From positions 2,503,739-2,567,738 of the forward strand of contig CAXIEN010000093.1 in NCBI GenBank assembly GCA_964023285.1: 64,000 nt of DNA, in the 5' to 3' direction. The notes under the pieces were generated by a model. That model was not told where the DNA came from. It searched no databases and saw only the letters and a program-made list of their open reading frames with translations. Positions 1-64,000 of this stretch are shown here, one piece after another; position 1 is the stretch's first letter, and each line of letters begins with the position of its first letter. The translations under genes and the position numbers were made by a program. The DNA is from Larinioides sclopetarius (taxonomy: Eukaryota).

Positions 1-1539
1 AATCAATTTCCTGGATAATTGCATTATCTACTTGCAAGAATTTTTTAACTGGAAATGGGTCATTTGCAATAGTTGTTCGCTTGCGTTCTTTTGCATAATT
101 TGTTTGCCTGGCATGTCTTAATTTTTCTTTATTTAACATATAATAATCTTTTAGTACGTTTTCCTGAGTGTAGTTTTTACCGCGAATTTCTTCAAATAAT
201 TTTTGGATTCTACAGTTGCTTGCACAATACAACTGGCTTCAACTGATTCATTTGAGGCATTTATTTCATTGCGTAGGGATTTATCTCTACCAGTACCTTC
301 TAATGTGTCACTTCGTTCACTTAACTGGAGCACTTTTTGTTTTTTCGAATCTCTATAATAGGCCTGCTTGTTGTTGTGTTTTAATCGTAATTTGGATGAC
401 ATTTTCTATTCTATTCTCTTTATATACATTTAAACATCAAATCATTTCCTATATGCATACAAATACGGACAGATACAAAATAATGAAATATTCTATACAC
501 TTAAGAATTCGGTCAATGATCAACAAATACGCGGCAATTAGCAGCGTTTTCGGTTGGGAAAATAGGGTTGTTGGGAAAAATGGTCGCCATTTTGGCGTAC
601 TATCGCCCTGAGATGCTAATTTTACAGTTTTATGCTAGTTAAAGATATAAATATTTTTTTAACTGAAACATATCAAAGGCACTAAGTTAGCTTATAGCTA
701 ATCGAAAAAAACCAACCCTCAATGAAATCTGTTCAATATTAAGCCCTATAGGTCTTCCTAAAGTGTTGAAATAATTCTTGGCGACAACCCGATTCTGACA
801 AAATCACTAACTTTACGGAAAATTAAAAATTCCGTATCTCGGTTAATTTTTAACTTTGAAAGTCCATTTTTATCCCAATTTAAAGTACTCGTTGCTAAGA
901 TTCTTCTACTTTTTGTTTTAATTTCGTTCGATTCTTGGTTCATTCAGAATTTTATAATTTACGCAGATTGCTTTAACATGGAAAGTATAGACGAAAGAGG
1001 TGCAGAGTATATGAGCAGGAGGCGGTCTGACGAATTTTTGTACTTGATGCGTTTATTCACTTGGCGTCTATTTTGTTTTTTCAGCTTGGCATTGCAGGTC
1101 GACCGTCTTGCTTGATTAAGGTTAGCAGTACAGTGCAAAAAGCCTACAGACAGCCATAAAATAAAACAGCCTTTGTGTATGGCTCCCAACCTATTTAAGG
1201 AAATATACAATCGAAAAGAAACCTACCTCTTGGATAATTATTACTTACATTTCATATAAGATTATTTTCGAGTCTGATTATTTCTTTTTAAAGATTGCCA
1301 ACATTGGTGGCACTGAAACTGCTTGAACCGCGTGGGAAAATTAGTCCGTGGCTTCGCCGTCATTTACTTTTATAATACCATTGCATATCGTTAAATATCG
1401 ATTTATCTTAGTCGATATATCACGATGATAAAGTCTGATCATTGCCCAGCCATACCCACCAGTCCTTGAAGAGTTTTTGGGTCATCCCGGGATAACTGAT
1501 GCGGCTTACGTTCCTGAATTCACAGTTGAGGCAGCAAAG

Positions 1540-2871
1540 TTATGTTCACAGTTGAGGCAGCAAAGTTATTTATAGGTGCTGACTTTTTTGCATATTTAGT
1601 CACGGTATCAAACAGATATTATTATCAGAATATGAATCAGTTTAAAATATTTCGCAAAATACAAAATGTGGAAAGATATTACAATTCCGGAGATGAAGAA
1701 ATTTTTGGGGCTCATATTTTCATGGGACAAGTTCGTAAAGATACACGAGATGATTATAAAGATACACAGACACGCTGTTTTTTTTCTGAAACTATGTCAA
1801 AGTATAGATTTCGGCAAATATGAAAGGCTTGGCATTTCAATAACAATGAAGAAATCGCAGATAAATCTGATTGATTATTCAGTCATGCCTGTACTAAATT
1901 ATTTTCTAGAAAAATTTAATATTTACAAACCAACAGGTATCGTTAGATGAGGGCATAATACCTTGGAGAGGACGATAGTTTTTTAGAGTTTACAATGCTG
2001 TGAAACTTCTAAAGTATGATATACTGATATGAATATTATCTGAAAGTGACACGGGTTATTTTTGCAGCTTTTAAGTTTATGTAGCTCAAGGATTACAGTT
2101 GATCAAAATGATTCACACACTAGTTTCATCATGTCCCGATGTCTGGCATCATTGGTACATAGATAATTACTACAACAGCTTTGATAACACGGAAGCTCTT
2201 TTACAACCCCTCCCCCCCCAAAAAAAATACGAATTTGCTGAATCATTAGGAAGAGGTCTACCAGAGTGTCTGAAGAAAACTAGTTTAAAAAGAGAGGAAA
2301 CAATCTTTCGTAGAAAAAAAGCTATATTGACCCAAGTGTGGAAATCAAAGAAAGAAGTGAGTCTCGTCTCTTCAATCCATTCGGCGGAAATGAAAGAAAG
2401 CAATTATGTTCACCGTGTAACACAACAAAAAATTATAAAGCCAAATGCTGTGATTGACTAATAACAAGAACATGAAAGGAGTAGATCGGGCTGATCAATA
2501 TTTGTCCTACTATAGAATTTTGCCTAAGACAGTAAAGTGGACAAAGCGCTTAAACATGTATATGATCAATTGTGGACTTTTCAATGCTTATGTAGTGTAT
2601 AACTTTACACAATTTCAAAAAGTAAAATACAAGAAATTCCTGCATAATATCGGATTATACTGTGTTACTGATGAACCACTTGAAACCAGCACTCAAGAAC
2701 CAGAGCCACCCACATCTGCCGTGAAAAGGATATCAAAACGCGACCCTCCTAGAAGAGTATCCAGTGACCTGTTAGTTACATAGTGAAACATGTTTCATAT
2801 GTAACTTTTGTGGTGTTCCACTTCACAGAGGCAAATGCTTTGAACGATACCATACAGTAAAGAAATATTAA
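1540..2871 (+). mobile_element. piggyBac-like (PGBD) transposase remnant, frameshifted, non-functional
   Basis: ORFs 1542-1823, 1666-1950, 2099-2461 and 2454-2783 together show piggyBac transposase motifs. N-terminal: 'ITIPEMKKFLGLIFSW' and 'FFSETMSKYRFRQI' (compare 'FFSR.MSRDRF..I'). Core: 'KGVDRADQYLSYYRILPKTVKWTKRLNMYMINCGLFNAYVVY', which matches the 'GGVD..DQ....Y...RKT.RW' region. A C-terminal Cys-rich domain, 'CNFCGVPLHRGKCFERYH', ends at the TAA at 2869-2871. The pieces lie in three different frames, so the transposase is broken. Confidence 0.75.
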
Positions 2872-3451
2872 AATTTCATCATTCCTATTTGTACTTGTTG
2901 TTATGAAAAAATATATTTGAATCTATGGTAGAACTCTAAAAATTGTCTATTGCCATGAATTCGTAAAATTGTCCTTTTTTGTTAAAATAATCATAGAGCA
3001 TATATTTAGGTGTAAAATAAAAATGTTTTGCTGGGATAAACGAAGTAGTTTTTGATTTATTATGCAATTCAAAAAACGCCTGCTGCATGCGTAAGTCCGC
3101 GGCGAAATAGACCCGCATGCAATGTGTTACGACTTATCAGGTAATATAAAAGCTATTCTCTTTTTTTTTACCACTCTTAACGGAAATCAGTTTTTTTTTT
3201 ATTTCGCTTCCAAGTTTCTCTAATGAATTATTTAAAATAACTTAAAATCGTATTTTGTTATTTGTGTCTTTCTTATAATTTCTGATTGATTATTTATAGA
3301 GCTCCTAAATTAGAAGTTTATCAGCATGGTTGTAATACATCTTGCATATGTGGCACTATTTTATTTATTTCTCTGATTAATTATATATTTAGTATGTTAT
3401 TTTATTTAAGTACATGTTTATTCTGTTCAAATAATCCCCCTTTATATTTAG

Positions 3452-3588
3452 ATTGGAAATTTAGGAACTTCAGAAGTTACGACTGTGGGAACCATCAATG
3501 CTCGAATAACAGCTATTATCCATAATGTAAGAATTATTGTTTGTGGTAGTTCTGAAGGTGATATTGGACTCTTTTCTTATCCTGAAAT
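3452..3588 (+). CDS. WD40-repeat protein gene, candidate exon (first one seen in this window)
   Basis: Acceptor 'tttatatttag' and donor 'gtatgtat'. Open frame IGNLGTSEVTTVGTINARITAIIHNVRIIVCGSSEGDIGLFSYPE. It ends with 2 extra nt (AT), which join the first G of the next exon to make an ATG codon. Confidence 0.45.
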
Positions 3589-5884
3589 GTATGTATATTT
3601 ACTTTCAATTTTCAATTAATGTTCTTTTTCAAATAAATTGTCAATATTTAAATTTAAAAAATATTTCATAAGATTTTTTTCAGGCAGTTTTATTGTGTTA
3701 CGAAGACTTTTGCTAAAGTTTAGATAACTACTTACTTACTTACTTAGATAACTACTACTTATACTTAGTAAAAGTAGGATTTGGGGATGGGAAAGTCTTG
3801 GCTTTGTTCAAGAGGTCACTAGTTTGAGATCAAATACAAACACAGAGCATTGAGCTAGTTCACTTTCAATCCATAGTATGTCAATTACCCTCAAGTTGTT
3901 TTGGGTAAAAATACAAGGAGAGGAGAGTGTTATTCTTTTGATCATGTCAATTTGGCTGACAACTGTAAACAAAATTTGGTACTTTGTGTGCATAGTACAA
4001 AGACCATTTACCAATTGCTTACCATTACTAAAAACCATTGCTTAATCTAGTTTGAATGGAATGCTTATTTTGTTTTGAAGAAAAATATTCAACTAATTTC
4101 ACTATTATAAGTTAAGTATTGCATAGTTAATTTTTGTATCGAAGCAAAAATAATATAAGTGGTAGGGTCACATGAAGCTGTGTGTGGGACTTTAGACAAT
4201 TCAAGCTTCAGGGTCTGCAAACCAAAAGCATCTCTGCTGAAGTCCATCCAGTCACTGACTTGTTCTTTTTTCCGAACTCTACACGTTTTACATTCTCTAC
4301 ACCAATTTTCAATGTCAATGCAAAATTAGTCCCCAATAAAATCACTACCGGGTTTTTCATAAAGTGTTCCTGACTTCAAAATGTCTTTAATTGATATTGT
4401 CATGAGTCAGGCGCAGAAATTTTTGAATTCCGCTCTTAGGGAGAATTAATTGCCATCGACAGGAGCTTCAATTTTTACTCTTTCACTCGCAATTTAGAGC
4501 TCTGTCCTTAAGATGTAAGGGTAATCAAAGAGTCCAATATCATATGATTACAGTATTGTCCTTAACGATTTTGTGCCAAGTTATATCCATTGAATTTAAT
4601 TTCTTCAGAATCGGTTTAATACTTGGATTTCCTAGTTGCACTTTTTGGATCTCGCTTCAAAACCAGCTTTCCTCATTTGACATTTTGAATGCTTTCATGG
4701 AAATATCTGTTTCGATTCCGAGTGTCTTCTCAGCATTGAAGCAAGATTCGTTGCTCTCAATACAGAGTCGTTAAGCTAGGGTATCTGCATTTCCTTGAGG
4801 TTTCTTCGGGGTGCTGTAAATTAACTGAAACCAAAGAAATATACTCTCCTCCTGTTCATATCTTGTTCTTCTCCAAATCTATAGTAAATTTGCGTTTTTG
4901 TAGAAATCCTTTCCGAACATGAATTGGTGATATTAATTGTATAGACTCGGTGTTGGAATTTTCTGGATATGCATTCAATTTCCCATGTATCTTTGCCTTT
5001 CCTCTTGGTTCTTATTTTGCATCTCTGCTGGTATTACAAATTTTAATGTTAAGTGGAAACAACTCAATAATCAAATTTCTTCCCTTGATTCTAAGCTTCT
5101 GGCATAATAAAGAAAAATCGATTTTTTTTCTCCTTTTAAAATGGGTTTTGCAAATAATAAACTTTTGGAAATGGTAGGGAAATGTTAGATTTTTCTGATG
5201 AGTGTTATTTATGTATTAAATATTTCAAAATTAGAGGGTTTATATTTTGTTTTTTTGCCATAAATAAGCTGAAAATGTTTCTATAATGTATGGAGAAAAG
5301 TTAAAGCATGTCGAATACATGATAGAATTTTTTTAAAAAATGTCATTCAAATGAGTATTTACTTGTATACAAATTGCAATAATTATTGTAGTAGAAAATA
5401 ACCTATAAATTGCAAAATATATGTACATCTACTTAAATATTTTGAGAGGAGAATTTATTAATGATAGTGTTCAGAAAGCGTAATCGATCTAGGGGCTCCA
5501 TTACTCAGTAGTATAAGAGAACACAAAGTTTTTCAAAAATCTCTTTTGATTATATCAAAGCAACATTTTAAGCTACTTATAATTATTCAATGTTATTCAT
5601 TTAAGCAGCATTACTTTTTAATGGTTACATAAAATTTAGTTGATTTTCATAGAAAGTAGATTTTATTGAGACTTAAATTTATCTTCTTTGTGAAGAAATT
5701 TAAATACCATACTAGATTTAAGTATTTAATATATTCCATATTATCCATGTCTTTATTTAAGGAGCATTGTAACAATCTTTATTTTTTAGAGTAATGAGCT
5801 AAAAACTAAGTATTGATACAGAAAGAAATTCTGTCATTTATGTATTTTAACTTTTTTCTCTTTTACCTTTTCGATTTTTTAAAG

Positions 5885-5987
5885 GAATTCTAAAGTTGTT
5901 ACTGGAGCACATGGAGGGTCAGTTACAGCTCTGAATTTATTTGTTAGAGATGAAAGTGTGTGGGTTATAACAGCTGGTAGTGACAAA
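5885..5987 (+). CDS. WD40-repeat protein gene exon
   Basis: Acceptor 'ttttttaaag' and donor 'gtatga'. Encodes NSKVVTGAHGGSVTALNLFVRDESVWVITAGSDK, and the reading continues in phase into the next exon (…SDK|VIKLWE…). Confidence 0.7.
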
Positions 5988-6068
5988 GTATGAATTTTAT
6001 TCATATTTAAATAGTTAATTCTTATTGTCCTTTCTAAGGTATTCATGCATATTTAATATACTTTCTAG

Positions 6069-6173
6069 GTAATCAAATTGTGGGAGATTGATTATGAAGA
6101 ACTTGTTATGAAAGAAGAATTCTTCTCGAAGCACTATGATTATGTCACTTATTGTTCTTCATATCCTGATTGT
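6069..6173 (+). CDS. WD40-repeat protein gene exon
   Basis: Acceptor 'ctttctag' and donor 'gtatgt'. Encodes VIKLWEIDYEELVMKEEFFSKHYDYVTYCSSYPDC. The 'SDKVIKLWE' run across the junction is a classic WD-repeat signature. Confidence 0.7.
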
Positions 6174-6265
6174 GTATGTTATCAATTTTTTAATCAGAAG
6201 TTCTTTAAATCATTCCTAATGTTTATTTTACTATTTCTTATTAATTATGTGTTTCAAATTTTAAG

Positions 6266-6379
6266 TTTAACAGGTACCTTACCGGATCTCATGACAATAA
6301 TGTCATCTCACAAAATGAATTTGGTGAAAAAACTGTGTATGAAGGCCTTAAGACGAGCGTAATAAATATAGCATTCACA
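6266..6379 (+). CDS. WD40-repeat protein gene exon
   Basis: Acceptor 'aattttaag' and donor 'gtaagt'. Encodes FNRYLTGSHDNNVISQNEFGEKTVYEGLKTSVINIAFT. The 92-nt intron breaks the read-through ORF, as a real intron should. The acceptor choice (6265 versus 6273) was decided by phase. Confidence 0.6.
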
Positions 6380-7059
6380 GTAAGTTTCTTCACTTTTTAT
6401 AAGTTTTGCCTCGAATTTATTTTTCATATTTCTTAAAAATCTTCATGTTCTATAAATAATTGTGAAGGTAACATATTTCTTTCATTTAATGTTAGTCACA
6501 TAGATCTGATTTGCTGTCTTATTTTCTAGATCATAAAATATTCTTTACTACTTTTTTCGTATTAAATAAAAGTAGCAGCATATAATTGATTTATCCAAAA
6601 ACTTGTATTTATAAGATTCGTATAATCTTCTACATTGCTGTCTAAAATTAATGCACAATTTTGAGGATATTACACAATTGGATTAATGTGGATATTGTGG
6701 TTTGTACTTAGTTGCTGAGAACAGTAGGACTTACTATCATTAAACTCACTTTTTATAATGAAGTTTTGCTCACAAGGTCAGCCACCAGAAAAAAGTGAAA
6801 GCAAAAATGAAGTTTGATCCATTCCTTTTTGTCTGATAGCTGGTAATGAGATGTAACTTTTCTTAATGGTTATGTTTGATGTGCATGATATTTATATGCA
6901 TTTTCCTAAACACAATAAATATTGTGGAAGATATAAAAATTTTCTTAAAAATCCCAAATTTTCTACATTAAAAAATAGCTTAAAATATGCAGTTTCATTC
7001 AAATTGCATGAAACTTACAGAACACTTAAATATATATATATATGTTTTGTTCCAGCATA

Positions 7060-7846
7060 ACTTCCGAATGACTGAACTAATTTTGATGGAACTTGGTACA
7101 TGGGTTCCTCATAACCCACTTGAAGTACAGGGTTTGTGAATAAGGTCTTATAGAATGCCTCAGGGGAGGGGTGGATCAAAATCTCCAAGATCCATGTAAC
7201 AAACTGAATGTTTCGTAAATTTTACGGTTGTGCTGAAATTTGGTGCACAGGTTCCTCATTACACGATTTGAAGTGTTGGGGGTTTGAATAAGTTTTTATG
7301 AGTGAGTGACCCTAAATTTCAGAAATACATGCAATAATTTTTTCTATTTCTAAACGTAGCAATTTTTGTGAAACTTGGTACATGGGACCCTCATTATTTC
7401 TGATTTAAAGTACTGTAGGTTTAAATAAGCCCATGCCCTAAGGACGGGTGGGCCAAAATCCCCCAAATAAATCTAAGAAAAAGGCAGGTTGGCATGTTTC
7501 GCGATTTTGATGAAATTTGGCACACAGAATCCTCATTAGCTGACATGTATGAATAAATAGGCCTTAACAAAATCCCACCAGGGCAGGATTTGTCCACCCC
7601 CCAAACTAGTTACAAGTAAAAAAATAGGCCGGTTGGCTTGCTTTGGGATTTTAAGGATATTTGGTACATAAACTCTTCATTAGCTGACTTGTATAAGAAA
7701 ATAGGGCTTAAATCCTTTAGGGCAGGGTTGATCTAACCTCCAAATATACATGTAAAAAGTAGACCAGTTGACATTCTTCGATTTTAAGGAAATTCAATAC
7801 ACAGAATATTTATTAGTCGATTTGTTTGGTTAAACAGACCTTAATA
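7060..7846. repeat. Tandem satellite array with a unit of about 140-145 bp (left part)
   Basis: Five to six consecutive diverged units of the form 'aaatttggtacacagaatcctcattagctgac…aaataggccttaacaaaatccc…gggtgg…ggttggcatgtttcgcgattttgatg'. Confidence 0.8.
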
Positions 7847-9148
7847 CAAGGGTTGGAACTTTAATAATGTCAACTATTTATTTACATCTAATACAAAAGT
7901 GATACATGTCAGCAAGTCTTACAGTCCTTCAATATAGTTGCCAGCAATGTGTACAACCCGTTTCCAATGATGTGGAAGTCGTAGGACACCTATAGCAGTG
8001 CCTGTTCTGTTGATAATTTAAATGGAGCAGTCTACTGCTGCAAAAGTCACTGGAACCATTCTGAAGCGAATGCCATGAAGTGGTTCTTTCATCTTAGAAA
8101 TTAAGGCAAAGTCACAAGGGCTTAGATATGGGGAGTTTGGTGGATATACAGCATTTCCCAGCCCCATCGATCAAGTAAATCAGCCACAGCTTGTACTGCA
8201 TGTGGCTGAGCATTGTAATGCCAAATGATAAGAGCCTTCTGTAGAAGGTGTCGCCGATTTTTTCTCAAAGCTGGTCTGAGATGGTGTTCCAAAAATGAGC
8301 AGTAATACTGCACATTGATGGTCTGCTGTGGGGGAACGGTATGCGTTTGGATGACACCATCCCAGTCATACATGAGAATCACCATAACTTTCACATTGCT
8401 GGGGTTTTGACAAAGTTTCGAACTTCCTGGTGACCCGTAATGATGCCCTTCTTCAATTGGCGTTTCAGTTCAGCCTGGTACAAATCTCGCCCAGAGTAAT
8501 GTTTCAGCATAAGAAAGCCTCTCCTTCGCTCTCATAGCCCTGCAAGTGGGTTCGAGCAGCATTGTATTGTTGCCATTTCTGTCAAATTATGCGGAACCCA
8601 TCTTGAAGCAATTTTTCTAATGCCCAGGCTTCTTCAGAATGTGGAGCACACAGTCGAATGTGCAAATCCTGCCTGTCAGGACAGCTCACGAATCGTTTGG
8701 CGACGATCACTGCCCATTAGTGCGGCAACAGCATTCACTCCCGCTCTGCTAATACTAAGATGACCTGGCCAATGCATATCTGCTACATTTTGGCTTCCTT
8801 CGTTAAAGGCCTTTACCCATCTTACCACTGTTCTGTAAGGTAATGCAGATTCCCCGCAAGCCTCTTGAAGACCTTGATGATACTGTCATGCTGTACGACC
8901 TGTGACACATTTAATCTTTACCCAACTCCATTATTCTTCTTTGGAAAACATTGTGACAACACTTACTTTAGACCACAGGCTATTACAAGGCTCAGTGCTT
9001 CGCTTCACTCTGCATGCTCATGACATAGGAGAAGGGCGAGTTTTTTTTTGCTGAGAGTTAAGGTAGTAACTAACGTGGGGTATATGTGACATTCTTTGGT
9101 TTTGAGGTGTGGTGTGCAGTGTTGCCACTATTAAAGTTCCAACCCTCA
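7847..9148 (-). mobile_element. mariner-like element of about 1.3 kb, with terminal inverted repeats and TA target-site duplication; the transposase is degenerate
   Basis: Termini are 'CAAGGGTTGGAACTTTAATA…' at 7847 and '…TATTAAAGTTCCAACCCTCA' at 9148, inverted relative to each other, with TA at 7845-7846 and 9149-9150. The minus-strand ORF 8122-8394 encodes 'LIIWHYNAQPHAVQAVADLLDRWGWEMLYIHQTPHI', which matches the mariner C-terminal 'ILHDNARPH…LGWEVL.HPPY'. The remaining frames are disrupted. Confidence 0.85.
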
Positions 9149-9400
9149 TAAAACCCCTCAAGGAAGGGTAGGCCTAACCCCTAAATTCAAGCAACAAAAA
9201 GGTCAGTTTGAATGTTTCGCGATTCTTAAGAAATTCAGTACACAGTATCCTCATTAGCCTCATTGTACAAGTAAATAGGCTTTAACAAAATCCATCAATT
9301 GAGGGTGGGTCTAACCTTTCAAATACATATGACAAATAGGCTGGTTGGCATACTTTGCGATTTTGATGAAATTCAGTATACAGAATCTTCATTTTATACA
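9149..9400. repeat. Continuation of the same roughly 145-bp satellite array, to the right of the mariner insertion
   Basis: The units 'aaattcagtacacagtatcctcattagcctcattgtacaagtaaataggctttaacaaaatcc…' resume immediately after the mariner terminus. Confidence 0.75.
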
Positions 9401-9496
9401 TGCAATATATAAACACATTTGCACAAATACCATCGATACCACAAGTAAAGTGAAGCAAAGGCATAATACGATTGATCTGAGACTCTATCCTGCTGG

Positions 9497-9880
9497 AAAG
9501 TTTTTGTTTAAACTTTGGTATGAATATTTCTTTATAGCCAATATCAAGTACTATACGGAGGATAAATAAAGTGTAAGGTGTCCTTCCGGGTAGGTTCAGG
9601 CAATGTCTTCTAAAAACAAATAAAATATGAATTGATTGAACTGAAGTCTAATTCCCAGTTTTCAGCATATAAAACTGAAAATGGAGGTGTTAAATCTCTT
9701 TTTATCAATTCCTTAGATGATAATTATCAATAGGATAAGGTGAAATGTTTATATAGAACAGCTGGGGCAATTTTGAAGAAACATATTCAATTAATTGATT
9801 TAGGCATGTTTATTGCCAAAATATTATTTTTTTAAATGATTCTAACTTCATTTAACAACAACAATAAGGAGGTAACAGCT
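9497..9880 (+). repeat. Dispersed repeat copy 1 (direct repeat, pairs with 15690-16055)
   Basis: 'ctttatagccaatat…attgattgaactgaagtctaattcc…ggataaggtgaaatgtttat…caacaacaacaataaggagg' aligns with the second copy at about 75% identity. Confidence 0.6.
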
Positions 9881-11079
9881 CTGTTGTCATCCTCTTATCA
9901 TAGTTGAAGATAGTGACATCCATCCCAATATAGTCATCGTTTTGCTTAAAAAAGACATGTAAATGTAACTGGATTATAATAATTGTGAAATTAAAAAGAA
10001 TTCTAAAATTAATAATTAGAAAGCTAAATAAAAGTAAGATTCTTGGTTTTTGCAATTTTTATTTAACTTAATTAAGTTATTGATTCGGAACGCATATTTT
10101 ACTACAAATTTCAGCTTTCTCATTTGATAAGATATTTTATAAAAGAGAGAACAATATGAATTTCACACAAATTGAAATAAATAAATTTTTTTCCAACCCT
10201 GCTTTCGAATACAATTTTACATGAAATGCTTTGAACTAAATGTCTACACTTTAGCCAAATTTTCATTTTTTTAAAATCAAATGTCTAAAACTAAGGAGAT
10301 TCAAATTATAATGTTTGCAACATTAGCACTGTCTTGAAGTTTGAAAATAGAAGATAAAATGAAAATAAATACCATTTTTTACTGCAAACGTCATTCAACT
10401 TTTTAAAATTTATTAATTTGAAATGCATAGCAATTTTAATTTCTATGTATGCTAAAAATAATTTGACAAACATAAATTCCAAATAATCGTTTCAACAATA
10501 AGTATTTTTAAATGAATACTTAAAAATAGATATAGCAAAATTTTAATTCGATTTTATTTAAAAATGTCTAAAATTTAGTTAGACTAGATCTTGTAATTTT
10601 GAGCCGTGGCAGGGGCGTATCCAAAATTTTTTGAATGGGGGTGTGGTATTAGTTATCAAGAAATTATTTATCTGAAAATTTATCACATTTTAAAAATGAG
10701 CTAATGTTTATACATTATAATAAAATTACAAAAATTACAGTTTTATTTTTCATTTTGTGATTTAATGGTTTTATTTAACATTTCGAAATTTACACAATAT
10801 ATGAACCGATTTCTTTTTGCTTCATTATAGACATTAAGAAAATTGTCCTTTAAACTATTCCATGATAAAATTATAAATATGAGCATTGTTTATAAATTTA
10901 ATTTATTCTTTTATTAGAAAATAATTAAAAAATAAATTTAATTAAGTTATTAAGATAGAAATTTTAGTTTTTAAAATGATTTTCTTTTAAAGTCTGAGTT
11001 AATCTTTTTGCAAAATTTCAATTAGTGTTTGAAATTTAGAAGCTATAAATGCAATTCATAAAAAATCTTCATAAAGGAA

Positions 11080-11235
11080 AAGCACTAGGCCTGACGGAAT
11101 TGACAATATTATTATTCAACAAATCAATAAACGATTTCCTATTCTGTTCATGGAACTTATTAACAAAGGTCTGTATCTTGGGGCATTCCCTGACCCTCGC
11201 AAGTTATTTAGTTCCAAATTGATTTGCCCCAACTG
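11080..11235 (+). mobile_element. Fragment of a non-LTR (LINE) retrotransposon reverse transcriptase
   Basis: Translation 'K(A)LGPDGIDNIIIQQINKRFPILFMELINKGLYLGAFPDPRKLFSSKL' resembles the RT N-terminal 'GPDGI…F…L…N' block. No ORF flanks it. Confidence 0.45.
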
Positions 11236-12589
11236 TATTACTAAAATAAATGTTGAAAGATGATGGTTTCATAAAGAGTTTTATTCGTTTTCTAACTGTT
11301 TAAACAATAAAATTTTTATTTCTTGAAATTGCCCAGTTTAAAGATATATGTAAAGATTTTTATTACAAATTTCAAAAACTGTTTTTTCATAATATCTGTA
11401 TCTGAGAAATGTAATACCCATGACATACTAAAATAGCTTTTCGCAGCATCTAAAGGATAAAATATATCCCAAAAGTACTGCAATTTGGAAGTCATTTTGA
11501 AATAGACAGATCAGTTTAAAGTATCCAAATAAGAAATAAAAACAAAACAAAAAAACCCCAAAAATCTATAGTGATGTTCTACATAAACTTTCCCTAATTT
11601 TCTCATTGAATTTATCTTGTTTGCCTTGGTAATTTAAATTTGAAATTGTTTTCTAGGCTTATTCTTCATACTCTTGAATAAATAAATAGTTGACAATTCG
11701 AATTCAGCATTATTTAAAAAAATTTCAAAAATTTTGTATTTTAATTAAATTTGTCATTGAATAATCTTGATAGAATTGAACTGAAGTTGCTTTGAGCAGG
11801 TAATAGAAGACAGCTTGCTTTATGCATACAGAAAAACAACATTATGAATTGTGGTGTATGGCATATGGCTGTAAGGGAAAATTATGTGTCCCTATCTTTA
11901 CATTATTAGAAATTTTAGAGCTAAAAGTATTCTAGAATACAGTTCTAAACAGATATTTAGAACTGTATTCTAGAGTACCTTTTGCTTCATAGTGTTGTAC
12001 TCAATGATTAGTATACAAAGATTTCAAACAGGAGTGTGATGCTCTCGGGCACACCTTTTCAATACTTGTCCGTAATTTGCGTGTTCTCTTGGGGAGAAAT
12101 TTATGCTTCATATAGTATTCAATTTCAGTTCTATATTTCTTGTTGGACTTTGAAATAAATAACCAGGAGTAAATGTTATGCAGAGCTTGCAATATGCTCC
12201 TTGCTTATATTAAATAAAAAACTACCAGTAGCCTGGAATATTCTTTTCCAAACGATGAAAACTGATTAACATCATGCACAACTGTATCTGTATCACGGAA
12301 TAGAGCAACATCTCTGTTTCTAAAAGAGCTTGTGGAATTTTTACTTCCCGGTACAATTAATGAAGGAATTTTCGAGAAGTTTTAGCTGTACTATCGACAA
12401 CTTCTTCAAGGAATACTAATTTAGATGACACTGCATGGAATCTCCTTTTCATTGTCTACTTCCACAGTATTGATTTTCAAAACAAATGCACTAAAACAGA
12501 TTAAAAAAATAATTCTAGATTCTGTGTATTTTTTGCATTTTTTCTCCAATAGTAGTTTCTTTTGCACTTGTTGATAATAGCTGACGGGA

Positions 12590-12866
12590 GTTTTCTCTTT
12601 TGTTAATATATGACAGAATACCAAGCAAAAAAGTTGGGAAATCACTAAAAAGTTGGATGCCGCCACTGAGGATCTCGGGGGGTGCTCGAGCACTGAGCCG
12701 AGGTCTGATGGGAAGGGCAGCACCTGAGCTGATACCCTTTCCAAGCTTCCACATTACAACAGCAAGAGGATATTTGACCACTGCCTTACATGGTGGAACT
12801 TCTCGAGTTTCGAGTCTAGAAAATCCCTGCCCTGAAAAAACCTTACCGCTAGGCCACTGCAGCCAT
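12590..12866 (-). mobile_element. tRNA-derived SINE copy
   Basis: The minus strand begins 'GGCTGCAGTGGCCTAGCGGTAAGG' (an A-box-like sequence) followed by 'GACTCGAAACTCGAG' (a B-box-like sequence). An A-rich tail lies toward about 12600. This explains the overlapping 100-140-aa ORFs on both strands at 12421-12937. Confidence 0.6.
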
Positions 12867-15689
12867 TTAGTCAGAATGGCTAAAAGAAAACTGAACACAT
12901 AATAATAGAGAAAGTAAATGGAAGCATTAATTGGCAATTAGAATTCAAACCGAGAATTACATAAAAAGAATTAATTTGAAGTTGGTGCAATAAAATATTT
13001 CACTTCACAAAACTTATCAAATAAAGCAAAAAACATTTCACTGAATAAGGCTTTATTTGAGGAACGTTGAATAAACACAAAATCTTTAAATTAAGTAAGC
13101 AAAATTCTGCTTTGACGTTTATGTATAACAGAAAAAAAAACTTTATCAACCTCAGCTTTAAAAATACACTGGTGTGCAAAAATCAAGCAACATTTCAGGT
13201 AAGCAAGAAACTTGCAATTAATATAAAAACTATGGTTTGAAATCGGATATAAAAATATCTATGACATTTATTAGACTATCAACTTGCAAAAATTCGGTCA
13301 CGAGAGCAATTGAGGGAACCACCAGACAGGATGAAAAAAAAAGGGAACTTGGACCATCCTATTGCAAAAAAAGCAGATAACAAGGTGAAACTTTCACAAA
13401 TGGCAAGGTTTTGATGTGTATAATATTTATATGTATTTTCGTACACATTCACAAATATTTGGGAAGATATAAATGTTTATTTAATCGATTCCAAAGTGAC
13501 CCGTATGTTTTTTGCTAATGACGTGCAAAGTTTTCAATCGGAATCTACACAACTTTCAGAATAATTAGCAAAGAAAGGTTGTGTTAAAATTTGAAGAAAA
13601 TTAGAGTAACATTATAGGAAATACGAGTACATGTATTAACAATTTATACAATGCATGTGTGCTAGTAGCGTAATGTTTTATTGCACAGATTTAAACTCTG
13701 ATTAAAAACTAGGGGCAGCTTATCTAAAAATTCCAATTCAGTAAGTATAAAATTCGGAAAGATATTGGCCTTTGAATCGGATGAACTTGACTTTCACGTT
13801 TAAAGAAGCTAAGTGATGAAAAATCTTGCCCAATTTTATATTTTTTAAATTTTTAATTTCGAAGAGTAACATTGAATTTTATGAAAAGTAAACATTTTGA
13901 ATAATGAAGACGAAAAAATGAAGGAAAGGGGCTGCACCAAAATCACATTTTACGGCAGAAAAAATTTGCGTATGATTTCCAAATTTGACAGGATTGTTAC
14001 AGAATGTTTATTCTACAATCTAATGAAAACCATTTTTGTTTAAAACTTATAGAAGGGTCAAAATAAATACCGAAAGAGAGGGGTAATTAATAATTGCAAA
14101 ATCACAATTAGTCTTTCGATAACTATTTAACTGCTTTGAAACTTTGTGGTGATCTGCAAAATGCCTTTATCTACCAAATAATGCATTATTTTATTTGCAT
14201 TGATACTTTATTCAAATTAAAAAAAGCGAATAAATGCATTTAAATCATTTAAGTACTCTTTTTGTTTGCCAGAGGGCACTGCACCTGATACAATTACAAG
14301 AAAATCGCGGATTTTATCGAAAGGTCGCGAAAGAAAATCGCGGAAGGTCTCGCGGATTTTAATTTGGCGGTTGGATTCTCTAGTAGATTTTTTTTCGCCA
14401 AGCTTTAATATGGAAACCCTGGTTTACCACATGGGGTTCAATAATACAATGGTAGTTATGTTTTTGTCTGTGTGCTTGATAGTAAAGTTGCGAAATACAT
14501 TGTGAAAATGGGCTCCTGTTTTAAGCTATGGGGGATTCCACACTTCAGCTCGATTTTTTGACATTTGCAATGATATTTGTTAGATAATTTACCGAAGTTC
14601 GATATCTAATTAATAACTAGTACACAGTTATTCAATTAACAACTATGGTTATTTTAGTTTTTTTTTCTGATGGGAATTTCAAATAAAACTGGTCTATTTT
14701 CACAAGGTTGCACACTCATATAATGCAATAATTCATGCCTAGGCTCTTTGCCACCCGGAACGGAATTGAAAAATGCCGCTTAAAAATAGCTCACACAAAT
14801 ATCAAAATGAAGACTAATTGAAGGAAATAGAAAGACATTTTACATTTGAAACAGCACAGAAAATTACACAAAAAAGTGTGTAATTTTTCTTGTTTTTGTA
14901 TTTGTAGAATCATTGATAGCATCTCCTTAAAATCTGTTTTACTAGTTAAGATACATTTAACAGATAATATTGCATGAGCCCTTAATCACTCAATAATATT
15001 CCAATTATTATTATTTAAAATCCTCCATATTCCATAATTTAAATAAATATTTATTTTCGTGCTTCTCTATATTCTTATTGTGAGAAAAACATATATTAAT
15101 GATTACTTTTATCTTTTAATTCCTGATTTTTGTTGTGTAGAAGATATTCTCAAGATAATTTATAAACCAGTAAATAATCCAGTAAACTGAAAGATTATTA
15201 TTGTGGTGTTTTAATTTTGTTTATCAACTTATTTTAAGCTGACTAACATGCTTATGGGTATAAAATGTGTCATGAAAATGTAGCATTGAAATCTATTGCG
15301 TATTTATGTTAATCCAACCTAGTAGCAAATAAAAACTTCAAGGACACGAAAATGATCGCGAGTGAAACGTCGATAGCAATTTGCAGTTTAACCCTTTAAC
15401 ATACAATGACGTCTCTAACACGTGCATCGAATTACAGAATTTTCCTATCTAAATGTGTATTTAAGTCATCACAGTGATTAATTTTAAATACAAAAATCAC
15501 ATGGACATGCTTTATTGTCTCAAGTGGTCTTTACCATCTGAAATAGATTGAGATAATAAAATACATTCGAAATCGGCGGTGGCTTCTAATTAAGATGTTA
15601 AATATATTTGTATTTCAAAGGATTAAAACTACTTTTTAAGGGGGTGACATAAATTCAATCATTTATGAATGATTCAGTTTAAATTTTAT

Positions 15690-16055
15690 TTCTGATTCCT
15701 TTATAACCAATATTAAGTACAATGAGGAGAGGGGATGGAATAAATAAACTATAAGGAATCCTTCAAAATAAGTACGGGCAATGCCCCTTAAAACAAATAT
15801 AATACGAATTGATTGAAATGAAGCCTAATATACGCAAGTTTCAGCATGTCGAACTGAAGAAAGGAAAAGTTAAATCTGTTTTTATGAGTTCTTTAGAGAA
15901 TAACTATCGATAGGACAAGGTGAAATGTTTATTGGAACACCTGGAACAATTTTGCCAAAACTTGTTCCATTAACTAAATTAGACATGCTAAATACCAAAA
16001 TATTATTTTTTAATTACTCTTACTTTGTTCAACAACAACAAAAAGGATAGACATG
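15690..16055 (+). repeat. Dispersed repeat copy 2 (direct repeat of 9497-9880)
   Basis: 'ctttataaccaatat…attgattgaaatgaagcctaata…ggacaaggtgaaatgtttat…caacaacaacaaaaaggatag'. Confidence 0.6.
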
Positions 16056-16619
16056 GTCCCTTAAAATAGTTTTCTGGGAAGTCAGTCTTGGAAATATATA
16101 TTAAAGTACAATTTAGCATGAAATTCTTATAATTATGTTCCTAAACAAAATGAAATTTTCCTAAAATAAAGTGTTCCCCCAAACTGATGAATAATGCAAG
16201 GAATATTTGTAATATTGCTGACTGTGATATATATTTTAAAGGAATGCTATTTTTATACTATTGAGTTATGGGTGTTCATAAAAATACTGATTTTGTGCTA
16301 AAAAAGATTAATTAATACTTTATTTAGTAATAATTCACAGATAAACCAGTCTTACAAGCACTTTTGACTTTAAAAAGACCATGCAAGGCCGCGTATTCTA
16401 CTAGTATATATAAAAAAGAAAGGGAAATTGACAGGAGATGATTCAAAGAAATAATAAAGCATCTTTTATTATCATTATATTATACATTAATTATTATTTA
16501 AGTATCTTTTATGGCTTTATCTTTCTCAATGTTAAAGTGATTTTGCTTTATAAAATATGTTTTTACTTTATTTTTAACGATTACAAATACATATTAAACA
16601 CATCTTTTATTATGCATCA

Positions 16620-16840
16620 TCACTTCCCTTTATGTCTTTTTTAAAGTGTTGTTCGATTTTCATGTGATAGATCGAATGTTTCAAAAGAATCATGTTTGCT
16701 TTATCATTTTTAAAATGAGTTCTGCTTTTTTTAAAACAATTTTTAAAAAGTTTATTAAGCTATATTTAGGTCCCATTTTTGAAATTTAACGGAATCTATT
16801 TTCGGGCGAAAGCTTCTCATTTTGCACCATGGTCTTGAGC
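16620..16840 (+). repeat. Local roughly 200-bp repeat, copy 1
   Basis: '…ttttcatgtgatagatcgaatgtttcaaaagaatcatgtttgctttatcatttttaaaatgagttct…gtttattaagctatatttaggtcccatttttgaaatt'. Confidence 0.65.
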
Positions 16841-17274
16841 CACACTTTCTCCAGCATTTCTCCCGACTACAGCCTTTACCCCCTGTGCAAGGGTAATACT
16901 GCAGTGGAATGACATTTTATTTTTTCCATAGAAATAGAGCAACATAGAGGAAAATTACCGAAAATATTGATTTCATCCTTATAATGCTCATAATTATGAT
17001 TTATAAACAAAAGAAATTATAACAAATATGAAATTAATAAATAATTAAAGTGTGTTCTTAAAAATTGTTGTTATTAAGTTTATGGAGCTATTTTCCAACC
17101 ACATATATCTAATTATTAGATACTCCATCCTCGCATTGAATTTTTTAGATCGCCTTTGGGTTGCAGTCCACATCACCTCAATAAATAAAGTGATCCCGCA
17201 CTGTAAATTCTGTTGTCAATCTTCAACTTAGCCGATTGTCTTCGAGGGTGGTCATATTATTACATTTTTCAATG

Positions 17275-17470
17275 TGTATCACCACTTTCTTTCATATCTT
17301 TTCAAAACATTCTTCAATTTTCATGTAATAAAATTGAATGTTTTAGAAGAACCATGTTTGCGCTATCAGTTTTGAAATAAGTTCTTTTTTAAAAGTTTGT
17401 TAAGCTATATTTAGGTTCCGTTTTTGAAGTTACACAAGAGCTAATTTTGGGAGAAATTTTTACATTTTGA
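17275..17470 (+). repeat. Local roughly 200-bp repeat, copy 2 (direct, about 650 bp downstream of copy 1)
   Basis: '…ttttcatgtaataaaattgaatgttttagaagaaccatgtttgcgctatcagttttgaaataagttct…gtttgttaagctatatttaggttccgtttttgaagtt'. Confidence 0.65.
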
Positions 17471-20400
17471 GCCATATTCAGATGATGAAGATGGCAGCAT
17501 TCCTTTCCTTTAGGACATCAAAAGAAGAATCAGTGGGTAATATAATTATGAAATCTGAAGCCTTAAAAATCAAATACATTATTTTAATTGCATTTTCTTG
17601 AATAATATTCGAAAATTCAAGTTTTGAAATATCAGTTTGTGGAAGAACCCTTATCACTTAGCTTCTCTAAAAGTGGAAATGAAATTCTTCCGATTCAAAG
17701 AACGACAGCTTTCTGAATTTTGAATTTACTGAACTAGAGAAAAATTTTGCTATAAATTATTAAAAAATGTTGTTTAAAAAGATTGTTAAAAGCAAGGGGA
17801 TAATAGTGGGCAATTAACATTTAGGAAGCGGGAATCGCCAAAATACGGTTTGTTTTCAAAGTAACCCAAAATGAGGTTTTTTATTCAAAAATTTGATTTC
17901 TGTATTTATGAGTGAGGTTAAACCGGATACACTAATTAAAGCGCTATTTATTCTCTTTTCCAGAGGACAGATTTAAAATTCTGGTCATAGAGGCTGCATT
18001 GTTACCATTGAATTCACAGTGATAGTGAAAATGTGTTATAAGATGTTAACTGTCTCATGTTCATTTGTATTTCACGATCCTCACTTAGTAACCGTTATAG
18101 TTATAAATACTGTATTTCTTCTACCATATTTTATATTTCCTAAGGATTTGTAACCTATCAAAATAGAAAGATTAAGTCCTATTATTGCATAATTTTATTT
18201 TGTCTCTTGTAATTTCTTCTTGCGGTAAAACCGGATACTCCAAATGCCACAAAATCTTATCAGCCAGTAATAATAGTATCTTTCTCTGAAAGCGATACAA
18301 TTACATAAGAAGTTGATTGTTTATATTTTAATGATGTATTTTCTAATTTTATAATAAAATGGGTGTTTCAAGATTCTTATATTGATCTACGAAAACGGAA
18401 GTGGCGCGGATAAGGAAAACAACTGCCTTAATGTCAATTTATTTTTACTAATAATCTTAAATTATAACATAAAATGAAAATGCATGTAACTTTTTCGATG
18501 AAATTAGAATGAGCGAATTCAATTAATTCAAACTGCAACGTGTACGGTGCAAGGTCAAATTTTTAATTAATTATTTTTTATTAGTGTGACATATGCCCTG
18601 TAGTCCTCAAGCACAGCTCCAGGACTCTAAAATATCCCGTTTTTAAAAATAGAGCAACCCAAAATGACAATTTTAAACAAAGAACTAAAGTAAAAGAACC
18701 CTACGATATTCTATATTAACCCTGTGACGACAGAACATGCATACTTATCACACATATAATTAATCAGAAGCTTTCTATCGCATTTCTAACTTAAAATAAT
18801 CATTTATTTTCTCCTCAAAACAGGACATGTACTAAGTGTTTAGTAATGAAATAAGTGATCTTTTGTTTGTCCCTTTCAAAACGAGACATCCATAAATTTG
18901 AAAGTAATAGTAAGTATCTTGGGGAAAACGCATATTTCTTCACATTATTTATTAATGAAAATGATCAGAAAGGTACAGAAGAAGTTACATAATTTATGTG
19001 GTCTTGTATTTATCAGAAAAACACACTTCTTTATGTATATCTGCCGAAATTAGGTATCCGAGAAGTATTTGTGATAAAAAAAATGTCAGCAAGAAACGCT
19101 AAAATAGTGAATGACAAGAATTGGGAATAATTTTCATAAAGATAAAAGCTCGTAACGGGAAATTATAATCAATGAAATGGTTTGATATAAAATGGTATTT
19201 TATATGTAATAATGAATTATAAATAGGGTAGATATTTTAGATTAAGTTTATTCATACATTAGTTTTTATCATGACAAACAACAAAGAGAACAATCGTCAA
19301 AATTTTTTATTTTTCGCAACTTTTTACTTTTTTTCTGAAAACGAGACATTTAGCGATCCCGAAACTAGTTAAAACAGCACAGGCTCCCTTAAAATGGGAT
19401 AGACCCATTCAATATAGTCGCTCTATTCTAACTACATCACACGGCTTGCAATGACAGAATGCAACATTAAGAATATCTTAATCTAAAGTCGTTGAGTGCT
19501 ACTGTTCAAACATATATTCTATGCCTGCCCGGAAGAGGATCGTTTTTATGAATACATTGTGATCGAAATTAAGATCCCTGTTACAAGTCACAATTTATAA
19601 AACAAGTAAACTTTAAGAAATCCTGCCAAGAATTTCATTTTTCAATAAATTCTACACCTAATTAATTACAGAAACAGAAGTGTTTTCTTGAATCCTTACA
19701 ATATTTTATATAAAACTCTTACAAAGGCCAATTTAAAGATACAAAATAAATGGCCACTTTACGTATATTCGAATAAATTATATTGCGTACAAAATGCATT
19801 GGGACTGCGATGAAACAACGTGGAAATTATAAATACTGGTTTACCGTACTTTGTTTGTCGGCATCCTTCTGCATTCGTAAGAACAAAACTTCTTCTTTGC
19901 AAATCCATTTATAAATATGTGTGAAATTTTTTTCACTTAAAAATTGTGGTTTTTATAATAGAATATTTTACATATTGCAATCTGGTATGATTCGTTTTCA
20001 TAAAAGATAGCAATATCCTAGTGATAAATACTATGAAATTAAGAATCTAATAAATTTTTCAATTTTTTTCTTTTTTTGCTATTAATTTTAAAATGTTCGA
20101 ACTTATTTTGTTTTCTTGAATATGCAACCTGATTGCTAAGCAGAGTGGGCCACTGAAATTGAAGAGTGTTATCTGGCTATATTTAATTATAATTAAAATT
20201 GTTTGATACACTGTACAAGTAAATATCCATGTTTGGCTTTAAAAAAATTCTGTTTAATAAAAGTGCCTTCTGAATTAGTTCTAGCATGAATTCTGTCTTT
20301 CATGCTTTAATTCCTGCTGAGTTCAACAACACTAAGAATTATTCCTTTGTCACTAAGTTGCTGATAACAGGTTGAAAGTGTAGCTATTCGCGCTATCGTA

Positions 20401-21381
20401 TGGATTGAGATGCATTCTTAATGTGAATAACTAATTCTTACAGACTGAACAGTCTTAGAGACAAAACAAAATCTTCACATTGGGGTTCAAAATGTATACA
20501 AAACTATCAAGTCAAAACTTTTCGACACTCTTTCCCCCTTCATCCCTGTATCATGGCGATGACTGACAGATTTTAAGCCCATTCGCCTCGAAATCATGGA
20601 TAGACATCTGTATCTTTTGAAAACATTTCCTCACACCCTTAAAAATTCTAAACAAACTGTTCGATTTCATGATCTGTTCGGCAAGTGTATACCCACCTTA
20701 ATATGTTTGTATGCGACTGTTTTTAAAACGTCACCCAATTGACAGTTTATTCCTACTTTTCCTACAAAATAGCCTAAGTAGACAATTTATTTTAAAAATT
20801 TAGCTCAAATATTCATACTACATAAATTTATATTCATAGAGGATACTAAAAATAACTTCAAATATGATATAAGTGTAATTTTTGAAGTTTTTAATACCCA
20901 TTTTGGCTTGTAATAAAAAAAATCTACCTGCATACTTTTTTTCTCTCAACTTTTTAAAGCCAGATATGTAAAGCAACTTATATAAAAATCCCGCTTCAAT
21001 ACCATATATATTCAAAGAAAGAGATATCAGTATTGCAATTTTGTGACTTTCTGTGCACTCTCTGAAAAGCTTAATAATGAAGGTTTTTTCATGAACTAAT
21101 ATTTTTTAAATTTAAAATTTTGAATAAAAATCGTCAAACTGTAATTTAAACTATGCATTTAATTTAAGTACATGAGTATTCCGGATATTCAACTTTCACA
21201 AGAATCGATATTACTATTGAAGAATCTAGATGAAAAAATATCAGTTTATGCAAGTGTCACCATCATTTTGCTTCTTTTAGACCATACCAAAAAGTTAACC
21301 AAGTTGCAATGATGATATATTTCTGAATTAATAATAATGGAATTGAATTACTATCTTTATATAAGTTGCCCCATACACCAA

Positions 21382-21397
21382 AGAGAGAGAGAGAGAG
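21382..21397. repeat. (AG)n microsatellite
   Basis: agagagagagagagag. Confidence 0.9.
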
Positions 21398-22337
21398 TTT
21401 AAAGTTATAAATAAACTTACACCACATTTTGGACATGTGTAGTATAAAAATATTTGTTACAAATGCTTATATTTCGTAGAATATTCAATTTTTACATTGA
21501 AATTTTAATAAAGTGCTTCTTTTATATATTAAGTTTTTTGTTATACTCAAAGACAAGTCAAGAAGATAATAGAGATTACGCTAGACTTCCGGCGAAGCTC
21601 CGAACTCGTGTTTCTACGCGTCTCTCTCCTTACGCCTTAATCTTAACGCTTCAAGGTCGTTTGGACCTCACTTCCGCTCAAATTCGGACACAAGGCTGGA
21701 AAAATATTGTTGAAGTTCAAGAGCAAACATTTTGAAAATAGATTTTTATTGTAGAGAATATCGATTATTGTTATTTCTAGAAAAATTCTGTTCAAATATG
21801 TCAATTATTTTCAAAATAGATTAGGATAATTGGGGAACTATTTCACTCGGCGGAAGAATACCATTTCTAGCTTCTACTGTATAACAAACTTAACTTGTCT
21901 TGGACTATAGTTTTGTATAATTTAGTTTAAAACATTGTCAAAGACATGCAACAAAAATTATGAAATCTTTAAGGAAACCTTTATATTTTCTCAAATATTT
22001 GTGCTGTGTTTACAGAAACACAAATATATATCAATACAATAAAAATAAATCAAACATAGCCATTGATAAAATTTATGCCTTGTTATAAGCTTTCATTATA
22101 ATGGGATAATTAAAACTTTATTTTCATCTTCATACCTTTCTGATGATCTCTTTATTACCCTTGTGACTGAATCTTCAATGTAAAATGTGAGTTCTGATGG
22201 TATTATGTCCTATGATTTTGATCAACTGATTGTAAACATAATATCCATATTTAATGCTAATTTTGTACATCTTCATAATTGTGCTTTCTTTTTGGACTAC
22301 ATTGTAGCAACCTATATTGTTGTTTTTTACTACTTAG

Positions 22338-22467
22338 GACAAATATATTCTTGGCTGTGGTAGTGATGGCAGTGTTGCAATGTGGTCAGAAGATGAAGGA
22401 ACATTATTAAGCTATATATCTGGAATTGAACAGTCATCTGTTGTTTTGTCTTTTAGAGTTCACAAAG
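22338..22467 (+). CDS. WD40-repeat protein gene exon
   Basis: Acceptor 'ttttttactacttag' and donor 'gtaccatt'. Encodes DKYILGCGSDGSVAMWSEDEGTLLSYISGIEQSSVVLSFRVHK, ending in phase 1 (…AAA G|). Confidence 0.7.
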
Positions 22468-23758
22468 GTACCATTACTACTTAATCTTTCTTTATTTTGA
22501 AGCAATGTTAATGTTAATATGATTTGATGTTTAGCTTGTATGAAAGCTGAATTTAAACACTTCTGTAAATGATTAGATTTAAACTTAATCAACAAGGCCA
22601 GATTAAATCCTGTTGGCACCCATGGCAATGCAAACTTCAAGGCCCCTCATCCTCTACCAACTTTCAAAATTGGATATGTTTTGGCTAATTTTATTTTATG
22701 TTTTATATGTGCAATTTTAAATAGTAAAATTTGAAAATATAAAACACTAATTTGGAATTCTCTCAAGAGAAATGTTTCAATATCTTGTATATTAAAAAAA
22801 AATTAAAATAGATACAAACAAAATAGTGAAAGAAATTTTGAAACATTTTCTACAGAATTAAAAACTATTTTACTACGGGATCAAAAATCTTTTCTTAGAA
22901 TTATAAAACATTATTGGAACTAACCGAATGTAAATAATGAGGAATGCTATTAAAATAATATTCCAAAATATAAATAATTCTTGCTGCCAATTTGAATAAA
23001 TTTAAATGCTCCATCTTTCTAAATTAAATAAGAGATAAATTAGGCTACTTTTTAAATTCCACAAAATAATTCCTGAGGCTTCGACGCCCATATACAACTA
23101 CCTACTTACACATGTGGCCATGTTAATTCATTATATTTTAACTGCACACTTTTATTTTAATTTCTTTTAGCTCACAGTGGTGTTTATTGGATTCTTAGAT
23201 GAAATTATATATATATATATAAAGTCTTATTATATACACTTTCAAGGGTTCTCACAATTCTTAAATGTCCTTGAAAGTTTTTTGTCAAAATTAAGTCCTT
23301 GAATTTTTATGTGACTGCTGATAATCTCTGCTTTATTTTCTCCTCAACATGCAGAAACACAAAATTAACACATTTTACAGTTTTTCAAGTGAAAAATTCA
23401 ATTAAGTACTTATGTCTACAGTATGTAGTTCTATGACCCTGTAATTTTCATTAAAAGGATCTTGAATTTTCTGTGAAAGGTCCTTGAATTTTCCATAAAA
23501 GGTCCTTGATTTTTCTTAAAAAGTCCTGGATTTTTTTTTCTTTAATAAGAGTGAAATCCTGCCATGTTCATCATTAAAAACAAAATTTGTTCAACTTTCT
23601 CTAATTGAACTTAACCTCAGTTAAATAATGTTAGTTTTTGCTTCTTATTAGAGTCATTCAGAAGTTAGTAAAGATAAGTACAGAAAAAAAATGGGAATGT
23701 TCATGTCTTTAATATATAATGATTTTAAAACTTTTGGATTAATAATTTTATCAGTGAA

Positions 23759-23777
23759 AGAGAGAGAGAGAGAGAGT
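23759..23777. repeat. (AG)n microsatellite
   Basis: agagagagagagagagag. Confidence 0.9.
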
Positions 23778-24057
23778 ATATAAAGTCATCTAATGCTAAT
23801 GAAGCAATATATGAATCTTTTAATAAGTAAAAACAATGTTATCGATTCTATCAAATTTTACAAAAAAAAAAAAAATCCCCAGAAAGCATGGAAAAATGGA
23901 CTTGCCTCCTTGGGCTTCTGAGCAACTCACTTTACTATGAAATCTTTCCTGATACTAATTGACATTTTTTTTTCTTTATTCTTAAATATATCTTCCAGTT
24001 TCTGACATAATTGTGTTTGTTGAGTTATGTTACTTGATAGTTTCCACATGTTTTTTA

Positions 24058-24445
24058 AGCACTGCAGTGGACTAGTGGCAAGATCTTGTTTTTGAAATTG
24101 AAGAAACTAGGTTTTGATTCCATCTGGTATGCAGGTCTAGTTCAGAAGAATGGGAACATTTTTTATCTGAAAGGCCTCATTAAATTTTGGCTGTAGGCAA
24201 AAGGCTGTATGAGCAGATTCTTATGGGTTATTGCTCTGTAATTATTATTATATTATAGATGCAATTATATCAAGTGCATGTTAAATCTGATATTGTAGAT
24301 AAAATCTCCTTTCTCTGGTGTGGTATGGATGTTTAGAGAGGGGTCTCTGCTCTCAAGTGTCATCCTGGTCATCTGACCATGGTTCAAAATCACTAGGCTT
24401 ATCTCAAAATAGCCCTTCTGTGGCGTAACAGGATGTTAATGTAGC
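24058..24445 (+). mobile_element. SINE copy with a tRNA-like head and a conserved central domain ('GTCATCTGACCATGGTTCAAAAT')
   Basis: The head 'GCAGTGGACTAGTGGCAAGATC…GGTTTTGATTCC' resembles the head of the SINE at 12590. The body/tail '…gagaggggtctctgctctcaagtgtcatcctggtcatctgaccatggttcaaaatcactaggcttatctcaaaatagccc…ggatgttaatgtagc' is collinear with the copies at 62990 and 63286. Confidence 0.55.
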
Positions 24446-27400
24446 TAAAGTAATAATTTTATTTGGAAATATCTCTTTTAAAATTTCACCACTTGGGATT
24501 TTGCAAATTAAAATGTTTTATATTTATCTATGACTACTTCTTATCAGAATTTTTCTTTTTTACTTATTGTATTTATCAGCTAACTGCTTCTAATTGTGCA
24601 GAGAGTAAAATATTTAAATTCTGATGTTTCTAATAGTTCATACTTACTTTTTCCAACAGTTTGCTAATCTGGCTCTATCCTTTTGTTTTAAATATGTGCA
24701 TAATGGAAAAATTATATATACAGGAATGGTTTTATTTGCTGAATAAGTAATTTCTACGAATTTGAATGGGCTGATTATGAATATAAAAGGTATAGCCTTA
24801 TTTAAAAAAACTCTCAAATATTTTGTTTTTTGTAACTTAACCTTCAATTCAAAGGCATGCTCAAAAATACCACAGTTCAAACGATGTCCCTTAGGACTGA
24901 AGGCTAATATTCCCTTGTAGAAACTAGAAAATGCTGTAGAAAATAGAAGACCAAAAACATTTCAAAATTTCAATACAGAATGCTTCTTGAAACAGGGGGG
25001 TTCATGTATTTATTTTTTATTAAAGAACTTGAAATTTCTATGAATCTCCCAATTTTTCTTTGTGCTGCAGTGAGTCAAATAATGACTGACTCACTTTTTC
25101 CATCAATTGCCTAATCCCTGTCATTACAACCTGCAGGGTTTTGCCTTTTCTGGTAAATATAGGTGTCCTTTCTACCTAAGTACCCCAGTCTACAGTACTA
25201 TGGATCTTTTCTTCCAAAAATATTTATTTTTCTGAGTTATGTTGGAATTACCTTTGATAATATAGAAAATAAAAGTAGTGGTGATACTAGCTATTGTGTA
25301 ATGAACAGAGTTGCAGTGATGTTGAGATGGAGTTGTTGTGAATTTCGTTGTTTGAGTTGAAATTGAGATATCATCAATTAAATTCATGAATCCATTATCC
25401 GTGAATTCTTAGTCTACGAATCAATCTTTATAGTTTTTGAGATATGATGAAATACTTGTGTCAGGCGCAAACTTATTTTGAGGCCCCCCTTTCCAAGAAA
25501 ACTTGATTATTGATATATAAATATAAATCTTGATATAAAATAAAAGTCATTGTGGTTGTATTCCCCATATCCTCTTAAACCAATGAAGTGCTTTCAATCA
25601 AATTTTGTGTTTAAGACAAGGGGGAGACATTAACTTTCCTAAGTTCAGAAGTTAATTAAACAATATATTTATTAGAAATTAACCGAAACCATTTTCCCGC
25701 AGAAACTTCGGTGAAAACTGTGTAAGATAAAAAAAATTCTCTTTTCAATTATACCAAATTTTATTTCCGTACAATGTTTTCATATTTTAATAAATTTATA
25801 AATTATAAAGAATAATGAATTGCAGACGATTTTGAAATAAAGCATTTTTATCAATATTTTGTTGTTAGAGCAACAATGAGACTTTAAACAAATTTCTTTT
25901 TATTTCTTTTAATATTTTATACAAGCAATTAAAAACAGCTATCACCAGCTTTAACAGAATCAAAGCTAATTAAAACTTTAACTCATTAGAAACTAAGCAA
26001 AGATTTGCTTTTTTCCATGACATATTTTGAAAGTGTTATATCACAATGAATATTTTATACTATATTAAAGTTTAAAAATGGCTTCTCAGTGGTACAAATT
26101 TCATTTTCTTTCTAATTATTCCTCTCATTTAAATAATAAAAAACAAATTAAAATTCGCTTGAATTAAGAATTTAAAATTTGTAGCAATTTAATTTTTTAG
26201 AACAAGAATACATATTACAGCTATTATTATTGCTTGATTCTATTTAGCATCATAGTATTCAAATTTTATATCAAATAAGAACAGAATTTAGATGCAAAAA
26301 ATAGTTAACTCATGCATTATTAACAAAACTACATTTATATTGCATTATAAATGTAGTTTTGATTTTTCTTCATTTAAATTTAATAAAGGCAATTTATTTA
26401 TTTAAAAACAAATTGCAAATGAGCATACATATATCACCAATTTTTCTTTATGAATAATGATTTTTTCTAGAAACTGAGAACTATTTCTAAGGAGCTGAAA
26501 TCAGTAGTGTCTACTCTTTTATTCCTAAGGACAGAATGATATATTGTAATAAAAATACAGGCAGAAAGAGAAAAATTATAGAATTACTCTCTGAAAAAAT
26601 TTTAAAAACAGTATTTTGAAGTAAATTAATATATCTATTAAAAAAATATCTAGTTTTGGCTTTACAAAGTAAATCTTTAAAATTGTTTTTATTCTTCCTT
26701 TCTTCCAAAATATTCTGTTCTACAAAAATATAAGAATATGAATTATGAAACAAAGAAATTTTTCATATATAATATGACTAATCAAAAATGTTCCATGTAA
26801 AATATGTATTTATTAAGTCATGCGTTTTCTGATTAAAAAATAAAATTAATGACTGAATTTTTTAATGACAAAATTATTTTACTGTACTCATTGCTGATTA
26901 CTTTCAACCAACATGGTATACGAGTGGTAAACGTCTACAAAAGTATCTAGAGTTACATACAAATTATATTGTTATTTTTTAAAATTTTTAAGTTATAAAT
27001 AGAAATATAGACAGTCACCTGCTTTTGCATTGAAATTCATTTTGCATTTAGCAGTTGAAGATGCATCTTTTGATAACTCCAGCTCTAGACACTATAAAGT
27101 CTTTTTACAAGTTGCGTTAAACATATTTTACTTCTCACTAAAAACAGAAAAACACCACCTGTGTGAAAAACCGCCACTGGTAATCATACTGGGAAGTGGG
27201 ATGCTGATATTTTTGAGAAGAAGTTATTCCTTTGTTCTCTTCTCTTGGAATTCTCACTTTTGTTTCCAAAATTCGTGGAGTATTAATTTCTTTGTGACTT
27301 TTTGTTGAGGTGTAAATTCCATATTGGTTGACATAACAATACCTTGTATAAAGTTGTAATTGATGTGATGAAGTAGAGCCTGATTAGTGACAGTGTAGTT

Positions 27401-28161
27401 AATGAGAGAAAACCAGTTTCATTTTCTTCCCTCGAATGTGTCTGCTTAGTATCCATTTTACCTTTTTAGAACTGGTTCATTTCTTTCCCTAAGTTATGAT
27501 TCGGTATCATTGTTTTTACGAGTGGTTTAGAGATCACAGTGGTGATATAGAAAATTCTGATAAAATTAGTTTGGTGTTGAGATAGAGAGATGGCCTGAAA
27601 GGATTAGTGATGATGTTTTAGCTCAAGTGGGGTGAGGGGTTAATGATGGTGACAAAGAATGATGATTATGTGCATATGATTCTTTCAATAGAACTTGTCT
27701 CTATTTTGAGGGAAAATGGATTGGTGGTCTTTGACAAGGTTGTCAGGCTTGTAAGAGTAGTTATAACAGAGCGGATGGTGGTTATACATAGTCACCATCC
27801 CAAATCCTGCTGATGTACCAGTTCACAGTAGCAGGTGATCCCTGTAACAATTGTCCCTATTATAAGATGCCTTCACAAAACTTTCCAATATTCAGAATAT
27901 CTAACATCATCAATAATACTGAACAAAATTTAAATAAAATAATTTTTTAATCAAAAATTTTTTGTTTTACTTATTTTTTAATTTAAAATAATTTTTTTTA
28001 AAAATTGGTGCTTATTAAATTAATTAAATTTATGCTTATAAATTTAATTAATTTATTTGAAAGCTATTGAATTTACTCTCATACTACTATTTCATTATTT
28101 TTCTTTTTCTTTGTATTATCTTGTAATCATCATAAATTTTTAATAAATGTTTTTATAACAG

Positions 28162-28238
28162 ATATTTCCGGTGAATTTGATATAACACTTGCATTTGTTG
28201 ATAGAGATGGTAGTGTAAAAATACGGAAGCCTAACCAG
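28162..28238 (+). CDS. WD40-repeat protein gene exon
   Basis: Acceptor 'ttttataacag' and donor 'gtaggt'. The G carried from the previous exon plus AT gives GAT, then ISGEFDITLAFVDRDGSVKIRKPNQ. The phase matches the previous exon. Confidence 0.7.
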
Positions 28239-29152
28239 GTAGGTTGTTTTCTTTTTGTCATTATGTAAAAATATTATCTGTGTTTGTTTACTCTATTCAC
28301 ATTTTGTGAAAATTTTTAAAAAAATTAGTGTCTACTTTTTATTTAAGAAAGCTGTACATTTTCTTCTTACACATTGATTTTTTTTATCCTCATGTTTGCA
28401 TGTATATGTAATAAACCCTTTTTGTCCATGCCTTTTAAAGTTTAATTACAATAACTTTCACATCTTTAGCTTGGCTGACTGATCAGCAATTCCCTATCTA
28501 TTGCATGCCTAATTCAGTTTATTTATAATTCAAAGTAACAAAATTCCAATCTTCTGATTTGATGTCTTTCTTCTGCATGGTGACATTCATTGATAGTGCA
28601 TACAGTTTTAGGTTTTACATTAAAAAACGGTTCTGTATGAAAATCACAAAAAATAAAGCTAATCTAATATGTAGAATTATCGTTTATCACCATCATTATC
28701 ATCTTTGTGTTTGAAGGTCAAGTGAAGACTACTATAAACAAATTTTATTGCTTTTAGGAAAGATTGTGATTCTCATAAAACACTTATTCTCTACATTATT
28801 CATTAATTTTCATGGGAATCTAATTATTTTTAACAATAAATAGAATTGCATTTAAAATTAAAAAAAACATTATAACAAACATTTTCGATACTATTTTATT
28901 CAAATAAATTGGAAAAATTATTATATATTTTCCACTTGAGTGTTTTACAATTTATTATGTACTGTAAATTCTGTGGACATTAATATTTGGAAGATTCTGC
29001 CACTATTTAGTTTCCTTTTAATAAAATTTCATTTAACAAGTTACTTTTTAAACTTATAAACTTTAATACTCTATCAGTAATATATAGATAGTATGCATTT
29101 TTTGTAAAAAATATAACAGCCTTCATCTTTATCCTCTTTATTTTTTCTATAG

Positions 29153-29437
29153 AGAGCATTTTCATATTCCTTGGAAGGTCATAATAAAGGCATTACTTCT
29201 TGTTGTACTAGTCAAAATGGTGAAATTTTATCATGTTCTTTGGATGGTACTGTTAATTTATGGAAAATACCTGATGAAACAGAAGAATTTCATCCCGAAC
29301 ATTTAGCTAGCATAACTGATATTTGTTTATCTGTTACACAAAATAAAGTTGTCAGCTCAGATGCATATGGTAATGTTATTATTTGGAAATTGATCCTGTC
29401 GGCAGGTTCTCCTTTGATGTATGCAGGAAAGAAAACC
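29153..29437 (+). CDS. WD40-repeat protein gene exon (two WD repeats)
   Basis: Acceptor 'ttttttctatag' and donor 'gtgagt'. Encodes RAFSYSLEGHNKGITSCCTSQNGEILSCSLDGTVNLWKIPDETEEFHPEHLASITDICLSVTQNKVVSSDAYGNVIIWKL…KKT. This matches provided ORF 29171-29497. Confidence 0.8.
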
Positions 29438-29729
29438 GTGAGTATAAGGTTTTTATTTCATGATTTATTAATGACAAATTTTGTTAAGCATTATTAGTTT
29501 TCATTAAAGCTCAATTAAAATAGAAATTATGCTTTGCTGTTAAAAGCAGAAAATTATAGAAATAATTTCAATTGTCTTTAAAATATACAAAGAGTTTTTT
29601 CTATTAAAAATTTTTTCTATATATTGTATGTTGTTTTTTATTTAAAATTTGTCTTATGTTCTACATATAACACTTTTATTTAGATTACTGAAGTAGAGTT
29701 TTTCAGAGGTATAATGGAGCCAGAGCACT

Positions 29730-30075
29730 GTTCTGGCCCCAAGCAGCAAGAGTGGTCGCTAAATGATTGGCCAATGATCGCAATGCTCGGCTAAATCTCG
29801 CCCATATTTCCGAGAGGTCAATATTACGCCGGCGCGACATCGCCCTTTGACTATATTTTTTCCTCGCGCCTCTGATGATCGCCTTTTAATCTAGGCGAGC
29901 TCTGGCGGCGACTGTTTACACACGATCGCTTCAAGTAATCGCCCCAAGGCCGGCGCGATGTTCCAAAAGAATTACTCCCAGGTGGCGCTACGCCCAGATT
30001 CTGTAGCGCAGAAAAATGCGCAGGGGACTTGAACTGTTTTGGAATATCGCGCTGAATGCTTGAAAATACGTTGTT
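29730..30075 (+). repeat. CpG-rich island A with a palindromic double CCAAT box ('GATTGGCCAATGATCG'); inverted partner of 37440-37795
   Basis: 'ccccaagcagcaagagtggtcgctaaatgattggccaatgatcgcaatg…cgccggcgcgacatcgccc…gatgatcgcc…'. CpG content is far above the flanking DNA. Confidence 0.6.
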
Positions 30076-32960
30076 GACACTTAACCCTAATTTTTTATAT
30101 CGTTGTATTTTAGCTTAATTTAGGAGAAGAATCATGCTTTCACCTCCCAAGAAACATGTTTCAGAGATGAACCTTGCTTCCGAAAAGCAGAAGAAAGGTA
30201 TGTTCTGAGTTTATTCATTTTCAATCTTAGTCTAATTGTTTATATAGCTCGTTCTTGTATCAGTAAATTTCTTTCCTGCTCGCATTATGTTTTACAGAAG
30301 CGCCTAAGTTCATGCGTTCTGAGATATTTTGTATGGTCTGCTTATCCAGGCTATTTTAACAATAACACTTTTAATTTTATTTTTTATTGTTATGATAAGA
30401 TGAATTAGTTATTAGTTAAATTAGACCTTCTAGATGAATTACTTATTGCATTGTTACTTTTAAGATTAATTTATATAAAAAATTATGAACTTAACATGTT
30501 AAAAATATATCTCTTGTACCAAAATCATGCTTAACTGGTAAATGGTGGTAACCAATTTTGGTGATATTTTAAAGCTTTTAAGTCATACTAAGAGCTTTGA
30601 AACTTTCCATAAAAGATTTGAAACTTTTTGTTTGATTTTTCATTTTGAAATAGACATTTTATTTTACTGTCTTTTGAATATATCTAGAAGTTTGTTTGTG
30701 GAAAATCACATGCCTGCAATTCTCAATATCTCTTCCAACAAATTTTTAAACCTACTTTTTAATATTACATGAGAACCTAAATAGCCAAAAAATGCCCTCC
30801 CTTTAATTTTGTAATACAAAACAGAATGAGGCATTTCGTAATCTTTACTGTAATTTTTCCAATTTGATTGACCTTAGTCGTATTTCAAATTTTAATTGGC
30901 TAGTATTAAAATCTTTTTAATAGAAATATCACCTGCCTTTTTATATTTAGATTGAAATGTTTGGTCCTTCAAATCTGAATTAAATTAAATAATTTTATTT
31001 TATTCTGATTTTCTTAAAATTTTATAATTGAAACAAAATAATAAAACCACATGTCCAAAACTGAAACACATGATTAGCTAATCATAAAAATAATTATTTT
31101 TGATATGAAATCAAAATAAAAAGAAAGTTTATCTCATAAACCTTAGAATAAACAGTTTTAGAATAAACAATTCTGAAAGCTTGATAAAAAGAATTTAAAA
31201 AAAAAAACCTACAAAACTTTGCTTCTTAACGAAGCCCATTAGCAGTTGTGAGCAAATAATGCATCATCATGTATGTAGTTTTTTTATGTCACTTGCTTGA
31301 AAATATTGACCAAATCAGATTGAAAATTGTAAAATTTAGTTTATTTAAAGTTTTGGAATGCATGTTATTGGTTAATAGATATAATATGACCAAAACTGGA
31401 TCATTATCTAAATCTAAACACAAATTAGAAATGTCCAATTCTAAAATATATATATATAGTAAAATCATTTAATGCTACCTTAAATAAAAAAAAGCTAAAG
31501 AGTATAATATAATTTGTTGCTGATAAAAAATTGCATTAAATTTAAAATCTTTAGTAATCCCATATGTTTAATTGATATTTTTTTTCTTTTGAGGCAAAAA
31601 GGATGAAACAATGGCTTTCCCGCCAGTGAACCTCATGAACCACCTGGTTGGAGGAACCTCATGAACCCTAGTTGATGGAGAACTGTGTCAAATAATCCTT
31701 TTAGCAGATAAAGATTTCCTGGTGATTGATATTCACATGTCCACCATCATTATAGTGCGCCCAGAAGCAGAAAGCGTGCTGCAGATATGATCATTAATCA
31801 ACATACAACTTACAGACTAAAAAAATGTATACATTCTAATTTTGAAACTATTTCTCAGAGGAAGGAAACAGAAATCTTGAGGAACTGACATTCCATTGAG
31901 AGATTTATAAATTGTGAAGATGATTTAAGATGGTAATTGCTTGGCTCTAATAATTTTATTGTGGAAACAATTTTCTTATAGATTTTACAAAATGGTAAAA
32001 CCTTCAAAGAAAATGATGTATAGCAAGATATTTAGAGATGCAAGATGTGAAGTTAAAAAACATGCAATCAAATAAACACAATAACATGTTTTGTAGCATG
32101 CATAATATTATGTGTGATATTAGAATTAAAAATCATTCACCTTATCTGTATTTTTCATATATACTTTCTGTGTTACTGAAAGAAATAGCAATATTTATTA
32201 GAAGTCCTTATATCTGCCTGTGATAACAGTTGTTTACAAAATGACATAAAACCATTTTAACAGATATATTGTAGGATTGAGAATTCCAATTTTTGATATT
32301 AATAAAATTTTCTTCATTCTAATTATCTGAAATGTCTCTTTTAAAAATGCTGTTGCTTCTAAAGTAATTAGTAGTTATTATAAATCATTAAGATAGATGT
32401 TTGCCCTAGTTTCACTAAATTCTAAAGTAAATAATTTTAAAAGATTAAAATGTATTTGTTACTTTTGTTTACTTTCAGATATATTACTTTTTTCTTAGAT
32501 TGTATTAATTGCAAGTTTTAAATTGTATAAATATTTATTCATTGTCTAGATGGATTGACACTGTTTGTCATATATTTTTAAATATTCATTTTGCTTTAAA
32601 ATGACATCAGTTAACTATGATACTAAATTTGACTCTGCATTGTTGAGAATAGCAGATAAATTTTAAATTCATAAACTGATGCTGCAGAATGATTTAGAAG
32701 AATCTGTTACTGCGGCAGCTTATGTAAGAGTCTGCATTCCAAAAAAAAAATCAGAAGATCTCTCGAGGACTCTGAATGTTAAATATATGCCAAGAATTTA
32801 GCAAATGTCATATTTATATATATCATGTAAAGAGTTTGCAAAATAAAAAAATGCATTGCAATTTTCTTCACAACTCTTTGTAAATTATGTGAAATTTTCA
32901 ACTATATTTTTAAAACACGAGATATGAAAAGGTTAGTTTGAAGAAATTATATATAATAGG

Positions 32961-32980
32961 ATATATATATATATATATAT
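32961..32980. repeat. (AT)n microsatellite
   Basis: atatatatatatatatatat. Confidence 0.9.
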
Positions 32981-35900
32981 CTACTATTTTTTATACTGAC
33001 AGATTTGAAGGAAGTTGATTTTTTTTATGCAGTGAACATTTAAGTAAACTTTGGGAATGAATTCTATAATTTTCAAATATAAAGCAAATATGTCAGTTTT
33101 TTTTTCATTATTTTGATACACAATGATTTTGAATATATTGTTGAAATGCTTTAAATATTGCCACTTCATATTTAACTTTTATTGTACTTTCATAACGGAT
33201 TGCTATCAATTTTTTTAGGAATGACCTCCCTTCTAAAATTATTAATAGAATTATTCAATATAGTAATAGCCAAAATTCTATATTCCAATTTTTTTCCGAA
33301 CTTGGTGTTTATCATGGTTTTACATTTAATATGGTATTTAATAGTTTTGTTTAATATAAATACACAGACTACTTGTGATAAACTAGTTTAGATTGTATAA
33401 AAAAATCTGTTTAGTTTTGCTGTTGACATTTAATTTCAATTGTGTTTTTATAATTTTAAGCACTGAATTTGCATAATTTAAAATAGTATTAATAATTTTT
33501 TTGCATTTGTTCCTGAACATTGTATTAATTTTTTGCTATGCTTTTGACATCAAGAATTTTATTTTGACATTGAATATCTCATCGTAACAGTATTTACTCT
33601 TTAATTGACCTTCGTTTATTTGCTTTGATATATATTTGGAAAAATTTTATTCCTTGAAGCCAGAGTAGGACATTTTCTTTTGTAATTAAGAATATTATCA
33701 ATTGTATCATTATAGATTTTTTTAAAAATATGGCTTTCATGATGTCTGAATAACTGTGAAAGAATATTATCAAAAATGTTTTTTAAACCCTATCCTTCCA
33801 TTCATCAATTCTTCATAAATGCCTTTTTTGTTTGTCAAAATATTTTTGGTTACTAATGATAATTTATACTTCCAACATGCAATTGGTTTGATAAATATCT
33901 CCTCTTTCAAGATGAAATAGTCTAAAAAATTTGGAAACATCCTGTTTAATTAAACTATCTACTACTGAGGAAAATAAACAATAACGAAATAAATATTATA
34001 GAACTAAGAAAGATAATGATATGCCTTTATTTTAAATGTTATGTTAAGATGGAGATTTATCGGGAATATTGTTAATAACAAATCATGTAAAATGCAGGGG
34101 TGTGGAATATGTCTGATCTGGCGATCTAGGATCGAGTGAAATTTTAGTCATTTTGGGAAATTTTGCCCCAAAATTACTAATTATTTTACACATGAATTAT
34201 AAAATTTCCCCAGGTAGAAACATTTTCCTGATAGTAAAATGATACATATGACAAATTTCTTAAAATCAATCTCAGAATAATATGCTTATTGTGTAGTAAT
34301 GTTTTCATCCTTCTTAAAGCAATATTTTCATTTTTTCCACTGATTAGCGATTTGCTTTTGTTTGTGTAACTGTTAACTATTATGTAAACATTGCTCATTT
34401 AAAAAAAAAGTCATTCCCCAAGTAAAAGAAAACATTGAAAGAAGTGAGTGTTTCAAACTCACAAGAAGAAAAATTAAAAAATCTTTTTGCTCAGTGATTA
34501 TTATACAAAATAAAAATAAGTAAGTGGACCAATAATTACAAACTTAAAGAGATGGTGCTTCAGCAGTAAACTCATTTTGAGTCCCCTGTAGGAATTCTAA
34601 TGTCTTTATTCTCTCCCGATTCTCTTTAGAAAGGGAATCAAATCAAGATCCCACATCACAATTGCTGGGAAATACATTATAAATTTGCATTGAATGGTTG
34701 AGAAAAACTCAAAAGAGTTTAAATTTAATAATGATGTCTTCTTAATCAGAGGACAACATTGAAGAAAAACATTCTAAAAATTGAAATTAGTACAGCAAAT
34801 CATGAACTCCAAAAAGAGACCATCACTTCTAGAACAAGACAGCAGTAATAAAAAAAGGAAGCCTTTACCAACTCTCGTGTACCAGAAATAGTTTACCTCC
34901 TTGAAAACTGAGTGAAAATTTGCAGTGAGTGGTTTGTGAATTTGTTGGCTGTTATTGGAAATCACTTAGAAAGAACAATAAAATCTGATTTGTCATGAAT
35001 TATGTAATGGAATAGATCTTTAGTGTATAAAACTACATAATTATTAAAAGCATTCTTAAACAGACATTTGCAGAACAGAAATTATCATTTCACTAGATTT
35101 TCTTCAAGAAACAGACTCTTATTTTACAAAACATCAAATGTGATTGACAACATCCACAAAGACAGTAGGAAAAAAAGATTGCAGTTTCTCAATAATTAAT
35201 AATTTATCAGAAAAGGTAATCCTAAACCTTAGAATTTTTGGTTTAAAAAGAACTACATTTATTAATAAATTAGTCATAACAATTATATTTAACCTTACAA
35301 ATACCTTAGGCATGCTGCAAGTTCAGTCTATAGATTTTTAAGATATGATTTGTATAATGTAGAATTTTCTATCTTCGGTAATACAGAATTTATGTTAGCC
35401 TATAACATATCATAAAACATAGGAGAAATTTTTGTTTGGTTTGGGGGAAATGGTAGTAGTAAACATTTTCTGCACCCCTGGGTAAAAAAAATTGTTTGAT
35501 TAAAAAAAATATTAACAGTTCGCCAATATATTTCATTCTCATATTATATATAAAAAAATTCTTTTAAATTGTCTGTGAAAGCTTTTTTTTCAGTTTAAGC
35601 TTGGTGTATATTTCTATTTGATAAGCACTGAGATTTTAATTTTTGTATGTCACATAGATATGTAAATTCTGCAGCTATGTAAATATTCCTTATTTAACTT
35701 GCACTGATTTCAATGCACAAAACTTATCCTACAATTCAATAATGTACTTTATTGCCAGATTAGTTGTAATGAAACTGCTATATTTCAGTTCCTTTTCATG
35801 TTAATTACATGTTCCTTTTTTTAAATGTGTTTATGTATTTTCATCAGCATCTATATATTTTTCTCCAGATTTTTGCTTGCTTCTTATTCTAAATAAATTT

Positions 35901-37439
35901 TTCTGAAAGTTTCAGCAAATTGTTTGAAAATTATTTTGTATCGAAAATGAAAAAGTGCTTAAAATTATTGAACTAATTAAAAATATTTATGTTTAAAGTT
36001 TTTACTAAATACAAAAAAAGAAAAAAATCTGACTGATTTTATTGTCAAAGAATTTTTAGACCTGAGACTTATATTAAACAATCAGGTCTTATTAGCAAAA
36101 TATTATTTTCTGCATTATTTATTAAAAAATGAGAAACCACTAATAACGAGTGAAGTAATTTTAAATGTGAAAACTTCAAACGAGTAGAAACACTTGAATC
36201 TTTATAAATATTGTAAAGTATGTTTATGTTTATTGACTGTGTGTGATGATATCTATTCTTAAAACTCGTAGATTTGGAATATTGCTTGGGTATATAAGTC
36301 ATTACAGAAAATTCGGTCGAAAGTTAGAAGCAAATTATTGTCATACTTAAAGCTTGTAAAATATTTTTTAATGAAAGTCATAATAAGTGAATGTTTTGCT
36401 CAATTGGTTTTTCCAGTACACAAAAAATAAAGAGGGGAAATATTTATCTATTACAACAGAAAATGTAATTCCTGTTATACATGAGTATAAAACTTCTGTA
36501 AAATATGAAGTAACTTTATAAATTAATAATAAACAGAAAGAATATTTAGGAATAATTTTAAAAAATGTTTTATTTTATGTGTATAAAATATTTATGAAAC
36601 AAATTTTTGAAATATTCAAAGAGTGAATCATATATCAAGAAAATATTAGAAATTTGATGTAAATTATTTATTTGTTAAAAGTAAAAGAAACAAAGAAAAT
36701 TAAAATAAAAATTTCGTTTATTTAATCTAGGTTTTTCAAAATTGATTATTGCTGAAATTTTTAAGCATTATAAAATATATAGTAAAGAAAAAAAAATATA
36801 TTTTTTAAGAGTTTATATATATTTTTGAATTTTCATGAAACAACTTAAAATTAACAGATGATGTAGGCAATATTAGACATTTAAAAGTTGATTGATTATA
36901 TATATCAGTAAAATTATACTGATGAATTACGAAAAAAACTACACACTATTAATGTGGACACAATAAATGTGTTCCACATTTTTATTTCCACGCATTAAAT
37001 AATGACGAAATATTATATAAAGGAAATGAATCCTATGTATATATATGTACAGAAGATGAGATTTAAATTATTATAAGATTATTTGAACAGTTGTTTATTG
37101 CTCTTAAAGAGCACTAAAAAAATTCCATTTTAGCATTTAAAAATTGTTTTGAGTAAGAATATGGTAAAATATACGCAATAATAATAGTTAAAAAAATTTG
37201 TAAAAAGTTAAAATGAAGATCATGAAAAAGCCATTCTATTAAAACAAGTTCTTTACCGAGTTTTGAATTTATCAAAATAAATAAAAAGATTTAATAAGTA
37301 AAAAAGATAAATCATGTCAACTATCTAGTTTCTTTTAACCGTAATGCAAAATTTGAAAAATAGAATAGTTTGAAATATTGTAACAATAGTTTATAGAGTT
37401 AAAAAGACAACAACTGAATAACCAATAAACTAATATTTC

Positions 37440-37795
37440 AGTATGATGCCGGCAAGTGTTTCGTAACAAATTGTTTTATTGGCTCGCCCATTGATAAAAT
37501 ACATGGGTAATTGATTGGCAACGGGTCGTCCGTTGTCGTAATACACGTCGCAAAATGCTTGGTATCAAGTCGCCCGCGATAATACGCATCGGGAAATGGT
37601 CGGAAAAACTGTCGGAAACAAGCCGCGGCGATCATCGCCCGGCGTTCTGCCGGGGGACAGAACCAATATCGGGACGACGTCGCAGGCGAGGTCGCCCCGA
37701 CCTACCGAGTCATGTAGGGCGATGTTTGGCCAATGATTGGCCAACGATCTTTTGCTGCTTGGGCGCACTGCTTATGCCCTATGAGAAATAAACGA
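37440..37795 (-). repeat. CpG-rich island B, inverted relative to A, with shared motifs
   Basis: The reverse complement reads 'gcgcccaagcagcaaaagatcgttggccaatcattggccaaacatcgccc…gatgatcgccgcggc…', sharing 'cccaagcagcaa.ag', 'attggccaa', 'atcgccc' and 'gatgatcgcc' with island A. Several ATTGG boxes are present. Confidence 0.55.
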
Positions 37796-38005
37796 GAACA
37801 TTTTTTTTTATATTTGTCTTTAAACCAACAGCTTAACAATATGATTGGTATTTCAGATCAATATACCTTTGCCTTCCGGCTTTACCAACTGGGATTTTTT
37901 TGATACTTTGATTGTTAAATGTACCATTCTGCCTCATTTTATAAAATAATATGATGTATTTTATAGAGTGGTTTTTTATGCTTATGAAGTATGTTAATGT
38001 TTCAG

Positions 38006-38160
38006 TATACTGGAGGATTTGTCAAAGCTCTGTCATTGCTGCAGGACAGGAAACTTGTTTGTGCAGTCACACAGACAACAGATGGTGACGATAAGCATTT
38101 TATCGATGTTTTATATTATGATTGCTCTGCATCTGATAAGAATTCTATCTACAACTTCCA
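38006..38160 (+). CDS. WD40-repeat protein gene exon
   Basis: Acceptor 'gttaatgtttcag' and donor 'gtatgaac'. Encodes YTGGFVKALSLLQDRKLVCAVTQTTDGDDKHFIDVLYYDCSASDKNSIYNFQ, in the frame of ORF 37991-38191. It is in phase with exon 29153-29437. Confidence 0.65.
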
Positions 38161-39565
38161 GTATGAACATTTTTTTCAATTTTTTAATTAATCATACCCG
38201 ACTCATAATTCATAAAATTTGTAATTTATATTGTTTTAAAATATAAAGTATAAAATTGTTTCTCTTTAATTTTGCTATATATAAATGCAATTATGAGGAT
38301 TTTTCTGTTCATACTGAATGAAAATTATTAAATTCCTTTTAAATGATGAATAGAATGTTCATTAACTTAAAAGAAGTAGAAATTGCATCTTGCCAATAGT
38401 TTTTATGCAGAAATAATTGTACTGAATATTTAAATGACCCGAAGCTGACAAATTTTGCATATTTTATTATGTTATCGTAATTTAATTATTCACACTTGTA
38501 TACATCTCTCCCCAAAAAACTTTCATATAAATCTATTTGTTTCAATAACTAAACTCTGTATTGTTGCACATTGATTATTATTTTTATATGCCTGCAGAAA
38601 ATTAAAACAATAATCTGAAATTGTATTCAATTTTTAAATGATATTACTCTTGGTATATTGCATCCTTCTGAATTTCAAAGACAAATATCCTAGCATCACA
38701 GTGATTGATGCAACAGGCTGGAAATTTTAATTTCCCAAACTAATTTCATACCTATACTAACTTGATTTCAGGTCTACTCAATAATTTTATTAATGATCAA
38801 TGTCAAATAGGTCTTGCTGTCAATCATACAAGCCCAGAAACAGATAATAAAGAAATCTGACACACTGCTCTGTTTGTTTCATTTTCTAGGTGCTATAAAT
38901 TTGTTACCTCTTAACCACGTTGCTTGTGCAAAAATACGAAGCAGGCTTATTTCTTTGCCGGCATAATTTTGCCTAGTAAAGTCATGCAATGCCACAAAAA
39001 TTAGTTGTTTGTTCATATATTTTCTATAGATGTTTAATACTTATCAATAAAACTACTGTCGACGAAACTGACATGTTAACTTATTCTCAATTTTGGGAAA
39101 TTCGAAATAGCATGGTATACGAGTTATTATTTGTAACCAACTATATCTTGGTATACTTCCTTTACCCATTATGACAATGGGATACTTAACCCAAAAATGG
39201 CGATTCTGAATGTAAAAAATAGACTTCTTGGTAAATTCTAAACTTCTATCGCATGCAATTGTTCAAATGTATTTGTTTCTCAAGATTTCAGTTGTTACTA
39301 TTGGTTCATATATGTTAATACTGCATAAGCCTCGAAATCAGGAAACTAATTATAGATATACCTAAGGGTCTGATAGTATATGAATGTAATTGTATATATA
39401 TTTACTATACAAATATTACTGTTTTTCACTTAAGCCTATTTAATATGTACAGGTTTATGTTAATAAAAATGAATGAATTTTTTTCTGCAGATTTCTAAAG
39501 TATAGAATATAAAAATGCTTCATATTTCAGCCTAAGAAATCTTAATTAATATCCTTTTCTTGCAG

Positions 39566-39700
39566 GGTGAAGAATTCACACTATTTAGACAGTGAAGTAC
39601 TGTGTCTTGATGCAAGCTTGAAAACTGAAACAGTTGTGGCTGGTTTGAAGTCGGGAAATTTTGTCATTATCACCTCAGATAGGAAGAAGACATTTAATAT
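39566..39700 (+). CDS. WD40-repeat protein gene exon
   Basis: Acceptor 'ccttttcttgcag' and donor 'gtatgc'. The CA carried from the previous exon plus G gives CAG, then VKNSHYLDSEVLCLDASLKTETVVAGLKSGNFVIITSDRKKTFN, in the frame of ORF 39567-39773. Confidence 0.7.
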
Positions 39701-40139
39701 GTATGCATTTGTCCTTTTGGTACTTTATAAATTTGTAATAGTTTGCATTTGTTTTATCATTTTACTTTTGTGAATTTTATAACATTGCGAAACTTTGCAC
39801 CGATAAAATTGAAATAAATTCCCTTGTTATTTGTGCATACTTCTGAAATAATTCTATTTCATCATCGAAAATATTTTGGATTTTGAAACAAAAGTTTTAA
39901 TAACATGAAACATAATTGTGTATTATATTTTTTTCCTAAATTTTCTATAGTTGTGAGAACATATGACTATTTAAGGTTGCTTAACTAAATGGTTGCTGTT
40001 TAGTGACTGAATATGTAATTTTTGCATTAGTACTGTCTGGAAGAGTTTCTGTTTAAATAATATTTCAAATAGTTTACTTTTATATGACTGATCTTTGTTT
40101 TGCTAATTTATAGATGTAAAATTATTTTTCTTCTTTTAG

Positions 40140-40266
40140 ATCTGATGACTGGGTTTTAGGTGTTAAGCTTTTATCAAATTCTGTTGACTCTGCAGAATTT
40201 ATATTTACATCATTGTTAAATGGTACAGTTAAACGTATCCAAACGGAAGAAGCCTTGAACAATGTT
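40140..40266 (+). CDS. WD40-repeat protein gene exon
   Basis: Acceptor 'ttcttcttttag' and donor 'gtaagt'. AT plus A gives ATA, then SDDWVLGVKLLSNSVDSAEFIFTSLLNGTVKRIQTEEALNNV. Confidence 0.7.
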
Positions 40267-40539
40267 GTAAGTTATTTTCTGTTATATTTGAAGGGTGAGA
40301 GTGGGATATGTAAATTTTTTTTTCAAATTTAACTATTGTCACGTATGAAGGAGGTAGTTGTTGACTTGTTATTTGGTAGTTACTGCAATTCTGTAGGAGC
40401 ATCTAGATATTAATTTAATGAAGAATCCATTTCACAACAAAATATCACAATCATAACTTTAAGGCTAAATATCTTGAAACAAACTTGCTGCTACATGCCC
40501 TCTTCATCCACTCACACCTTTATTTTTAAGTAAAATAAT

Positions 40540-41110
40540 TCACACACTAGGGTCATTTTTTTATCCTCTGATTGAAAGCAAAACTGACAGGTGGGAGAAT
40601 GTTGGGTGATTGGGGATGTCTCTAGCTATAACTATTACTGTTAACATCAGCTGGGGAGTTTCAGCCGAGCTGTTGGCATTAGACATACCTAGTTGAACTG
40701 ATGTTCTTGCCAAGTACATAGATTGACTTTCTTCAAGCCGATGGTTGATTTATGGAAAACGATCAATGCAATTTATTCTTCTTAGACCTCACAATGACAG
40801 CAAAGAGCCATTCTGACTTTCTGGAGTTATTCTTATTTATGACAATGCCGACCCACAACCAGTGATGTTGTAACCCAGCAGCTTCTGGAGCAGTTTAAAT
40901 TAAATAGTATGTACCTGATTATTGGTATATAGCCAACTTAGCAGTAAGTCATTTTTATATCTTCCTGAATTGAAGAACTGGCTAGGATGCCAAAACTTCC
41001 TGTAAAACAAGGAGATTCGAAAGTAGATGACAAGTGTCTGAATTTACCTGTTGATTATGTCCAAAAAGTTATGTTTGAACATAACTTTTGGTAATAAATT
41101 CATTTTGTCC
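40540..41110 (+). mobile_element. Decayed mariner-like transposase fragment (C-terminal half)
   Basis: Frameshifted translations include 'LFLFMTMPTHNQ' (compare 'ILLHDNARPHTA'), 'VVTQQLLEQFKLN' (compare 'VTRQKLLELGWEVL') and 'SQLSSKSFLYLPELKNWLGCQNFL' (compare 'SPDLAPSDYHLF…LQNFL'). Stops and frame changes occur throughout. Confidence 0.45.
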
Positions 41111-41781
41111 TATGCTGTTGTATTTTTTATGGTCCATCAAAGGTTGAAATAAAATGACATGTGCATTTCTTAACTTATTAAAATTCTTTCAAATAATTAA
41201 GAAAACAACAATTATTTTTGCATGATTTAAATATCTGTTCCTGATGTAAAAAGCTTGGTCTTTTCAAAACATATGCTCTTGAATTATGATGAATAAAGAA
41301 AGTGATAGCTATAATTAAGTTATGAATTGTTGGAAATAGTAATATCAGTTTATTGTAAGGATTTTAAACAGAATTATATACTTACATATAATAAATCTGC
41401 AGGCTGATGATTTTACTTGAAATTCACGAATGAGTTCATTTTGCAGATTTTTATGTGATCTTAAAATGAGCAACCTGCCTTTGTAGAATACAAATTCATT
41501 TAACTTTTATTTGCTGTAAAGGCTCGCCCTACATCAGCTGCTTTTTTTGTTTAAAAGCTTCCTGCTTAACTCATAATAAAATAAATATTCTTTCATTTTT
41601 GACCAAGATGGTGTATATCCATTGCAGTTTGTTATCTAGCAAAAAATTTATTAGAAAAAAACCTGCATTTTTTAAAAATTAATCTATATCCATTATTATT
41701 TCAAATAACGTTATGTTTCTTAATTTTTTGTTAAAGATGTGTGCTCATTAGCTCATATTTATCTTTTTTTTGTTGTTAAAG

Positions 41782-41940
41782 GATACTATTAGAGCTTCAA
41801 TGGAAGAAATTCGGAGCCCGTATCTGGGAAATGTTCCTGTTTTTATAAGTGCTTTCTTTTGTGCAAGTTTTGACAATGTTTATTGTGGTGATTCACAAGG
41901 TTGGTTAAGAAGATATTCAAATACTCCAATATCAAAAAAG
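41782..41940 (+). CDS. WD40-repeat protein gene exon
   Basis: Acceptor 'ttttttttgttgttaaag' and donor 'gtatgt'. Encodes DTIRASMEEIRSPYLGNVPVFISAFFCASFDNVYCGDSQGWLRRYSNTPISKK, matching ORF 41770-41982. Confidence 0.75.
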
Positions 41941-44540
41941 GTATGTGGGAATAATTTTTCTTTTATGCAAAAAGACTGTTGATTTGATGATTATCGTTTG
42001 CACCTATTTTTAATGTAGCAAAGTATTGAAATGTATAGGTTTTGACCTTTATTTACACCAATCCAGAGTAAAGGTATAGGTTTTTTAAATTTTGCAATAC
42101 ACTACTTTCAAGGGTGGGGATGCTTGGGGAGGTGAGAATCCTGTGGGGCAAATCTTAGCATGGCAATTTTTTTTATCCTATTCACATGACAGGCTAGTCT
42201 AGGAAAGAAATAAAGATCTGGCAAAACTCTGAGAGTGTTATCGTTTTCCCCTTCCTCTTGCACAGCAAGTTATATCCCCTGTCGAGAAAACCTTTTCCTC
42301 CTGTCAGAAGACTAACAGCCATGCTTTTGAAATATTCATAGTGCTTGGTTTATCAATTACAGATCGAATATTTATTGACCATCAGCACTATCATACAAAA
42401 TACTAGAATGAAAATAAAATATTTAAAAATTGTGGTGCACACATAATAGTTGAATGAATAAAGAGTATCTAAAATATGTAATTACTCCTATAAGACAATA
42501 AATCTATAAATATTCCAAATTTTCAGCTCCATTTTTTTACAATTTATTTTGCTAATTAGATACCTTTCTGTCAGTTTACACATAATTTCATTTGATCTGA
42601 ATATAATGTGGTTTATCTTCTTAAATATTTGAGGTCTTCAAAAAGAAAGTTAGTAATATTATAATTCATAAAATGCAAAATTTATCCAAGATTTTTACAC
42701 ATAAATTACATAGGAAAAATTCTTGAGATGCAATTTTCAGAAATTCAGTTCTTTTTGATAATGCAGAAAATTATGGTTAACCAAACTCGTGCCTTAGAAA
42801 TCGCAAATCCAAAAAAACATATATTTTGTGCTGAATAATCGTGAATGCAAGAACTTGCTGGGCTATGGCAGGTGTAGAACTGAATGCTATTGAATGAACT
42901 ACTGAATGAAAAATGTTATTCCAACTTCAATAAAGAACATAAGTATAGTATACTAAGAGAGTTTTGAATTTGCTTTTCACCTTAATAATTTCAGAATTGC
43001 ATAGTGTAACTAGGTACTAAACAGTAATAGATATTCTTGACATGGCATAAACTAAAAGACAATTATCCTAAACAACACCCCTCCTGTTAGTTAAGTTAGT
43101 TAGTGTGTGTTAGTTAGTGTCAGTTAACCGAGGTAGTATTGTCCAGTAAAACCTCGCATAACGAGTGTAGTTCATTCTAGAAGTTTACTCTTTATGTAAA
43201 ACAATTTTTTCCATAGAAATTAATGTAAAATACAATGCTGCATTTCATGTCGAAAAAATGCTAAAACATTTTATGTATAAGATCATTAAGGAGCCTGAAT
43301 CGTTTTCATATTATCTATTATGCAGAATCAACCATCATGGAATGTGGATAGCATTTCAGAAATGAAATGTATAATGAGTACTAAACACAGACTGGTGTAC
43401 CCTTTATGTTATCTTTATTTTAAAAAGATACATTTATTACATTATTTCATTGACTCAAATATGTTACATAATCTATGACATAGCATCTCAACTACTATAA
43501 AAATATGGTGCCGAAATAGTTTTTAAAAAGGCATAGTCTTAAATGTCTCAATGTCTTAAATATGCAAAGGATGACTGTTCAAGGTTCTTAAAGTTTTTTT
43601 CTTCAAAATACATTGTGTTATCATAATTGAGTATTACGCAATGAAGTTTCATGTAACAGCCAATTTTACAAGAGAGAAGTTTTTTATCTTAGTGAAATTT
43701 TATATATGCAGGCATAATTGAAGAAAGATGTACCTATTAAATGAACTGTATCATCTGAAAATGTCTCTTCTGTCACTTAAGACATTTATTATTTCAACGA
43801 AATTGTAACCAAATACACCAAATGAGAGAGAGTCTCTGTTTACTAAATAATTTCAATGGTCCATTTCATGGAAGAAGTTAACCAATAAAAACAAGAATAA
43901 GAAAAGGGGTGGTTATATTAGCTTTCTCAGTAGAAGGAGAAAAGTTGATGTTTCAATTGTGTAACGTTATACATTTTAATTTGATTAGATTTAACAATGG
44001 ATTGTTTCTAAATATACTGTATTAGCCAATTTTTTCATACATATGAAAATACATTAAGAAAGGAAATAAGCACAATTAATGAATAACTAATATACTTGAC
44101 AAGTTTTCATAAACAAAAGATATCTTTTGATTAACAGGTGAAATAGGTTGTTGTTAAAGTGTATACATCAGTACTAGATACCTAGTTTTAAAAGATTATA
44201 TTAAAGAAACACTTAGTAGATATGACAATAACACACAAAAACTCTGGGAATTCTTCTCTTCATCATCTTTCTCATTGTTCATTATGTCAAACATCACTCT
44301 TTAAAGGAATAATTTTTTTGAACAGTTTATTTTGATTTTTATGAAAATAATTCTTTTGTTTAGTTTAAAAACAGCTGCTTTAAAATGTGATTTTAAGCAT
44401 AAATTTCTTAAATGATAATATAGAATATAATCTTCTAAGATATTTATTCAATCTGTATGATTAATATTTATTCATTAATATAGTTTTGAGATTGTGTGTA
44501 TTTTTGAGAAAAATTCATTATTTTTTTTTTAATTTTGTAG

Positions 44541-44642
44541 ATTCATGACGATTCAATTACTGGCATTGCAGTTTGTGGTAGATATGTATTCACATGTTCT
44601 TTAGATAAAACTCTGAAAGGTTGGAATTCTGCTCTTAATCAG
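44541..44642 (+). CDS. WD40-repeat protein gene exon
   Basis: Acceptor 'ttttttttttaattttgtag' and donor 'gtatta'. Encodes IHDDSITGIAVCGRYVFTCSLDKTLKGWNSALNQ, with the 'SLDKTLKGWN' WD signature. Confidence 0.75.
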
Positions 44643-47600
44643 GTATTATATGTATATATATTTTCCATTGATTTGATAGGATGCTTATAACTTTACTCTA
44701 TTAATTTCAAAGAGTGTTTTTTTATATTTCTAAAGTTTTCAATTTTCAGTTGCATCAGTTAGAACCATTCACTTCAAACCCTTCCTTTGAATAGACCCTA
44801 TAATTCTTCTGAAACCTTTATCATGTTATGGCACCAACTAAGTTTCTTTACAGATGGTTGAACCTGTATGTAGACTGGAAATCAAAATAATTTCTTCATT
44901 TTCAGCATTTGAATAATAAAGCATCCTTAATTTACTTTAAAACTATTAGTAATAAGTTCTAGTGTGATAGCTCTCAAATACTTGATAAGCAGTTATCAGT
45001 TAAAAAGTGAGAGTATGCTATTAAATAAATTTTGAACGTATTTATTAAGTAATGAAATACAACCGTTTGTTCTTAATCAGCTTTTTCTTTTTAATTGAAA
45101 ATACTACTTCCTAGCTTAACAAGCTCAAAACGTTTTCCACTTTTGTAGTTGTTGCATTCATACTTGTTATGTTGGCTTAGACAATAACATTTTTGGGAGC
45201 TAGTTATTACATTGTGTTTTTTTAATTAAATTATCAAAAGTATTATAATTTAGTTTGATTCTCTTATTGTCAGGTGAGCAAATTCTCTGAATGTAAAAGT
45301 ATTTAAGTTTTCATATGCCATGAGGTTTGATATTCAACACGATGTTGCAAAAAATTTTTATGTCCTACTCAGACCAAAATCCTGGATTCGCCTTCTTCAT
45401 ACCAGAATAAAGATTGTACATTGATGCTAATATACTTTTAGAGGTCTACTCTAATTTGCTTAACTTCAATGATTGTATTATATAAAAGTTTTTTCCACTT
45501 AGATTCTTAAAAACTGTATTCTTAAAAATTATCATTGGAAATATATAGCCTAGTTTTTAACAAAGCAACTTTGAATTATTTTGGTGCTACTGATGATTTC
45601 TTTTATAATTTCTTTGAAATCAGGAATTTGGGTTTATAAGAAACTTTTATTTTTTTTTAAATTTTGCAACCAGATAAAATTTCCATTGAATATCAAATGA
45701 GCGATTCACTACATGGTTATCAATACTTTTAATCAGTTTATAATCTTTGTGCATCCTTTTTATTACTATTCACATCTATTTATATTATATACATATTTTA
45801 ATGACACAATTTCTTGATACAATTAATAGAACCAAATTTTAACATTGTATAATTTCTATTAGATTCATTCAGCACTAAAATTTTTTTGAAAAGTTCAAAA
45901 AGTAGGCCATATTGAAAGTAGTGATTACAAAATGGATCATATCGAAAATTGATATATAAAGTCTTAAAGTGGTTTACTGTATTTTTTAGCTTTTTTTTTA
46001 ACTTATAGTACTGAAACTGTTAATACTTGATTTATTATTGACGATTTGTCAGTTTAAAAAAGCTGATTTTATAACATGCTTATTTTATTTACTTTGTCAG
46101 GCTTTTAAGGATATTTAGCTCCAAGGTTTTTTTATAAATATTTTTGCTGTTATGTTAATCTGTTTTGTGCTTTTGAGTCCCAAAAGCTAAATTTTGCAGT
46201 TAATTATTTCTAATCTAAGAAGCAATAGCTAGTTATTTTGGGTAATTTAAAATGCAAGGTGATCATAAATTTTTGGACAGATTTGAAAAATCAACAAAAT
46301 GAAACCTTATAATTTAGCAACTACATTTTTTAAATGAGAGTAGCTTAAAAAAAATTTTTCAGGTTATGAACATGTCATTATGGTGCATTAAGTTTGGGCA
46401 ATCTGTCACAAGTTTCAAAATGGTTACCAATCAGCCAGGGCCTGCTTCAGGGATGTGCAGCCCATGCCATGGCATAGGGTACAGAGCATGTAGGGGTTCC
46501 AATTCCGAATTATGAATTTGAAAATTCGTTTGAGTTATTTGGATGCCGATCGGAATGCAATAGAAAGGAAAACCAGGGGAAAGCTAACCAGTTATAATTG
46601 TTGTTAGGAGAATTTACAGGTAGAATTAAGTCTTCTTACATATGTAACAATATATAAAATGTACTAGGGAGGCATCACAATAATTTTACTCAGGGCACCA
46701 AATATCTAGGGCCACTCTTGAGGGAGCAAAAGGCATGCCTCTGATTCCAAGAAAGCAAATTAACATTTCTAGGAATTACTCAGAGTATCAAAATTGGTGG
46801 TCTCCAAGCAAGAACTCCATTAAATGTTGTTGTGAGCAATTAAGAGTGAAATCCTTTGAACTGTTGCAGCTGATTTGCTTTCATAAAACCAGACATGCCT
46901 TCTGTTGCATGTTAGTTTTTTTGACATTTATTTTGGATGGTACAGATTAAGTGTGCCGTAATGCAAAAACGTATGACAGCTTATAAAAAAAAAACTTCCT
47001 GGGCTGCTCACTAATTCTACAATGTAAACTGAGTTGCAATATTGTTAGTTTTTTTTAAAATTAATTTTTGAAATGTGTTCCATAATTTATTACCACTTGG
47101 ATATAAAGTAATATTTAATTTTTTATAAAGAAAGTGCAAATTATTTATTTTACTGTATTTTAAATTGAAACCTTCAATAAAAACTTGCGTGTAATACTGT
47201 GAAGTGGAATTTTTAATCTACATCAGGTTGATACTCAAATTTATTTTGAGGGGAGACCTTTTAATGTTTTTTATTAGTGAATTTTGTCATTTAAAATAAC
47301 TTTTTTTCTGATTTCTTCTAAGTTAATATGGCTGTTAGAAACTAGTTTTTTGGAAAGATGGTTTATTTGTGAAATGTGCTATTATTGCGATGACCTCAGT
47401 TTAAAACAACTATATAAATCTGATGTTAGGTATTCGTTGAGCTGTTTTGTTGCATCATATTTATCGTTCAAGTTTTTTCAGCCATTATTTTAAAATTTAC
47501 ATTAAAGATTTTTACATTAAAGATTTTTGAAAATGTTTGCAGTTTTACTGACATGTTTTCTTTCAGATTCTTATTTTCGCAAGAATTTTATTTTTTTTTA

Positions 47601-47752
47601 ATTTTATTTTTTTCGCAAGATTTTTTAGAATTTTATGAAATTTCAATGCAGTCCTTTAAAGAGTAATAACCATTCTTCAGTATGGAATAAGATATTAGAA
47701 ATTGAATATATAAATAACTATTATATGAACTTAACTATATTGTTTTTTGTAG

Positions 47753-47902
47753 GTGTGCCTGTTCCATTCATCTGTTCCAATTACTAGTCTTGTTGGATGT
47801 GAATTTGCTCTTACATCATCCATTCCTACTTACATTTTAGTGATTGGTACTTCTTCTGGAGCTATTCAATTGTTGAAATTTCATGATAAACAGAAAAATT
47901 AA
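47753..47902 (+). CDS. WD40-repeat protein gene terminal exon, ending at stop codon TAA 47900-47902
   Basis: Acceptor 'tgttttttgtag'. Encodes VCLFHSSVPITSLVGCEFALTSSIPTYILVIGTSSGAIQLLKFHDKQKN*. The phase is consistent with all upstream exons. Confidence 0.75.
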   Translation: MCLFHSSVPITSLVGCEFALTSSIPTYILVIGTSSGAIQLLKFHDKQKN

Positions 47903-48045
47903 AAATTTTCCAAGAAACACTAATTCAGCTTGAACTTATTTTGTTATTATGTGATATATATTATGGGCAAATGCAATTTCCATGTATTTTCAGTATTTTT
48001 ACAGATAATGTGACAATGTTATTGTTGTATTATTTCTTATAATGC

Positions 48046-48051
48046 AATAAA
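48046..48051 (+). promoter_or_regulatory. polyadenylation signal AATAAA, about 145 nt after the stop codon
   Basis: 'aatgcAATAAAttgcttc', downstream of the terminal exon of the WD40 gene. Confidence 0.5.
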
Positions 48052-51000
48052 TTGCTTCATTCTTCTTTTTTCTGTGTGTGAATGACCAGAAGGTCAGGTG
48101 TGTGAATGATTTGTATAATTCACAAAAAGATTTTTGTGAATTTATTAATCTAATGTGATAACTTTCTTCTAATAAACTTGTCTAAATCTTTTTGTGAATC
48201 TAATTCACAGAAAGATTTGATGCTTTGCTCAATATCAGTTAGGTTGGTTTCCTGGCTTCAGTTTCCGTGATGCTGATCCAATAAATATCACTATGAATGT
48301 TTATTTATGATTTTAATGTACAAAATAAAGATATTTTAAGGAAGTACTTTTAAAAACTGCTGTAAATTTATTCAAAATTAAATTAGAAGATTTCAGATGC
48401 AGATATTCCATTCTTTGTTGTTCTGTCTTTGCCAGCACTCTTTTATATACTAGTACTAATACATCGCTTGTGTGTTGCATTTTTCTTGTTTCTCTTTAAA
48501 CCATTGCGTTCCAAAAGCATTACTTGAGAATCATTAATAAAGAAAAATTGTGTGGTTAGAAATCATTGCATGATTAGGATCTGTTAACAAAAAGTGTAAA
48601 CTTGGGGAATAGATATACAGAAATTCTTAATATATTTTACATAATTTCCTTTCCTCTAATGATTTCAAAATTCATTTAAAAAAGTTTGATTTGAATCAAT
48701 GATATTTACATGAGCTGAATCAATGATATTTTTTGAAGCTGAATCAATGATATTTACATTCTTTATTGCATAAATATGCATGCATAAAAATAACTAAAGT
48801 TATATTGACACATCTAGAAATAATTCTAAAGTTTCTGTATAATAATATCCCACTTTATTAAAGAGGGATTAATGTATTGTAGAAAGAACATATACTTCTG
48901 CTTATGAACAGTTTTTTTCAGATGAAACTGAGAATTTCCTTGTGCTTTGTAAATTTACATAGACAGGGCCAAATTACACATTTTTGTGCCTTAGGCTATA
49001 ACATATTCTGCCCCCCCTAAAAGCTAAAGTAATCTTCAATTAATTATGCAACTAAATTAAAATCTTTATTTTTGTTTATTTATGAAATGTAAAATTTAAT
49101 ACAATCTGCGAATTACATTTCAATTTCTAATTCAAAAATACATTACTTATGAAATAACACAGCATCTCAATATCTACAAGAATACTGCATTGAATTTTTT
49201 GAAACCATCTGAATACCTACTAAAAATTTGTTTGTTTGCACTTTATTTCGTTAACAGGCTAGAAGGGTCATTGACATCTACAAATCTTATTAATTTTCAA
49301 TGTAAAGCAAGAAATTGTAAGGACCACAGAAGTCAAAAGAAAATTTATTTTTTTATATATATTTGATGTAACGAATGTAAATTTTTAAAACTCTTTTATA
49401 TGGTCTTTTAAAATAATATAGAAAAGTTGATATTGTTTGGTTATTTCTTCGGCATATATGTCTCTGTACTGCTGCGACCAAACCCTGGCCTAGGTTGGTC
49501 TTAAGAATGGTTTAGAGGCAAACTTTAAATAATCATTTGTAACCTGAAGAACAGCAGGTCACTGTCCGAAACTGACGGCAACATTCTACTAACCAGCCTT
49601 TTTGGCGTTCATTTGCAAAATTTGGTGCAAAAATGATTTTTTTGGCTAACTGAACTCAACATCAATATAGATGCTTAGATATTCCTGCCATGTCTTTGTA
49701 TGGATTTTCAACACTTTGAATTTAGATTTGTTTTAACTCTATTATTTAACAATCTTTAATGCTAAATGTCAAATGTTTTAGTCAACAAGTGTATATTTAA
49801 TCTATAAATTTTGTAATTGAAGTAAATATTTTTATAATAAAATAACTTTTTCTAATTGAAGCAAATGTTTAATCACGTCGGGGTTTGAAAATTTAATTTA
49901 AAGACTATTTAATTTATTAAAATTATTTCAAAAACTCTTCAGTTTTCACAGTGCATGCAACTAACAAATTAAAAAGTGTAAAATTCCTTACCATTCCATG
50001 CTTTTATTCCTCTCTCAGTTTTCATGTTTTCACATATAATGGCTATAAACTAATTTTTGGTTCGAATCACCAAATGTCATGTTACCTATTTGTGAAAAAA
50101 AATCTTTCACAAGTACTTATTTAAAAAAAAATTCAAACATTGTTTGTTGATTTTCTTCATTTTTGATTACTGTCCAACACTTTGTATGCATAACTTGTAC
50201 ACCATTCAAACCATTTCTTTCAAATAAAAACCAATTACTTCATTTCTTTCAAATAAAAACATCAAAATTTCATAAAGATTTGTACAACCAAAAAATTGCA
50301 ATTAATTTTATTTCCATGCAAATCAGTAAATTTATTTTCTGATTTCTAATTAAAGTTCACTGTTATTTAATATCAAAGAAAAGACTATTACATCCCAAGA
50401 GACAATGGTTTATTATGATCTTATTATATAGAATATCAACGAAACTTGAGTATTTTTGGCCCATTTCCATCAGGAGATTTAATTCAAAATGCAAAAATAA
50501 TGTTTATAATTCAATTATTTTGTCAAATTTACCAAAACAAGTTCCCAAAAATTCTTATTCATACTGCTTATTATATGCATTCAAACAATTTTCTTAAGGA
50601 AATGTCCAACTTCACATTTTGCTAGATAAAAATATGAAATGTATATAATGTACATTTTTTCCCTATAAAAATAAGTACTATATAAACTCGTAATGACTAT
50701 ATAATGCATATTCTTTTGTTTATTGATCCTAATATTTTACAAAATTAGGGTCAATAAACTTGGAAATACACCACAGAATAAAGTTTTATTAGATACCAAG
50801 TAAATTTTCTAGGTCCCCGTCCGAGTTAAAACTATACTGTTCTAATAAAGATCAAAAGTTATTAAAGCATATTATCTAATATTTATTAAGTTAATGGACC
50901 AATAATAGATTTACTTTTGTTAAAAAAATTATAGCTTATAAAATAAGAAAATATGACAATTCTGCAAATTAAATGAAAGAGTTAGCTATTAGTTATATTT

Positions 51001-54000
51001 AGTGTTTACAATGGGATAATATAAGCGAATGTATAGGCTGAAATTTTTTTATATTGTTGATTTTTTACATTTCATTGAGTAATACCTTTTACATTATATT
51101 CAAAAGAGTTCCATAGTATTTTAAAATATTTTTTTATTAGCGTCTAAAGGCTCACATACATCAAAATACTTTATTAATGCCTAGAATGTTAAAACAAAAA
51201 TTCAGCGTTTATGAAGAAAATAAAATGTAATCTTAAGCTGTTAAGTTTGTTAACAATATATAAAATTATTTTTGTCACTCTCATCATGAACAGTGAAAGA
51301 TTTGCAATCTTGTAATAAGAATCTTATGACATAAAAAATAAAGTTAATAAGCCAGGACGCATCACCATGTGTTTTAAAGGCATTGTATTTTTATTAAATA
51401 TATGTATTTAAATTTAACAGTGCTGTGCAGCAATCAATATTACATCCACAACATTAAAGTTTCTTGGATGCCAAATTGACAGTGTAAAAACGAACATGGA
51501 AGGCCTAATTTTGTCTCCAGAAAACTGTGGCTAACAGAAAAACCTCTGTATATATATTTTAATGATGTTTCCAGATTTTAAAGATAAATATGGGCATTCA
51601 AATAAGATGAAATCAACTGTTGGTGCACGTAAAATTTCTTTTAACATTGTTTAGAAAGAAGCAGAGAAAAGTATATTGACGTTATCCATGGTCTAGATTC
51701 TGAGAGGGTTTTTTTTTCTTTCTTTACTATACTTTCTTTAATATACAAAAATGAAAAAGAAAATTTGGCAAGAAAAGAATGAAAAAGAACTAAAGAAAGG
51801 CTGTTTTCCATAATTATGAATTAAAGCCATCACTTCATAATTGAAACTTCATGTAATGTTGAGGACTTGTCGTTGCAAAACCGAAACAAGTTTAGGTGAT
51901 AATAAACATACACTCAAAAATTATTGCAATGTTTAAATAAATAGCAGCATTCAAATTGGAATGTAATACATTATTCATCTTGATTGCAGCAAATCAGATA
52001 AATATTTTAATGTTTTTTGACAGAATTATTTTACTATTATCATTACTGTAGTTACATTTCAACCACCTCGGTATTTGACTAGTTAACATTTACAAACGTA
52101 CTGGAATTAGTATTTTTTTCTTTCAATTTTTAAGTTTAAATAGAAAGTCAAGTGCTCTTCTGCGACGAATTTGAATGTCATGATACTTCCATCTCGCAAC
52201 ATTATAAGGTTTGTCCCAAATGTCTTTTCACAAGATGCGCTACACGCTTCTCACTAAAAACAGAGAATCACCACAATCCAATCCATACAATTACTTTCCA
52301 CGAAAGAACGAACAACCCCTTTACTTTTCTGAAACCTTGTAACATGTCTATATATGCACCCCTACCCCCAAACACCTATAGAAGAGCATGCATGTCTCCT
52401 TTTCAATGACATCAATTGCTTTCTTCCATGGGCAAAATCTCCTTCCTTTTAAAGATAGGCCTTTGTTTATTCAGCTTTATGACAGTAAAATTAAACTAAA
52501 AAAAGACCAGGTCTAAAAGCCATCTCTCACAAGAAATGCACCCTTTTTACACAAAAGGATGCGACACTTCAATATTTCCGTTGACTTCTGATAAAAACAA
52601 GAATGGCATCAGGATTTTCCTGACGGGGGGGGGCGAATTCCTCAGATGGGGTGGCAATTTCTCCGACAGGGGGCATAACCTGCTGTATAGGGGACGAATG
52701 CAATGGAATTGGTTTCAAATTTTCGCCATATTATTGTTTAACAACTACAATTGAATACCTCGTAGAAAAATGTACCCCAACAGGGGGTCTAATGATCCCC
52801 GACGGGGGACCATGACCCTCCCGGTGCCTCCTCTGGAGCCACATGTGGATAGCAATAAAAACCCTAAATGAGTATTAATGCTGGAGTTTCCATAGAAGAG
52901 GTATCTTTTTTCAGTAGTCAGAAGAATGTCCTAAGGTCTCTAGGCCAGTTTCAACGTTTTGGAGAAACTCTGGCTAATACGAGTGGTTGAATTTCGACGG
53001 ATGTAGAACGCTGGACAGGGCTATTTCAGAAAAACTTACTCCATAGAGAAATGTTGAGGGGCTCCGCTTTCCACCGGACAACTTTGCAAGACCACTACTA
53101 AAGAGCTTTTTTCTTTCAGTGTTTCGTCCTACTGTTTTCATTCAAACCTTAATTTCTTAAAGAGAAAAAGTAGAAACTTTTCTGTGAATTGAACTAAGGC
53201 TACAATAGCTCAAACTCCCCACCACCTTAGCACTGTGATGTGTGTTGCATATATTTCGAGGCACCTTAGAGAGGCGACCACCTCTAACACCTATGCGGAA
53301 AACCACCACTGATAATTTGTATATCCTAGCTGCAACAACAGAGACACTACCTGAGCACTGATCTACCAATCATAATTACTGTAGTTAATCATCTACAAAA
53401 GCTGTTTTAGATTGTGGTTAGTCTCCTCGGTGCAAACAGCATCTGCAATAGGTATGGATGGAAGTTCGTTCCCGTTATTCAGTAAAACCATGACCCACGG
53501 GAAAGAGAAGGGCTGCTTGCTGAAGGAATGACTCATCACCAATGGGCGATGGGTTACCAATGCTTAAAAAGTCGCTTTCTTTTAAAATTTTCGTTTACCA
53601 TTTCTCAAAACTATTTAATGGCCATAACAACTTTGATTTAAAAATTACTTATTTATTTGTTTCTCCAATTGGTTAATATATATATATATAACTATTCTAA
53701 CTTTTACAATACCAGGCATTTTTATCTCACAATATTACCTTGACTTATCTTTGAAATTCATTGTGTATATAAAAACTTTTCTTCTCAAATGTGATAACTT
53801 AAAAGAAAAGATAATTTGTAGAATATTATAATGGTAAAATAGAAAATCAATAATCACTATAAACAAGGATAAAAATTAAATTTGCAATAAAGATATTAAT
53901 TCAAACTTATGACCTTATTTGTGGAATATGATTATCGATGAATTGTTAAAATACTTGCTGTTGTATTTTTTTTTATCAGGATTTATAATAATAACAAATC

Positions 54001-54901
54001 TGTGAACTAAATATGTGTTAAAGACTAAGAAATTTAACTTTTAAGCTACTAAATAAAAGCTTCTCAAATGTGGTAATTTTTAAGAAAAGTTGATTGTTGT
54101 AATATTATCATAATGTAAATAGAAAATCAAAACTCATTAGAATCAATGATATAAACTAAATTTGTAATCAAATAGGATATTAGTTCAAACTTTTGACATT
54201 ATATATGCAATGCAAGTATCACTGGCATGTTATTAAATTGCAAATAATGAGCTAAAAATTGTGCAAAGGAATAACAAATTTAAAGTTTAAGTTAATACAT
54301 AAAAATTAGTTAGAAATTAATAATATGCCAATTGAATAAAAGACAAAAAGGTTTATATAAATAATTTTATTTATTTCCATGAAGTAAATAACAGTAGCAA
54401 ACAATACAATTATTCAGAATATCATACACAAAATTTAAAACTATAAAAAAAATACACATTTCATGTCAAATATATTTTTTTTCTTATTTTAAGATTACAA
54501 AGGTGAACAATTTCACTAACCTTTAAAAATTGAACCTATACTTTAAAACTATACTTTGGAAGTGTATAATTCAATTATTTAAAATATAATTTTTTTTCAC
54601 CCTTAATTTAGTTTTGTTTGTTTCCCCTTAAACATTTACATATTTCTTTTTTGAAAACTGTAATACCAAGCATTTTTTTCTGTCAATTTATTAGTTTTCT
54701 TACTAGATTTCTTTTCCTCAGATAAAGAATTCTTAAAAAGTGTTCTTTGTTTTCTTTAATTCTTAGAATCTACAGTTATATCATTTTCACTTAACAATAT
54801 AGTTATTTAATAAACTATTTGTTGCTGACCTTAGAATGATTAAAGACAAATATCATGCCCATTCACACAAACATTAAAAGAAAGGAAAACATCTTTTGTT
54901 A

Positions 54902-57900
54902 CACTGTTAAAACTGAAGGTGACAAACCGGCACCTTTTGGTCACCTAGGGTGAAAAGGCAGTACCATTTGGAACCTTAGGGTGCTTTAGAGGCTTGGAAA
55001 TGTGGTTGGGGTGCTGCTTGGCACCCCACAGGGTGAAAGAAGCTAATAAGGGTGCATTTGACTTTATATTTGTAGAAATGTGGCACCTTACAGGGTGCCC
55101 AACTCCTTGCGCATGCGCTTTTATACGCACTGAGTAAAAGAACTCGTAACGAACACTCAAAAATTTCCGTATTCTCAGTGCTAAACGTCTTTTCAATGCC
55201 CGTTTTCCCCTTTTTACGAACTCATCCCTTCATTGCCGTAAGAAACGCTCGAGCAAGATGTACCGCTGAGACTTGCGCATGCGCGAAAAGCAAGCAACCG
55301 TCAGATGCAAAAAAGCAATGGCGTCGCGTTGTTTTGATGTGTTCTGTATGTTTTGCCTATTAACATTAACTTCGCTTACGAATTCGTTGTAGTTATTTTT
55401 AAATATAAAACATGTACAATGTTGACTTAATTAAGAGCAAGAGCAGCAAATTCGTTTTCTTTTCTGTTTTCATACGCCCAGATTTTAGCAGCAACACGAT
55501 CCGTATTTTCAACAAGAACTCGGATTGTGATCTTCGAAGAAAACCGGAATTAAGTAAGTACTTTTAACTAAATATTTACATTCTTTTCTGTGAATATGAT
55601 ATATAAATTGAAAGTTGAAATAGAGAATAATGTATATATATTCATTGTACTTGTAAATATAGAATAGTTGACTTCGGAAATTTATTAGCGTTGTTGCTAT
55701 ATTATTGCTTTTTGTATCCTCAGTGATTAAAAAAAAAGATAAGATGACTTGCAAAATGAGGTGCATACTGCATGAACTCCATTTTAGCAAAATTGAAATA
55801 TATTTAATTGATTAATTTGTAGCTAGAGGCAGTATGACATTGAGTCTTTTTTTTTAATATGAATCTTTACCCTTAACTCTAAAAAAAGTGACAATTTTTT
55901 TTAGTGAAATATTTCATTTATTGTTTAAAGAGTGTCTCAGACTTTAGACGATGGCTTCATTTTCACTAGTTAGATATTTTTTACCCTAAGCTAACAAAAA
56001 TCTGAATTTTAAACTTAATTGAGTTGTTCAGAAGTCATTGCAATTAAGAAAAAAAAAAAAAACTACAAATTGAGGAAATTCATGATTTTTCATAAAATAA
56101 TTTTTAACATTTTTGGTTTATGAATGGGATTAGTGAAGATATTCTTATACTAAAGCAATGAGTGTCTAATTTAATACCCGGAAATTATTATTAATCCCAT
56201 GGAATTTATAAAAAAAGCAGATAACATGAAAAATTAGATTTGTGCACTTTGGCTTGAATGACTCACTAGATGTGCATTTATTCTTACACTATTTATTTTA
56301 TTCAAATGAGTTTCAAGTTATAATCTCTGGATATATGAATAATTTTTATGAGAAACAGTATAAAAATGCCTCCTCTTATTATAAAATGTTCTTAGTTAAA
56401 ATTTTCCAATGTTACTCCCTGATGACAAATGCACCCCTTTTCAATATTTGCTATAATATATAAAAGTGGGCAGAGTATAGAAAGTCTTCTTAGGATTAAG
56501 ATTAATATGCTTTTACAGTATTTTTTTAAAACTACAATAAGAAACTTAGTTCTATTAATTCATTCAAATTCATTTGCTATAGTGAATATTTGACAGTTTT
56601 TATTTATATACCCTTTGGCAGATTTTTATTATGCTTTCTGTGACATTAATATTCATCAAAACCTCTCCAAAAAATGTTTAGTCCATTTATAAATTCTTAA
56701 TTTAACAATCTCGGTAATTCCTAAATAAAGTAAAATATCTCATTTAACAAATTCAGCTTTATTTAGTTTTTAAATAAAAGAATTAATTTAAGTATATGAA
56801 AAAGAAAACATATAACGATTTACTTAAAAAAATATAAAATGTTTAGCATGTATTATATTTTAACTATATTGTACCTTCGCGAAGAATGCTGAGCCAATTT
56901 GACAGATTTGCTGAGGTTTGCGGAAAAGCTCATAAATATCATTGATAGAGGAATAATTTTTACAAATGCTTGGCACTTCTGTATGTAAAAATATTTGAGA
57001 CAAAATATTTTAACCTCATTGTTTTGGCACAGAATAATGCCTCATGTGGGAAAAGTTATGCTAAAATAACTCCTTCATAGAGACCTTTGAAATTGCCATT
57101 ATAGATCAAATATACAAATGCATACTTGTCCAGTATCTTAGTGGAGGGAAGAAGTCAGCGTAACGTACATGGGGAGGATCGTTTTTGTTTGATCCTGAAT
57201 TGCCCTCAAATTAAAAAAATTCTTCGGAACGATCTCGACTTATTTACACAAATATGTCAATTCTCCAAAAAATATAATTTTTTTACTGAAGTGAAAATCA
57301 TTCTACAGGAAACTTGTGCTATTCTGTGGCATTGTTGCTGTGTCAACAATCTTCTGCCCCGGGATTAATATAATTATTCAATTTATTTGAAAATGTAAAA
57401 TTTTAAACTGTAACTGTAAACAGCAAATGAGATTTTCAGCTTCTGAATATTATCAATTTTATTTTATATAGTAAGGTAGGGCAGTAGTAAATTGATGTCG
57501 TTTGAATATGTTGTAGTTTTTTTTTACCTGTAAGATTCATACAAATAATTTTTTGGAATGCCTTATTTGTCGCTACTGTATAAATATGTTTTTATATTAA
57601 CAGAAAAACATCAGAATTGCCTAGATTTATCATAGTTCAAATGTCTTTTTTTATTTTTAGTTTGATATTTATCTGAGCCTGTATTATTATGATTTATCTT
57701 TCTGAGCCTGATGTAGTTTAGGAACATGTATTTCTTTTTTCTAGCTGACACATTTTGTCAAATTATGGTATAAATTATAATAAAAGTTAAAATAATTATT
57801 GAAATAAAAAAAAAATGTTTTTTTTTCAATTCTTTAAGTTTTTGATTATTGTATTTTTAATCCAAAGACTTCATGCGAAACAACGAGACGATTTAACGGA

Positions 57901-60900
57901 TAATATTAACTTGAATTATGATTATATTTTCTAAACAACAAAATAACATAATACGATGAGGGATATTGTAAACAAAATCATTAATTTATTAAAATATTTA
58001 TATTCTTAAAAGATAACATCATTTGATGTATGTTTCTTAGTCCTTTTTCTATGAGATTGGACTGCAGTTTTAGAAGATATATCTTCTAATCTAAATTTTA
58101 ACACTATGAAATCTTTTTAAGATGAAATGTTATTGGCTGCAATGGAAACAACTACTGGATATCAAGAAAAAAATGCCTGAATAGCAACTACATGAAGTAC
58201 AAAAATAATGGTATCTTTCAATTTTTATGTATAAAATTAAATCTTAGTAGAAACCAAGAGTTAATCCTAATAAATAAAAATGTTGTAATGAATATTGGTT
58301 TGGCTGATTACCGAATATTTTGCAGCCAAATATCTACTTTTCGAAAACATTTCTTTTTTTAATGGTAAATAATATATTTCTTAAATTTTAAATAAAAAAT
58401 TAATGATTTATTGGTTTTATTAAATATTAATGCCTTGGTTTATTTTGTATTTGTCACCTTAATTCTAAGAATAAGATATTGTTGCTTTCACAAATCTGAA
58501 TAAATTATATTTGGGTTAAAGTTCAGATAACGGTGCGTGGTTAATTCTAACCTATAAATAAGATGATTCTTTGACGCCAAGAATACGATAGATTGGCGAC
58601 GTGTAATCATTGTTTGGTATGCGCAGAAATGTCTTAAATTTTGTCAGGTTTGCGCAAGAAGACTTGGAATTCTGTTTCGCGTTCGTTGATTGCATTTCAT
58701 TTGTCATGTGACTTAAAGATGCATTCTGATTGGTCGAGTTCTTAGAATTTTCATTTTAAAACAATATCGTTTGCTTTTCAGAATTTGGAATTCGGGTTTT
58801 TAATTTTCGCCAGTTAATAGATGATTTAGTTTCGCTAAAGCAGAAAAGGTGAGTGAAACGTTAGTGTTTCAATTGATAATTTGTATTTTTAATTTCCTAA
58901 ACTTACCATTAACTAAGAGGTTTTCCAGTAACTAACTGAAAATGAATTTTAAAAAAGAACGAAGGATTCCATACGTTCACTTTATTAGCGAAGCTACGAT
59001 TGGCCCACTATGCTGAAAGCGAAGCCCCTGAAGTTTTTTTTAGTTCAAAAAAATTGCCCGGTACACGTTTGCAATGCCGCAGGCATTGCGTGCACAGCGG
59101 AAAAAAATTCATCATGTTTTAGAAATAATTGCGTTCTCAGAAGAGAGAAGAAAAAAACAATAACCAAAAAATCAGCGGAATTTGCGCGCGAGAAACGAAA
59201 AACAAATTCTACAATCGCATTCCACCGTCGCAAAGCTATCACTCTATTGGCGACATAAAGTTAGCGACCATTTTCGTAGAAGTAGCCGCGCACCGTTATC
59301 TGAACTTTTACCTATATTTGTATATACTTTTACCTATATTATATTAATTAGATATTTTTTAGATATTATATTTTTTAGAAAATATAACCTAGATATGATA
59401 GAATTTTGCTTGCCATTCTTTATATTTTTCATTTAAATATAAGAAATTTCCCCAATCAATGTCAAGTCATTTCCTTTAAAATATATATTAATTATTCTCC
59501 GTCACTTCTATTTGCCACCCAGTCAAATATATGTGCTTTATAATCACACCTACAGTTAAAAGGTTAAAAGTTATTTAACTTCATAATGCTTACTCTACTC
59601 TTAAAATTTAATGAATGTTAGATTTTTTATAAGTATATTGAAATGTAATTCTGTAATATAAATAAATTCTAACTCTTCTTAAGTGATTCTTTGTTAAATA
59701 TATATTTTATAAATATTATTCTAAATTTATTTGAATGAATATATCTTTAGCATTTGTCAAAATAGCTATTGTATATGCTATGTATTCTTGCTTGCATTAT
59801 AGGCTTTACAATCATAAGAAATACATAAAATTATTAAATTCATTTGTAGGCTATATATTTCATAGTTTTAAATATATATAAATTGTATAAAGCTATATCT
59901 ATGTAATTTAAAAGTGAGTAAATGATATTTTTTAGATGAAAAATGTAATAAAATATAATTCTGAAATATTTTTATCTTAAAAAATTACTATCTGGAAAAT
60001 ATACAGCCAAATATCTGCTGAGTATTTGGTTAGCCGAATATTTGGCAGAAAAACCAAATACTCGCTACATCCTTAATAAATATATATATTTATTTTAGTA
60101 AAAGTAGATTCATCGTGTTTTCTCACAAATTATTTAATGTCATGATGCATTGATTTAAATTGGAGGATATTTACAAATGTGTTAAATTGTTGTTATAAGT
60201 AAATATTTTGCTTTTTTAAAAAATTATCTTTTGTAGTTTAGCTTAAAATTTGTTTAGTGTTCTGTTAAAGTAATTAAATTGAATGCTGCATTTTAATAAT
60301 AACGACAAAATTATTGTAGCTTTATCATCTTAATATTATAAATAATTTCTTAATAATTCAAAAGGTTACTGGAATTTGTTTATAAAATTTTTTAAGTATC
60401 TAAAGTACTTTCTTATACATTTGTATTTATAGGGTGAATACCGGCCCAAACAGACGAGATCAGGCTTCAGCATTTTCTTGAAGAAAAAATCCTTCGGCAT
60501 CAAGAGGATATGTGGATATTTGTCATAATGTAAAGAACACAGACCATTCAATAAATATGTTGTATATATCTGTTTTGTCTTTATTGTGTTCACACCCATC
60601 TGGAATTTTTTTTAAAGAATTGATAAATTGATTTTCTAAATACTTTTATCTTTTGGAAGTGTTTCTGTTGCCTGAAAGAATAATATATTTTTTTTAATGC
60701 TTGACCTGTATCTATTTGGTAATACTATTGTGTGTGCCTGTATTTTATTTAAAAGTACCACAATCATTAAAATTATCTACTAACTTTTATTTTTATATTT
60801 AAAAGCTTAAAGATTAATTTGGTATTTAATTGTGTTGTATTTAGGTTAATGCATAAAATGAAATGTCAAAAATACAATTTATTTTTGTTTTAAAAAGTAC

Positions 60901-62068
60901 AAAATAAAAAAATTGTATTAACAAAATTTTAAATGTAATTCATCAGCAGTATTAATAAAAAAGTATTTTTTTCCTATTTCTGCCAGGAATTGACTGAGCA
61001 ATAATATAACTACACATTTATGATATTTAGTAACAGTATATTACAGAATTTATATCTGAAAAAGTATTCGTTTCTCTCGTCAATATTTCATTTATCTATA
61101 ATTTTAATTTATTATTTTAAATCAATCTTCTCATTTTTACATACACAAACTTTTTTCTAGCAGCAGTTTTATTGTGTGATGTGATGCAAGCAACTTAGTA
61201 TCGAACTTCAATAAAAAATGGCCAAGAAAATAATTGAACAGTGAAAAATTATTTAAAATAGATACCTTTAATTAATTTTATGTGTGAAGTTTAAAAATTT
61301 ATTAATATTTCTCAAATTCAATCAAAAGTATCCTTTATAACTTATTATTTTAAATACGTGCTTTTAAAAAACATTTTTGATAATTGCTTTAGTTCTTGAA
61401 AAATGATTAAAAAAATTAATATAATCATGAAAAGTTTATTCATAAAGAATAAATATATGCATTAATATTTTAGCGCGAGAAGGAATAAAGTGATCTAAAA
61501 GCAGAATAGGGTAAATTTTTTAGAGAATGGTGTTAAAAACATAATACCAAGATAAAAGGTAAGTAAATATTGAATGGAAATTTAAAAAAAAATATTTAAA
61601 AACCTTTTATTCATTTAAAATTTAATCTATTATATATACTGAAAGTAAAATGGGCAAATATATTATATCCTCTGCATCTTAGTTTTCTAGAAATATTGAA
61701 TATGCTTTTAAATAAAAGGCACTTGAATCTGAATTAAAAGATACAATGTGCCTCTTAATTTTCAAAGGCACAAAAATTCAAAATGTGCCTCTTATATCAG
61801 AGGCAGTTTTAAGAGTGTACATTGAGGGTGCTACTAGGCACCTTGAATTAAGGGTGCCGTCCTTTCACCTTTGTGGGGTGCCACTAAGCACCTTGAATTA
61901 AGGGTGCCGTCCTTTCACCTTTGTGGGGTGCCACTTAGCACCTTGAAGTAGGGTGCCAATCTTTCACCCTAGTTAAGGGTGCCAATTTTTCACCCTTAGG
62001 GGTGACGCTGGTGAGACAAGCTTTTCACCCCTTAAAGGTGCCAAATGTCACCTGTAGTTTTAACAGTG
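54902..62068. mobile_element. 7.2-kb element bounded by about 35-bp terminal inverted repeats with flanking TA duplications; putative non-autonomous DNA transposon with subterminal repeats
   Basis: Left end 'TA|CACTGTTAAAACTGAAGGTGACAAACCGGCACCTTT'. The right end, reverse-complemented, reads 'TA|CACTGTTAAAACTACAGGTGACATTTGGCACCTTT'. Both ends are followed by arrays of 'AGGGTGAAAG…GGCACCC' subterminal repeats, and the right side carries about 2.5 tandem 58-bp units at 61819-61990. No intact transposase ORF was found inside. Confidence 0.6.
58527..59300. repeat. Foldback: roughly 90-bp inverted repeats flanking about 600 bp of CpG-rich sequence, nested inside the 7.2-kb element
   Basis: 58527-58620 reads 'aagttcagataacggtgcgtggttaattctaacctataaataag…gacgccaagaatacgatagattggcgacgtg'. 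59215-59300 is its inverted partner ('…caccgtcgcaaagctatcactctattggcgac…cgcgcaccgttatctgaactttt'). The interior holds a TATAAATAA box at 58553, CCAAT/ATTGG boxes, and a 'aaaag|gtgagt' splice-donor-like site at 58848. Confidence 0.55.
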
Positions 62069-62989
62069 TACTAAAATATTTTTTCTACAAAATTAACAAC
62101 TTCGGAATGATGATTCAAAACTGGAATAAATTTATCCTCATATTTTTTGCTAATTAGCTTTTTTACTACTGTATATGTTTGGATAACAGTATTTACTACT
62201 ATTTTAATAGGATATAATATAAGCCCTCTATCATTTTAATCTATTAGTTTTCCATAAATCTTTTTCCCAATCTGAGCAATGTAATAAATACGAAAATGCA
62301 ATAAATCATTGTTTATACGATATTTGTTGCAAGGTCCCGCAATTCAACTTTCCACCAGGCCCCACTTTTTCTAAGACCTGCCATGGAGAACAGCTTTTAC
62401 GGATCATTCACGGACAATTCATAAGCGGTCTATGGTAAAGAAATCAGATAATTCTCGGACAACCCATAGACAGTCTATGGTAAAAACAGATAATTCTCGG
62501 ACAATCCATAGACGGTCTATGGTAAGGAGACCACTCATGATGTCAATCTAATGCTGAGGAATGGACTGTCGGCCTGTACCATGCAATATCGCTGTTTCAT
62601 TTCGAACCGCACAAAATGCTTTGACCCAACAAAAGGAAAACGCTCATTATCGCTGCAGACCTCACATAGTCTCTGAAATTATTTAGATTGACGTTTGCAA
62701 CAGGAAATTTCGATTTTAATCCACGACTGCTGATCAGTTGTGTAAATATGGCTTAGAGAGATAAAAATGGCACTCTGCGCTTTAACACTGTACAAAAACT
62801 TCCCTTCAAAATGGATCCACTGTTTTATACAATCTACGATTATAGGTTTATCGAACTAAAGCGCTTGAACAGAAAATACAAATCATTGAAAGTCGGACAA
62901 CAGTGGAGTTAATCTAACTTCCATTCACTGGTTATTCCAGTCTTGGTTTAATCAGTATAATAAACATTAAAATTTTTCGTTGAACACAC

Positions 62990-63073
62990 ATTGTCATCTG
63001 ACCACGGTTCAAAATTATGAGGTCTGTCCGTAAATAGCTCTCGTGTGGCTTAAAATCGGGACGTTAATATAAC
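62990..63073 (+). mobile_element. 5'-truncated SINE copy (central-domain family)
   Basis: 'ttgtcatctgaccacggttcaaaattatgaggtctgtccgtaaatagctctcgtgtggcttaaaatcgggacgttaatataac' is collinear with the 3' part of the copies at 63286 and 24058. Confidence 0.6.
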
Positions 63074-63285
63074 CTAACCTAAGCTATTTGAACGCACATT
63101 TCTGATATCAAAAATTTAAATAATTATTTTATGAAAAAAAAGTTTTATAAATTAGGAATTCAGTAAACTTATTTAAAACCATCTCCTCCTTGAAATAACA
63201 TTCATTAAAAAAATTTTCAAACACTTTTAGGATGAATTTGTATGGTAATATTGATAATTCATTAACATTTTTTTGGTAGTTATGT

Positions 63286-63555
63286 TATATTAACGTTCCG
63301 TTTTGTTGCAACACAAGGGCTATTTTTGGATGAAACTCGTAATATTGAACCATGGTTGGATGATGAGAATGACACCCGAGCTTGCACCCCTCTCTCCAAA
63401 TCTTCGGGCCACACCAATGGGAAGGCGTTTGGCCATTGTGTATTATTTAGCTTGCGATGAGCACCATACACGGCGGATCTTTGGCGGAATCAGGTTTCGA
63501 TCCTGAGGCCCTAGAGCCGAGACCATACTACTTAAGCCACCATGGTCAAGATCGC
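63286..63555 (-). mobile_element. Full-length tRNA-derived SINE (central-domain family), in head-to-head arrangement with the 62990 copy
   Basis: The minus strand reads 'gcgatcttgaccaTGGTGGCTTAAGTAGTATGGtctcggctctagggcctcaGGATCGAAACCtgattcc…ggggtgcaagctcgggtgtcattctcatcatccaaccatggttcaatatt…acgttaatataac'. The A-box and B-box motifs are in capitals. The ORFs on both strands at 63280-63657 are artefacts of this SINE. Confidence 0.65.
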
Positions 63556-64000
63556 TGTAGAGATTTGTGTAATAGATATGCTCTGAGTACAGTGCTTCCT
63601 CTATTCAGAGTTAATACCTTATTTGTTATTACCGCTACAAATATTCAAGCACTTTAAATTCACATGCTATTGCATATCCGTGTTAACGTTGTTAGAGGTA
63701 TTTTATGTTTTGATCTAACATGTATGCATAAGTATTTCCTTTGTATAATGAAAGGATTGATCGGAATTAAAAACAGAATTTTAAAACACACTTTCATTAA
63801 TGTCCTAAACAGGGGATTTTTTAATTTTGATGTCTTTCTATTTTTTAATTTGGAGATTTATTGTTTTTCAAATTCATTACCAGGTGATGTTACTGGTACG
63901 AATCAAAAATAGATTTAATAAAAGCTTAGTTGATAACTAAGCTCTGAAAATATTAAAATAGTATGCTTCCATCTAGAATACACAAATTTACAAAATTTCA

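Follow-up and report, generated by a model that had tools for sequence, protein, structure and literature searches.

In STAND proteins of the TEP1, NWD and Apaf-1 types, the C-terminal propellers hold the NACHT or NB-ARC module inactive until a ligand is bound. Apaf-1 and Dark share a CARD-NB-ARC-WD40 organization, in which the WD40 part forms one 7-bladed and one 8-bladed propeller (PDB 3SFZ, 3SHF). TEP1, NWD1 and NWD2 are animal STAND proteins of the TeTIR-NACHT-WD40 kind: TeTIR lies directly upstream of the NACHT NTPase, and TEP1 harbors TROVE and VWA in addition (bioRxiv 10.64898/2026.09.21.753143).

The locus that we compare with these systems lies in a window of 64,000 nucleotides from Larinioides sclopetarius (the window being the whole stretch of DNA analyzed). 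We consider probable, at about 0.75, that the window carries the intact 3' part of an animal protein-coding gene whose product is predicted to end in WD40 propellers, canonical in one half and diverged in the other. An initial annotation had proposed the 3' portion of a gene split into many exons, coding for the WD40 C-terminus of a larger protein, and the proposal is supported by HMM matches, codon usage, GC content and blade periodicity. The locus is an ordinary animal gene.

The exon model was rebuilt from the DNA sequence only, taking the few coordinates of the initial annotation as hints, and the same 13 exons with AG/GT borders and closing phases were independently recovered. On the plus strand, from 3452 to 47902, thirteen short exons that span 44.5 kb add up to 1779 nt (592 codons plus a TAA) and specify the C-terminal 592 residues of the protein. 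Introns are of the GT...AG type in 12 of 12 cases, and the phase closes throughout. The features of the model are as follows:

3452..3588, plus strand: exon 1 (the first in the window), 137 nt, phase 0 entry; acceptor tttatatttag, donor gtatgt
5885..5987, plus strand: exon 2, 103 nt; the sole in-phase AG…GT open exon that yields SDK ahead of VIKLWE
6069..6173, plus strand: exon 3, 105 nt; donor tgt/gtatgt, the best in the open frame
6266..6379, plus strand: exon 4, 114 nt; donor aca/gtaagt
6380..22337, plus strand: intron 4, 15,958 nt; a mariner remnant and short dispersed repeats
22338..22467, plus strand: exon 5, 130 nt, exit phase 1; acceptor ttttttactacttag
28162..28238, plus strand: exon 6, 77 nt; donor cag/gtaggt
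29153..29437, plus strand: exon 7, 285 nt, the longest exon
38006..38160, plus strand: exon 8, 155 nt; acceptor aatgtttcag, donor gtatga
39566..39700, plus strand: exon 9, 135 nt; acceptor ccttttcttgcag
40140..40266, plus strand: exon 10, 127 nt; acceptor tttttcttcttttag, donor gtaagt
41782..41940, plus strand: exon 11, 159 nt
44541..44642, plus strand: exon 12, 102 nt
47753..47902, plus strand: exon 13, 150 nt; acceptor attgttttttgtag; TAA stop at 47900-47902

The weakest donor among these exons is that of exon 5 (gtacca), and the junction between exons 5 and 6 joins G and AT into an Asp codon. Exon 11 has an alternative acceptor at 41752, which would add 10 aa. The earlier choice of acceptor at 6265/6266 holds, as no other acceptor shares the phase of the best donor (GTATGT at 6174), and the peptides quoted at the time are all present: LEGHNKG and SLDGTVNLWK in exon 7, SDK/VIKLWE across exons 2 and 3, and LDKTLKGWN in exon 12. 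An extra exon at 30124-30197 (74 nt) was also considered, and was rejected because its inclusion shifts the frame and brings an early stop. Splice sites with an open frame between them prove little alone, as candidates of this kind amounted to 45 on the plus strand and 35 on the minus strand. GC content was above that of the 300-nt flanks in 13/13 exons, with values such as 0.343 vs 0.258 for exon 1 and 0.381 vs 0.28 for exon 8. An AATAAA is found 3' of the stop codon, at 48046; because the 64 kb contain 160 copies, it is uninformative as a poly(A) signal.

Canonical WD40 repeats are found in exons 1-7 (aa 1-317), which encode the first seven blades. When the joined protein was checked against WD40 HMMs, it did match: Pfam WD40 (PF00400) gave 68.9 bits (E 3e-19; cut-off, 27 bits), in three stretches. 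Many propeller families match the 592-aa protein at E 1e-13 to 1e-23, and its PDB matches are WD40 propellers without exception. Matches to the WD40 profile at E<0.1 were given by 8 of the 2917 open stretches from both strands, all of them carrying exons 1-7 and 12. When tandem units of about 40-45 aa were sought (strand A...[ILV][ILV]x[SGC][GS]xDGx[ILV]xxW), 13 blade motifs were detected in the 592 aa, with a spacing of 36-58 aa and about one per exon; units 8-11 and 13 are degenerate.

Blade 1 (…IIVCGSSEGDIGLFSY) is encoded by exon 1 and matches the WD40 profile weakly (E 0.098). Blade 2 starts in exon 2 (AHGGSVTALNLF…VITAGSDK; E 4.4e-5), and exon 3 supplies VIKLWE and the beginning of blade 3 (E 1.4e-5). 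Exon 4 encodes blade 3 (YLTGSHDNNVISQ) plus strand A of blade 4 (E 2.4e-7), while blade 4 (ILGCGSDGSVAMWSE; E 7.6e-9) and blade 5 (TLAFVDRDGSVKIRK; E 1e-3) are encoded by exons 5 and 6, respectively. Blades 6 and 7 (LEGHNKG…SLDGTVNLWK…AYGNVIIWK) are both found in exon 7, with a profile match at E 1.1e-29 and, for this exon alone, 50.8 bits on Pfam WD40. The predicted blades may fold into tandem beta-propellers, which would be the binding or sensing platform of the protein.

One blade is cut by intron 4, with strand A in exon 4 and strands B-C in exon 5, and the two halves form a complete, 38-aa-spaced blade only when joined directly. The initial annotation had warned that extra exons might be hidden in this 16-kb intron. 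No WD-like or coding-like open frame was found inside 6380-22337, and since the window holds no other WD-like open frame, nothing canonical is hidden there. Of the repeats described in the intron, the mariner is present (Transposase_1 at 8125-8469, minus strand; remnant at about 8018-8830). The proposed CpG island turned out to be the body of the mariner (GC 0.475, CpG o/e 0.63), and the proposed satellite, of which TRF finds none, is merely a degenerate repeat of about 140 bp, with five copies of 66-81% identity interrupted by the mariner. No reverse transcriptase domain, sought as a sign of LINEs, was detected in the ORFs tested, and Rfam and tRNA scans gave no matches. The satellite, the LINE and SINE copies and the CpG island are the weak points of the initial annotation. 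Repeats of the window match spider proteins, which points to a spider and agrees with the arthropod setting of that annotation.

Upstream of exon 1, positions 1-3451 contain transposon remnants only and no credible exon. The earlier claim that the gene starts upstream of the window is supported. The preceding exon and the front half of the protein lie there. The window contains none of the NACHT, NB-ARC, TeTIR, TROVE and CARD sequences; the function-defining domains would be encoded further upstream.

A search of the 592-aa protein against 5.8 billion proteins, a library that includes eukaryotic proteins and spider ones among them, retrieved no ortholog, only generic WD40 proteins with up to 64 bits and 21-28% identity (the best one, 64 bits and 21%). 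Neither a TEP1- or NWD-named protein nor a conserved housekeeping WD protein that might be the ortholog was retrieved among the 5.8 billion. No ortholog was found in a library of 1.84 billion proteins either, a rough 489-aa join gave no match in a word-indexed protein search, and a metagenome scan yielded one generic WD40 contig (27% identity). An exhaustive HMMER search with exon 7 alone detected 45,836 library proteins at E≤1e-3, which were generic; among the best 150, none showed the colinearity with the C-terminal half that is expected of an ortholog. These searches, together with the unspecific TEP1 models discussed below, agree with the initial view, which gave the fragment no named family from its sequence alone; the front half of the protein, which would decide the family, lies outside the window.

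As a guess at the family, a STAND NTPase of the TEP1/NWD or Apaf-1 type leads, unproven and at somewhat under even odds. Three observations were counted for it: the protein ends directly after at least 13 blades, its best library matches are STAND-WD40 proteins, and its terminal 90 aa have TEP1_C as their top Pfam family. A narrower version, which we find unlikely, is that the window holds the end of a lineage-restricted arachnid STAND sensor of the TEP1/NWD type (TeTIR-NACHT-WD40) whose last propeller has diverged so much that six blades escape WD40 models and that 5.8 billion proteins show no ortholog. If true, this would fit a fast-evolving immune-type receptor, not the conserved vault/telomerase TEP1.

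The same gene model admits, however, a non-STAND interpretation that must be taken seriously even if we do not favor it: the exons might encode a stand-alone double propeller or the tail of another WD40 scaffold (cilia, ribosome biogenesis, trafficking), and the propellers would then be an assembly platform only. Family-level matches are indeed all generic WD40, the window shows no STAND domain, and the propeller models of EML, WDR3, WDHD1 and WDR36 score equal to those of TEP1. On the two TEP1 models tested (Pfam PF25047 and PF25048), the whole protein reaches 50.9 bits for TEP1_C (cut-off 32), a sum inflated by repeats, and 58.6 bits for TEP1_2nd (cut-off 89), with the match at exon 7. In a control, bacterial STAND WD40 arrays reached 160-179 and 250-460 bits on these models. 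Matches to the Pfam TEP1 propellers are therefore unspecific, their use as proof of a TEP1 assignment is ruled out, and the models should not serve alone for calling TEP1. On the other hand, conserved scaffold WD proteins have recognisable animal orthologs, and none appeared among the 5.8 billion proteins. EML, a family of HELP + TAPE tandem propellers, was rejected because its matches are below cut-off (Beta-prop_EML, 54.3 bits vs 88.2; EML_2, 52.4 vs 90) and their positions are not colinear. Two further points speak against this interpretation: positions 1-3451 offer no credible start exon and, to our knowledge, an end straight after at least 13 blades, as in this protein, occurs in few types of animal protein.

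Exons 8-13 (aa 318-592) encode strongly diverged blades of the propeller type, up to the stop codon. The WD40 profile detects nothing beyond blade 12 in this half, and no direct match to the WD40 HMM is seen for exons 8-11 and 13. Blade 12 (VFTCSLDKTLKGWNS), encoded by exon 12, is thus the sole recognisable WD repeat (WD40-profile E 1e-3; for exon 12 alone, 21.4 bits on Pfam WD40 and 19.7 bits on TEP1_C), and exon 13 contributes about 11 bits to its TEP1_C match. One might then suspect that exons 1-7 and 12 are real while exons 8-11 and 13 are chance AG...GT frames and the true transcript uses other exons or stops elsewhere, all the more so because splice-plus-ORF candidates abound in the background and the model was picked for fitting phases. 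Codon usage argues otherwise. When the codon table was derived from exons 1-7 alone (only 317 codons), exons 8-13 scored +0.03 to +0.29 bits/codon, against −0.26 ± 0.15 in a null of 748 non-exon open frames, and outscored 97.5-100% of them. The codon LLR was +0.15 bits/codon for exon 8 (diverged blade 8, LVCAVTQTTDGDDKHFIDVLYY), above 99.9% of the null; +0.16 for exon 9 (diverged blade 9, VVAGLKSGNFVIITS); +0.26 for exon 10 (diverged blade 10, IFTSLLNGTVKRIQT); +0.20 for exon 11 (diverged blade 11, VYCGDSQGWLRRYSN); and +0.03 for exon 13 (blade 13, ILVIGTSSGAIQLLKF, followed by HDKQKN), above 97.5% of the null. Each of the five suspect exons also passes the GC contrast, and blade motifs occur one per exon at normal spacing. 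Comparison of the C-terminal half with the WD40 profile by hhalign gave P values of 1e-5 to 3e-4; as many as 246 columns were aligned, and the whole half was spanned, including exon 11 (P 1e-5). Besides, no alternative coding-like frame exists between the exons on the plus strand, and the sole alternative proposed, 30124-30197, breaks the frame. Chance exons are therefore improbable. More improbable still is an unprocessed pseudogene, a gene copy in decay or not expressed whose frame is kept by chance: the lack of an ortholog, the heavy divergence of the C-terminal half and the transposon remnants that crowd the introns would suit it, but the frame stays open for 592 codons, with neither stop nor frameshift, although stops make up about 8% of random codons in this genome, splice sites are intact in 24 of 24 cases, and codon usage is of the coding type in all exons.

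An intact 3' gene part thus remains our preferred reading. An exon model drawn by eye holds across a 16-kb intron in a repeat-rich genome with 29% GC; it matters mainly for annotation, to which it supplies candidate junctions.

Among the known systems, the highest library scores belong to TIR-NB-ARC-WD40 and nSTAND1-WD40 proteins of bacteria, such as P0101 and P0020. A colinear BLASTP alignment joins aa 29-588 to residues 724-1232 (of 1235) of the C-terminal WD40 array of P0101, a TIR-NB-ARC-WD40 protein. However, the identity (21-27%) reflects similarity at the level of repeats, not orthology, and the bacterial genes are prokaryotic and intronless. Among solved structures, no natural protein matches better than Apaf-1 (49.8 bits, aa 129-265), and tandem propellers that extend to the C-terminus are a trait shared with Apaf-1 and Dark. 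Differences are that the match is local (residues 648-783 of 1249-1256) and, counted from the C-terminus, offset by about three blades, and that Apaf-1 has 15 blades, compared with 13 within the window; a colinear match to its 7+8-blade region through the C-terminus was not found. With regard to TEP1 and NWD proteins, TeTIR, NACHT and the TROVE-VWA of TEP1 are not in the window, but the C-terminal WD40 region is likewise a long array at the protein end. Beta-prop_TEP1_C is the top family for the terminal 90 aa (the last two blades), which cover positions 1-71 of its 73 with 30.6 bits, below the cut-off of 32. If the upstream exons encode TeTIR-NACHT, the gene would add an arachnid to the animal family of TIR-like NADase STAND proteins, which has been newly described.

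The window spans 64 kb, has a GC content of 29% and contains no N. The locus is eukaryotic and intron-rich, as short coding-like islands are scattered among transposon remnants, and ORF lists of the bacterial style are uninformative for such a window. For model building, stop-free stretches of the plus strand were listed, and those with WD-like peptides were selected. Every AG…GT junction that fitted the frames of the selected stretches was enumerated, and the sites with the best consensus were kept. These sites yielded a single 13-exon chain of 1779 nt (592 codons plus TAA), in which 12 out of 12 introns are GT-AG.

Exons of the rebuilt chain, with the intron that follows each
3452-3588 (+), exon 1; intron, 2296 nt
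5885-5987 (+), exon 2; intron, 81 nt
6069-6173 (+), exon 3; intron, 92 nt
6266-6379 (+), exon 4; intron, 15958 nt
22338-22467 (+), exon 5; intron, 5694 nt
28162-28238 (+), exon 6; intron, 914 nt
29153-29437 (+), exon 7; intron, 8568 nt
38006-38160 (+), exon 8; intron, 1405 nt
39566-39700 (+), exon 9; intron, 439 nt
40140-40266 (+), exon 10; intron, 1515 nt
41782-41940 (+), exon 11; intron, 2600 nt
44541-44642 (+), exon 12; intron, 3110 nt
47753-47902 (+), exon 13; ends in TAA

The chain reproduces the 13 exons, the 592 amino acids, the 16-kb intron and the peptides quoted in the initial annotation. The acceptor that had been chosen at 6265 is the sole one in phase with the donor GTATGT at 6174; a rival at 6273 is usable only with poor donors. 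An optional exon of 74 nt (30124-30197) was discarded because its inclusion shifts the frame and brings in a premature stop. The model, which describes the tail of an ordinary WD40 gene, is correct and careful.

Splice consensus and an open frame are insufficient alone: strict criteria gave 45 candidates on the plus strand and 35 on the minus strand. Pfam scans of the joined protein, however, give 68.9 bits for WD40 (cut-off 27) and E 1e-13 to 1e-23 for many families of beta-propellers, and its matches among solved structures are all WD40 propellers. A WD40 profile derived from an alignment of bacterial proteins with aa 1-317 matched only eight of 2917 open stretches of both strands (E 1e-29 to 0.1), namely those carrying exons 1-7 and 12; none of the others fell below E ~10. 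Hence, neither the intron at 6380-22337, where extra exons had been suspected, nor any other intron hides a canonical WD exon. The GC content of all 13 exons lies above that of their flanks (0.31-0.39 vs 0.21-0.30).

Thirteen blade units were found, approximately one per exon, and introns frequently fall at the boundary between strand A and strands B-C. The 16-kb intron parts blade 4 at this boundary; only a direct junction of exon 4 to exon 5 yields the whole blade. The fragment begins mid-blade, directly after an acceptor, and positions 1-3451 hold no credible exon, only a broken piggyBac-type transposase. Therefore, the gene extends upstream of the window, as originally proposed.

Homology coverage drops sharply beyond aa 317, and direct profile matches are absent from exons 8-11 and 13. 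Four independent lines still support exons 8-13:
(i). Codon usage. With a table trained on exons 1-7 only, these exons score +0.03 to +0.29 bits/codon, whereas 748 open frames outside the exons give -0.26 ± 0.15; of the latter, at least 99.9% score below exons 8-12 and 97.5% below exon 13.
(ii). GC contrast with the flanks, which resembles that of the remaining exons.
(iii). Blade motifs, one in each exon and normally spaced.
(iv). Alignment of aa 318-592 to the WD40 profile with hhalign (P 1e-5 to 3e-4, at most 246 columns), along with matches of this half to several propeller families in Pfam (E 1e-4 to 1e-7).
In addition, BLASTP gave a colinear alignment between aa 29-588 and the WD array that ends a bacterial TIR-NB-ARC-WD40 protein. 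No plus-strand frame between exons 8-13 was found to be more coding-like.

Of the elements reported in the 16-kb intron, the mariner is real (Pfam Transposase_1). It is a remnant (8018-8830, minus strand) 72% identical to a Mos1-type transposase of Stegodyphus mimosarum, sitting inside a degenerate repeat array with units of ~140 bp (7187-7681 and 9182-9393; five copies, 66-81% identity). The alleged satellite comes down to this split repeat, as TRF finds none, and the alleged CpG island to the mariner body, the sole CpG-rich patch there. The LINE and SINE copies are putative; no reverse-transcriptase domain showed up among the tested ORFs. Two patches near opposite ends of intron 7 (29701-30200 and 37401-37900) are more island-like than any part of the 16-kb intron, with GC 0.46-0.49 and CpG o/e 1.2-1.5 vs 0.58 window-wide; each occurs once in the window, and neither matches Rfam or Pfam.

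The piggyBac-type remnant (Pfam DDE_Tnp_1_7; 1530-2870, plus strand) is broken over three frames and lies in the intron preceding exon 1. An open frame at 4092-4325 (minus strand) shows a CxxC…K pattern like the zinc-binding motif of retroelement integrases; its match to Pfam Integrase_H2C2 is not significant (E 0.13). Downstream of the gene lie two tandem arrays, 61826-61968 (50 bp x 2.9 copies, 91% identity) and 62402-62526 (42 bp x 2.9 copies, 84% identity). A dispersed repeat at 63294-63503 (plus strand) has related copies at 24335-24424 and 62994-63078; its translation (…TPELAPLSPN…HTRRIFGGIRF) matches only hypothetical proteins of Trichonephila clavipes (56% identity, E 7e-4 to 4e-2). 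This match and that of the mariner point to a spider or another arachnid as the likely source of the window.

As for the family, the full protein scores 50.9 bits with Pfam Beta-prop_TEP1_C (cut-off 32) and 58.6 bits with TEP1_2nd, below its cut-off of 89. In a control scan, five out of five bacterial STAND WD40 proteins (P0101, P0141, P0020, P0112 and P0022) passed TEP1_C at 160-179 bits and reached 250-460 bits with TEP1_2nd. Because bacterial TIR/NB-ARC/nSTAND WD40 arrays far exceed the cut-offs, PF25047/PF25048 are unspecific at the whole-protein level, and a whole-protein match to these TEP1 propeller models does not identify TEP1. By parts, TEP1_C gives 19.7 bits with blade 12 alone and is the top family for blades 12 and 13 together (30.6 bits, profile positions 1-71 of 73), while it is absent from the Pfam matches of canonical exon 7. 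The two-blade match, below cut-off, may be taken as a hint of TEP1.

The defining architecture of TEP1, NWD1 and NWD2 is TeTIR-NACHT, then WD40; TEP1 also has TROVE-VWA (10.64898/2026.09.21.753143). No TeTIR, NACHT, TROVE or VWA domain lies within the 64-kb window, upstream of which the gene continues. A word-indexed search of 5.8 billion proteins, spider proteomes included, found no ortholog, and none of the best 150 of 45,836 matches from an exhaustive search using exon 7 was colinear. A metagenome scan with the 592-aa query returned a sole contig, L001 (JACKQG010013200.1), whose positions 3001-4770 are 27% identical to aa 27-345; it is a generic WD40 array and no ortholog. Apaf-1 matches locally and out of register. 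EML was rejected as a candidate, its matches falling under the cut-off and lacking colinearity.

Altogether, we tentatively read the gene as encoding a STAND protein of TEP1/NWD/Apaf-1 type (probability about 0.45). That it encodes some other WD40 protein comes second and is a serious contender. A model error or a pseudogene is improbable; the reading frame is intact for 13 WD40-type blades that close the protein. Established knowledge of WD40 propellers suggests that these blades would fold into tandem propellers binding partners. If the product is indeed a STAND protein, the propellers might further keep the NTPase inactive until ligand binding. In Apaf-1, cytochrome c binds between the two propellers.

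What the first reader, a model, noticed from the sequence alone, without database searches (positions are those of the whole stretch)
7060..9400. Complete mariner-like element inserted into a roughly 145-bp satellite array
The satellite unit is cut between '…ccttaaTA' and 'TAaaacccc…'. The 1302-bp insert has matching inverted termini ('AGGGTTGGAACTTTAATA') and TA target duplications. The interrupted unit can be rebuilt from its neighbours, so this is a clean insertion site. The transposase carries stops and frameshifts, so the copy is dead, but its intact ends mean it could still be mobilised in trans.
Basis: seen in the sequence. Interest (0 to 1): 0.55.

Follow-up and report, generated by a model that had tools for sequence, protein, structure and literature searches.

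The report
Dead mariner transposon in tandem repeat
A full-length but broken copy of a mariner "cut-and-paste" transposon sits in one unit of a short, old tandem repeat, probably in a spider genome; this is an ordinary and well-understood kind of genomic fossil.

Summary
A 1302-bp element (7847-9148) has 28-bp inverted ends and a TA on each side. It interrupts unit 6 of a tandem array of about 7.3 units. Removing the element and one TA restores a unit colinear with its neighbours.

The minus strand carries a full-length mariner (DD34D) transposase pseudogene:
- about six premature stops
- six frameshifting indels
- two of three catalytic aspartates mutated

Relatives fix the boundaries. Of 125 independent ends of the same family in JGI metagenome contigs, 122 are flanked by TA and 117 begin with CG. 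The family terminus is CGAGGGTTGGAACTTTAATAGTGGCAAC. The window copy begins TGAGGG at one end and CAAGGG at the other, both products of CpG decay.

- The period is 137-140 bp, not 145.
- The array is only about 1 kb. Its units are 47-76% identical, default TRF misses it, and it has no other copy in the 64 kb. "Satellite" is therefore unproven.
- The ends are nearly intact, not intact. Mobilisation in trans is possible but untested.

The host is probably a spider. The closest full-length relative is a Cryptotermes secundus (termite) copy at 80% nucleotide identity, which suggests the horizontal spread typical of mariners. This is a new member of a known kind and of low interest.

The parts
7847..9148 (-). 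Complete mariner-like element, 1302 bp; the transposase reads on the minus strand
   Evidence: Bounded by 28-nt ITRs and TA/TA. Aligns end to end with a Cryptotermes secundus copy at 80.2% over 1240 nt and with two intact-ORF elements, L001 and L002.
7845..7846 (.). Left copy of the TA target-site duplication
   Evidence: Read directly. In relatives, 122 of 125 ends are flanked by TA at this position.
7847..7874 (+). Left ITR (the 3' ITR relative to the transposase): CAAGGGTTGGAACTTTAATAATGTCAAC
   Evidence: Three differences from the family consensus CGAGGGTTGGAACTTTAATAGTGGCAAC. Position 2 G>A is a CpG-decay product.
7919..8951 (-). Transposase pseudogene: ATG at 8951-8949, TAA stop at 7921-7919, about 350 codons once frames are corrected
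   Evidence: A consensus of relatives maps aa 1-350 colinearly, in frames +3/+1/+2/+1 of the reverse complement. Stops begin at 8933, 8888, 8678, 8636, 8506 and 8020. Six frameshifting indels: +2, -2, -8, -10, -1, -1. Pfam Transposase_1 scores 26.1 bits against a cut-off of 24.
9121..9148 (-). Right ITR (the 5' ITR relative to the transposase); its reverse complement is TGAGGGTTGGAACTTTAATAGTGGCAAC
   Evidence: One difference from the family consensus: position 1 C>T, a CpG-decay product.
9149..9150 (.). Right copy of the TA target-site duplication
   Evidence: The unit rebuilt with a single TA has the same length at this point as neighbouring unit 7.
7079..7846 (.). Tandem array, left part: units 1-5 (147, 135, 142, 144, 138 bp) and the first 62 nt of unit 6
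   Evidence: Units 1-3 are much more diverged (about 50-59% to the others) than units 4-8 (66-83%).
9151..9400 (.). Tandem array, right part: the rest of unit 6, unit 7 (138 bp) and a truncated unit 8 ending about 9395

Best explanation
This is a fossil copy of a DD34D mariner (Tc1/mariner superfamily) DNA transposon.

Shown by the anatomy: a 1.3-kb element carrying a single gene for a transposase of about 350 aa inserted at a TA dinucleotide in unit 6 of a pre-existing, already degenerate tandem array of about 140-bp units, and duplicated that TA.

Inferred by homology with Mos1, Himar1 and Hsmar1: an active transposase, made by this copy or by a sibling, bound the 28-bp inverted ends through its paired helix-turn-helix domains. 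It synapsed the ends, excised the element and integrated it at the TA by cut-and-paste.

Shown: the copy then decayed neutrally in a CpG-depleted, AT-rich genome, probably a spider's.
- It acquired about six premature stops. At least two are CGA>TGA changes at Arg codons, confirmed against the C. secundus copy.
- It acquired six frameshifting indels.
- It lost two of the three catalytic aspartates: ITLDE>ITLGE and HDNA>HYNA. The third (PCD) is kept.
- Both terminal CpGs decayed, to TG at one end and CA at the other.

The copy cannot make transposase. Its ends are close to consensus, so mobilisation by a sibling transposase is conceivable but undemonstrated.
For: ITRs and TA/TA.

Empty site: the rebuilt unit is colinear with its neighbours.

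Transposase homology:
- Pfam Transposase_1 above cut-off.
- Full-length matches to 350-aa proteins carrying HTH_48 plus Transposase_1/DDE_3, E 1.5e-94, 49% identity, 100% coverage.
- Mos1 structures 4U7B/3HOS, E 2e-24.
- Colinear mapping of all 350 residues.

Family-level boundaries: 122 of 125 ends flanked by TA and 117 of 125 starting with CG. L001, L002 and the C. secundus copy show the same TA + YR.GGGTTG... architecture.

Decay: stops, indels, CpG o/e 0.45 in the element and 0.58 in the window.

The array is older than the insert: units are 47-76% identical, whereas the two ITRs are 24/28 identical and 27/28 and 25/28 identical to the consensus.
Against: No result contradicts the main statement. 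The limits are these.
- No other copy from the same genome was available, so copy number, age and the existence of an active source are unknown.
- The family consensus used for the termini comes from another host. Those contigs have 40% GC against 29% in the window.
- HTH_48 is below the Pfam cut-off in this copy.
- The mariner subfamily is unassigned.
Confidence: 0.95

Rival explanations
1. The target is a true satellite DNA: a short dispersed array of a monomer family that is abundant elsewhere in the genome, so the element marks a transposon landing in heterochromatin-like sequence.
For: Head-to-tail units with a period of 137-140 bp. Mariners inside satellite DNA are documented, for example Mboumar in Messor bouvieri (PMC2581405).
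Against: Only about 7.3 units and about 1 kb. Units are 47-76% identical, where real satellites are usually homogenised. Default TRF does not call it. There is no second copy of the unit in 64 kb. No Rfam or Pfam signal and no flanking terminal repeats. Genomic abundance could not be tested.
Confidence: 0.3
2. The copy is still mobilisable in trans, a non-autonomous but transposition-competent element.
For: Both 28-nt ITRs are present and 27/28 and 25/28 identical to the family consensus. Both TA flanks are present. Full length is retained. Active Mos1 tolerates 4 differences between its own ITRs, including position 1 (PMC2642840 oligonucleotide sequences).
Against: The terminal dinucleotide next to the cleavage site is mutated at both ends, and the left ITR has two further changes in the transposase-binding part. 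[quoted passage not shown] No intact transposase source from the same genome was found, and the nearest intact ORFs are only 49% identical.
Confidence: 0.15
3. The inverted ends, TA flanks and ORF remnants are a chance or assembly artefact, or the transposase remnant has been domesticated as a host gene.
For: None found.
Against: The 18-mer is exact at both ends against a chance expectation of 0.18. 125 independent relatives have the same end and the same TA. About six stops, six frameshifts and two lost catalytic residues exclude a functional protein.
Confidence: 0.01

Closest known systems
Mariner family in termites: the Cryptotermes secundus copy (GCA_002891405.2, NEVH01018378.1, about 349138-350414; L003 2752-4028) and 120 or more JGI metagenome contigs (Ga0209628, Ga0209629, Ga0209737, JGI20166J26741)
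   Same: Same ITR (CGAGGGTTGGAACTTTAATAGTGGCAAC), TA duplication, size of about 1.3 kb and gene order. 80.2% nucleotide identity over 1240 nt to the C. secundus copy. About 85% identity to the metagenome consensus over the terminal 190 nt or so.
   Different: Different host: the window has 29% GC and carries a spider-type repeat, whereas the contigs have 40% GC. The metagenome copies are young, about 95.5% identical to their own consensus, while the window copy is a diverged, decayed sister lineage. That the metagenomes come from termite guts is my recollection. Here it is supported only by their near-identity to the C. secundus copy.
[quoted passage not shown]
   Same: A mariner of about 1.29 kb found inserted at TA sites inside tandemly repeated DNA. 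TIRs, TA duplication and a DDD transposase.
   Different: Mboumar-9 has an intact ORF, is active in vitro and is 64% identical in nucleotides to Mos1. The target here is a short degenerate array, not a demonstrated satellite.
Mos1 (Drosophila mauritiana; PDB 3HOS, 4U7B), Himar1 and Hsmar1/SETMAR
   Same: Full-length colinear homology. 28-bp ITRs of the type NNAGG(G)T.G.... TA target. D,D34D spacing.
   Different: Intact relative P0002 is 31% identical in protein to Himar1 and matches Mos1 and SETMAR at E 7e-44 and 1e-30, so this is a separate DD34D lineage. The catalytic residues D1 and D2 are lost in this copy.

Membership tests
mariner (DD34D, Tc1/mariner superfamily) | Transposase homologous over its full length to mariner transposases (Pfam Transposase_1 plus a Mos1-type HTH) | tested here: met
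   Transposase_1 scores 25.3 and 26.1 bits against a cut-off of 24. E 1.5e-94 at 100% coverage to 350-aa proteins. Mos1 PDB E 2e-24 over residues 11-344. HTH_48 scores only 16.6 bits in this copy but 27.7 and 25.8 bits in intact relatives.
mariner (DD34D, Tc1/mariner superfamily) | DDD catalytic triad with 34 residues between the second and third Asp | tested here: met
   Met at lineage level. In this copy D1 is G and D2 is Y, D3 is kept, and the spacing is restored once a 1-nt deletion is corrected. This is as expected for a dead copy.
mariner (DD34D, Tc1/mariner superfamily) | Short terminal inverted repeats (about 28-30 bp) | tested here: met
   28-nt arms at 7847-7874 and 9121-9148, 24/28 complementary. 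The same sequence is found at 125 ends of relatives.
mariner (DD34D, Tc1/mariner superfamily) | TA target site duplicated on insertion | tested here: met
   TA at 7845-7846 and 9149-9150. A unit rebuilt with one TA is colinear with its neighbours. 122 of 125 relative ends are flanked by TA.
mariner (DD34D, Tc1/mariner superfamily) | Element of about 1.3 kb with a single ORF of about 345-350 codons | tested here: met
   1302 bp. The ORF remnant at 8951-7919 maps to aa 1-350. Relatives are 1277-1332 bp.
mariner (DD34D, Tc1/mariner superfamily) | Ability to transpose, autonomously or in trans | not testable with these tools
   Autonomy is excluded by stops and frameshifts. Mobilisation in trans needs a hop assay or polymorphism data.
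named mariner subfamilies represented by Mos1 (mauritiana), Hsmar1 (cecropia) and Himar1 (irritans) | Close protein similarity to the type element. From my own knowledge, within-subfamily identity is typically well above 40%. | tested here: not met
It matches Mos1 at E 7e-44 and SETMAR at E 1e-30. Other subfamilies (mellifera, capitata, elegans, vertumnana and others) were not tested.
satellite DNA | Head-to-tail tandem monomers | tested here: met
   Eight core copies spaced 132-147 bp. TRF with relaxed parameters gives period 137, 4.7 copies, 66% matches.
satellite DNA | Long arrays and/or high genomic abundance of the monomer | tested here: inconclusive
   The array is about 1 kb and unique within the 64 kb. 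Genome-wide abundance cannot be tested without the host genome.

The most novel reading that the evidence does not exclude
This mariner lineage was exchanged horizontally between chelicerates (a spider host) and termites or their relatives. The window carries a repeat known only from Araneus ventricosus proteins, yet its mariner is 80% identical in nucleotides, UTRs included, to a decayed Cryptotermes secundus copy. It also shares the exact 26-nt ITR core with at least 120 insertions in what are probably termite-gut metagenomes. At typical arthropod neutral rates (my rough assumption), two neutrally decaying copies at that identity share an ancestor tens of millions of years ago. The two host lineages are far older than that.
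Probability: 0.55. Interest if true: 0.3.

Novelty: new member of a known kind. Interest (0 to 1): 0.12.

Why it matters
The finding matters little on its own. Dead mariners are among the commonest fossils in arthropod genomes, and mariners inside tandem repeats are documented (Mboumar in ants).

Its practical uses are these:
- It is a cleanly bounded, textbook insertion with a rebuildable empty site, useful for annotating and dating this repeat-rich locus.
- It adds a data point for the patchy, probably horizontal, distribution of one mariner lineage across spiders and termites.
- It shows how CpG decay erodes the terminal CpG of both ITRs. That is a plausible way for copies of this family to lose cleavage-competent ends in methylating genomes.

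Tried and rejected
- Default TRF on the window did not report the array. It appears only after the insert is removed and the penalties are relaxed.
- I looked for a larger host element around the array. There are no significant inverted or direct repeats between the flanks 4500-7078 and 9396-12000.
- I considered that the array units might be pseudo-coding: a 'DFDEIWYTESS...' motif recurs and several unit lengths are multiples of 3. I rejected this because every frame has stops in every unit, the phase shifts between units 1-3 and 4-8, and Pfam finds nothing even at E<=1.
- Rfam (E-value mode on 6000-10500, gathering mode on the whole window) and ARAGORN found nothing relevant.
- Host identification failed twice with the word-indexed protein search: ORF 12515-12937 and the 69-aa repeat ORF gave no hits. 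The exhaustive HMMER search then succeeded.
- A literature search for the JGI metagenome identifiers found nothing, so their habitat is unverified.
- A search for papers on spider satellite DNA gave nothing useful.
- No MITE derivatives or further copies of the element occur in the window.
- Megablast found no sequence shared between the window and the metagenome loci outside the element.

Full report
**1. The observation**

The region was read directly. The 18-mer AGGGTTGGAACTTTAATA occurs at 7849-7866 (+) and 9129-9146 (-) and nowhere else in the window. The chance expectation is 0.18 sites even with up to 3 mismatches. The repeat finder extends the arms to 26 nt at 92% complementarity (7849-7874 and 9121-9146).

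The left flank ends ...ccttaaTA and the right flank starts TAaaacccc....

**2. The tandem array**

A conserved 34-nt core recurs at 7079, 7226, 7361, 7503, 7647, about 7785, 9221 and 9359. That gives units of 132-147 bp (mean 139) and about 7.3 units once the insert is removed.

The repeat is real. Self-BLAST of the rebuilt array gives off-diagonal hits down to E 1e-29, and units 1-2 match units 3-4 at E 1e-9. It is also old. Pairwise identity is 66-83% among units 4-8 and only 47-59% for pairs involving units 1-3, against 35-49% for a flanking control.

Default TRF does not report the array. On the rebuilt sequence with relaxed penalties it reports period 137, 4.7 copies and 66% matches.

Neither the unit nor the element occurs elsewhere in the 64 kb. 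No terminal repeats of a larger host element flank the array. There is no Rfam, tRNA or Pfam signal. 'Satellite' is therefore an untested label. What is shown is a short, degenerate tandem array.

**3. The empty site**

Removing 7847-9150 (the element plus one TA) gives a unit 6 that aligns across the junction with no junction gap:
- unit 6: AGACCTTAATAAAAC-CCCTCAAGG
- unit 4: AGGCCTTAACAAAATCCCACCAGGG
- unit 7: AGGCTTTAACAAAAT-CCATCAATTG

. With one TA, the length at this point equals that of unit 7. The second TA is therefore a duplication made on insertion.

**4. The gene**

The reverse complement translates, across frames, into a full-length mariner transposase.
- One frame alone hits Pfam Transposase_1 above its cut-off (25.3 bits against 24).
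- A stitched translation hits 350-aa proteins carrying HTH_48, Transposase_1 and DDE_3 at E 1.5e-94, with 49% identity and 100% coverage. It also hits many fragments annotated in Cryptotermes secundus, Stegodyphus mimosarum, Ladona fulva and Periplaneta americana.
- It matches the Mos1 crystal-structure sequences (4U7B, 3HOS) at E 2e-24 over residues 11-344.

tblastn with the consensus of relatives maps residues 1-350 colinearly from the ATG at 8951 to the TAA at 7921-7919, in four frame segments.

A nucleotide alignment with two intact-ORF elements (L001 and L002) and the C. secundus copy shows six frameshifting indels in the CDS: +2, -2, -8, -10, -1 and -1.

In-frame stops begin at 8933, 8888, 8678, 8636, 8506 and 8020. 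Four of them are TGA, and at least two are demonstrably CGA>TGA against the C. secundus sequence. This fits a CpG-depleted genome: CpG o/e is 0.58 in the window and 0.45 in the element.

Catalytic residues:
- Relatives carry IT(I/L)DETW, HDNA and PCD, with 34 residues between the second and third Asp.
- The window copy reads ITLGE (D1>G) and HYNA (D2>Y), and keeps PCD.

The copy cannot encode an active enzyme.

**5. Boundaries confirmed by relatives**

The two Logan/ENA contigs with intact ORFs show TA + CATGGG(T/C)TG...GCAAC ends. The C. secundus copy shows TA + CGATGGTTGGAACTTTAACAGTGGCAAC at one end and CGAGGGTTGGAACTTTAATAGTGGTAAC + TA at the other.

Among the 125 ends with enough flank:
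- 122 have TA at positions -4/-3
- 117 have CG at positions -2/-1
- 114 share the identical 26-mer

. The family ITR is therefore the 28-mer CGAGGGTTGGAACTTTAATAGTGGCAAC, cut next to TA.

It also explains why the two outermost bases of the window copy do not pair. TGAGGG (right end, reverse complement) and CAAGGG (left end) are the two deamination products of the ancestral terminal CpG.

Against the consensus, the right ITR has 1 change and the left has 3 (positions 2, 21 and 24). The ends are near-consensus, not intact. The two natural ITRs of active Mos1 also differ at 4 of 28 positions, including position 1, as seen in the oligonucleotide sequences in PMC2642840. The same paper states that ITR quality is crucial for efficiency. 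Mobilisation in trans is thus possible but unproven, and no active source from this genome is known.

**6. Context**

The window has 29% GC and the element 44%. A repeat at 63266-63654 has a minus-strand ORF whose only relatives in a 1.8-billion-protein library are 35 proteins. The 20 I looked up are all Araneus ventricosus 'hypothetical proteins', at 45-66% identity. The host is therefore probably a spider, but not A. ventricosus itself.

The metagenome contigs that hold the family have 40% GC and share nothing else with the window. Their element ends are about 95.5% identical to their own consensus. By eye in the alignment, the C. secundus copy is much closer to that consensus than the window copy is over the terminal 135 nt or so. 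The window copy is about 85% identical to it. I recall these JGI projects as termite-gut metagenomes but could not verify this.

The window copy is 80.2% identical to the C. secundus copy over 1240 nt, UTRs included. Such similarity between neutrally decaying copies in a chelicerate and an insect points to horizontal spread, which is the norm for mariners.

**7. Mechanism**

Shown:
- insertion at a TA of one array unit, with duplication of that TA
- homology of the gene and the ends to mariner
- subsequent neutral decay, dominated by CpG transitions and small indels

Inferred from the characterised family members Mos1, Himar1 and Hsmar1:
- ITR binding by the paired HTH domains
- synapsis and DDD-catalysed excision
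- integration by cut-and-paste

PMC2581405 lists the three family hallmarks: a DDD transposase, short TIRs and TA duplication.

**8. Comparison and novelty**

All structural membership criteria for DD34D mariner are met. The lineage is about equally far from Mos1, Hsmar1 and Himar1, so it belongs to none of those three subfamilies. Other subfamilies were not tested.

The nearest situational precedent is Mboumar, found inside ant satellite DNA (PMC2581405). That element is active and related to Mos1, and its target is a true satellite.

This is a new member of a known kind.

**9. Verdict**

The finding is ordinary. Interest is 0.12.

Noticed in passing
window 1530-2780 (+): Decayed piggyBac-type transposase spread over three frames. 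Pfam DDE_Tnp_1_7 hits cover profile positions 8-85, 191-302 and 306-349, and two of the three are above the curated cut-off.
   Followed up: partly
window 63266-63654: Interspersed repeat whose minus-strand ORF (63283-63489) matches 35 proteins in a 1.8-billion-protein library. All 20 that I looked up are Araneus ventricosus hypothetical proteins (45-66% identity, E down to 4.5e-10). This suggests the window comes from a spider genome.
   Followed up: yes
window 12515-12937 (-): The longest ORF in the window (140 aa). It contains a peptide (VVMWKLGKGISSGAALPIRPRLS) that resembles, from my memory only, the same class of spider repeat. The word-indexed protein search found no homologue and Pfam found nothing.
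   Followed up: partly
L004-L123 (JGI metagenome contigs): Of 124 ends of this mariner family that could be classified, 120 are the 3' end (relative to the transposase) and only one (L088) is the 5' end. Almost all lie within about 250 nt of a contig end. Either the 5' ITR usually differs, as in the C. secundus copy (CGATGG...AACAG), or 5'-truncated or deleted derivatives dominate in that host.
   Followed up: partly
window 7847-9148 against its surroundings: The element has 44% GC in a window of 29% GC. This is compatible with coding origin, with arrival from a GC-richer source, or with both.
   Followed up: no
window 61826-61968, 62402-62526 and 23438-23535: Short, well-conserved tandem repeats reported by TRF: 50 bp x 2.9 at 91% matches, 42 bp x 2.9 at 84%, and 44 bp x 2.3 at 78%. 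Their nature is unknown.
   Followed up: no
window 7079-7846 and 9151-9400: Units 1-3 of the array are far more diverged than units 4-8: 47-59% against 66-83%. The array is either a composite of two age classes or decays as a gradient from one side.
   Followed up: partly

What the first reader, a model, noticed from the sequence alone, without database searches (positions are those of the whole stretch)
29730..37795. Two CpG-rich islands with palindromic CCAAT boxes in inverted orientation around a 7.4-kb intronic segment
The surrounding DNA is strongly CpG-depleted, yet both 29730-30075 and 37440-37795 are dense in CGs. They share 'CCCAAGCAGCAA', the 'ATTGGCCAAT' double CCAAT palindrome and 'GATGATCGCC', in opposite orientation. 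Both lie inside one intron of the WD40 gene, between exons 29153-29437 and 38006-38160. They could be long terminal inverted repeats of an old DNA transposon, paired promoters of intron-hosted transcripts, or unmethylated regulatory islands.
Basis: seen in the sequence. Interest (0 to 1): 0.6.

Follow-up and report, generated by a model that had tools for sequence, protein, structure and literature searches.

The report
Two CpG islands inside one intron
Two short CpG-rich patches in one intron of a WD40 gene have escaped the CpG loss seen all around them and share a mirrored ~50-base CCAAT-box module, so they are most likely unmethylated internal promoters, an ordinary kind of feature, not the long ends of a transposon.

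Summary
Segments 29738-30080 and 37438-37763 are the two most CpG-dense spots in the 64-kb window (GC 51-52%, CpG o/e 1.3-1.5). Surrounding DNA has 25-29% GC and CpG o/e 0.33-0.36. The islands share a block in mirror orientation at their outer edges: a perfect 12-mer, TTGGCCAA CCAAT palindromes and ATCGC (45 nt, 78% identity, E = 6e-4). Beyond about 50-59 nt they do not align better than shuffles. They still share a pair-specific excess of short words, notably ATCGC[CG].

A long-TIR transposon is not supported. There is no target-site duplication, no transposase remnant in any of six frames (positive controls worked) and no inverted duplication of the interior.

The interior and old transposon remnants are CpG-decayed, but the islands show no decay products. 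They have therefore been specifically protected from CpG loss. My best reading (about 0.5) is germline-unmethylated intragenic islands acting as CCAAT/NF-Y-type promoters, for nested transcripts or for truncated host isoforms. Direction of transcription is unresolved. Exapted ends of an ancient mobile element remain a rival (about 0.2).

Copy number, methylation and transcription could not be tested here. This is a known kind of feature and of modest interest.

The parts
29738..30080 (.). CpG island 1. GC 0.51, CpG o/e 1.32, TG/CA about 1.0. The outer (left) border is sharp and the inner shore is gradual. GC-rich sequence without CpG starts about 22 nt further out, at about 29715.
37438..37795 (.). 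CpG island 2. Over 37438-37763, GC is 0.53 and CpG o/e 1.49, with TG/CA about 1.0. The outer (right) border is sharp. The inner shore is gradual: o/e 1.07 at 37001-37500 and 0.82 at 36501-37000.
29738..29790 (+). Shared composite block, left copy. It contains the 12-mer CCCAAGCAGCAA (29738-29749), the twin CCAAT palindrome ATTGGCCAAT (29766-29775) and GATCGC (29776-29781).
37705..37763 (-). Shared composite block, right copy, in mirror orientation. It contains the 12-mer (37752-37763), two TTGGCCAA palindromes (37726-37733 and 37737-37744) and CATCGCC (37717-37723).
29839..30051 (+). Cluster of ATCGC[CG] words in island 1, at 29839, 29878, 29938 and 30046 on + and 29954 on -. Further ATCGC copies lie at 29777 and 29925. 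GATGATCGCC is at 29874-29883.
37575..37723 (-). ATCGC[CG] words in island 2, at 37575, 37627 and 37718 on - and 37634 on +. The palindrome GGCGATCATCGCC spans 37627-37639.
30134..30197 (+). Candidate first coding exon just inside island 1: MLSPPKKHVSEMNLASEKQKK followed by AAG|GTATGT (donor score 8.8; the host donors score 7.7 and 3.2). It ends in phase 1, so it is out of frame with host exon B. This is inferred only.
29958..29981 (+). Alternative candidate mini-exon inside island 1. ATG plus 24 nt, then CAG|GTGGCG (score 9.1). It ends in phase 0, in frame with host exon B. This is inferred only.
37555..37713 (+). Candidate + strand first exon inside island 2. ATG plus 53 codons, then CAT|GTAGGG (score 7.4). 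It ends in phase 0, in frame with host exon B at 38006. This is inferred only. The only strong donor on the - strand is at 37705 (TCG|GTAGGT, 8.2).
30081..37437 (.). Interior between the islands. GC 0.25, CpG o/e 0.34 and TG 1.31, so it is as decayed as the host introns. It has no ORF above 85 aa, no Pfam domain in six frames, no inverted duplication and no Rfam or tRNA hit. The AT skew is mirror-symmetric next to the islands.
29153..29437 (+). Host WD40 exon upstream of the intron. The donor is ACC|GTGAGT. The shared block starts 300 nt downstream of it.
38006..38160 (+). Host exon downstream of the intron. The acceptor is tttcag|TAT and the exon is in frame with exon A. The shared block ends 242 nt upstream of it.

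Best explanation
The two segments are intragenic ('orphan') CpG islands. They have been kept free of germline DNA methylation and so have escaped the CpG-to-TpG decay that affected the rest of the intron.

Each carries the same composite cis-element at its outer edge: a 12-mer, then palindromic twin CCAAT boxes with NF-Y-type flanks, then ATCGCC. More ATCGC[CG] words follow inside each island. Factors bound there would hold the region open and unmethylated and would place transcription initiation inside the island.

The islands therefore most likely act as internal promoters. They could drive intron-hosted transcripts running towards each other, or N-terminally truncated isoforms of the host WD40 gene.

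Shown here: the composition, the protection from decay, the shared block, the motif clustering, and the absence of transposon hallmarks.
Inferred: absence of methylation, factor binding, promoter activity and direction of transcription.
For: - These are the densest CpG spots in the window.
- CpG o/e is 1.32 and 1.49 with TG/CA about 1.0. The interior has CpG 0.34 and TG 1.31, and the host introns CpG 0.33-0.36.
- Old transposon remnants in the same window are decayed (piggyBac CpG 0.66, mariner 0.51). Repeats are therefore not spared from decay, and the islands need specific protection.
- The two arms of the block differ by 22%, so a very recent arrival of a once-identical pair is unlikely.
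- The shared block is significant and confined to the islands.
- The CCAAT pentamers have GGCCAATCA / GGCCAATGA flanks, read directly.
- CCAAT is enriched in island 2: 5 copies, p about 0.001.
- ATCGC is enriched per CpG: OR 5.3, p = 1e-4.
- The excess of shared 7-mers is specific to this pair: z = 3.2-3.5, the highest of 45 pairings of CpG-rich segments.
- Another CpG-rich patch at about 55.1-55.4 kb carries two GCGCATGCGC boxes, so motif-bearing CpG islands occur elsewhere in this genome.
- An ATG plus a strong donor follows island 1, and further donors lie inside both islands.
- Inner CpG 'shores' and mirrored AT skew fit inward transcription.
- Literature: orphan and intragenic CpG islands behave as promoters (PMC2944787, PMC8873577). 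NF-Y sits a median of 94 bp upstream of TSSs and maintains the nucleosome-depleted region (10.1101/369389).
Against: - No transcript, CAGE or methylation data were available.
- No protein-coding nested gene could be found: no Pfam domain and no convincing second exon.
- Island 2 has no ATG-plus-donor first exon on its inward strand.
- Several upstream ATGs precede the 30134 ATG (read).
- The strand skews inside the islands give no consistent direction.
- A perfect 12-mer at the very edge of both islands, in mirror orientation, is more typical of common descent (terminal repeats) than of independent promoters.
- CCAAT is not significantly enriched in island 1.
- Orphan CpG islands are documented mainly in vertebrates, whereas this genome is AT-rich and not vertebrate-like.
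Confidence: 0.5

Rival explanations
1. The islands are the two ends of an ancient mobile element of about 8 kb. It would be a class II transposon with a short terminal inverted repeat and subterminal repeats of a transposase-binding word (ATCGC[CG]) that inserted into a formerly ~540-nt intron. The ends have stayed unmethylated, possibly after being exapted as promoters, as in MuDR, whose TIRs drive convergent transcription (my own knowledge of the literature).
For: - There is a mirror-image terminal block with a 12/12 core at the outer edge of both islands.
- Homology limited to short termini, with different subterminal regions, is normal for TIR elements.
- Clustered ATCGC[CG] words show partly mirrored polarity: 6+/1- in island 1 and 1+/3- in island 2. 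This resembles the subterminal repeats of hAT and CACTA elements (my own knowledge).
- The block lies 300 and 242 nt from the flanking exons, so removing it leaves a short intron.
- The outer compositional borders are sharp.
- A genuine CpG-rich TIR element exists in the same window at 58514-59312.
Against: - No target-site duplication pairs with matching termini, although the 12-mer core is intact.
- GC-rich sequence continues 22-35 nt outside the repeat, so the repeat is not at the compositional boundary.
- There is no transposase remnant in six frames, with working positive controls.
- The interior is as CpG-decayed as the host intron, so the element cannot be young. Old transposons in this window have lost their CpGs. 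The ends would need extra protection anyway, which leads back to the unmethylated-island explanation.
- The polarity of ATCGC is weak, and shared words show no overall strand bias.
- No further copy exists in the 64 kb.
Confidence: 0.2
2. Coincidence. Two unrelated CpG-rich patches happen to share a few short GC-rich words and CCAAT-type palindromes.
For: - ATTGGCCAAT with one mismatch is at chance level.
- The islands do not align beyond about 50 nt.
- The apparent inner-edge block was chance.
- The pattern finds many unrelated hits in metagenomes.
Against: - The 12-mer occurs twice, while 0 of 100 shuffles gave two copies.
- The 45-nt alignment has E = 5.6e-4 against the whole window.
- All three TTGGCCAA octamers in the window fall in the two blocks.
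- The parts of the block come in the same order, and the block sits at the same (outer) edge of each of the two most CpG-dense segments of the window.
- The excess of shared 7-mers is specific to this pair.
Confidence: 0.1
3. RNA-level role. The two complementary blocks pair in the host pre-mRNA and loop out about 8 kb. This brings the 5' and 3' splice sites of the long intron within about 600 nt of each other.
For: The predicted duplex is -68.9 kcal/mol, against -31.8 +/- 4.6 for shuffles. The blocks lie 300 nt after the donor and 242 nt before the acceptor.
Against: - Any inverted repeat gives such a duplex.
- This does not explain 340-nt CpG-rich islands, the protection from decay, or the motif clusters.
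- The palindromic core would also fold locally.
Confidence: 0.07
4. Remnant of an old inverted segmental duplication: two tail-to-tail paralogous genes of which only the constrained promoter module is still recognisable.
For: The arrangement is mirrored, and the block has a conserved order of sub-elements.
Against: There is no protein-level or DNA-level similarity between the two halves of the interior (tblastx best E = 0.29; blastn finds only AT-rich low-complexity matches). Coding exons should outlast promoters.
Confidence: 0.08

Closest known systems
Intragenic / orphan CpG islands acting as unannotated or alternative promoters (Illingworth et al. 2010, PMC2944787; review PMC8873577)
   Same: Short GC- and CpG-rich patches inside a CpG-depleted gene body, remote from the annotated promoter, with promoter-type motifs and possible first exons next to them.
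   Different: These are described mainly in vertebrates. Here the genome has about 29% GC and is probably an invertebrate. The islands are small (about 340 nt) and come as a mirrored pair sharing a ~50-nt block. Methylation state and initiation were not measured.
NF-Y-dependent CCAAT promoters (NF-Y a median of 94 bp upstream of the TSS, maintains the nucleosome-depleted region; 10.1101/369389)
   Same: CCAAT pentamers with the preferred flanks (GGCCAATCA, GGCCAATGA) on both strands. Island 2 carries several CCAAT boxes.
   Different: The CCAAT boxes overlap as a palindrome (ATTGGCCAAT / TTGGCCAA repeated twice), so both cannot be occupied at once. No TSS is known. NFI half-sites (TTGGC/GCCAA) fit the same sequence. 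Binding was not tested.
TIR DNA transposons with short terminal repeats and subterminal repeated words (hAT such as Ac, CACTA), and MuDR, whose TIRs carry convergent promoters (own knowledge of the literature)
   Same: A short inverted terminal block, differing subterminal regions rich in a repeated CpG-containing word, and a possible inward-facing promoter at each end.
   Different: There is no target-site duplication, no transposase, no other copy in the window and a CpG-decayed interior. The repeat is not at the exact compositional boundary.
The 799-bp TIR element in the same window (58514-59312)
   Same: It is CpG-rich (o/e 1.57) against the same depleted background.
   Different: It has all the hallmarks the island pair lacks: ~100-nt TIRs, a flush 8-bp duplication (TATATTTG) and CpG richness along its whole length.

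Membership tests
Class II (TIR) DNA transposon | Terminal inverted repeats at the exact ends of the inserted segment | tested here: inconclusive
   An inverted block is present: 12/12 core and 45 nt at 78% identity. GC-rich sequence continues 22-35 nt outside it, and the similarity does not extend outward.
Class II (TIR) DNA transposon | Target-site duplication flanking the termini | tested here: not met
   A scan of all left and right end combinations found no flush direct repeat paired with matching termini. The GCACTG 6-mer is not flush on the left.
Class II (TIR) DNA transposon | Transposase gene or remnant (autonomous copy) | tested here: not met
   There were 0 Pfam families in six stop-masked frames of 29400-38100. 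The same method finds piggyBac (3.7e-13) and mariner (4.2e-5) remnants elsewhere. A non-autonomous element would not need a transposase.
Class II (TIR) DNA transposon | Multiple copies in the genome | not testable with these tools
   The assembly is not available. There is no further copy in the 64-kb window. Metagenome and viral hits are chance matches.
CpG island / non-methylated island promoter | Local CpG o/e and G+C far above a CpG-depleted background over at least 200 nt | tested here: met
   CpG o/e is 1.32 and 1.49 and GC 0.51 and 0.53 over 343 and 326 nt. The background has CpG o/e 0.33-0.36 and GC 0.25-0.29.
CpG island / non-methylated island promoter | Long-term absence of germline methylation | tested here: inconclusive
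   This was tested only indirectly. There is no TpG/CpA excess in the islands, while the interior and old transposons are decayed. No bisulfite data were available.
CpG island / non-methylated island promoter | Transcription initiation within the island | not testable with these tools
   Only sequence-level candidates exist: ATG 30134 plus a donor scoring 8.8, and donors at 29982, 37705 and 37714.
NF-Y CCAAT promoter | CCAAT pentamer with favourable flanks | tested here: met
   GGCCAATGA and GGCCAATCA are present in both blocks. The flank consensus is from my own knowledge. Enrichment is significant in island 2 (5 copies, p about 0.001) but not in island 1.
NF-Y CCAAT promoter | Position about 60-100 bp upstream of a TSS, and NF-Y occupancy | not testable with these tools
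   No TSS or ChIP data were available. The reference distance is 94 bp (10.1101/369389).
Inverted segmental duplication (paralogous gene pair) | Collinear similarity of the duplicated bodies | tested here: not met
   The islands do not align beyond about 50 nt. The halves of the interior are unrelated by tblastx and blastn.
Known structured RNA genes (Rfam, tRNA) | Match to a covariance model | tested here: not met
   There were no Rfam hits at gathering score in the window, none at E <= 1 in 29400-38100, and no tRNA.

The most novel reading that the evidence does not exclude
The pair is a purpose-built or domesticated boundary module. Two mirror-image copies of a composite element (12-mer, twin CCAAT palindrome, ATCGCC iterons) would have derived from the ends of an ancient mobile element. 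They would now mark both borders of an intron-embedded unit, keep themselves unmethylated inside a methylated gene body, and drive convergent transcription. Alternatively, or in addition, they could pair in the pre-mRNA to loop out 8 kb. This would be a recurring class of intragenic element in an AT-rich invertebrate genome.
Probability: 0.12. Interest if true: 0.55.

Novelty: new member of a known kind. Interest (0 to 1): 0.3.

Why it matters
If they are real promoters, the islands would mark unannotated transcription units (nested RNAs or truncated WD40 isoforms) inside a gene. They would also show that small, factor-protected, unmethylated islands exist within heavily CpG-decayed gene bodies of an AT-rich genome. 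The shared 12-mer / CCAAT / ATCGCC module would be a candidate cis-regulatory signature to search for genome-wide. If they turn out to be transposon ends, they would be an example of terminal sequences that resist methylation long after the element has died. In either case the finding mainly helps annotation. It does not open a new question.

Tried and rejected
- Long TIRs. Global and local alignments of the islands beyond the first ~50 nt were no better than dinucleotide shuffles or than unrelated CpG-rich segments.
- A second conserved block at the inner edges (GTTGTTGAC...TAACCCTA) scored below the shuffles.
- Outward extension of the repeat and a target-site duplication: none found.
- Islands as two halves of a small element split by a later insertion: no TSD or TIR at the inner junctions.
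- Inverted duplication of a gene pair: tblastx and blastn of the two halves of the interior were negative.
- Hidden exons or transposase: six-frame Pfam gave 0 hits, with positive controls.
- Structured RNAs: Rfam at gathering score and at E <= 1, and tRNA scan, found nothing.
- Finding the source genome or relatives:
  - The host exons gave no homologue.
  - One search was rejected because the query was too short (9 aa).
  - One search was wasted on a wrong-frame query through my own error.
  - Exact-ORF look-ups were not on record.
  - Scans for the composite pattern gave 82 metagenome loci and 3 viral loci, with no similarity beyond the pattern.
- Literature searches for the exact motifs returned only primers and unrelated constructs.
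- A two-exon model joining 30134-30197 to 34790-34891 is in frame, but its acceptor is poor. I did not pursue it.
- Strand skews inside the islands gave no direction of transcription.
- My impression that some repeat-derived peptides look arthropod-like is recall only and was not tested.


Full report
CONTEXT

The window is an AT-rich eukaryotic sequence (29% GC) with methylation-type dinucleotide bias: CG 0.58, TG 1.18 and CA 1.14 of expectation. It carries a + strand gene with a WD40 exon at 29153-29437 (Pfam WD40, E = 3e-13). A following exon at 38006-38160 has good splice signals and is in frame with it. The window also holds decayed piggyBac-like (1530-2780) and mariner-like (8125-8885) transposase remnants. 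The source organism could not be identified. The host exons have no relative in the protein collection and exact-ORF look-ups failed. One search was rejected because the query was too short. One search was my own wrong-frame mistake and cost one search.

Largely yes. In 300-nt windows, the two segments hold the highest CpG counts of the 64 kb, at 27 and 32.

Outside them the intron is strongly depleted. CpG o/e is 0.34 in the interior and 0.00-0.25 in the short intron flanks. It is 0.33-0.36 in the neighbouring host sequence on either side.

CCCAAGCAGCAA occurs only twice in the window, once on each strand, and no shuffle out of 100 gives two copies. GATGATCGCC is also shared.

Three details need correcting:
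- The exact ATTGGCCAAT is present only in island 1. Island 2 has two one-mismatch versions 11 nt apart, and that decamer alone is at chance level. However, all three TTGGCCAA octamers of the window lie in the two blocks.
- The CCAAT sub-block is palindromic and matches 17/18 in direct orientation.
- In island 2, GATGATCGCC is part of a palindrome.

The mirror orientation therefore rests on the 12-mer and on the fact that the block sits at the outer edge of each island.

HOW FAR DOES THE SIMILARITY GO?

The best local alignment of island 1 against the reverse complement of island 2 covers 45 nt at 78% identity. It scores 38 against 19.8 +/- 1.9 for shuffles, and blastn gives E = 5.6e-4 against the whole window. 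With gaps it reaches about 59 nt inward. It starts exactly at CCCAAG and does not extend outward.

The remaining ~290 nt of each island do not align. The global score was 0.0 against 3.8 +/- 2.1 for shuffles. Local gapped scores were reached by 95 of 400 shuffles and matched by unrelated CpG-rich segments. A tempting second block at the inner edges scored below the shuffles. The islands are therefore not long terminal inverted repeats.

A SHARED VOCABULARY WITHOUT COLLINEARITY

After removing the 48-nt block, the islands still share 52 canonical 6-mers (shuffles 34 +/- 6) and 25 7-mers (10.7 +/- 3.9). None of 300 shuffles reached either value.

In a matrix of ten CpG-rich segments from the window, this pair has the highest z-score (3.2-3.5) of 45 pairings. 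The main recurring word is ATCGC[CG]. Nine of its 21 copies in the window fall in the 1.05% of sequence occupied by the islands. Counted per CpG, it is still enriched (11/62 against 29/739, OR 5.3, p = 1e-4). Its polarity is partly mirrored (6+/1- and 1+/3-), but shared words overall show no strand bias. CCAAT is enriched in island 2 (5 copies, p about 0.001) but not significantly in island 1.

TESTS OF THE TRANSPOSON READING

- No flush direct repeat pairs with matching termini at any combination of ends.
- GC-rich sequence runs 22-35 nt beyond the repeat on both sides.
- The interior has no ORF above 85 aa.
- The interior has no Pfam domain in any of six stop-masked frames. The same procedure recovers the decayed piggyBac (E = 3.7e-13) and mariner (E = 4.2e-5) copies.
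- The two halves of the interior are unrelated, so there is no inverted gene duplication.
- The inner junctions show no sign of a secondary insertion into a small element.

The window also contains a textbook case for comparison. Segment 58514-59312 is a 799-bp element with ~100-nt TIRs, a flush 8-bp duplication (TATATTTG) and CpG o/e 1.57. The island pair lacks these hallmarks. A non-autonomous, very old element cannot be excluded. The geometry even hints at an insertion, since the block lies 300 nt after the donor and 242 nt before the acceptor.

THE DECISIVE COMPOSITIONAL ARGUMENT

| Segment | CpG o/e | TG o/e | CA o/e |
|---|---|---|---|
| Island 1 | 1.32 | 1.06 | 0.82 |
| Island 2 | 1.49 | 1.04 | 0.98 |
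| Interior 30200-37400 | 0.34 | 1.31 | 1.14 |
| piggyBac remnant | 0.66 | 1.18 | 1.20 |
| mariner remnant | 0.51 | 1.42 | 1.38 |
| Young TIR element 58514-59312 | 1.57 | 0.93 | 1.00 |

In this genome, sequence that sits in a gene body or in an old repeat loses its CpGs. The 8-kb interval is old: its interior is decayed and the arms of the block differ by 22%. Yet both ends are undecayed. Whatever their origin, the islands have been specifically protected, which is the definition of non-methylated islands. The borders support this. They are sharp on the outside, next to the shared block, and show a gradual CpG shore on the inside.

LIKELY MECHANISM

The block carries CCAAT pentamers with the flanks NF-Y prefers (GGCCAATCA and GGCCAATGA, read; the flank consensus is from my own knowledge). 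NF-Y sits a median of 94 bp upstream of TSSs and keeps promoters nucleosome-free (10.1101/369389). Orphan and intragenic CpG islands generally behave as promoters (PMC2944787 and PMC8873577).

Island 1 is followed by ATG 30134 and a strong donor at 30198 (score 8.8, against 7.7 and 3.2 for the host donors). Other candidates are:
- 29958-29981 with donor 9.1, in phase with host exon B
- 37555-37713 on the + strand with donor 7.4, also in phase with exon B
- a - strand donor at 37705

AT skew next to the islands is mirror-symmetric, which fits inward transcription. The skews inside the islands are not informative.

I therefore commit to factor-protected, unmethylated internal promoters at a confidence of 0.5. 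I leave open whether they drive convergent nested transcripts or truncated host isoforms.

RIVALS

- Ends of an ancient mobile element, possibly exapted: 0.2.
- Coincidence: 0.1.
- Remnant of an inverted duplication: 0.08.
- RNA bridge across the intron: 0.07. The predicted duplex is -68.9 kcal/mol against -31.8 +/- 4.6 for shuffles, but any inverted repeat would give this.

No Rfam family or tRNA matches. Public metagenome and viral scans for the composite pattern returned only chance matches. The literature holds nothing on the exact motifs.

VERDICT

The long-TIR reading is rejected. Copy number in the assembly, methylation and transcription start data would settle the remainder.

Noticed in passing
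window 58514-59312: A complete 799-bp non-autonomous DNA transposon. Its ~100-nt terminal inverted repeats begin GGTTAAAGTTCAGATAACGGTGCG, and it has a flush 8-bp target-site duplication (TATATTTG). It is CpG-rich (o/e 1.57, no TG/CA excess), so it is probably a young insertion.
   Followed up: yes
window 55090-55385: A third CpG-rich patch (CpG o/e 1.53) carries two identical CTTGCGCATGCGC boxes 166 bp apart, with GCGCATGCGC at 55109 and 55275. These are NRF1-like palindromes (identification from my own knowledge). It is probably an ordinary promoter and shares no vocabulary with the two islands.
   Followed up: partly
window 1530-2780 (+): A frameshifted piggyBac-like transposase remnant (Pfam DDE_Tnp_1_7, E = 3.7e-13 on the stop-masked frame). 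It is CpG-decayed (o/e 0.66).
   Followed up: partly
window 8125-8885 (-): A mariner-like transposase remnant (Pfam Transposase_1, with weak HTH_48 and other HTH hits). It is GC-rich (0.47) but CpG-decayed (o/e 0.51, TG 1.42).
   Followed up: partly
window 24357-24424 and 63308-63375: Two inverted copies of a repeat (78% over 68 nt). Their translations contain LNHG.M.RMT... peptides that remind me of repeat-derived ORFs in arthropod genomes. That is recall only and was not tested.
   Followed up: partly
window 54885-54937 and 62034-62085: Another dispersed repeat (81% over 53 nt, inverted), made of GGTGCC/GGCACC-rich units. It lies just left of the 55-kb CpG patch.
   Followed up: no
window 31590-31800 (+): A GC bump inside the interval whose frames read ...FPASEPHEPPGW.. 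and ..NLMNHLVGG... This is faintly reminiscent of the Tc1/mariner WPA.SPDLNP motif, but there was no Pfam hit, so it may be nothing.
   Followed up: partly
window 29716-29732: A small near-palindrome, CCAGAGCACTGTTCTGG, lies immediately outside the left shared block. GCACTG recurs directly at 37765-37770, just outside the right block. It is not flush enough to be a target-site duplication.
   Followed up: yes

What the first reader, a model, noticed from the sequence alone, without database searches (positions are those of the whole stretch)
54900..62070. 7.2-kb TIR-bounded element with TA duplications and promoter-like CpG-island cargo
The terminal 35 bp match almost perfectly ('CACTGTTAAAACTNNAGGTGAC…GGCACCTTT'). 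Each end is flanked by TA and followed by 'GGTGAAAG/GGCACCC' subterminal repeat arrays. The interior has no recognisable transposase. It does contain a CpG-rich block with a duplicated 'TTGCGCATGCGC' motif (55107-55286), whose 'GCGCATGCGC' core is the vertebrate NRF1 consensus, and a foldback holding a TATA box, CCAAT boxes and a GT donor (58527-59300). This could be a non-autonomous DNA transposon that has captured promoter or first-exon sequences, or two unrelated insertions that happen to end in the same subterminal repeats. The 'CACTG…' terminus with TA flanks resembles Tc1-like 'CAGTG' ends, but the match is imperfect, so the superfamily is open.
Basis: seen in the sequence. Interest (0 to 1): 0.7.

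Follow-up and report, generated by a model that had tools for sequence, protein, structure and literature searches.

The report
Decayed non-autonomous DNA transposon copy
This is one ordinary, non-coding copy of a cut-and-paste DNA transposon (about 7.2 kb, inserted at a TA) in an AT-rich, repeat-rich animal genome, and the "promoter-like cargo" is partly a second small transposon nested inside it, so nothing here is unusual.

Summary
Positions 54902-62068 are bounded by an imperfect 35/36-bp terminal inverted repeat (30 of 36 columns match, the first 13 nt exactly). TA flanks both ends. Each end carries an array of a dyad motif, GGTG-N8-9-CACC. This motif occurs 11 times in the two ends, once elsewhere in 64 kb, and 0.7 times in shuffles. 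Six-frame Pfam scans find no protein domain inside, although the same method detects piggyBac, mariner and WD40 fragments elsewhere in the window.

The best reading is a single non-autonomous class II transposon, mobilised in trans. CAC...GTG termini, a 2-bp duplication and asymmetric, stem-loop-forming subterminal arrays fit CACTA/EnSpm-like (CMC) elements slightly better than Tc1/mariner. The superfamily cannot be settled without other copies or a transposase.

The "foldback with TATA/CCAAT/GT" is a nested 789-bp element (58519-59307). It has 31-bp inverted repeats (28/31) and a perfect TTA duplication, so it is Harbinger-type and not captured cargo. The CpG block with two GCGCATGCGC palindromes is real, but similar CpG-undepleted blocks occur at five other places in the window. 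Capture of a host promoter is untested.

No other copies could be retrieved, because the source genome is not in any searchable collection. Interest is low.

The parts
54900..54901 (.). Left TA, putative target-site duplication
   Evidence: Read. It matches the TA at 62069-62070, and no longer duplication fits.
54902..54937 (+). Left terminal inverted repeat: CACTGTTAAAACT-GA-AGGTGAC-AAACC-GGCACCTTT. It contains the first dyad unit, at 54918-54934.
54902..55100 (+). Left subterminal region. It has 7 GGTG half-sites but only 2 intact GGTG-N8-9-CACC dyads (54918-54934 and 55010-55025), so the array is degenerate.
   Evidence: DNA fold z = -1.8.
55100..55700 (+). CpG-undepleted block (o/e about 1.65) directly inside the left array. 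It holds two perfect CTTGCGCATGCGC copies (55106-55118 and 55272-55284) and a GTAAGT at 55554-55559. Possibly the family's own promoter or leader, or acquired sequence.
   Evidence: Sequence.
58516..59310 (.). Nested 789-bp element (58519-59307) with 31-bp TIRs AAGTTCAGATAACGGTGCG.GG.TA.TTCTA (28/31). TTA flanks it at 58516-58518 and 59308-59310.
   Evidence: (I1). CpG o/e 1.3-2.1.
61779..61819 (-). Inner copy of the terminal repeat: TA-CACTCTTAAAACTG...GGCAC.TTTTG. It matches the left TIR plus TA at 30 of 41 columns, lies 251 bp inside the outer right terminus and has the same orientation.
   Evidence: (D4)
61820..62033 (-). Right subterminal array. Eight GGTG-N8-9-CACC dyads lie here at about 25-bp spacing; the ninth lies within the right TIR at 62037-62052. 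The array includes a 50-bp tandem of 2.9 copies (two copies 96% identical). It forms a row of 7-bp-stem hairpins.
   Evidence: DNA fold z = -4.0, with 0 of 200 shuffles folding as well.
62034..62068 (-). Right terminal inverted repeat
62069..62070 (.). Right TA, putative target-site duplication
   Evidence: Read
54902..62068 (+). Whole element, 7,167 bp, 28% G+C, with no detectable coding capacity

Best explanation
Positions 54902-62068 are one copy of a non-autonomous cut-and-paste (class II, TIR) transposon that integrated at a TA dinucleotide in an AT-rich, palindromic target.

Inferred mechanism. A transposase encoded elsewhere in the genome recognises the 35-bp terminal repeats. It, or an accessory DNA-binding protein, also recognises the reiterated dyad sites GGTG-N8-9-CACC in the roughly 200-250 bp inside each end. 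The ends are paired, the element is excised at the CAC.../...GTG termini, and it is re-inserted with a 2-bp (TA) duplication.

This copy is no longer intact. The left array is degenerate, the right array has expanded by a local 50-bp tandem duplication and carries an inner duplicate of the terminus, and a Harbinger-type miniature element has inserted into the interior.

The structural hallmarks fit the CACTA/EnSpm-Mirage-Chapaev (CMC) group best: CAC...GTG termini, a 2-bp duplication, asymmetric stem-loop-forming subterminal repeat arrays, a size of several kb, and a CpG-rich block just inside one array. A Tc1/mariner-type (IR/DR) family is the second choice.

Shown: the ends, flanks, repeat arrays, nested element and absence of coding capacity. 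Inferred: that it is a single insertion, that it is mobilised in trans, what the dyad sites do, and the superfamily.
For: - The terminal 22-mer occurs only twice in 64 kb, in inverted orientation, against 0 in shuffles. TA is present on both flanks.
- Dyad units cluster in the two ends: 11 there, 1 elsewhere, shuffle mean 0.69. GGCACCC gives 8 of 9 hits in the ends against 0.85 expected.
- The arrays are mutually inverted and asymmetric, and the right one folds into hairpins (z = -4.0). [quoted passage not shown]
- Pfam finds no domain in any frame at E<=1. The same library picks up a 43-118 aa piggyBac remnant, a mariner remnant and a WD40 exon in this window.
- The count of open frames is like that of other 7-kb pieces of the window.
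- phmmer of the best-looking open frame against 1.84 billion representative proteins gave 0 hits.
- Animal CACTA-related elements make 2-bp duplications (PMC1636069). They include multi-kb non-autonomous families, such as Hydra EnSpm-4N1_HM at 5.8 kb and 441 copies (PMC4298943).
- The CMCT clade has 5'-CA..TG-3' termini and 2-5 bp duplications, including a TA-specific lineage (PMC12730594).
Against: - The superfamily call rests on structure alone.
- TA is the classic Tc1/mariner target, and CACTG differs from Tc1's CAGTG at a single base.
- The right end has an outer and an inner copy of the terminus 251 bp apart, which resembles the IR/DR layout of Sleeping Beauty-type elements (PMC7827188).
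- TA on both flanks has a chance probability of roughly 0.1 in this composition.
- The described animal TRC/EnSpm elements start with CCC, not CAC (PMC1636069, PMC4298943).
- The 7.2-kb length may not be the mobile unit if the interior grew by later insertions.
Confidence: 0.7

Rival explanations
1. Same kind of object, different superfamily. It is a non-autonomous Tc1/mariner element of the IR/DR type, mobilised by a paired-domain DDE transposase that binds an outer and an inner site in long (about 250 bp) inverted repeats and integrates strictly at TA.
For: - TA on both flanks.
- The terminus CACTG is one base away from Tc1's CAGTG.
- The right end has an inner copy of the terminal roughly 40 bp, 251 bp inside the outer one and in the same orientation. 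This resembles the outer and inner DRs of the ~220-bp Sleeping Beauty TIRs (PMC7827188).
- A weak counterpart, CACTCAAAAATTT, lies 252 bp inside the left terminus (9/14 identity to the right inner copy, about p = 0.03 for that position).
- A mariner remnant shows that the superfamily is present in this genome.
Against: - The left inner site is not convincing.
- Nine reiterated short dyad sites per end and marked left/right asymmetry are not typical of IR/DR elements, which have two sites per end.
- 7.2 kb is far above the usual 1.3-2.4 kb (general knowledge of the superfamily).
- No Tc1/mariner transposase remnant lies inside.
- TA duplications are not exclusive to Tc1/mariner (PMC12730594).
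Confidence: 0.25
2. The mobile unit was a short miniature element of about 0.45-0.5 kb, made of the left ~200 bp plus the right ~250 bp. It was later split by one or more unrelated insertions, so the 7.2-kb 'interior' is secondary filler and not cargo.
For: - One nested insertion is demonstrable (58519-59307, with a TTA duplication).
- The interior is heterogeneous in G+C and CpG content.
- The right array ends exactly at a TA followed by a terminus-like sequence (61804-61819). This could be the edge of an inserted relative.
- The window is repeat-rich.
Against: - No matching left terminus or duplication for such an insert exists near 55100. The best candidate, TA-CG-CACTGAGTAAAAG at 55124, shares only about 10 of 16 bases, and CACTGAG occurs 9 times in the window.
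- No interior segment recurs elsewhere in the window.
- No retroelement or transposase domains were found inside.
Confidence: 0.2
3. The left-end CpG block, or the foldback, is a host promoter or first exon captured by the transposon (transduplication). The element therefore spreads regulatory modules.
For: - Two perfect GCGCATGCGC palindromes, the NRF1-type consensus, lie 166 bp apart and are the only ones in 64 kb.
- CpG o/e is about 1.65 against 0.58 genome-like background.
- A GTAAGT donor-like site lies at 55554.
Against: - The foldback is an independent nested transposon, not cargo.
- CpG-undepleted blocks of similar strength occur at five other places in the window.
- The block has no open reading frame with any homologue.
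- Its position directly inside the subterminal array is equally what a transposon's own promoter and leader would look like. This is recalled from the maize En/Spm literature and was not tested here.
- No parental locus could be searched.
Confidence: 0.1
4. These are two independent insertions, or solo ends, that happen to face each other.
For: A third, solo terminus-like 17-mer exists at 49937-49953 (16/17 identity, 0 of 300 shuffles). Isolated ends of this or a related family can therefore occur.
Against: - Cut-and-paste elements insert with both ends. Neither end has its own inward partner terminus.
- The two ends are in the correct inverted orientation.
- Both are flanked by TA.
- The 15 nt outside the TAs are mutually palindromic at 11 of 15 positions (empirical P about 9e-4), as expected for the two halves of one symmetric target site.
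Confidence: 0.05

Closest known systems
CACTA / En-Spm elements and their non-autonomous derivatives (CMC group). This includes the animal 'TRC'/EnSpm families such as Hydra EnSpm-4N1_HM (Spongebob) and the TA-duplicating 'ESTA' lineage.
   Same: - Termini 5'-CAC...GTG-3'.
- A short (2-bp) duplication.
- Short TIRs followed by reiterated, asymmetric subterminal repeats that form stem-loops (PMC2613891).
- Multi-kb non-coding derivatives mobilised in trans (PMC4298943).
- TA duplications are known in an EnSpm-like lineage (PMC12730594).
   Different: - The terminus is CACTG, not CACTA.
- The described animal TRC elements begin with CCC (PMC1636069).
- The plant elements make 3-bp duplications.
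- ESTA was described in fungi.
- No Transposase_21-type gene is present here, and none could be linked to this element.
IR/DR-type Tc1-like elements (Sleeping Beauty, Minos, Paris, Tc3)
   Same: - TA target duplication.
- A terminus one base away from CAGTG.
- An outer and an inner copy of the terminal sequence about 250 bp apart in the right end (PMC7827188 for the layout).
   Different: - Nine dyad repeats fill the space between the outer and inner copies.
- The left end lacks a convincing inner site.
- The length is 7.2 kb.
- There is no DDE_3 or HTH_Tnp_Tc3 remnant inside.
Tourist-like / PIF-Harbinger miniature elements (comparison for the nested 789-bp foldback only)
   Same: - A 3-bp TTA duplication.
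- 31-bp TIRs.
- Small and non-coding.
- The reconstructed target GG-TTA-CC is palindromic around the duplication.
   Different: No transposase or Myb-like gene is present. Chapaev3 elements also make TWA duplications (PMC4079192), but they have CAC...GTG termini, which this element lacks.

Membership tests
Tc1/mariner | TA target-site duplication | tested here: met
   TA at 54900-54901 and at 62069-62070. This is a single copy, so specificity for TA is not shown.
Tc1/mariner | DD(E/D) transposase with a paired-like or HTH DNA-binding domain, in the element or in an autonomous partner with the same termini | tested here: not met
   No Pfam hit in six frames at E<=1. The mariner remnant at 8.1-8.5 kb has no matching terminus nearby. 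A partner elsewhere in the genome cannot be tested.
Tc1/mariner, IR/DR subgroup | Outer and inner transposase-binding repeats in both long inverted repeats | tested here: inconclusive
   The right end has them: an inner copy 251 bp inside the terminus, 30 of 41 identity. The left end has only 9/14 identity at the symmetric position, about p = 0.03.
CMC (CACTA/EnSpm-Mirage-Chapaev) | Termini 5'-CAC...GTG-3' | tested here: met
   CACTG... at 54902 and ...CAGTG ending at 62068. Hallmark as given in PMC4079192 and PMC12730594.
CMC (CACTA/EnSpm-Mirage-Chapaev) | Short duplication of 2-4 bp | tested here: met
   2 bp (TA). Duplications of 3, 4, 5 and 8 bp are excluded by the flanks.
CMC (CACTA/EnSpm type) | Reiterated, asymmetric subterminal repeat motifs able to form stem-loops | tested here: met
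   2 intact dyads on the left against 9 on the right, versus 1 elsewhere. Fold z = -4.0 for the right end and -1.8 for the left. Compare PMC2613891.
CMC (CACTA/EnSpm-Mirage-Chapaev) | Transposase with Transposase_21 / C2C-H(3-4)H signature | tested here: not met
   None inside the element. An autonomous partner cannot be searched for with these tools.
Transib | 5-bp target-site duplication with a CACWATG-type heptamer terminus | tested here: not met
   The flanks TGTTA and TACTA differ. CACTGTT resembles the heptamer only loosely.
PIF/Harbinger-ISL2EU (large element) | 3-bp TWA duplication (2-bp TA in some related lineages) | tested here: not met
   TTA vs TAC. TA-duplicating relatives (PHISTA, PMC12730594) cannot be excluded without a transposase.
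hAT / P / Mutator / piggyBac | Duplications of 8 bp / 7-8 bp / 9-10 bp / TTAA | tested here: not met
   None of these lengths gives matching flanks.
PIF/Harbinger-type miniature element (nested 58519-59307) | TIRs plus a 3-bp TTA/TAA duplication, small and non-coding | tested here: met
   28 of 31 TIR positions match. TTA at 58516-58518 and at 59308-59310. No Pfam hit.
Gene- or promoter-capturing transposon (Pack-type transduplication) | Interior segment with a parental, non-transposon copy elsewhere in the genome | not testable with these tools
   The source genome is absent from every searchable collection.

The most novel reading that the evidence does not exclude
The element belongs to an undescribed animal lineage of EnSpm-like (CMC/CMCT) transposons that integrate strictly at TA and use a dyad GGTG-N8-9-CACC site array. 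Its CpG-rich, NRF1-palindrome-bearing block next to the left array would then be a portable, methylation-resistant promoter that the family has spread through the genome.
Probability: 0.08. Interest if true: 0.4.

Novelty: new member of a known kind. Interest (0 to 1): 0.12.

Why it matters
It matters mainly for annotation. The 7.2 kb should be masked as a DNA transposon with a nested miniature element. Its TATA, CCAAT, NRF1-like and splice-donor-like motifs should not be read as a host promoter without transcript evidence. If many copies exist, the dyad-site arrays and the TA target would help place the family, which may turn out to be an animal EnSpm-like lineage with TA duplications. The CpG block could then be tested as a transposon-borne promoter. 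Nothing in the single copy is surprising to a transposon specialist.

Tried and rejected
1. Other copies through spurious ORFs. A search with a 94-aa open frame across the left end found nothing. An exact look-up of 10 window ORFs in the 15-billion-protein collection found none. The genome is therefore not in that collection, and locus retrieval was impossible.
2. Exact scans for the 22-nt terminus. The metagenome and prokaryote-genome scans gave one hit each. Both lie in bacterial-type sequence of higher G+C, with no similarity beyond the pattern, so they are chance matches. The viral contig scan gave none.
3. Literature search for the terminal 12-mer returned only unrelated primer sequences.
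4. Rfam found no family at gathering thresholds in the whole window. Only two sub-threshold chance hits appeared in the element. The CpG blocks are therefore not known RNA genes, and there are no tRNAs.
5. Hidden coding capacity. The excess of open frames of 75 aa or more over mononucleotide shuffles turned out to be a general property of the window. phmmer of 57105-57365 gave 0 hits.
6. Host identification. The WD40 exon found no word-sharing homologue. The piggyBac remnant's best named relatives are hymenopteran PGBD4-like proteins at only 61% identity. The host is probably an arthropod, but this is unresolved.
7. A second nested element bounded by CACTGAG/CTCAGTG (55128-55725) was rejected. 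The 7-mer occurs 9 times in the window and similarity does not extend beyond it.
8. An RSS/Transib-like reading (CACTGTT-13-ACAAACCGG on the left end) was rejected. The right end lacks the nonamer-like part and the duplication is not 5 bp.
9. A paralogous empty site was sought in the window and not found.

Full report
**Context.** The window is 29% G+C and CpG-depleted (o/e 0.58). It is eukaryotic and repeat-rich. Pfam recognises a WD40 exon at 29153-29494 (+), a frameshifted piggyBac transposase remnant at 2.1-2.8 kb and a mariner remnant at 8.1-8.5 kb (-). The piggyBac fragment's best named relatives are hymenopteran PGBD4-like proteins at 61% identity. The WD40 exon and ten exact ORF look-ups found nothing. 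The host is therefore probably an arthropod whose genome is absent from the searchable collections.

**Checking the observation.**
- The pattern CACTGTTAAAACTNNAGGTGAC matches only at 54902 (+) and 62068 (-), even with three mismatches allowed. No shuffle produced a match.
- The aligned terminal repeat is 54902-54937 against 62034-62068. Thirty of 36 columns match and the first 13 nt are identical. It is clearly real but imperfect.
- TA lies immediately outside both ends. Duplications of 3, 4, 5 or 8 bp do not fit.
- GGCACCC occurs 9 times in the window, 8 of them in the two ends, against 0.85 expected.

**The subterminal repeat unit.** The underlying unit is a dyad, GGTG-N8-9-CACC.
- Two intact copies lie in the left 200 bp, alongside five further GGTG half-sites.
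- Nine lie in the right 250 bp at about 25-bp spacing.
- One occurs elsewhere in the window, and shuffles give a mean of 0.69.
- The first unit sits inside each terminal repeat, at nt 17-33.
- The right array contains a recent 50-bp tandem duplication at 96% identity. It folds into a row of 7-bp-stem hairpins (z = -4.0). The left array is degenerate (z = -1.8).

**The interior.** No Pfam family reaches E<=1 in any of the six frames. Fragments of 43-118 aa from the other decayed transposons in the same window were detected, so this negative result is meaningful. The longest stop-free stretch is 100 aa, which is within shuffle expectation. The number of 60-75-aa open stretches is the same as in other 7-kb pieces of the window. 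phmmer of the most protein-like stretch against 1.84 billion representatives gave nothing. Rfam and ARAGORN find no RNA genes. No interior segment is repeated elsewhere in the window.

**The two 'promoter-like' blocks.**

*The foldback is a nested transposon.* It spans 58519-59307 (789 bp). Its 31-bp TIRs are AAGTTCAGATAACGGTGCG.GG.TA.TTCTA, matching at 28 of 31 positions. A perfect TTA lies on each side, at 58516-58518 and 59308-59310. The reconstructed target, GG-TTA-CC, is palindromic. This is the signature of a PIF/Harbinger-type miniature element. Its TATA box, four ATTGG boxes, AAG|GTGAGT and high CpG content (o/e 1.3-2.1) belong to that insertion and not to cargo captured by the large element.

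*The left-end block at 55100-55700 is real.* It holds two perfect CTTGCGCATGCGC copies 166 bp apart, which contain the only GCGCATGCGC sites in the window. CpG o/e is about 1.65, and a GTAAGT lies at 55554. However, CpG-undepleted blocks of similar strength occur at 0.3-1.7, 14, 21.5, 29.7 and 37.4 kb. The block has no homologue-bearing ORF. It also sits exactly where a transposon's own promoter and leader would be, directly inside the subterminal array. That arrangement is recalled from maize En/Spm and was not tested here. Capture of a host promoter is therefore possible but unsupported.

**Extra anatomy.**
- The right end carries an inner copy of the terminal roughly 40 bp, including a flanking TA. 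It lies at 61779-61819, 251 bp inside the outer terminus and in the same orientation. It matches the left TIR at 30 of 41 positions.
- The symmetric position on the left (55154) shows only 9/14 identity (about p = 0.03).
- The 15 nt outside the two TAs are mutually palindromic at 11 of 15 positions (empirical P about 9e-4). This suits the two halves of one symmetric AT-rich target.
- A solo 17-mer at 49937-49953 matches the terminus at 16 of 17 positions (0 of 300 shuffles). It lacks TA and the dyad repeats, so it is possibly a relic of a related element.

**Interpretation.** The simplest account is a single non-autonomous class II element. It would be mobilised in trans by a transposase that recognises the terminal repeats, with the dyad arrays serving as additional protein-binding sites for end pairing. 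It is now decaying and has been secondarily invaded.

Two independent insertions are unlikely. Neither end has its own inward-facing partner, the orientation and flanks agree, and the outer flanks form one palindromic site. A short miniature element later split by insertions remains a live rival (about 0.2), given the proven nested insertion and the TA-plus-terminus junction at 61804-61819. No matching left junction exists, however.

**Superfamily.** TA duplications are not diagnostic.
- Animal CACTA-related elements make 2-bp duplications (PMC1636069, PMC4298943).
- The CMCT clade has CA..TG termini with 2-5-bp duplications and includes a TA-specific EnSpm-like lineage. Harbinger relatives with TA duplications also exist (PMC12730594).
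- Chapaev and EnSpm termini are invariably CAC...GTG (PMC4079192).
- CACTA elements have short TIRs followed by asymmetric, stem-loop-forming subterminal repeats that bind an accessory protein (PMC2613891). All of these structural features are met here.
- For Tc1/mariner, the TA flanks, the near-CAGTG terminus and the IR/DR-like right end (PMC7827188) count in favour. The multi-site arrays, the asymmetry and the 7.2-kb size count against.

I put CMC-like at about 0.45, Tc1/mariner at about 0.25 and other or unknown at about 0.3. Transib, hAT, P, Mutator and piggyBac fail on duplication length.

**Verdict.** The transposon reading holds, the cargo reading does not, and the superfamily stays open with a lean towards CMC rather than Tc1. 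This is an ordinary, degraded non-autonomous DNA transposon with a nested miniature element, and interest is low. Settling the family needs the source genome: the number and pairing of copies, an autonomous partner and an empty site.

Noticed in passing
window 49937-49953 (-): A solo 17-mer, CACTGTGAAAACTGAAG, matches the left terminus of the element at 16 of 17 positions (0 of 300 shuffles reach this). It has no TA flank and no GGTG..CACC repeats inside. It is possibly a relic end of a related element.
   Followed up: partly
window 54885-54899 and 62071-62085: The 15 nt outside the two TAs are mutually palindromic at 11 of 15 positions (empirical P about 9e-4). This suggests a symmetric AT-rich target site, or less likely a terminal repeat that extends outward.
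   Followed up: partly
window 1530-2780 (+): A frameshifted piggyBac-type transposase remnant (PF13843). Its best named relatives are hymenopteran PGBD4-like proteins at 61% identity.
   Followed up: partly
window 8125-8469 (-): A mariner-type transposase remnant (PF01359, partial DDE domain).
   Followed up: partly
window 29153-29494 (+), with candidate exons at 39546-39770 and 41752-41979: A WD40-repeat exon (PF00400, E = 3e-13) of a + strand gene. No word-sharing homologue exists in the 5.8-billion-protein collection. The transposon may lie in or downstream of this gene.
   Followed up: partly
window 29600-30300 and 37300-38000: The two strongest CpG islands in the window (G+C 0.43-0.49, CpG o/e 1.2-1.8). 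Both are stronger than the blocks inside the element, and their nature was not determined.
   Followed up: no
window 62402-62526: A 42-bp tandem repeat of 2.9 copies just right of the element. Each unit contains the palindrome CCATAGAC(G/A)GTCTATGG.
   Followed up: no
window 62994-63070, 63287-63363 and 24368-24440: A roughly 75-bp sequence present three times at about 75% identity. Two of the copies form an inverted pair 290 bp apart. This is probably another small repeat family.
   Followed up: no
window 63370-63500 (+) and 12518-12937 (-): These open frames (TPELAPLSPNLRATPMGRRLA... and ...VVMWKLGKGISSGAALPIRPRLSARAPPEILSGG) resemble, from memory, repeat-derived 'hypothetical proteins' common in spider and other arthropod assemblies. 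Pfam found nothing for the second.
   Followed up: no
window 53781-53927 and 54060-54211: A direct repeat of about 150 bp at 77% identity in the CpG-free, very AT-rich left flank of the element.
   Followed up: no

What the first reader, a model, noticed from the sequence alone, without database searches (positions are those of the whole stretch)
58527..59300. Foldback structure with TATA, CCAAT and a splice donor, in the form of a promoter plus first exon, inside a transposon
Roughly 90-bp inverted repeats enclose a CpG-rich core. A TATAAATAA box at 58553 is followed by ATTGG boxes and, about 290 bp on, by 'AAAAG|GTGAGT'. A second CpG block (58990-59300) faces it. This layout looks like a bidirectional promoter cassette, or a captured 5' exon carried by the 7.2-kb element.
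Basis: seen in the sequence. Interest (0 to 1): 0.55.

Follow-up and report, generated by a model that had tools for sequence, protein, structure and literature searches.

The report
Small nested non-autonomous DNA transposon
The flagged segment is a 799-bp cut-and-paste transposon remnant with inverted ends and a perfect 8-bp target duplication, inserted into an older repeat; its promoter-like and splice-like motifs are weak evidence, so it looks like ordinary repeat DNA.

Summary
It ends in 24-bp terminal inverted repeats (GGTTAAAGTTCAGATAACGGTGCG, 23/24 matched). With gaps, these extend at about 73% identity to about 100 bp. A perfect 8-bp direct duplication, TATATTTG, flanks the unit, with an empirical chance of about 7e-5. 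This is the signature of an independent cut-and-paste transposon insertion. It has no coding capacity, no Pfam, Rfam or protein match, and no second copy in the window.

GG termini plus an 8-bp duplication fit Merlin or Mutator-like (MULE) elements. They do not fit hAT, P or true Foldback elements. The element lies inside a 7.2-kb inverted-repeat-bounded unit as a later, nested insertion, not as cargo of that unit.

The promoter reading is weak:
- The TATA box is at chance level (P=0.61).
- The four CCAAT boxes, all on one strand, are borderline (P=0.013).
- The consensus donor AG|GTGAGT is rare (P=0.02), but no ORF runs into it, and the putative exon contains short upstream ORFs.
- A second donor-like site faces the first from the other strand, so the layout is convergent, not a divergent bidirectional promoter.

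Copy number and transcription could not be tested, because the source genome is not in any available collection. This is an ordinary finding of low interest.

The parts
58506..58513 (.). Left copy of the 8-bp target-site duplication, TATATTTG
   Evidence: Read directly from the sequence. It is identical to 59313-59320. The empirical rate of an 8-mer match at a fixed offset in this window is 7.3e-5.
58514..58537 (+). Left terminal inverted repeat core, GGTTAAAGTTCAGATAACGGTGCG, with a 5'-GG terminus
   Evidence: It matches the reverse complement of 59289-59312 at 23 of 24 positions. The 19-mer core occurs exactly twice in the window, in inverted orientation, against 0.01 expected. Over 36 bp the match is 32/36, E 1.6e-7.
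58514..58613 (+). Extended, degenerate left arm of the inverted repeat (about 100 bp)
   Evidence: The gapped alignment with 59211-59312 has 107 columns, 78 matches and 12 gap columns. The inner part scores 26 against 20.3 +/- 2.4 in shuffles, in the same register from both ends.
58553..58561 (+). TATAAATAA (TATA-like), 40 bp inside the left terminus; the right arm has no counterpart
   Evidence: TATAAATA occurs 34 times on the two strands of the window. P=0.61 for at least one TATAAA in shuffles of the element. In the arm alignment, the right arm reads CTACGAAAAT at this position.
58592..58596 (-). CCAAT box (ATTGG on the + strand), 1 of 4, all in the same orientation
   Evidence: Four on one strand has P=0.013 against shuffles.
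58729..58733 (-). CCAAT box (CTGATTGGTC on the + strand), 2 of 4
58847..58854 (+). Consensus 5' splice-site-like octamer AG|GTGAGT (boundary 58848|58849)
   Evidence: It is the only AGGTGAGT in the window, and one of two AGGTRAGT on both strands. P=0.022 in shuffles. No ORF reaches it. The putative exon contains short ORFs that end in stops.
58901..58907 (-). Second donor-like heptamer, G|GTAAGT on the minus strand, facing the first
   Evidence: Two of the three GGTRAGT in the whole window (both strands) lie in this element. P=0.0013 for at least two in shuffles, a post-hoc test.
58851..58989 (.). AT-rich, CpG-poor centre between the two CpG-rich arms; includes a possible 80-nt intron at 58849-58928
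   Evidence: 3 CpG, GC 28%. The candidate acceptor ttttccAG at 58921-58928 has a short pyrimidine tract and failed my stricter acceptor filter.
58999..59003 (-). CCAAT box (CGATTGGCCC on the + strand), 3 of 4
59071..59089 (.). Perfect 8-bp palindrome with a 3-nt loop, GCAATGCC-gca-GGCATTGC
   Evidence: Read. The hairpin is kept in both the MFE and centroid DNA folds. Its function is unknown.
59246..59250 (-). CCAAT box (TATTGGCGAC on the + strand), 4 of 4
59211..59312 (-). Extended right arm of the inverted repeat
59289..59312 (-). Right terminal inverted repeat core (reverse complement GGTAAAAGTTCAGATAACGGTGCG)
59313..59320 (.). Right copy of the 8-bp target-site duplication, TATATTTG
54885..54937 (+). 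Left inverted repeat of the older 7.2-kb host unit, followed by GGGTGM repeats at 54948-55093
   Evidence: The IR is 53 bp at 81% identity, E 1.5e-6. The motif clusters are shown. I saw no TSD, and there is no Pfam domain in 54.5-62.5 kb.
62034..62085 (-). Right inverted repeat of the 7.2-kb host unit, preceded by GGGTGM / 50-bp tandem repeats at 61826-62000

Best explanation
Positions 58514-59312 are one copy of a short, non-coding, non-autonomous cut-and-paste (class II, TIR) DNA transposon. By structure it is Merlin-like or Mutator-like.

Shown directly:
- It has 24-bp GG-terminated terminal inverted repeats.
- It is flanked by a perfect 8-bp target-site duplication.
- It encodes no recognisable protein or RNA.
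- It sits inside an older 7.2-kb inverted-repeat-bounded unit.

Inferred mechanism:
- A DDE transposase encoded elsewhere in the genome bound the two TIRs, excised the element and re-inserted it at TATATTTG through an 8-bp staggered cut. Repair of that cut produced the duplication.
- The insertion is younger than its host unit. Its TSD is perfect and its TIR matches 23/24, against 81% for the host IR. Its CpGs have not decayed (o/e about 1.6, against 0.58 for the window).

Most likely reading of the promoter-like and exon-like signals (inferred, about one chance in three):
- The TATA box 40 bp inside the left end, the one-strand CCAAT boxes and the AG|GTGAGT donor are leftovers of the promoter and untranslated leader of the autonomous parent's own gene, retained in an internal-deletion derivative.
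- Otherwise they are chance motifs.
- They are neither a host exon carried by the 7.2-kb unit nor a bidirectional promoter.
For: - The TIR core 19-mer occurs exactly twice in the window, inverted, against 0.01 expected.
- The terminal 36 bp match 32/36, E 1.6e-7. The gapped IR runs to about 100 bp.
- The perfect 8-bp TSD lies exactly where the IR ends, at a chance rate of 7.3e-5.
- The single-strand DNA fold pairs the two ends: -114.8 kcal/mol, z = -5.1.
- There is no Pfam domain in any frame of 54.5-62.5 kb.
- The element's ORFs have no homologue among 5.8 billion proteins.
- There is no Rfam or tRNA hit.
- Published Merlin hallmarks are TIRs of 24-462 bp, a conserved terminal 5'-GG and an 8-9-bp TSD (PMC8101967). 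Merlin is widespread in protostomes.
- Insect MULEs have 8-9-bp TSDs, TIRs mostly over 100 bp, a GGG terminal motif, and many non-autonomous derivatives with heterogeneous interiors (PMC5225508, PMC5499845).
- TATAAA is at chance level, and no ORF enters the donor.
- The TATA box is present only in the left arm, as expected if one end carried a promoter.
Against: - Only one copy is visible, so repetitiveness, the hallmark of a transposon family, is not shown.
- No partner transposase was found. The window has no DDE_Tnp_IS1595 or MULE domain. The superfamily is therefore assigned from end structure alone, and Merlin and MULE cannot be separated.
- The strand-biased CCAAT boxes (P=0.013) and the two facing GGTRAGT sites (P=0.0013, post hoc) are more than a featureless MITE predicts.
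- CpG o/e of about 1.6 exceeds neutral expectation, and youth alone does not fully explain it.
- The 'parental promoter remnant' step has no direct support, because no parent element is available.
Confidence: 0.82

Rival explanations
1. Pack-type element. A non-autonomous MULE-like or Merlin-like transposon has captured a host gene's CpG-rich promoter, non-coding first exon and the start of intron 1 between its TIRs (transduplication). This is essentially the reader's 'captured 5' exon', except that the 799-bp element carries it, not the 7.2-kb unit.
For: - Non-autonomous MULEs often carry host gene fragments (Pack-MULEs; PMC5225508).
- The element has a consensus AG|GTGAGT donor, unique in the window.
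- CCAAT boxes are enriched on one strand.
- The arms have CpG o/e of about 1.6 in a CpG-depleted window.
- An AT-rich, intron-like stretch follows the donor.
Against: - The putative exon has no coding content and carries several short upstream ORFs.
- TATA is at chance level.
- A second donor-like site faces from the other strand, which a single captured 5' end does not explain.
- No parent sequence occurs elsewhere in the window, and no protein-level trace was found.
- Other CpG-rich patches of similar density occur in the window, so CpG richness is not specific to promoters here.
Confidence: 0.08
2. Functional mobile promoter/exon module. The left arm is an active TATA/NF-Y promoter that transcribes a non-coding first exon ending at 58848. 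That exon can splice into downstream host exons, or the two arms drive convergent transcription that produces double-stranded RNA.
For: - TATA lies 40 bp inside the end, a geometry seen in autonomous transposons (own knowledge of the P element, not tested here).
- CTGATTGGTC-type NF-Y sites are present.
- Donor-like sites are rarer than chance predicts.
- The CpGs are undecayed.
Against: - No transcript data are available.
- TATA is statistically uninformative (P=0.61).
- The candidate acceptor for the 80-nt intron is weak.
- The putative exon RNA shows no unusual structure, z = -0.24.
- No poly(A) signal was seen by eye downstream on the + strand within the element.
Confidence: 0.07
3. The element belongs to another 8-bp-TSD superfamily (hAT, P, Zisupton or Novosib) and is a MITE of that family.
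For: By own knowledge, the 8-bp TSD is also typical of hAT and P elements, and hAT is the commonest 8-bp-TSD superfamily in animals. The TIR contains CAGATAACGG 11 bp inside the end.
Against: - The inverted repeat, and the TSD that abuts it, place the terminus at GG, not at the YAG of hAT or the CA of P (terminal motifs from own knowledge).
- If the end were at CAG, the 8 bp outside it would be inverted, not direct.
Confidence: 0.08
4. This is not a mobile element. It is a chance inverted repeat in AT-rich DNA, or a local palindromic duplication.
For: Only one copy is seen. No match was found in any searchable collection.
Against: - The GC-containing 20-mer AAAGTTCAGATAACGGTGCG is perfectly inverted.
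- A perfect 8-bp direct repeat lies exactly at the IR boundaries, chance 7.3e-5.
- There is a sharp composition step at both boundaries: CpG o/e 1.6 inside against 0.2-0.3 outside.
Confidence: 0.02

Closest known systems
Non-autonomous elements of the Merlin superfamily (IS1016/IS1595-related DDE transposons)
   Same: The TIR starts with 5'-GG. The TIR length (24 bp core, extendable with mismatches) lies within the published 24-462 bp range. The TSD is 8 bp. The element sits in an animal genome, and Merlin is widespread in protostomes (PMC8101967).
   Different: No DDE_Tnp_IS1595 transposase is found in the element or anywhere in the window. No sequence similarity to a named Merlin family could be tested because Repbase and Dfam are not available. 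Membership therefore rests on end structure only.
Non-autonomous Mutator-like elements, including Pack-MULEs (for example Muta1NA derivatives in Aedes aegypti)
   Same: The TSD is 8-9 bp, the terminus is G-rich (Muta1: GGGTCTACCC), and the TIRs are about 100 bp. Short derivatives share only the ends and have heterogeneous interiors that sometimes include host gene fragments (PMC5225508, PMC5499845).
   Different: The arms have no subterminal tandem repeats. Only 24-36 bp of the arms are well conserved. The terminus is GGT, not GGG, and is not palindromic. No MULE transposase was found.
MITEs (miniature inverted-repeat transposable elements) in general
   Same: The element is short (799 bp), has TIRs and a TSD, has no coding capacity, and is inserted in AT-rich non-coding DNA nested in another repeat.
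   Different: High copy number, the defining population feature, could not be tested. At 799 bp it is at the upper end of the usual MITE size range. Unlike many MITEs it is richer in GC and CpG than its surroundings.
Foldback (FB) elements of Drosophila
   Same: Both have inverted-repeat ends that can snap back. The DNA fold has z = -5.1.
   Different: By own knowledge, FB arms make up most of the element and are built of tandem sub-repeats. Here the arms are at most about 100 bp of 799, have no tandem repeats, and the halves are otherwise unrelated.
RNA polymerase II TATA/CCAAT promoter with a first exon, and CpG-island bidirectional promoters
   Same: It contains a TATA-like box, four CCAAT motifs, CpG-rich sequence and a consensus donor 296 bp downstream of the TATA.
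   Different: TATA is at chance frequency. There is no ORF and there are several uORFs. The two arms converge rather than diverge. No transcript evidence is obtainable here.

Membership tests
Merlin superfamily | TIRs beginning with 5'-GG | tested here: met
   Both termini are GG (GGTTAAAG... / reverse complement GGTAAAAG...). The criterion comes from PMC8101967.
Merlin superfamily | 8- or 9-bp target-site duplication | tested here: met
   Perfect TATATTTG at 58506-58513 and 59313-59320; chance rate 7.3e-5.
Merlin superfamily | TIR length 24-462 bp | tested here: met
   The core is 24 bp (23/24), 36 bp at 89%, and about 100 bp in the gapped alignment.
Merlin superfamily | DDE_Tnp_IS1595 transposase in the element, or in an autonomous relative sharing the TIRs | not testable with these tools
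   None is found in the element, the 7.2-kb unit or the rest of the window. The source genome cannot be searched, so a trans-acting partner cannot be looked for.
Mutator-like elements (MULE) | 8-10-bp TSD | tested here: met
   The TSD is 8 bp. The criterion comes from PMC5225508.
Mutator-like elements (MULE) | Long TIRs (typically over 100 bp) | tested here: inconclusive
   The arms reach about 100 bp only with gaps, at 73% identity. The inner 60 bp are about 2.4 sd above shuffles.
Mutator-like elements (MULE) | Subterminal tandem repeats in the TIR (common in insect MULEs, not universal) | tested here: not met
   TRF finds no tandem repeat inside 58514-59312.
Mutator-like elements (MULE) | MULE (MURA-type) transposase in a related autonomous element | not testable with these tools
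   None is found in the window. The source genome is not available.
hAT superfamily | 8-bp TSD with TIRs starting YARNG (own knowledge) | tested here: not met
   The TSD length fits, but the termini are GGTTA/GGTAA, not (C/T)A(G/A)NG.
Foldback elements | Long arms that make up most of the element and are composed of tandem sub-repeats (own knowledge) | tested here: not met
   There is no inverted similarity beyond about 100 bp and no tandem repeats.
MITE | Short element with TIRs and a TSD and no coding capacity | tested here: met
MITE | High copy number in the genome | not testable with these tools
   There is a single copy in the 64-kb window. No eukaryotic genome collection is available. 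Scans of viral, metagenome and prokaryotic collections gave only chance 20-mer matches or nothing.
Pol II promoter plus first exon | Core promoter motifs present above chance | tested here: inconclusive
   TATAAA P=0.61. Four CCAAT on one strand P=0.013, and by total count P=0.054.
Pol II promoter plus first exon | Exon ending in a 5' splice site that joins downstream exons | tested here: inconclusive
   The consensus AG|GTGAGT is present (P=0.022). No ORF enters it, and the nearest acceptor (58928) has a weak pyrimidine tract.
Pol II promoter plus first exon | A mapped transcription start and spliced transcripts | not testable with these tools
   No RNA-seq, CAGE or EST resource for this genome is available.
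Bidirectional (divergent) promoter | Two transcription units diverging from a shared CpG-rich core | tested here: not met
   The CpG-rich blocks are at the two ends and the centre is CpG-poor. The two donor-like sites point inward, towards each other.
Pack-MULE / transduplicated gene fragment | The interior matches a host gene located elsewhere | not testable with these tools
   No match is found elsewhere in the window, and there is no protein-level match. The genome and transcriptome are unavailable.

The most novel reading that the evidence does not exclude
The element is a mobile 'promoter plus leader exon' module. On this reading, a Merlin- or MULE-type MITE has arms that carry NF-Y/TATA promoter activity and untranslated exons ending in consensus splice donors in both orientations (58848 on +, 58907 on -). 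Copies landing in introns could then donate alternative first exons or cryptic cassette exons to host genes, or produce convergent transcripts that feed small-RNA silencing of the family.
Probability: 0.06. Interest if true: 0.45.

Novelty: new member of a known kind. Interest (0 to 1): 0.12.

Why it matters
The main value is for annotation.
- The segment should be masked as a nested class II transposon. It should not be called a promoter, a CpG island or a first exon.
- Its perfect TSD gives a clean example of a young insertion inside an older repeat, which provides relative dating.
- If the family proved to be transcribed, it would be one more case of a transposon spreading promoter and splice signals. 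That phenomenon is already well documented, so even then the interest would be moderate.

Tried and rejected
1. Related DNA elsewhere.
- The 20-mer TIR core gave 0 hits in viral contigs and 0 in GTDB genomes.
- It gave 3 metagenome contigs that match only the 20-21-mer and nothing else in the element. These are chance hits.
- The internal palindrome 22-mer gave nothing.

2. Protein-level proxies for other copies.
- The 82-aa ORF at 59010-59258 is not on record.
- Ten element ORFs concatenated gave no hit at E <= 0.01 among 5.8 billion proteins.

3. Source organism.
- The host WD40 exon found no word-sharing homologue.
- The exhaustive HMMER search returned only generic multi-WD40 proteins.
- None of those proteins aligns to a second exon in the window.
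- The piggyBac remnant is closest to hymenopteran PGBD4-like proteins at 59-67% identity. That only suggests an arthropod.

4. RNA genes. Rfam (E-value mode on 54-63 kb, gathering mode on the whole window) and ARAGORN found nothing.

5. True foldback. Rejected: there is no inverted similarity beyond about 100 bp and no tandem repeats.

6. Structured RNA in the putative exon. Rejected, z = -0.24.

7. Introner-like element. Considered by eye and rejected. The termini do not supply usable GT...AG sites, and the good donors are 335 and 405 bp from the ends.

8. Literature search for the TIR strings returned only unrelated primers. My recollection of terminal-motif codes (GGNRM for Merlin, YARNG for hAT) could not be verified in the library, so it is treated as own knowledge.

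9. The phage, plasmid and E. coli collections were not searched, because they cannot contain this eukaryotic repeat.
Full report
**Context.** The window is AT-rich (29% GC) and CpG-depleted (o/e 0.58). It looks like animal DNA.
- It carries a WD40 exon with GT-AG boundaries at 29153-29438.
- Two further probable exons, read by eye only, lie about 10 kb downstream on the + strand.
- It also holds a mariner remnant (8125-8469) and a frameshifted piggyBac remnant (2075-2780). The nearest named relatives of the piggyBac remnant are hymenopteran, at 59% identity.
- The species could not be identified, and its genome is not in any collection I could search.

**Checking the observation.**
- TATAAATAA lies at 58553.
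- ATTGG lies at 58592 and 58729, and also at 58999 and 59246.
- AAAAG|GTGAGT has its boundary at 58848|58849.
- A second CpG-rich block covers 58990-59311.

The inverted repeat is real but was placed slightly too far inward. The 19-mer AAGTTCAGATAACGGTGCG occurs exactly twice in the window, in inverted orientation, against 0.01 expected. The pairing extends outward to GG at 58514 and CC at 59312.
- The terminal 24 bp match 23/24.
- The terminal 36 bp match 32/36 (E 1.6e-7).
- A gapped alignment carries the similarity to about 100 bp per arm: 107 columns, 78 matches, 12 gap columns.
- The inner 60 bp are only about 2.4 sd above shuffles.
- Beyond 100 bp the two halves are unrelated: score 15 against 13.7 +/- 2.4. 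There are no tandem sub-repeats.

So this is a TIR element, not a foldback. The CpGs lie in the two arms (o/e 1.68 and 1.56), and the centre (58851-58989) is AT-rich with 3 CpG. 'CpG-rich core' is therefore not accurate.

Immediately outside the two termini lies a perfect 8-bp direct repeat, TATATTTG (58506-58513 and 59313-59320). In this window an 8-mer matches at a fixed offset with frequency 7.3e-5. TIRs plus an abutting target-site duplication are the signature of an independent cut-and-paste insertion. The composition steps sharply at both boundaries, from CpG o/e about 1.6 inside to 0.19-0.28 outside. As single-stranded DNA the element folds by pairing its ends: -114.8 kcal/mol, z = -5.1.

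**Coding and RNA content.** There is none.
- The six-frame translation has no Pfam domain.
- Ten concatenated ORFs from the element have no homologue in 5.8 billion proteins.
- The 82-aa ORF is not a recorded gene product.
- There is no Rfam family or tRNA.
- There is no second copy in the 64 kb.

The element is therefore non-autonomous, and a transposase encoded elsewhere must have moved it. That step is inferred.

**Which kind of transposon.**
- An 8-bp TSD with GG termini matches the published hallmarks of Merlin: TIRs of 24-462 bp, a conserved terminal 5'-GG and an 8-9-bp TSD (PMC8101967). Merlin is common in protostomes.
- It matches insect Mutator-like elements almost as well. These have 8-9-bp TSDs, TIRs mostly over 100 bp, the Muta1 terminal motif GGGTCTACCC, and hundreds of short derivatives with unrelated interiors (PMC5225508, PMC5499845). 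However, the subterminal tandem repeats typical of those MULEs are absent here.
- hAT and P elements also make 8-bp duplications. By my own knowledge their ends start YAG and CA, which these ends do not.
- Without a partner transposase, and none is in the window, I cannot separate Merlin from MULE. I rate them about 45% and 35%.

**Relation to the 7.2-kb element.** The larger unit is plausible.
- A 53-bp inverted repeat at 81% identity (54885-54937 and 62034-62085) is backed at both ends by clusters of GGGTGM repeats that occur nowhere else in the window in such density.
- I found no TSD and no coding capacity for it.

Because the 799-bp element has its own perfect TSD and much better-preserved ends, it is a later, nested insertion. 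It is not cargo 'carried' by the larger unit.

**The promoter and first-exon reading.** I tested the motifs against 3000 dinucleotide-preserving shuffles of the element.
- TATAAA is expected by chance (P=0.61). TATAAATA occurs 34 times in the window.
- CCAAT occurs four times, all on the minus strand: P=0.013 for one strand and 0.054 for the total.
- At least one AGGTRAGT has P=0.022. This is the only AGGTGAGT in the window.
- A second donor-like site, G|GTAAGT, lies on the minus strand at 58907, only 58 bp away and facing the first. Two of the three GGTRAGT sites in the entire window are in this element (P=0.0013, post hoc).

Against a working exon:
- No reading frame runs into either donor.
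- The putative 265-nt leader contains several short ORFs that terminate.
- The nearest acceptor (ttttccAG at 58928, giving an 80-nt intron) has a weak pyrimidine tract.
- The leader RNA has no unusual structure, z = -0.24.

The geometry is convergent, because both arms point inward. That is the opposite of a bidirectional promoter. CpG richness is also not specific. Similar CpG-dense patches occur at 29.7-30.2, 37.4-37.8, 55.1-55.5 kb and elsewhere.

**Best explanation and rivals.** I am confident (about 0.8-0.85) that this is a young, nested, non-autonomous TIR DNA transposon.
- For the motifs, the most economical reading is that they are leftovers of the autonomous parent's own promoter and untranslated leader, kept in an internal-deletion derivative. 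The TATA-like box is present only in the left arm, which fits one end having carried a promoter. This is inference without direct support.
- Plain chance is nearly as likely.
- Capture of a host promoter and exon (Pack-type) remains possible at about 0.08.
- A currently active mobile promoter/exon module remains possible at about 0.07.
- A non-mobile chance palindrome is very unlikely, at about 0.02.

**What I could not do.** I could not count copies in the source genome, compare with Repbase or Dfam, or look at RNA data. These three checks would settle the family, the origin of the interior and the promoter question.

**Verdict.** The object is an ordinary kind of repeat, of low interest (0.12). 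It is best filed as a new, unclassified member of a known kind.

Noticed in passing
window 59304-59347: The 15-mer ACTTTTACCTATATT (the last 9 bp of the element plus the first 6 bp of its TSD) recurs 22 bp downstream, at 59304-59318 and 59326-59340. A chance 15-mer repeat is very unlikely. It may be a small tandem duplication or a repair scar at the insertion site.
   Followed up: partly
window 54885-62085: A 7.2-kb unit is bounded by a 53-bp inverted repeat at 81% identity. GGGTGM repeat arrays cluster at 54948-55093 and 61826-62000, the latter forming a 50-bp tandem repeat. I saw no TSD, and there is no Pfam domain. It is probably an old non-autonomous transposon whose interior is AT-rich filler.
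   Followed up: partly
window 62396-62524: A 42-bp tandem repeat (3 copies, 71-100% identity) lies just outside the right end of the 7.2-kb unit.
   Followed up: no
window 37440-37790: This is the most GC- and CpG-rich patch of the window (about 54% GC, up to 32 CpG per 300 bp). It contains the palindrome GGCCAATGATTGGCC and several ATTGGC motifs. It has no flanking inverted repeat. It could be a genuine promoter CpG island or part of another repeat.
   Followed up: partly
window 58521-58526 and 59302-59307: Each TIR of the 799-bp element contains GTTCAG reading inward, which is acceptor-like. Together with the inward-facing donor-like sites, the element could in principle be exonised in either orientation. 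The pyrimidine tracts are poor.
   Followed up: no
window 7187-9393 and 8125-8469: A mariner transposase remnant lies on the minus strand (Pfam Transposase_1, E 1.4e-4, below the curated cut-off). It sits among five copies of a 74-nt repeat.
   Followed up: partly
window 2075-2780: A frameshifted piggyBac transposase remnant. The best hits are Logan and JGI fragments at 67-71% identity. The best named relatives are hymenopteran PGBD4-like proteins (Habropoda laboriosa, 59%).
   Followed up: partly
window 29153-29438, about 39567-39700, about 41782-41940: Probable + strand exons of a host gene, with roughly 10-kb introns full of repeats. Only the first is confirmed as WD40-coding (Pfam WD40, E 1.4e-9); the other two were read by eye. 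No orthologue was found in the protein collections.
   Followed up: partly
window 13732-13843 / 17627-17738; 9680-9832 / 15860-16011: A 112-nt inverted repeat pair (75% identity) lies 3.8 kb apart. Two direct repeat pairs (78-82% identity) lie 6.18 kb apart. These are probably further nested or duplicated repeats.
   Followed up: no
L001, L002, L003 (metagenome contigs): Three marine or environmental contigs contain the exact 20-mer of the TIR core but share nothing else with the element. L001 and L003 appear to be related to each other. I treated these as chance matches.
   Followed up: yes
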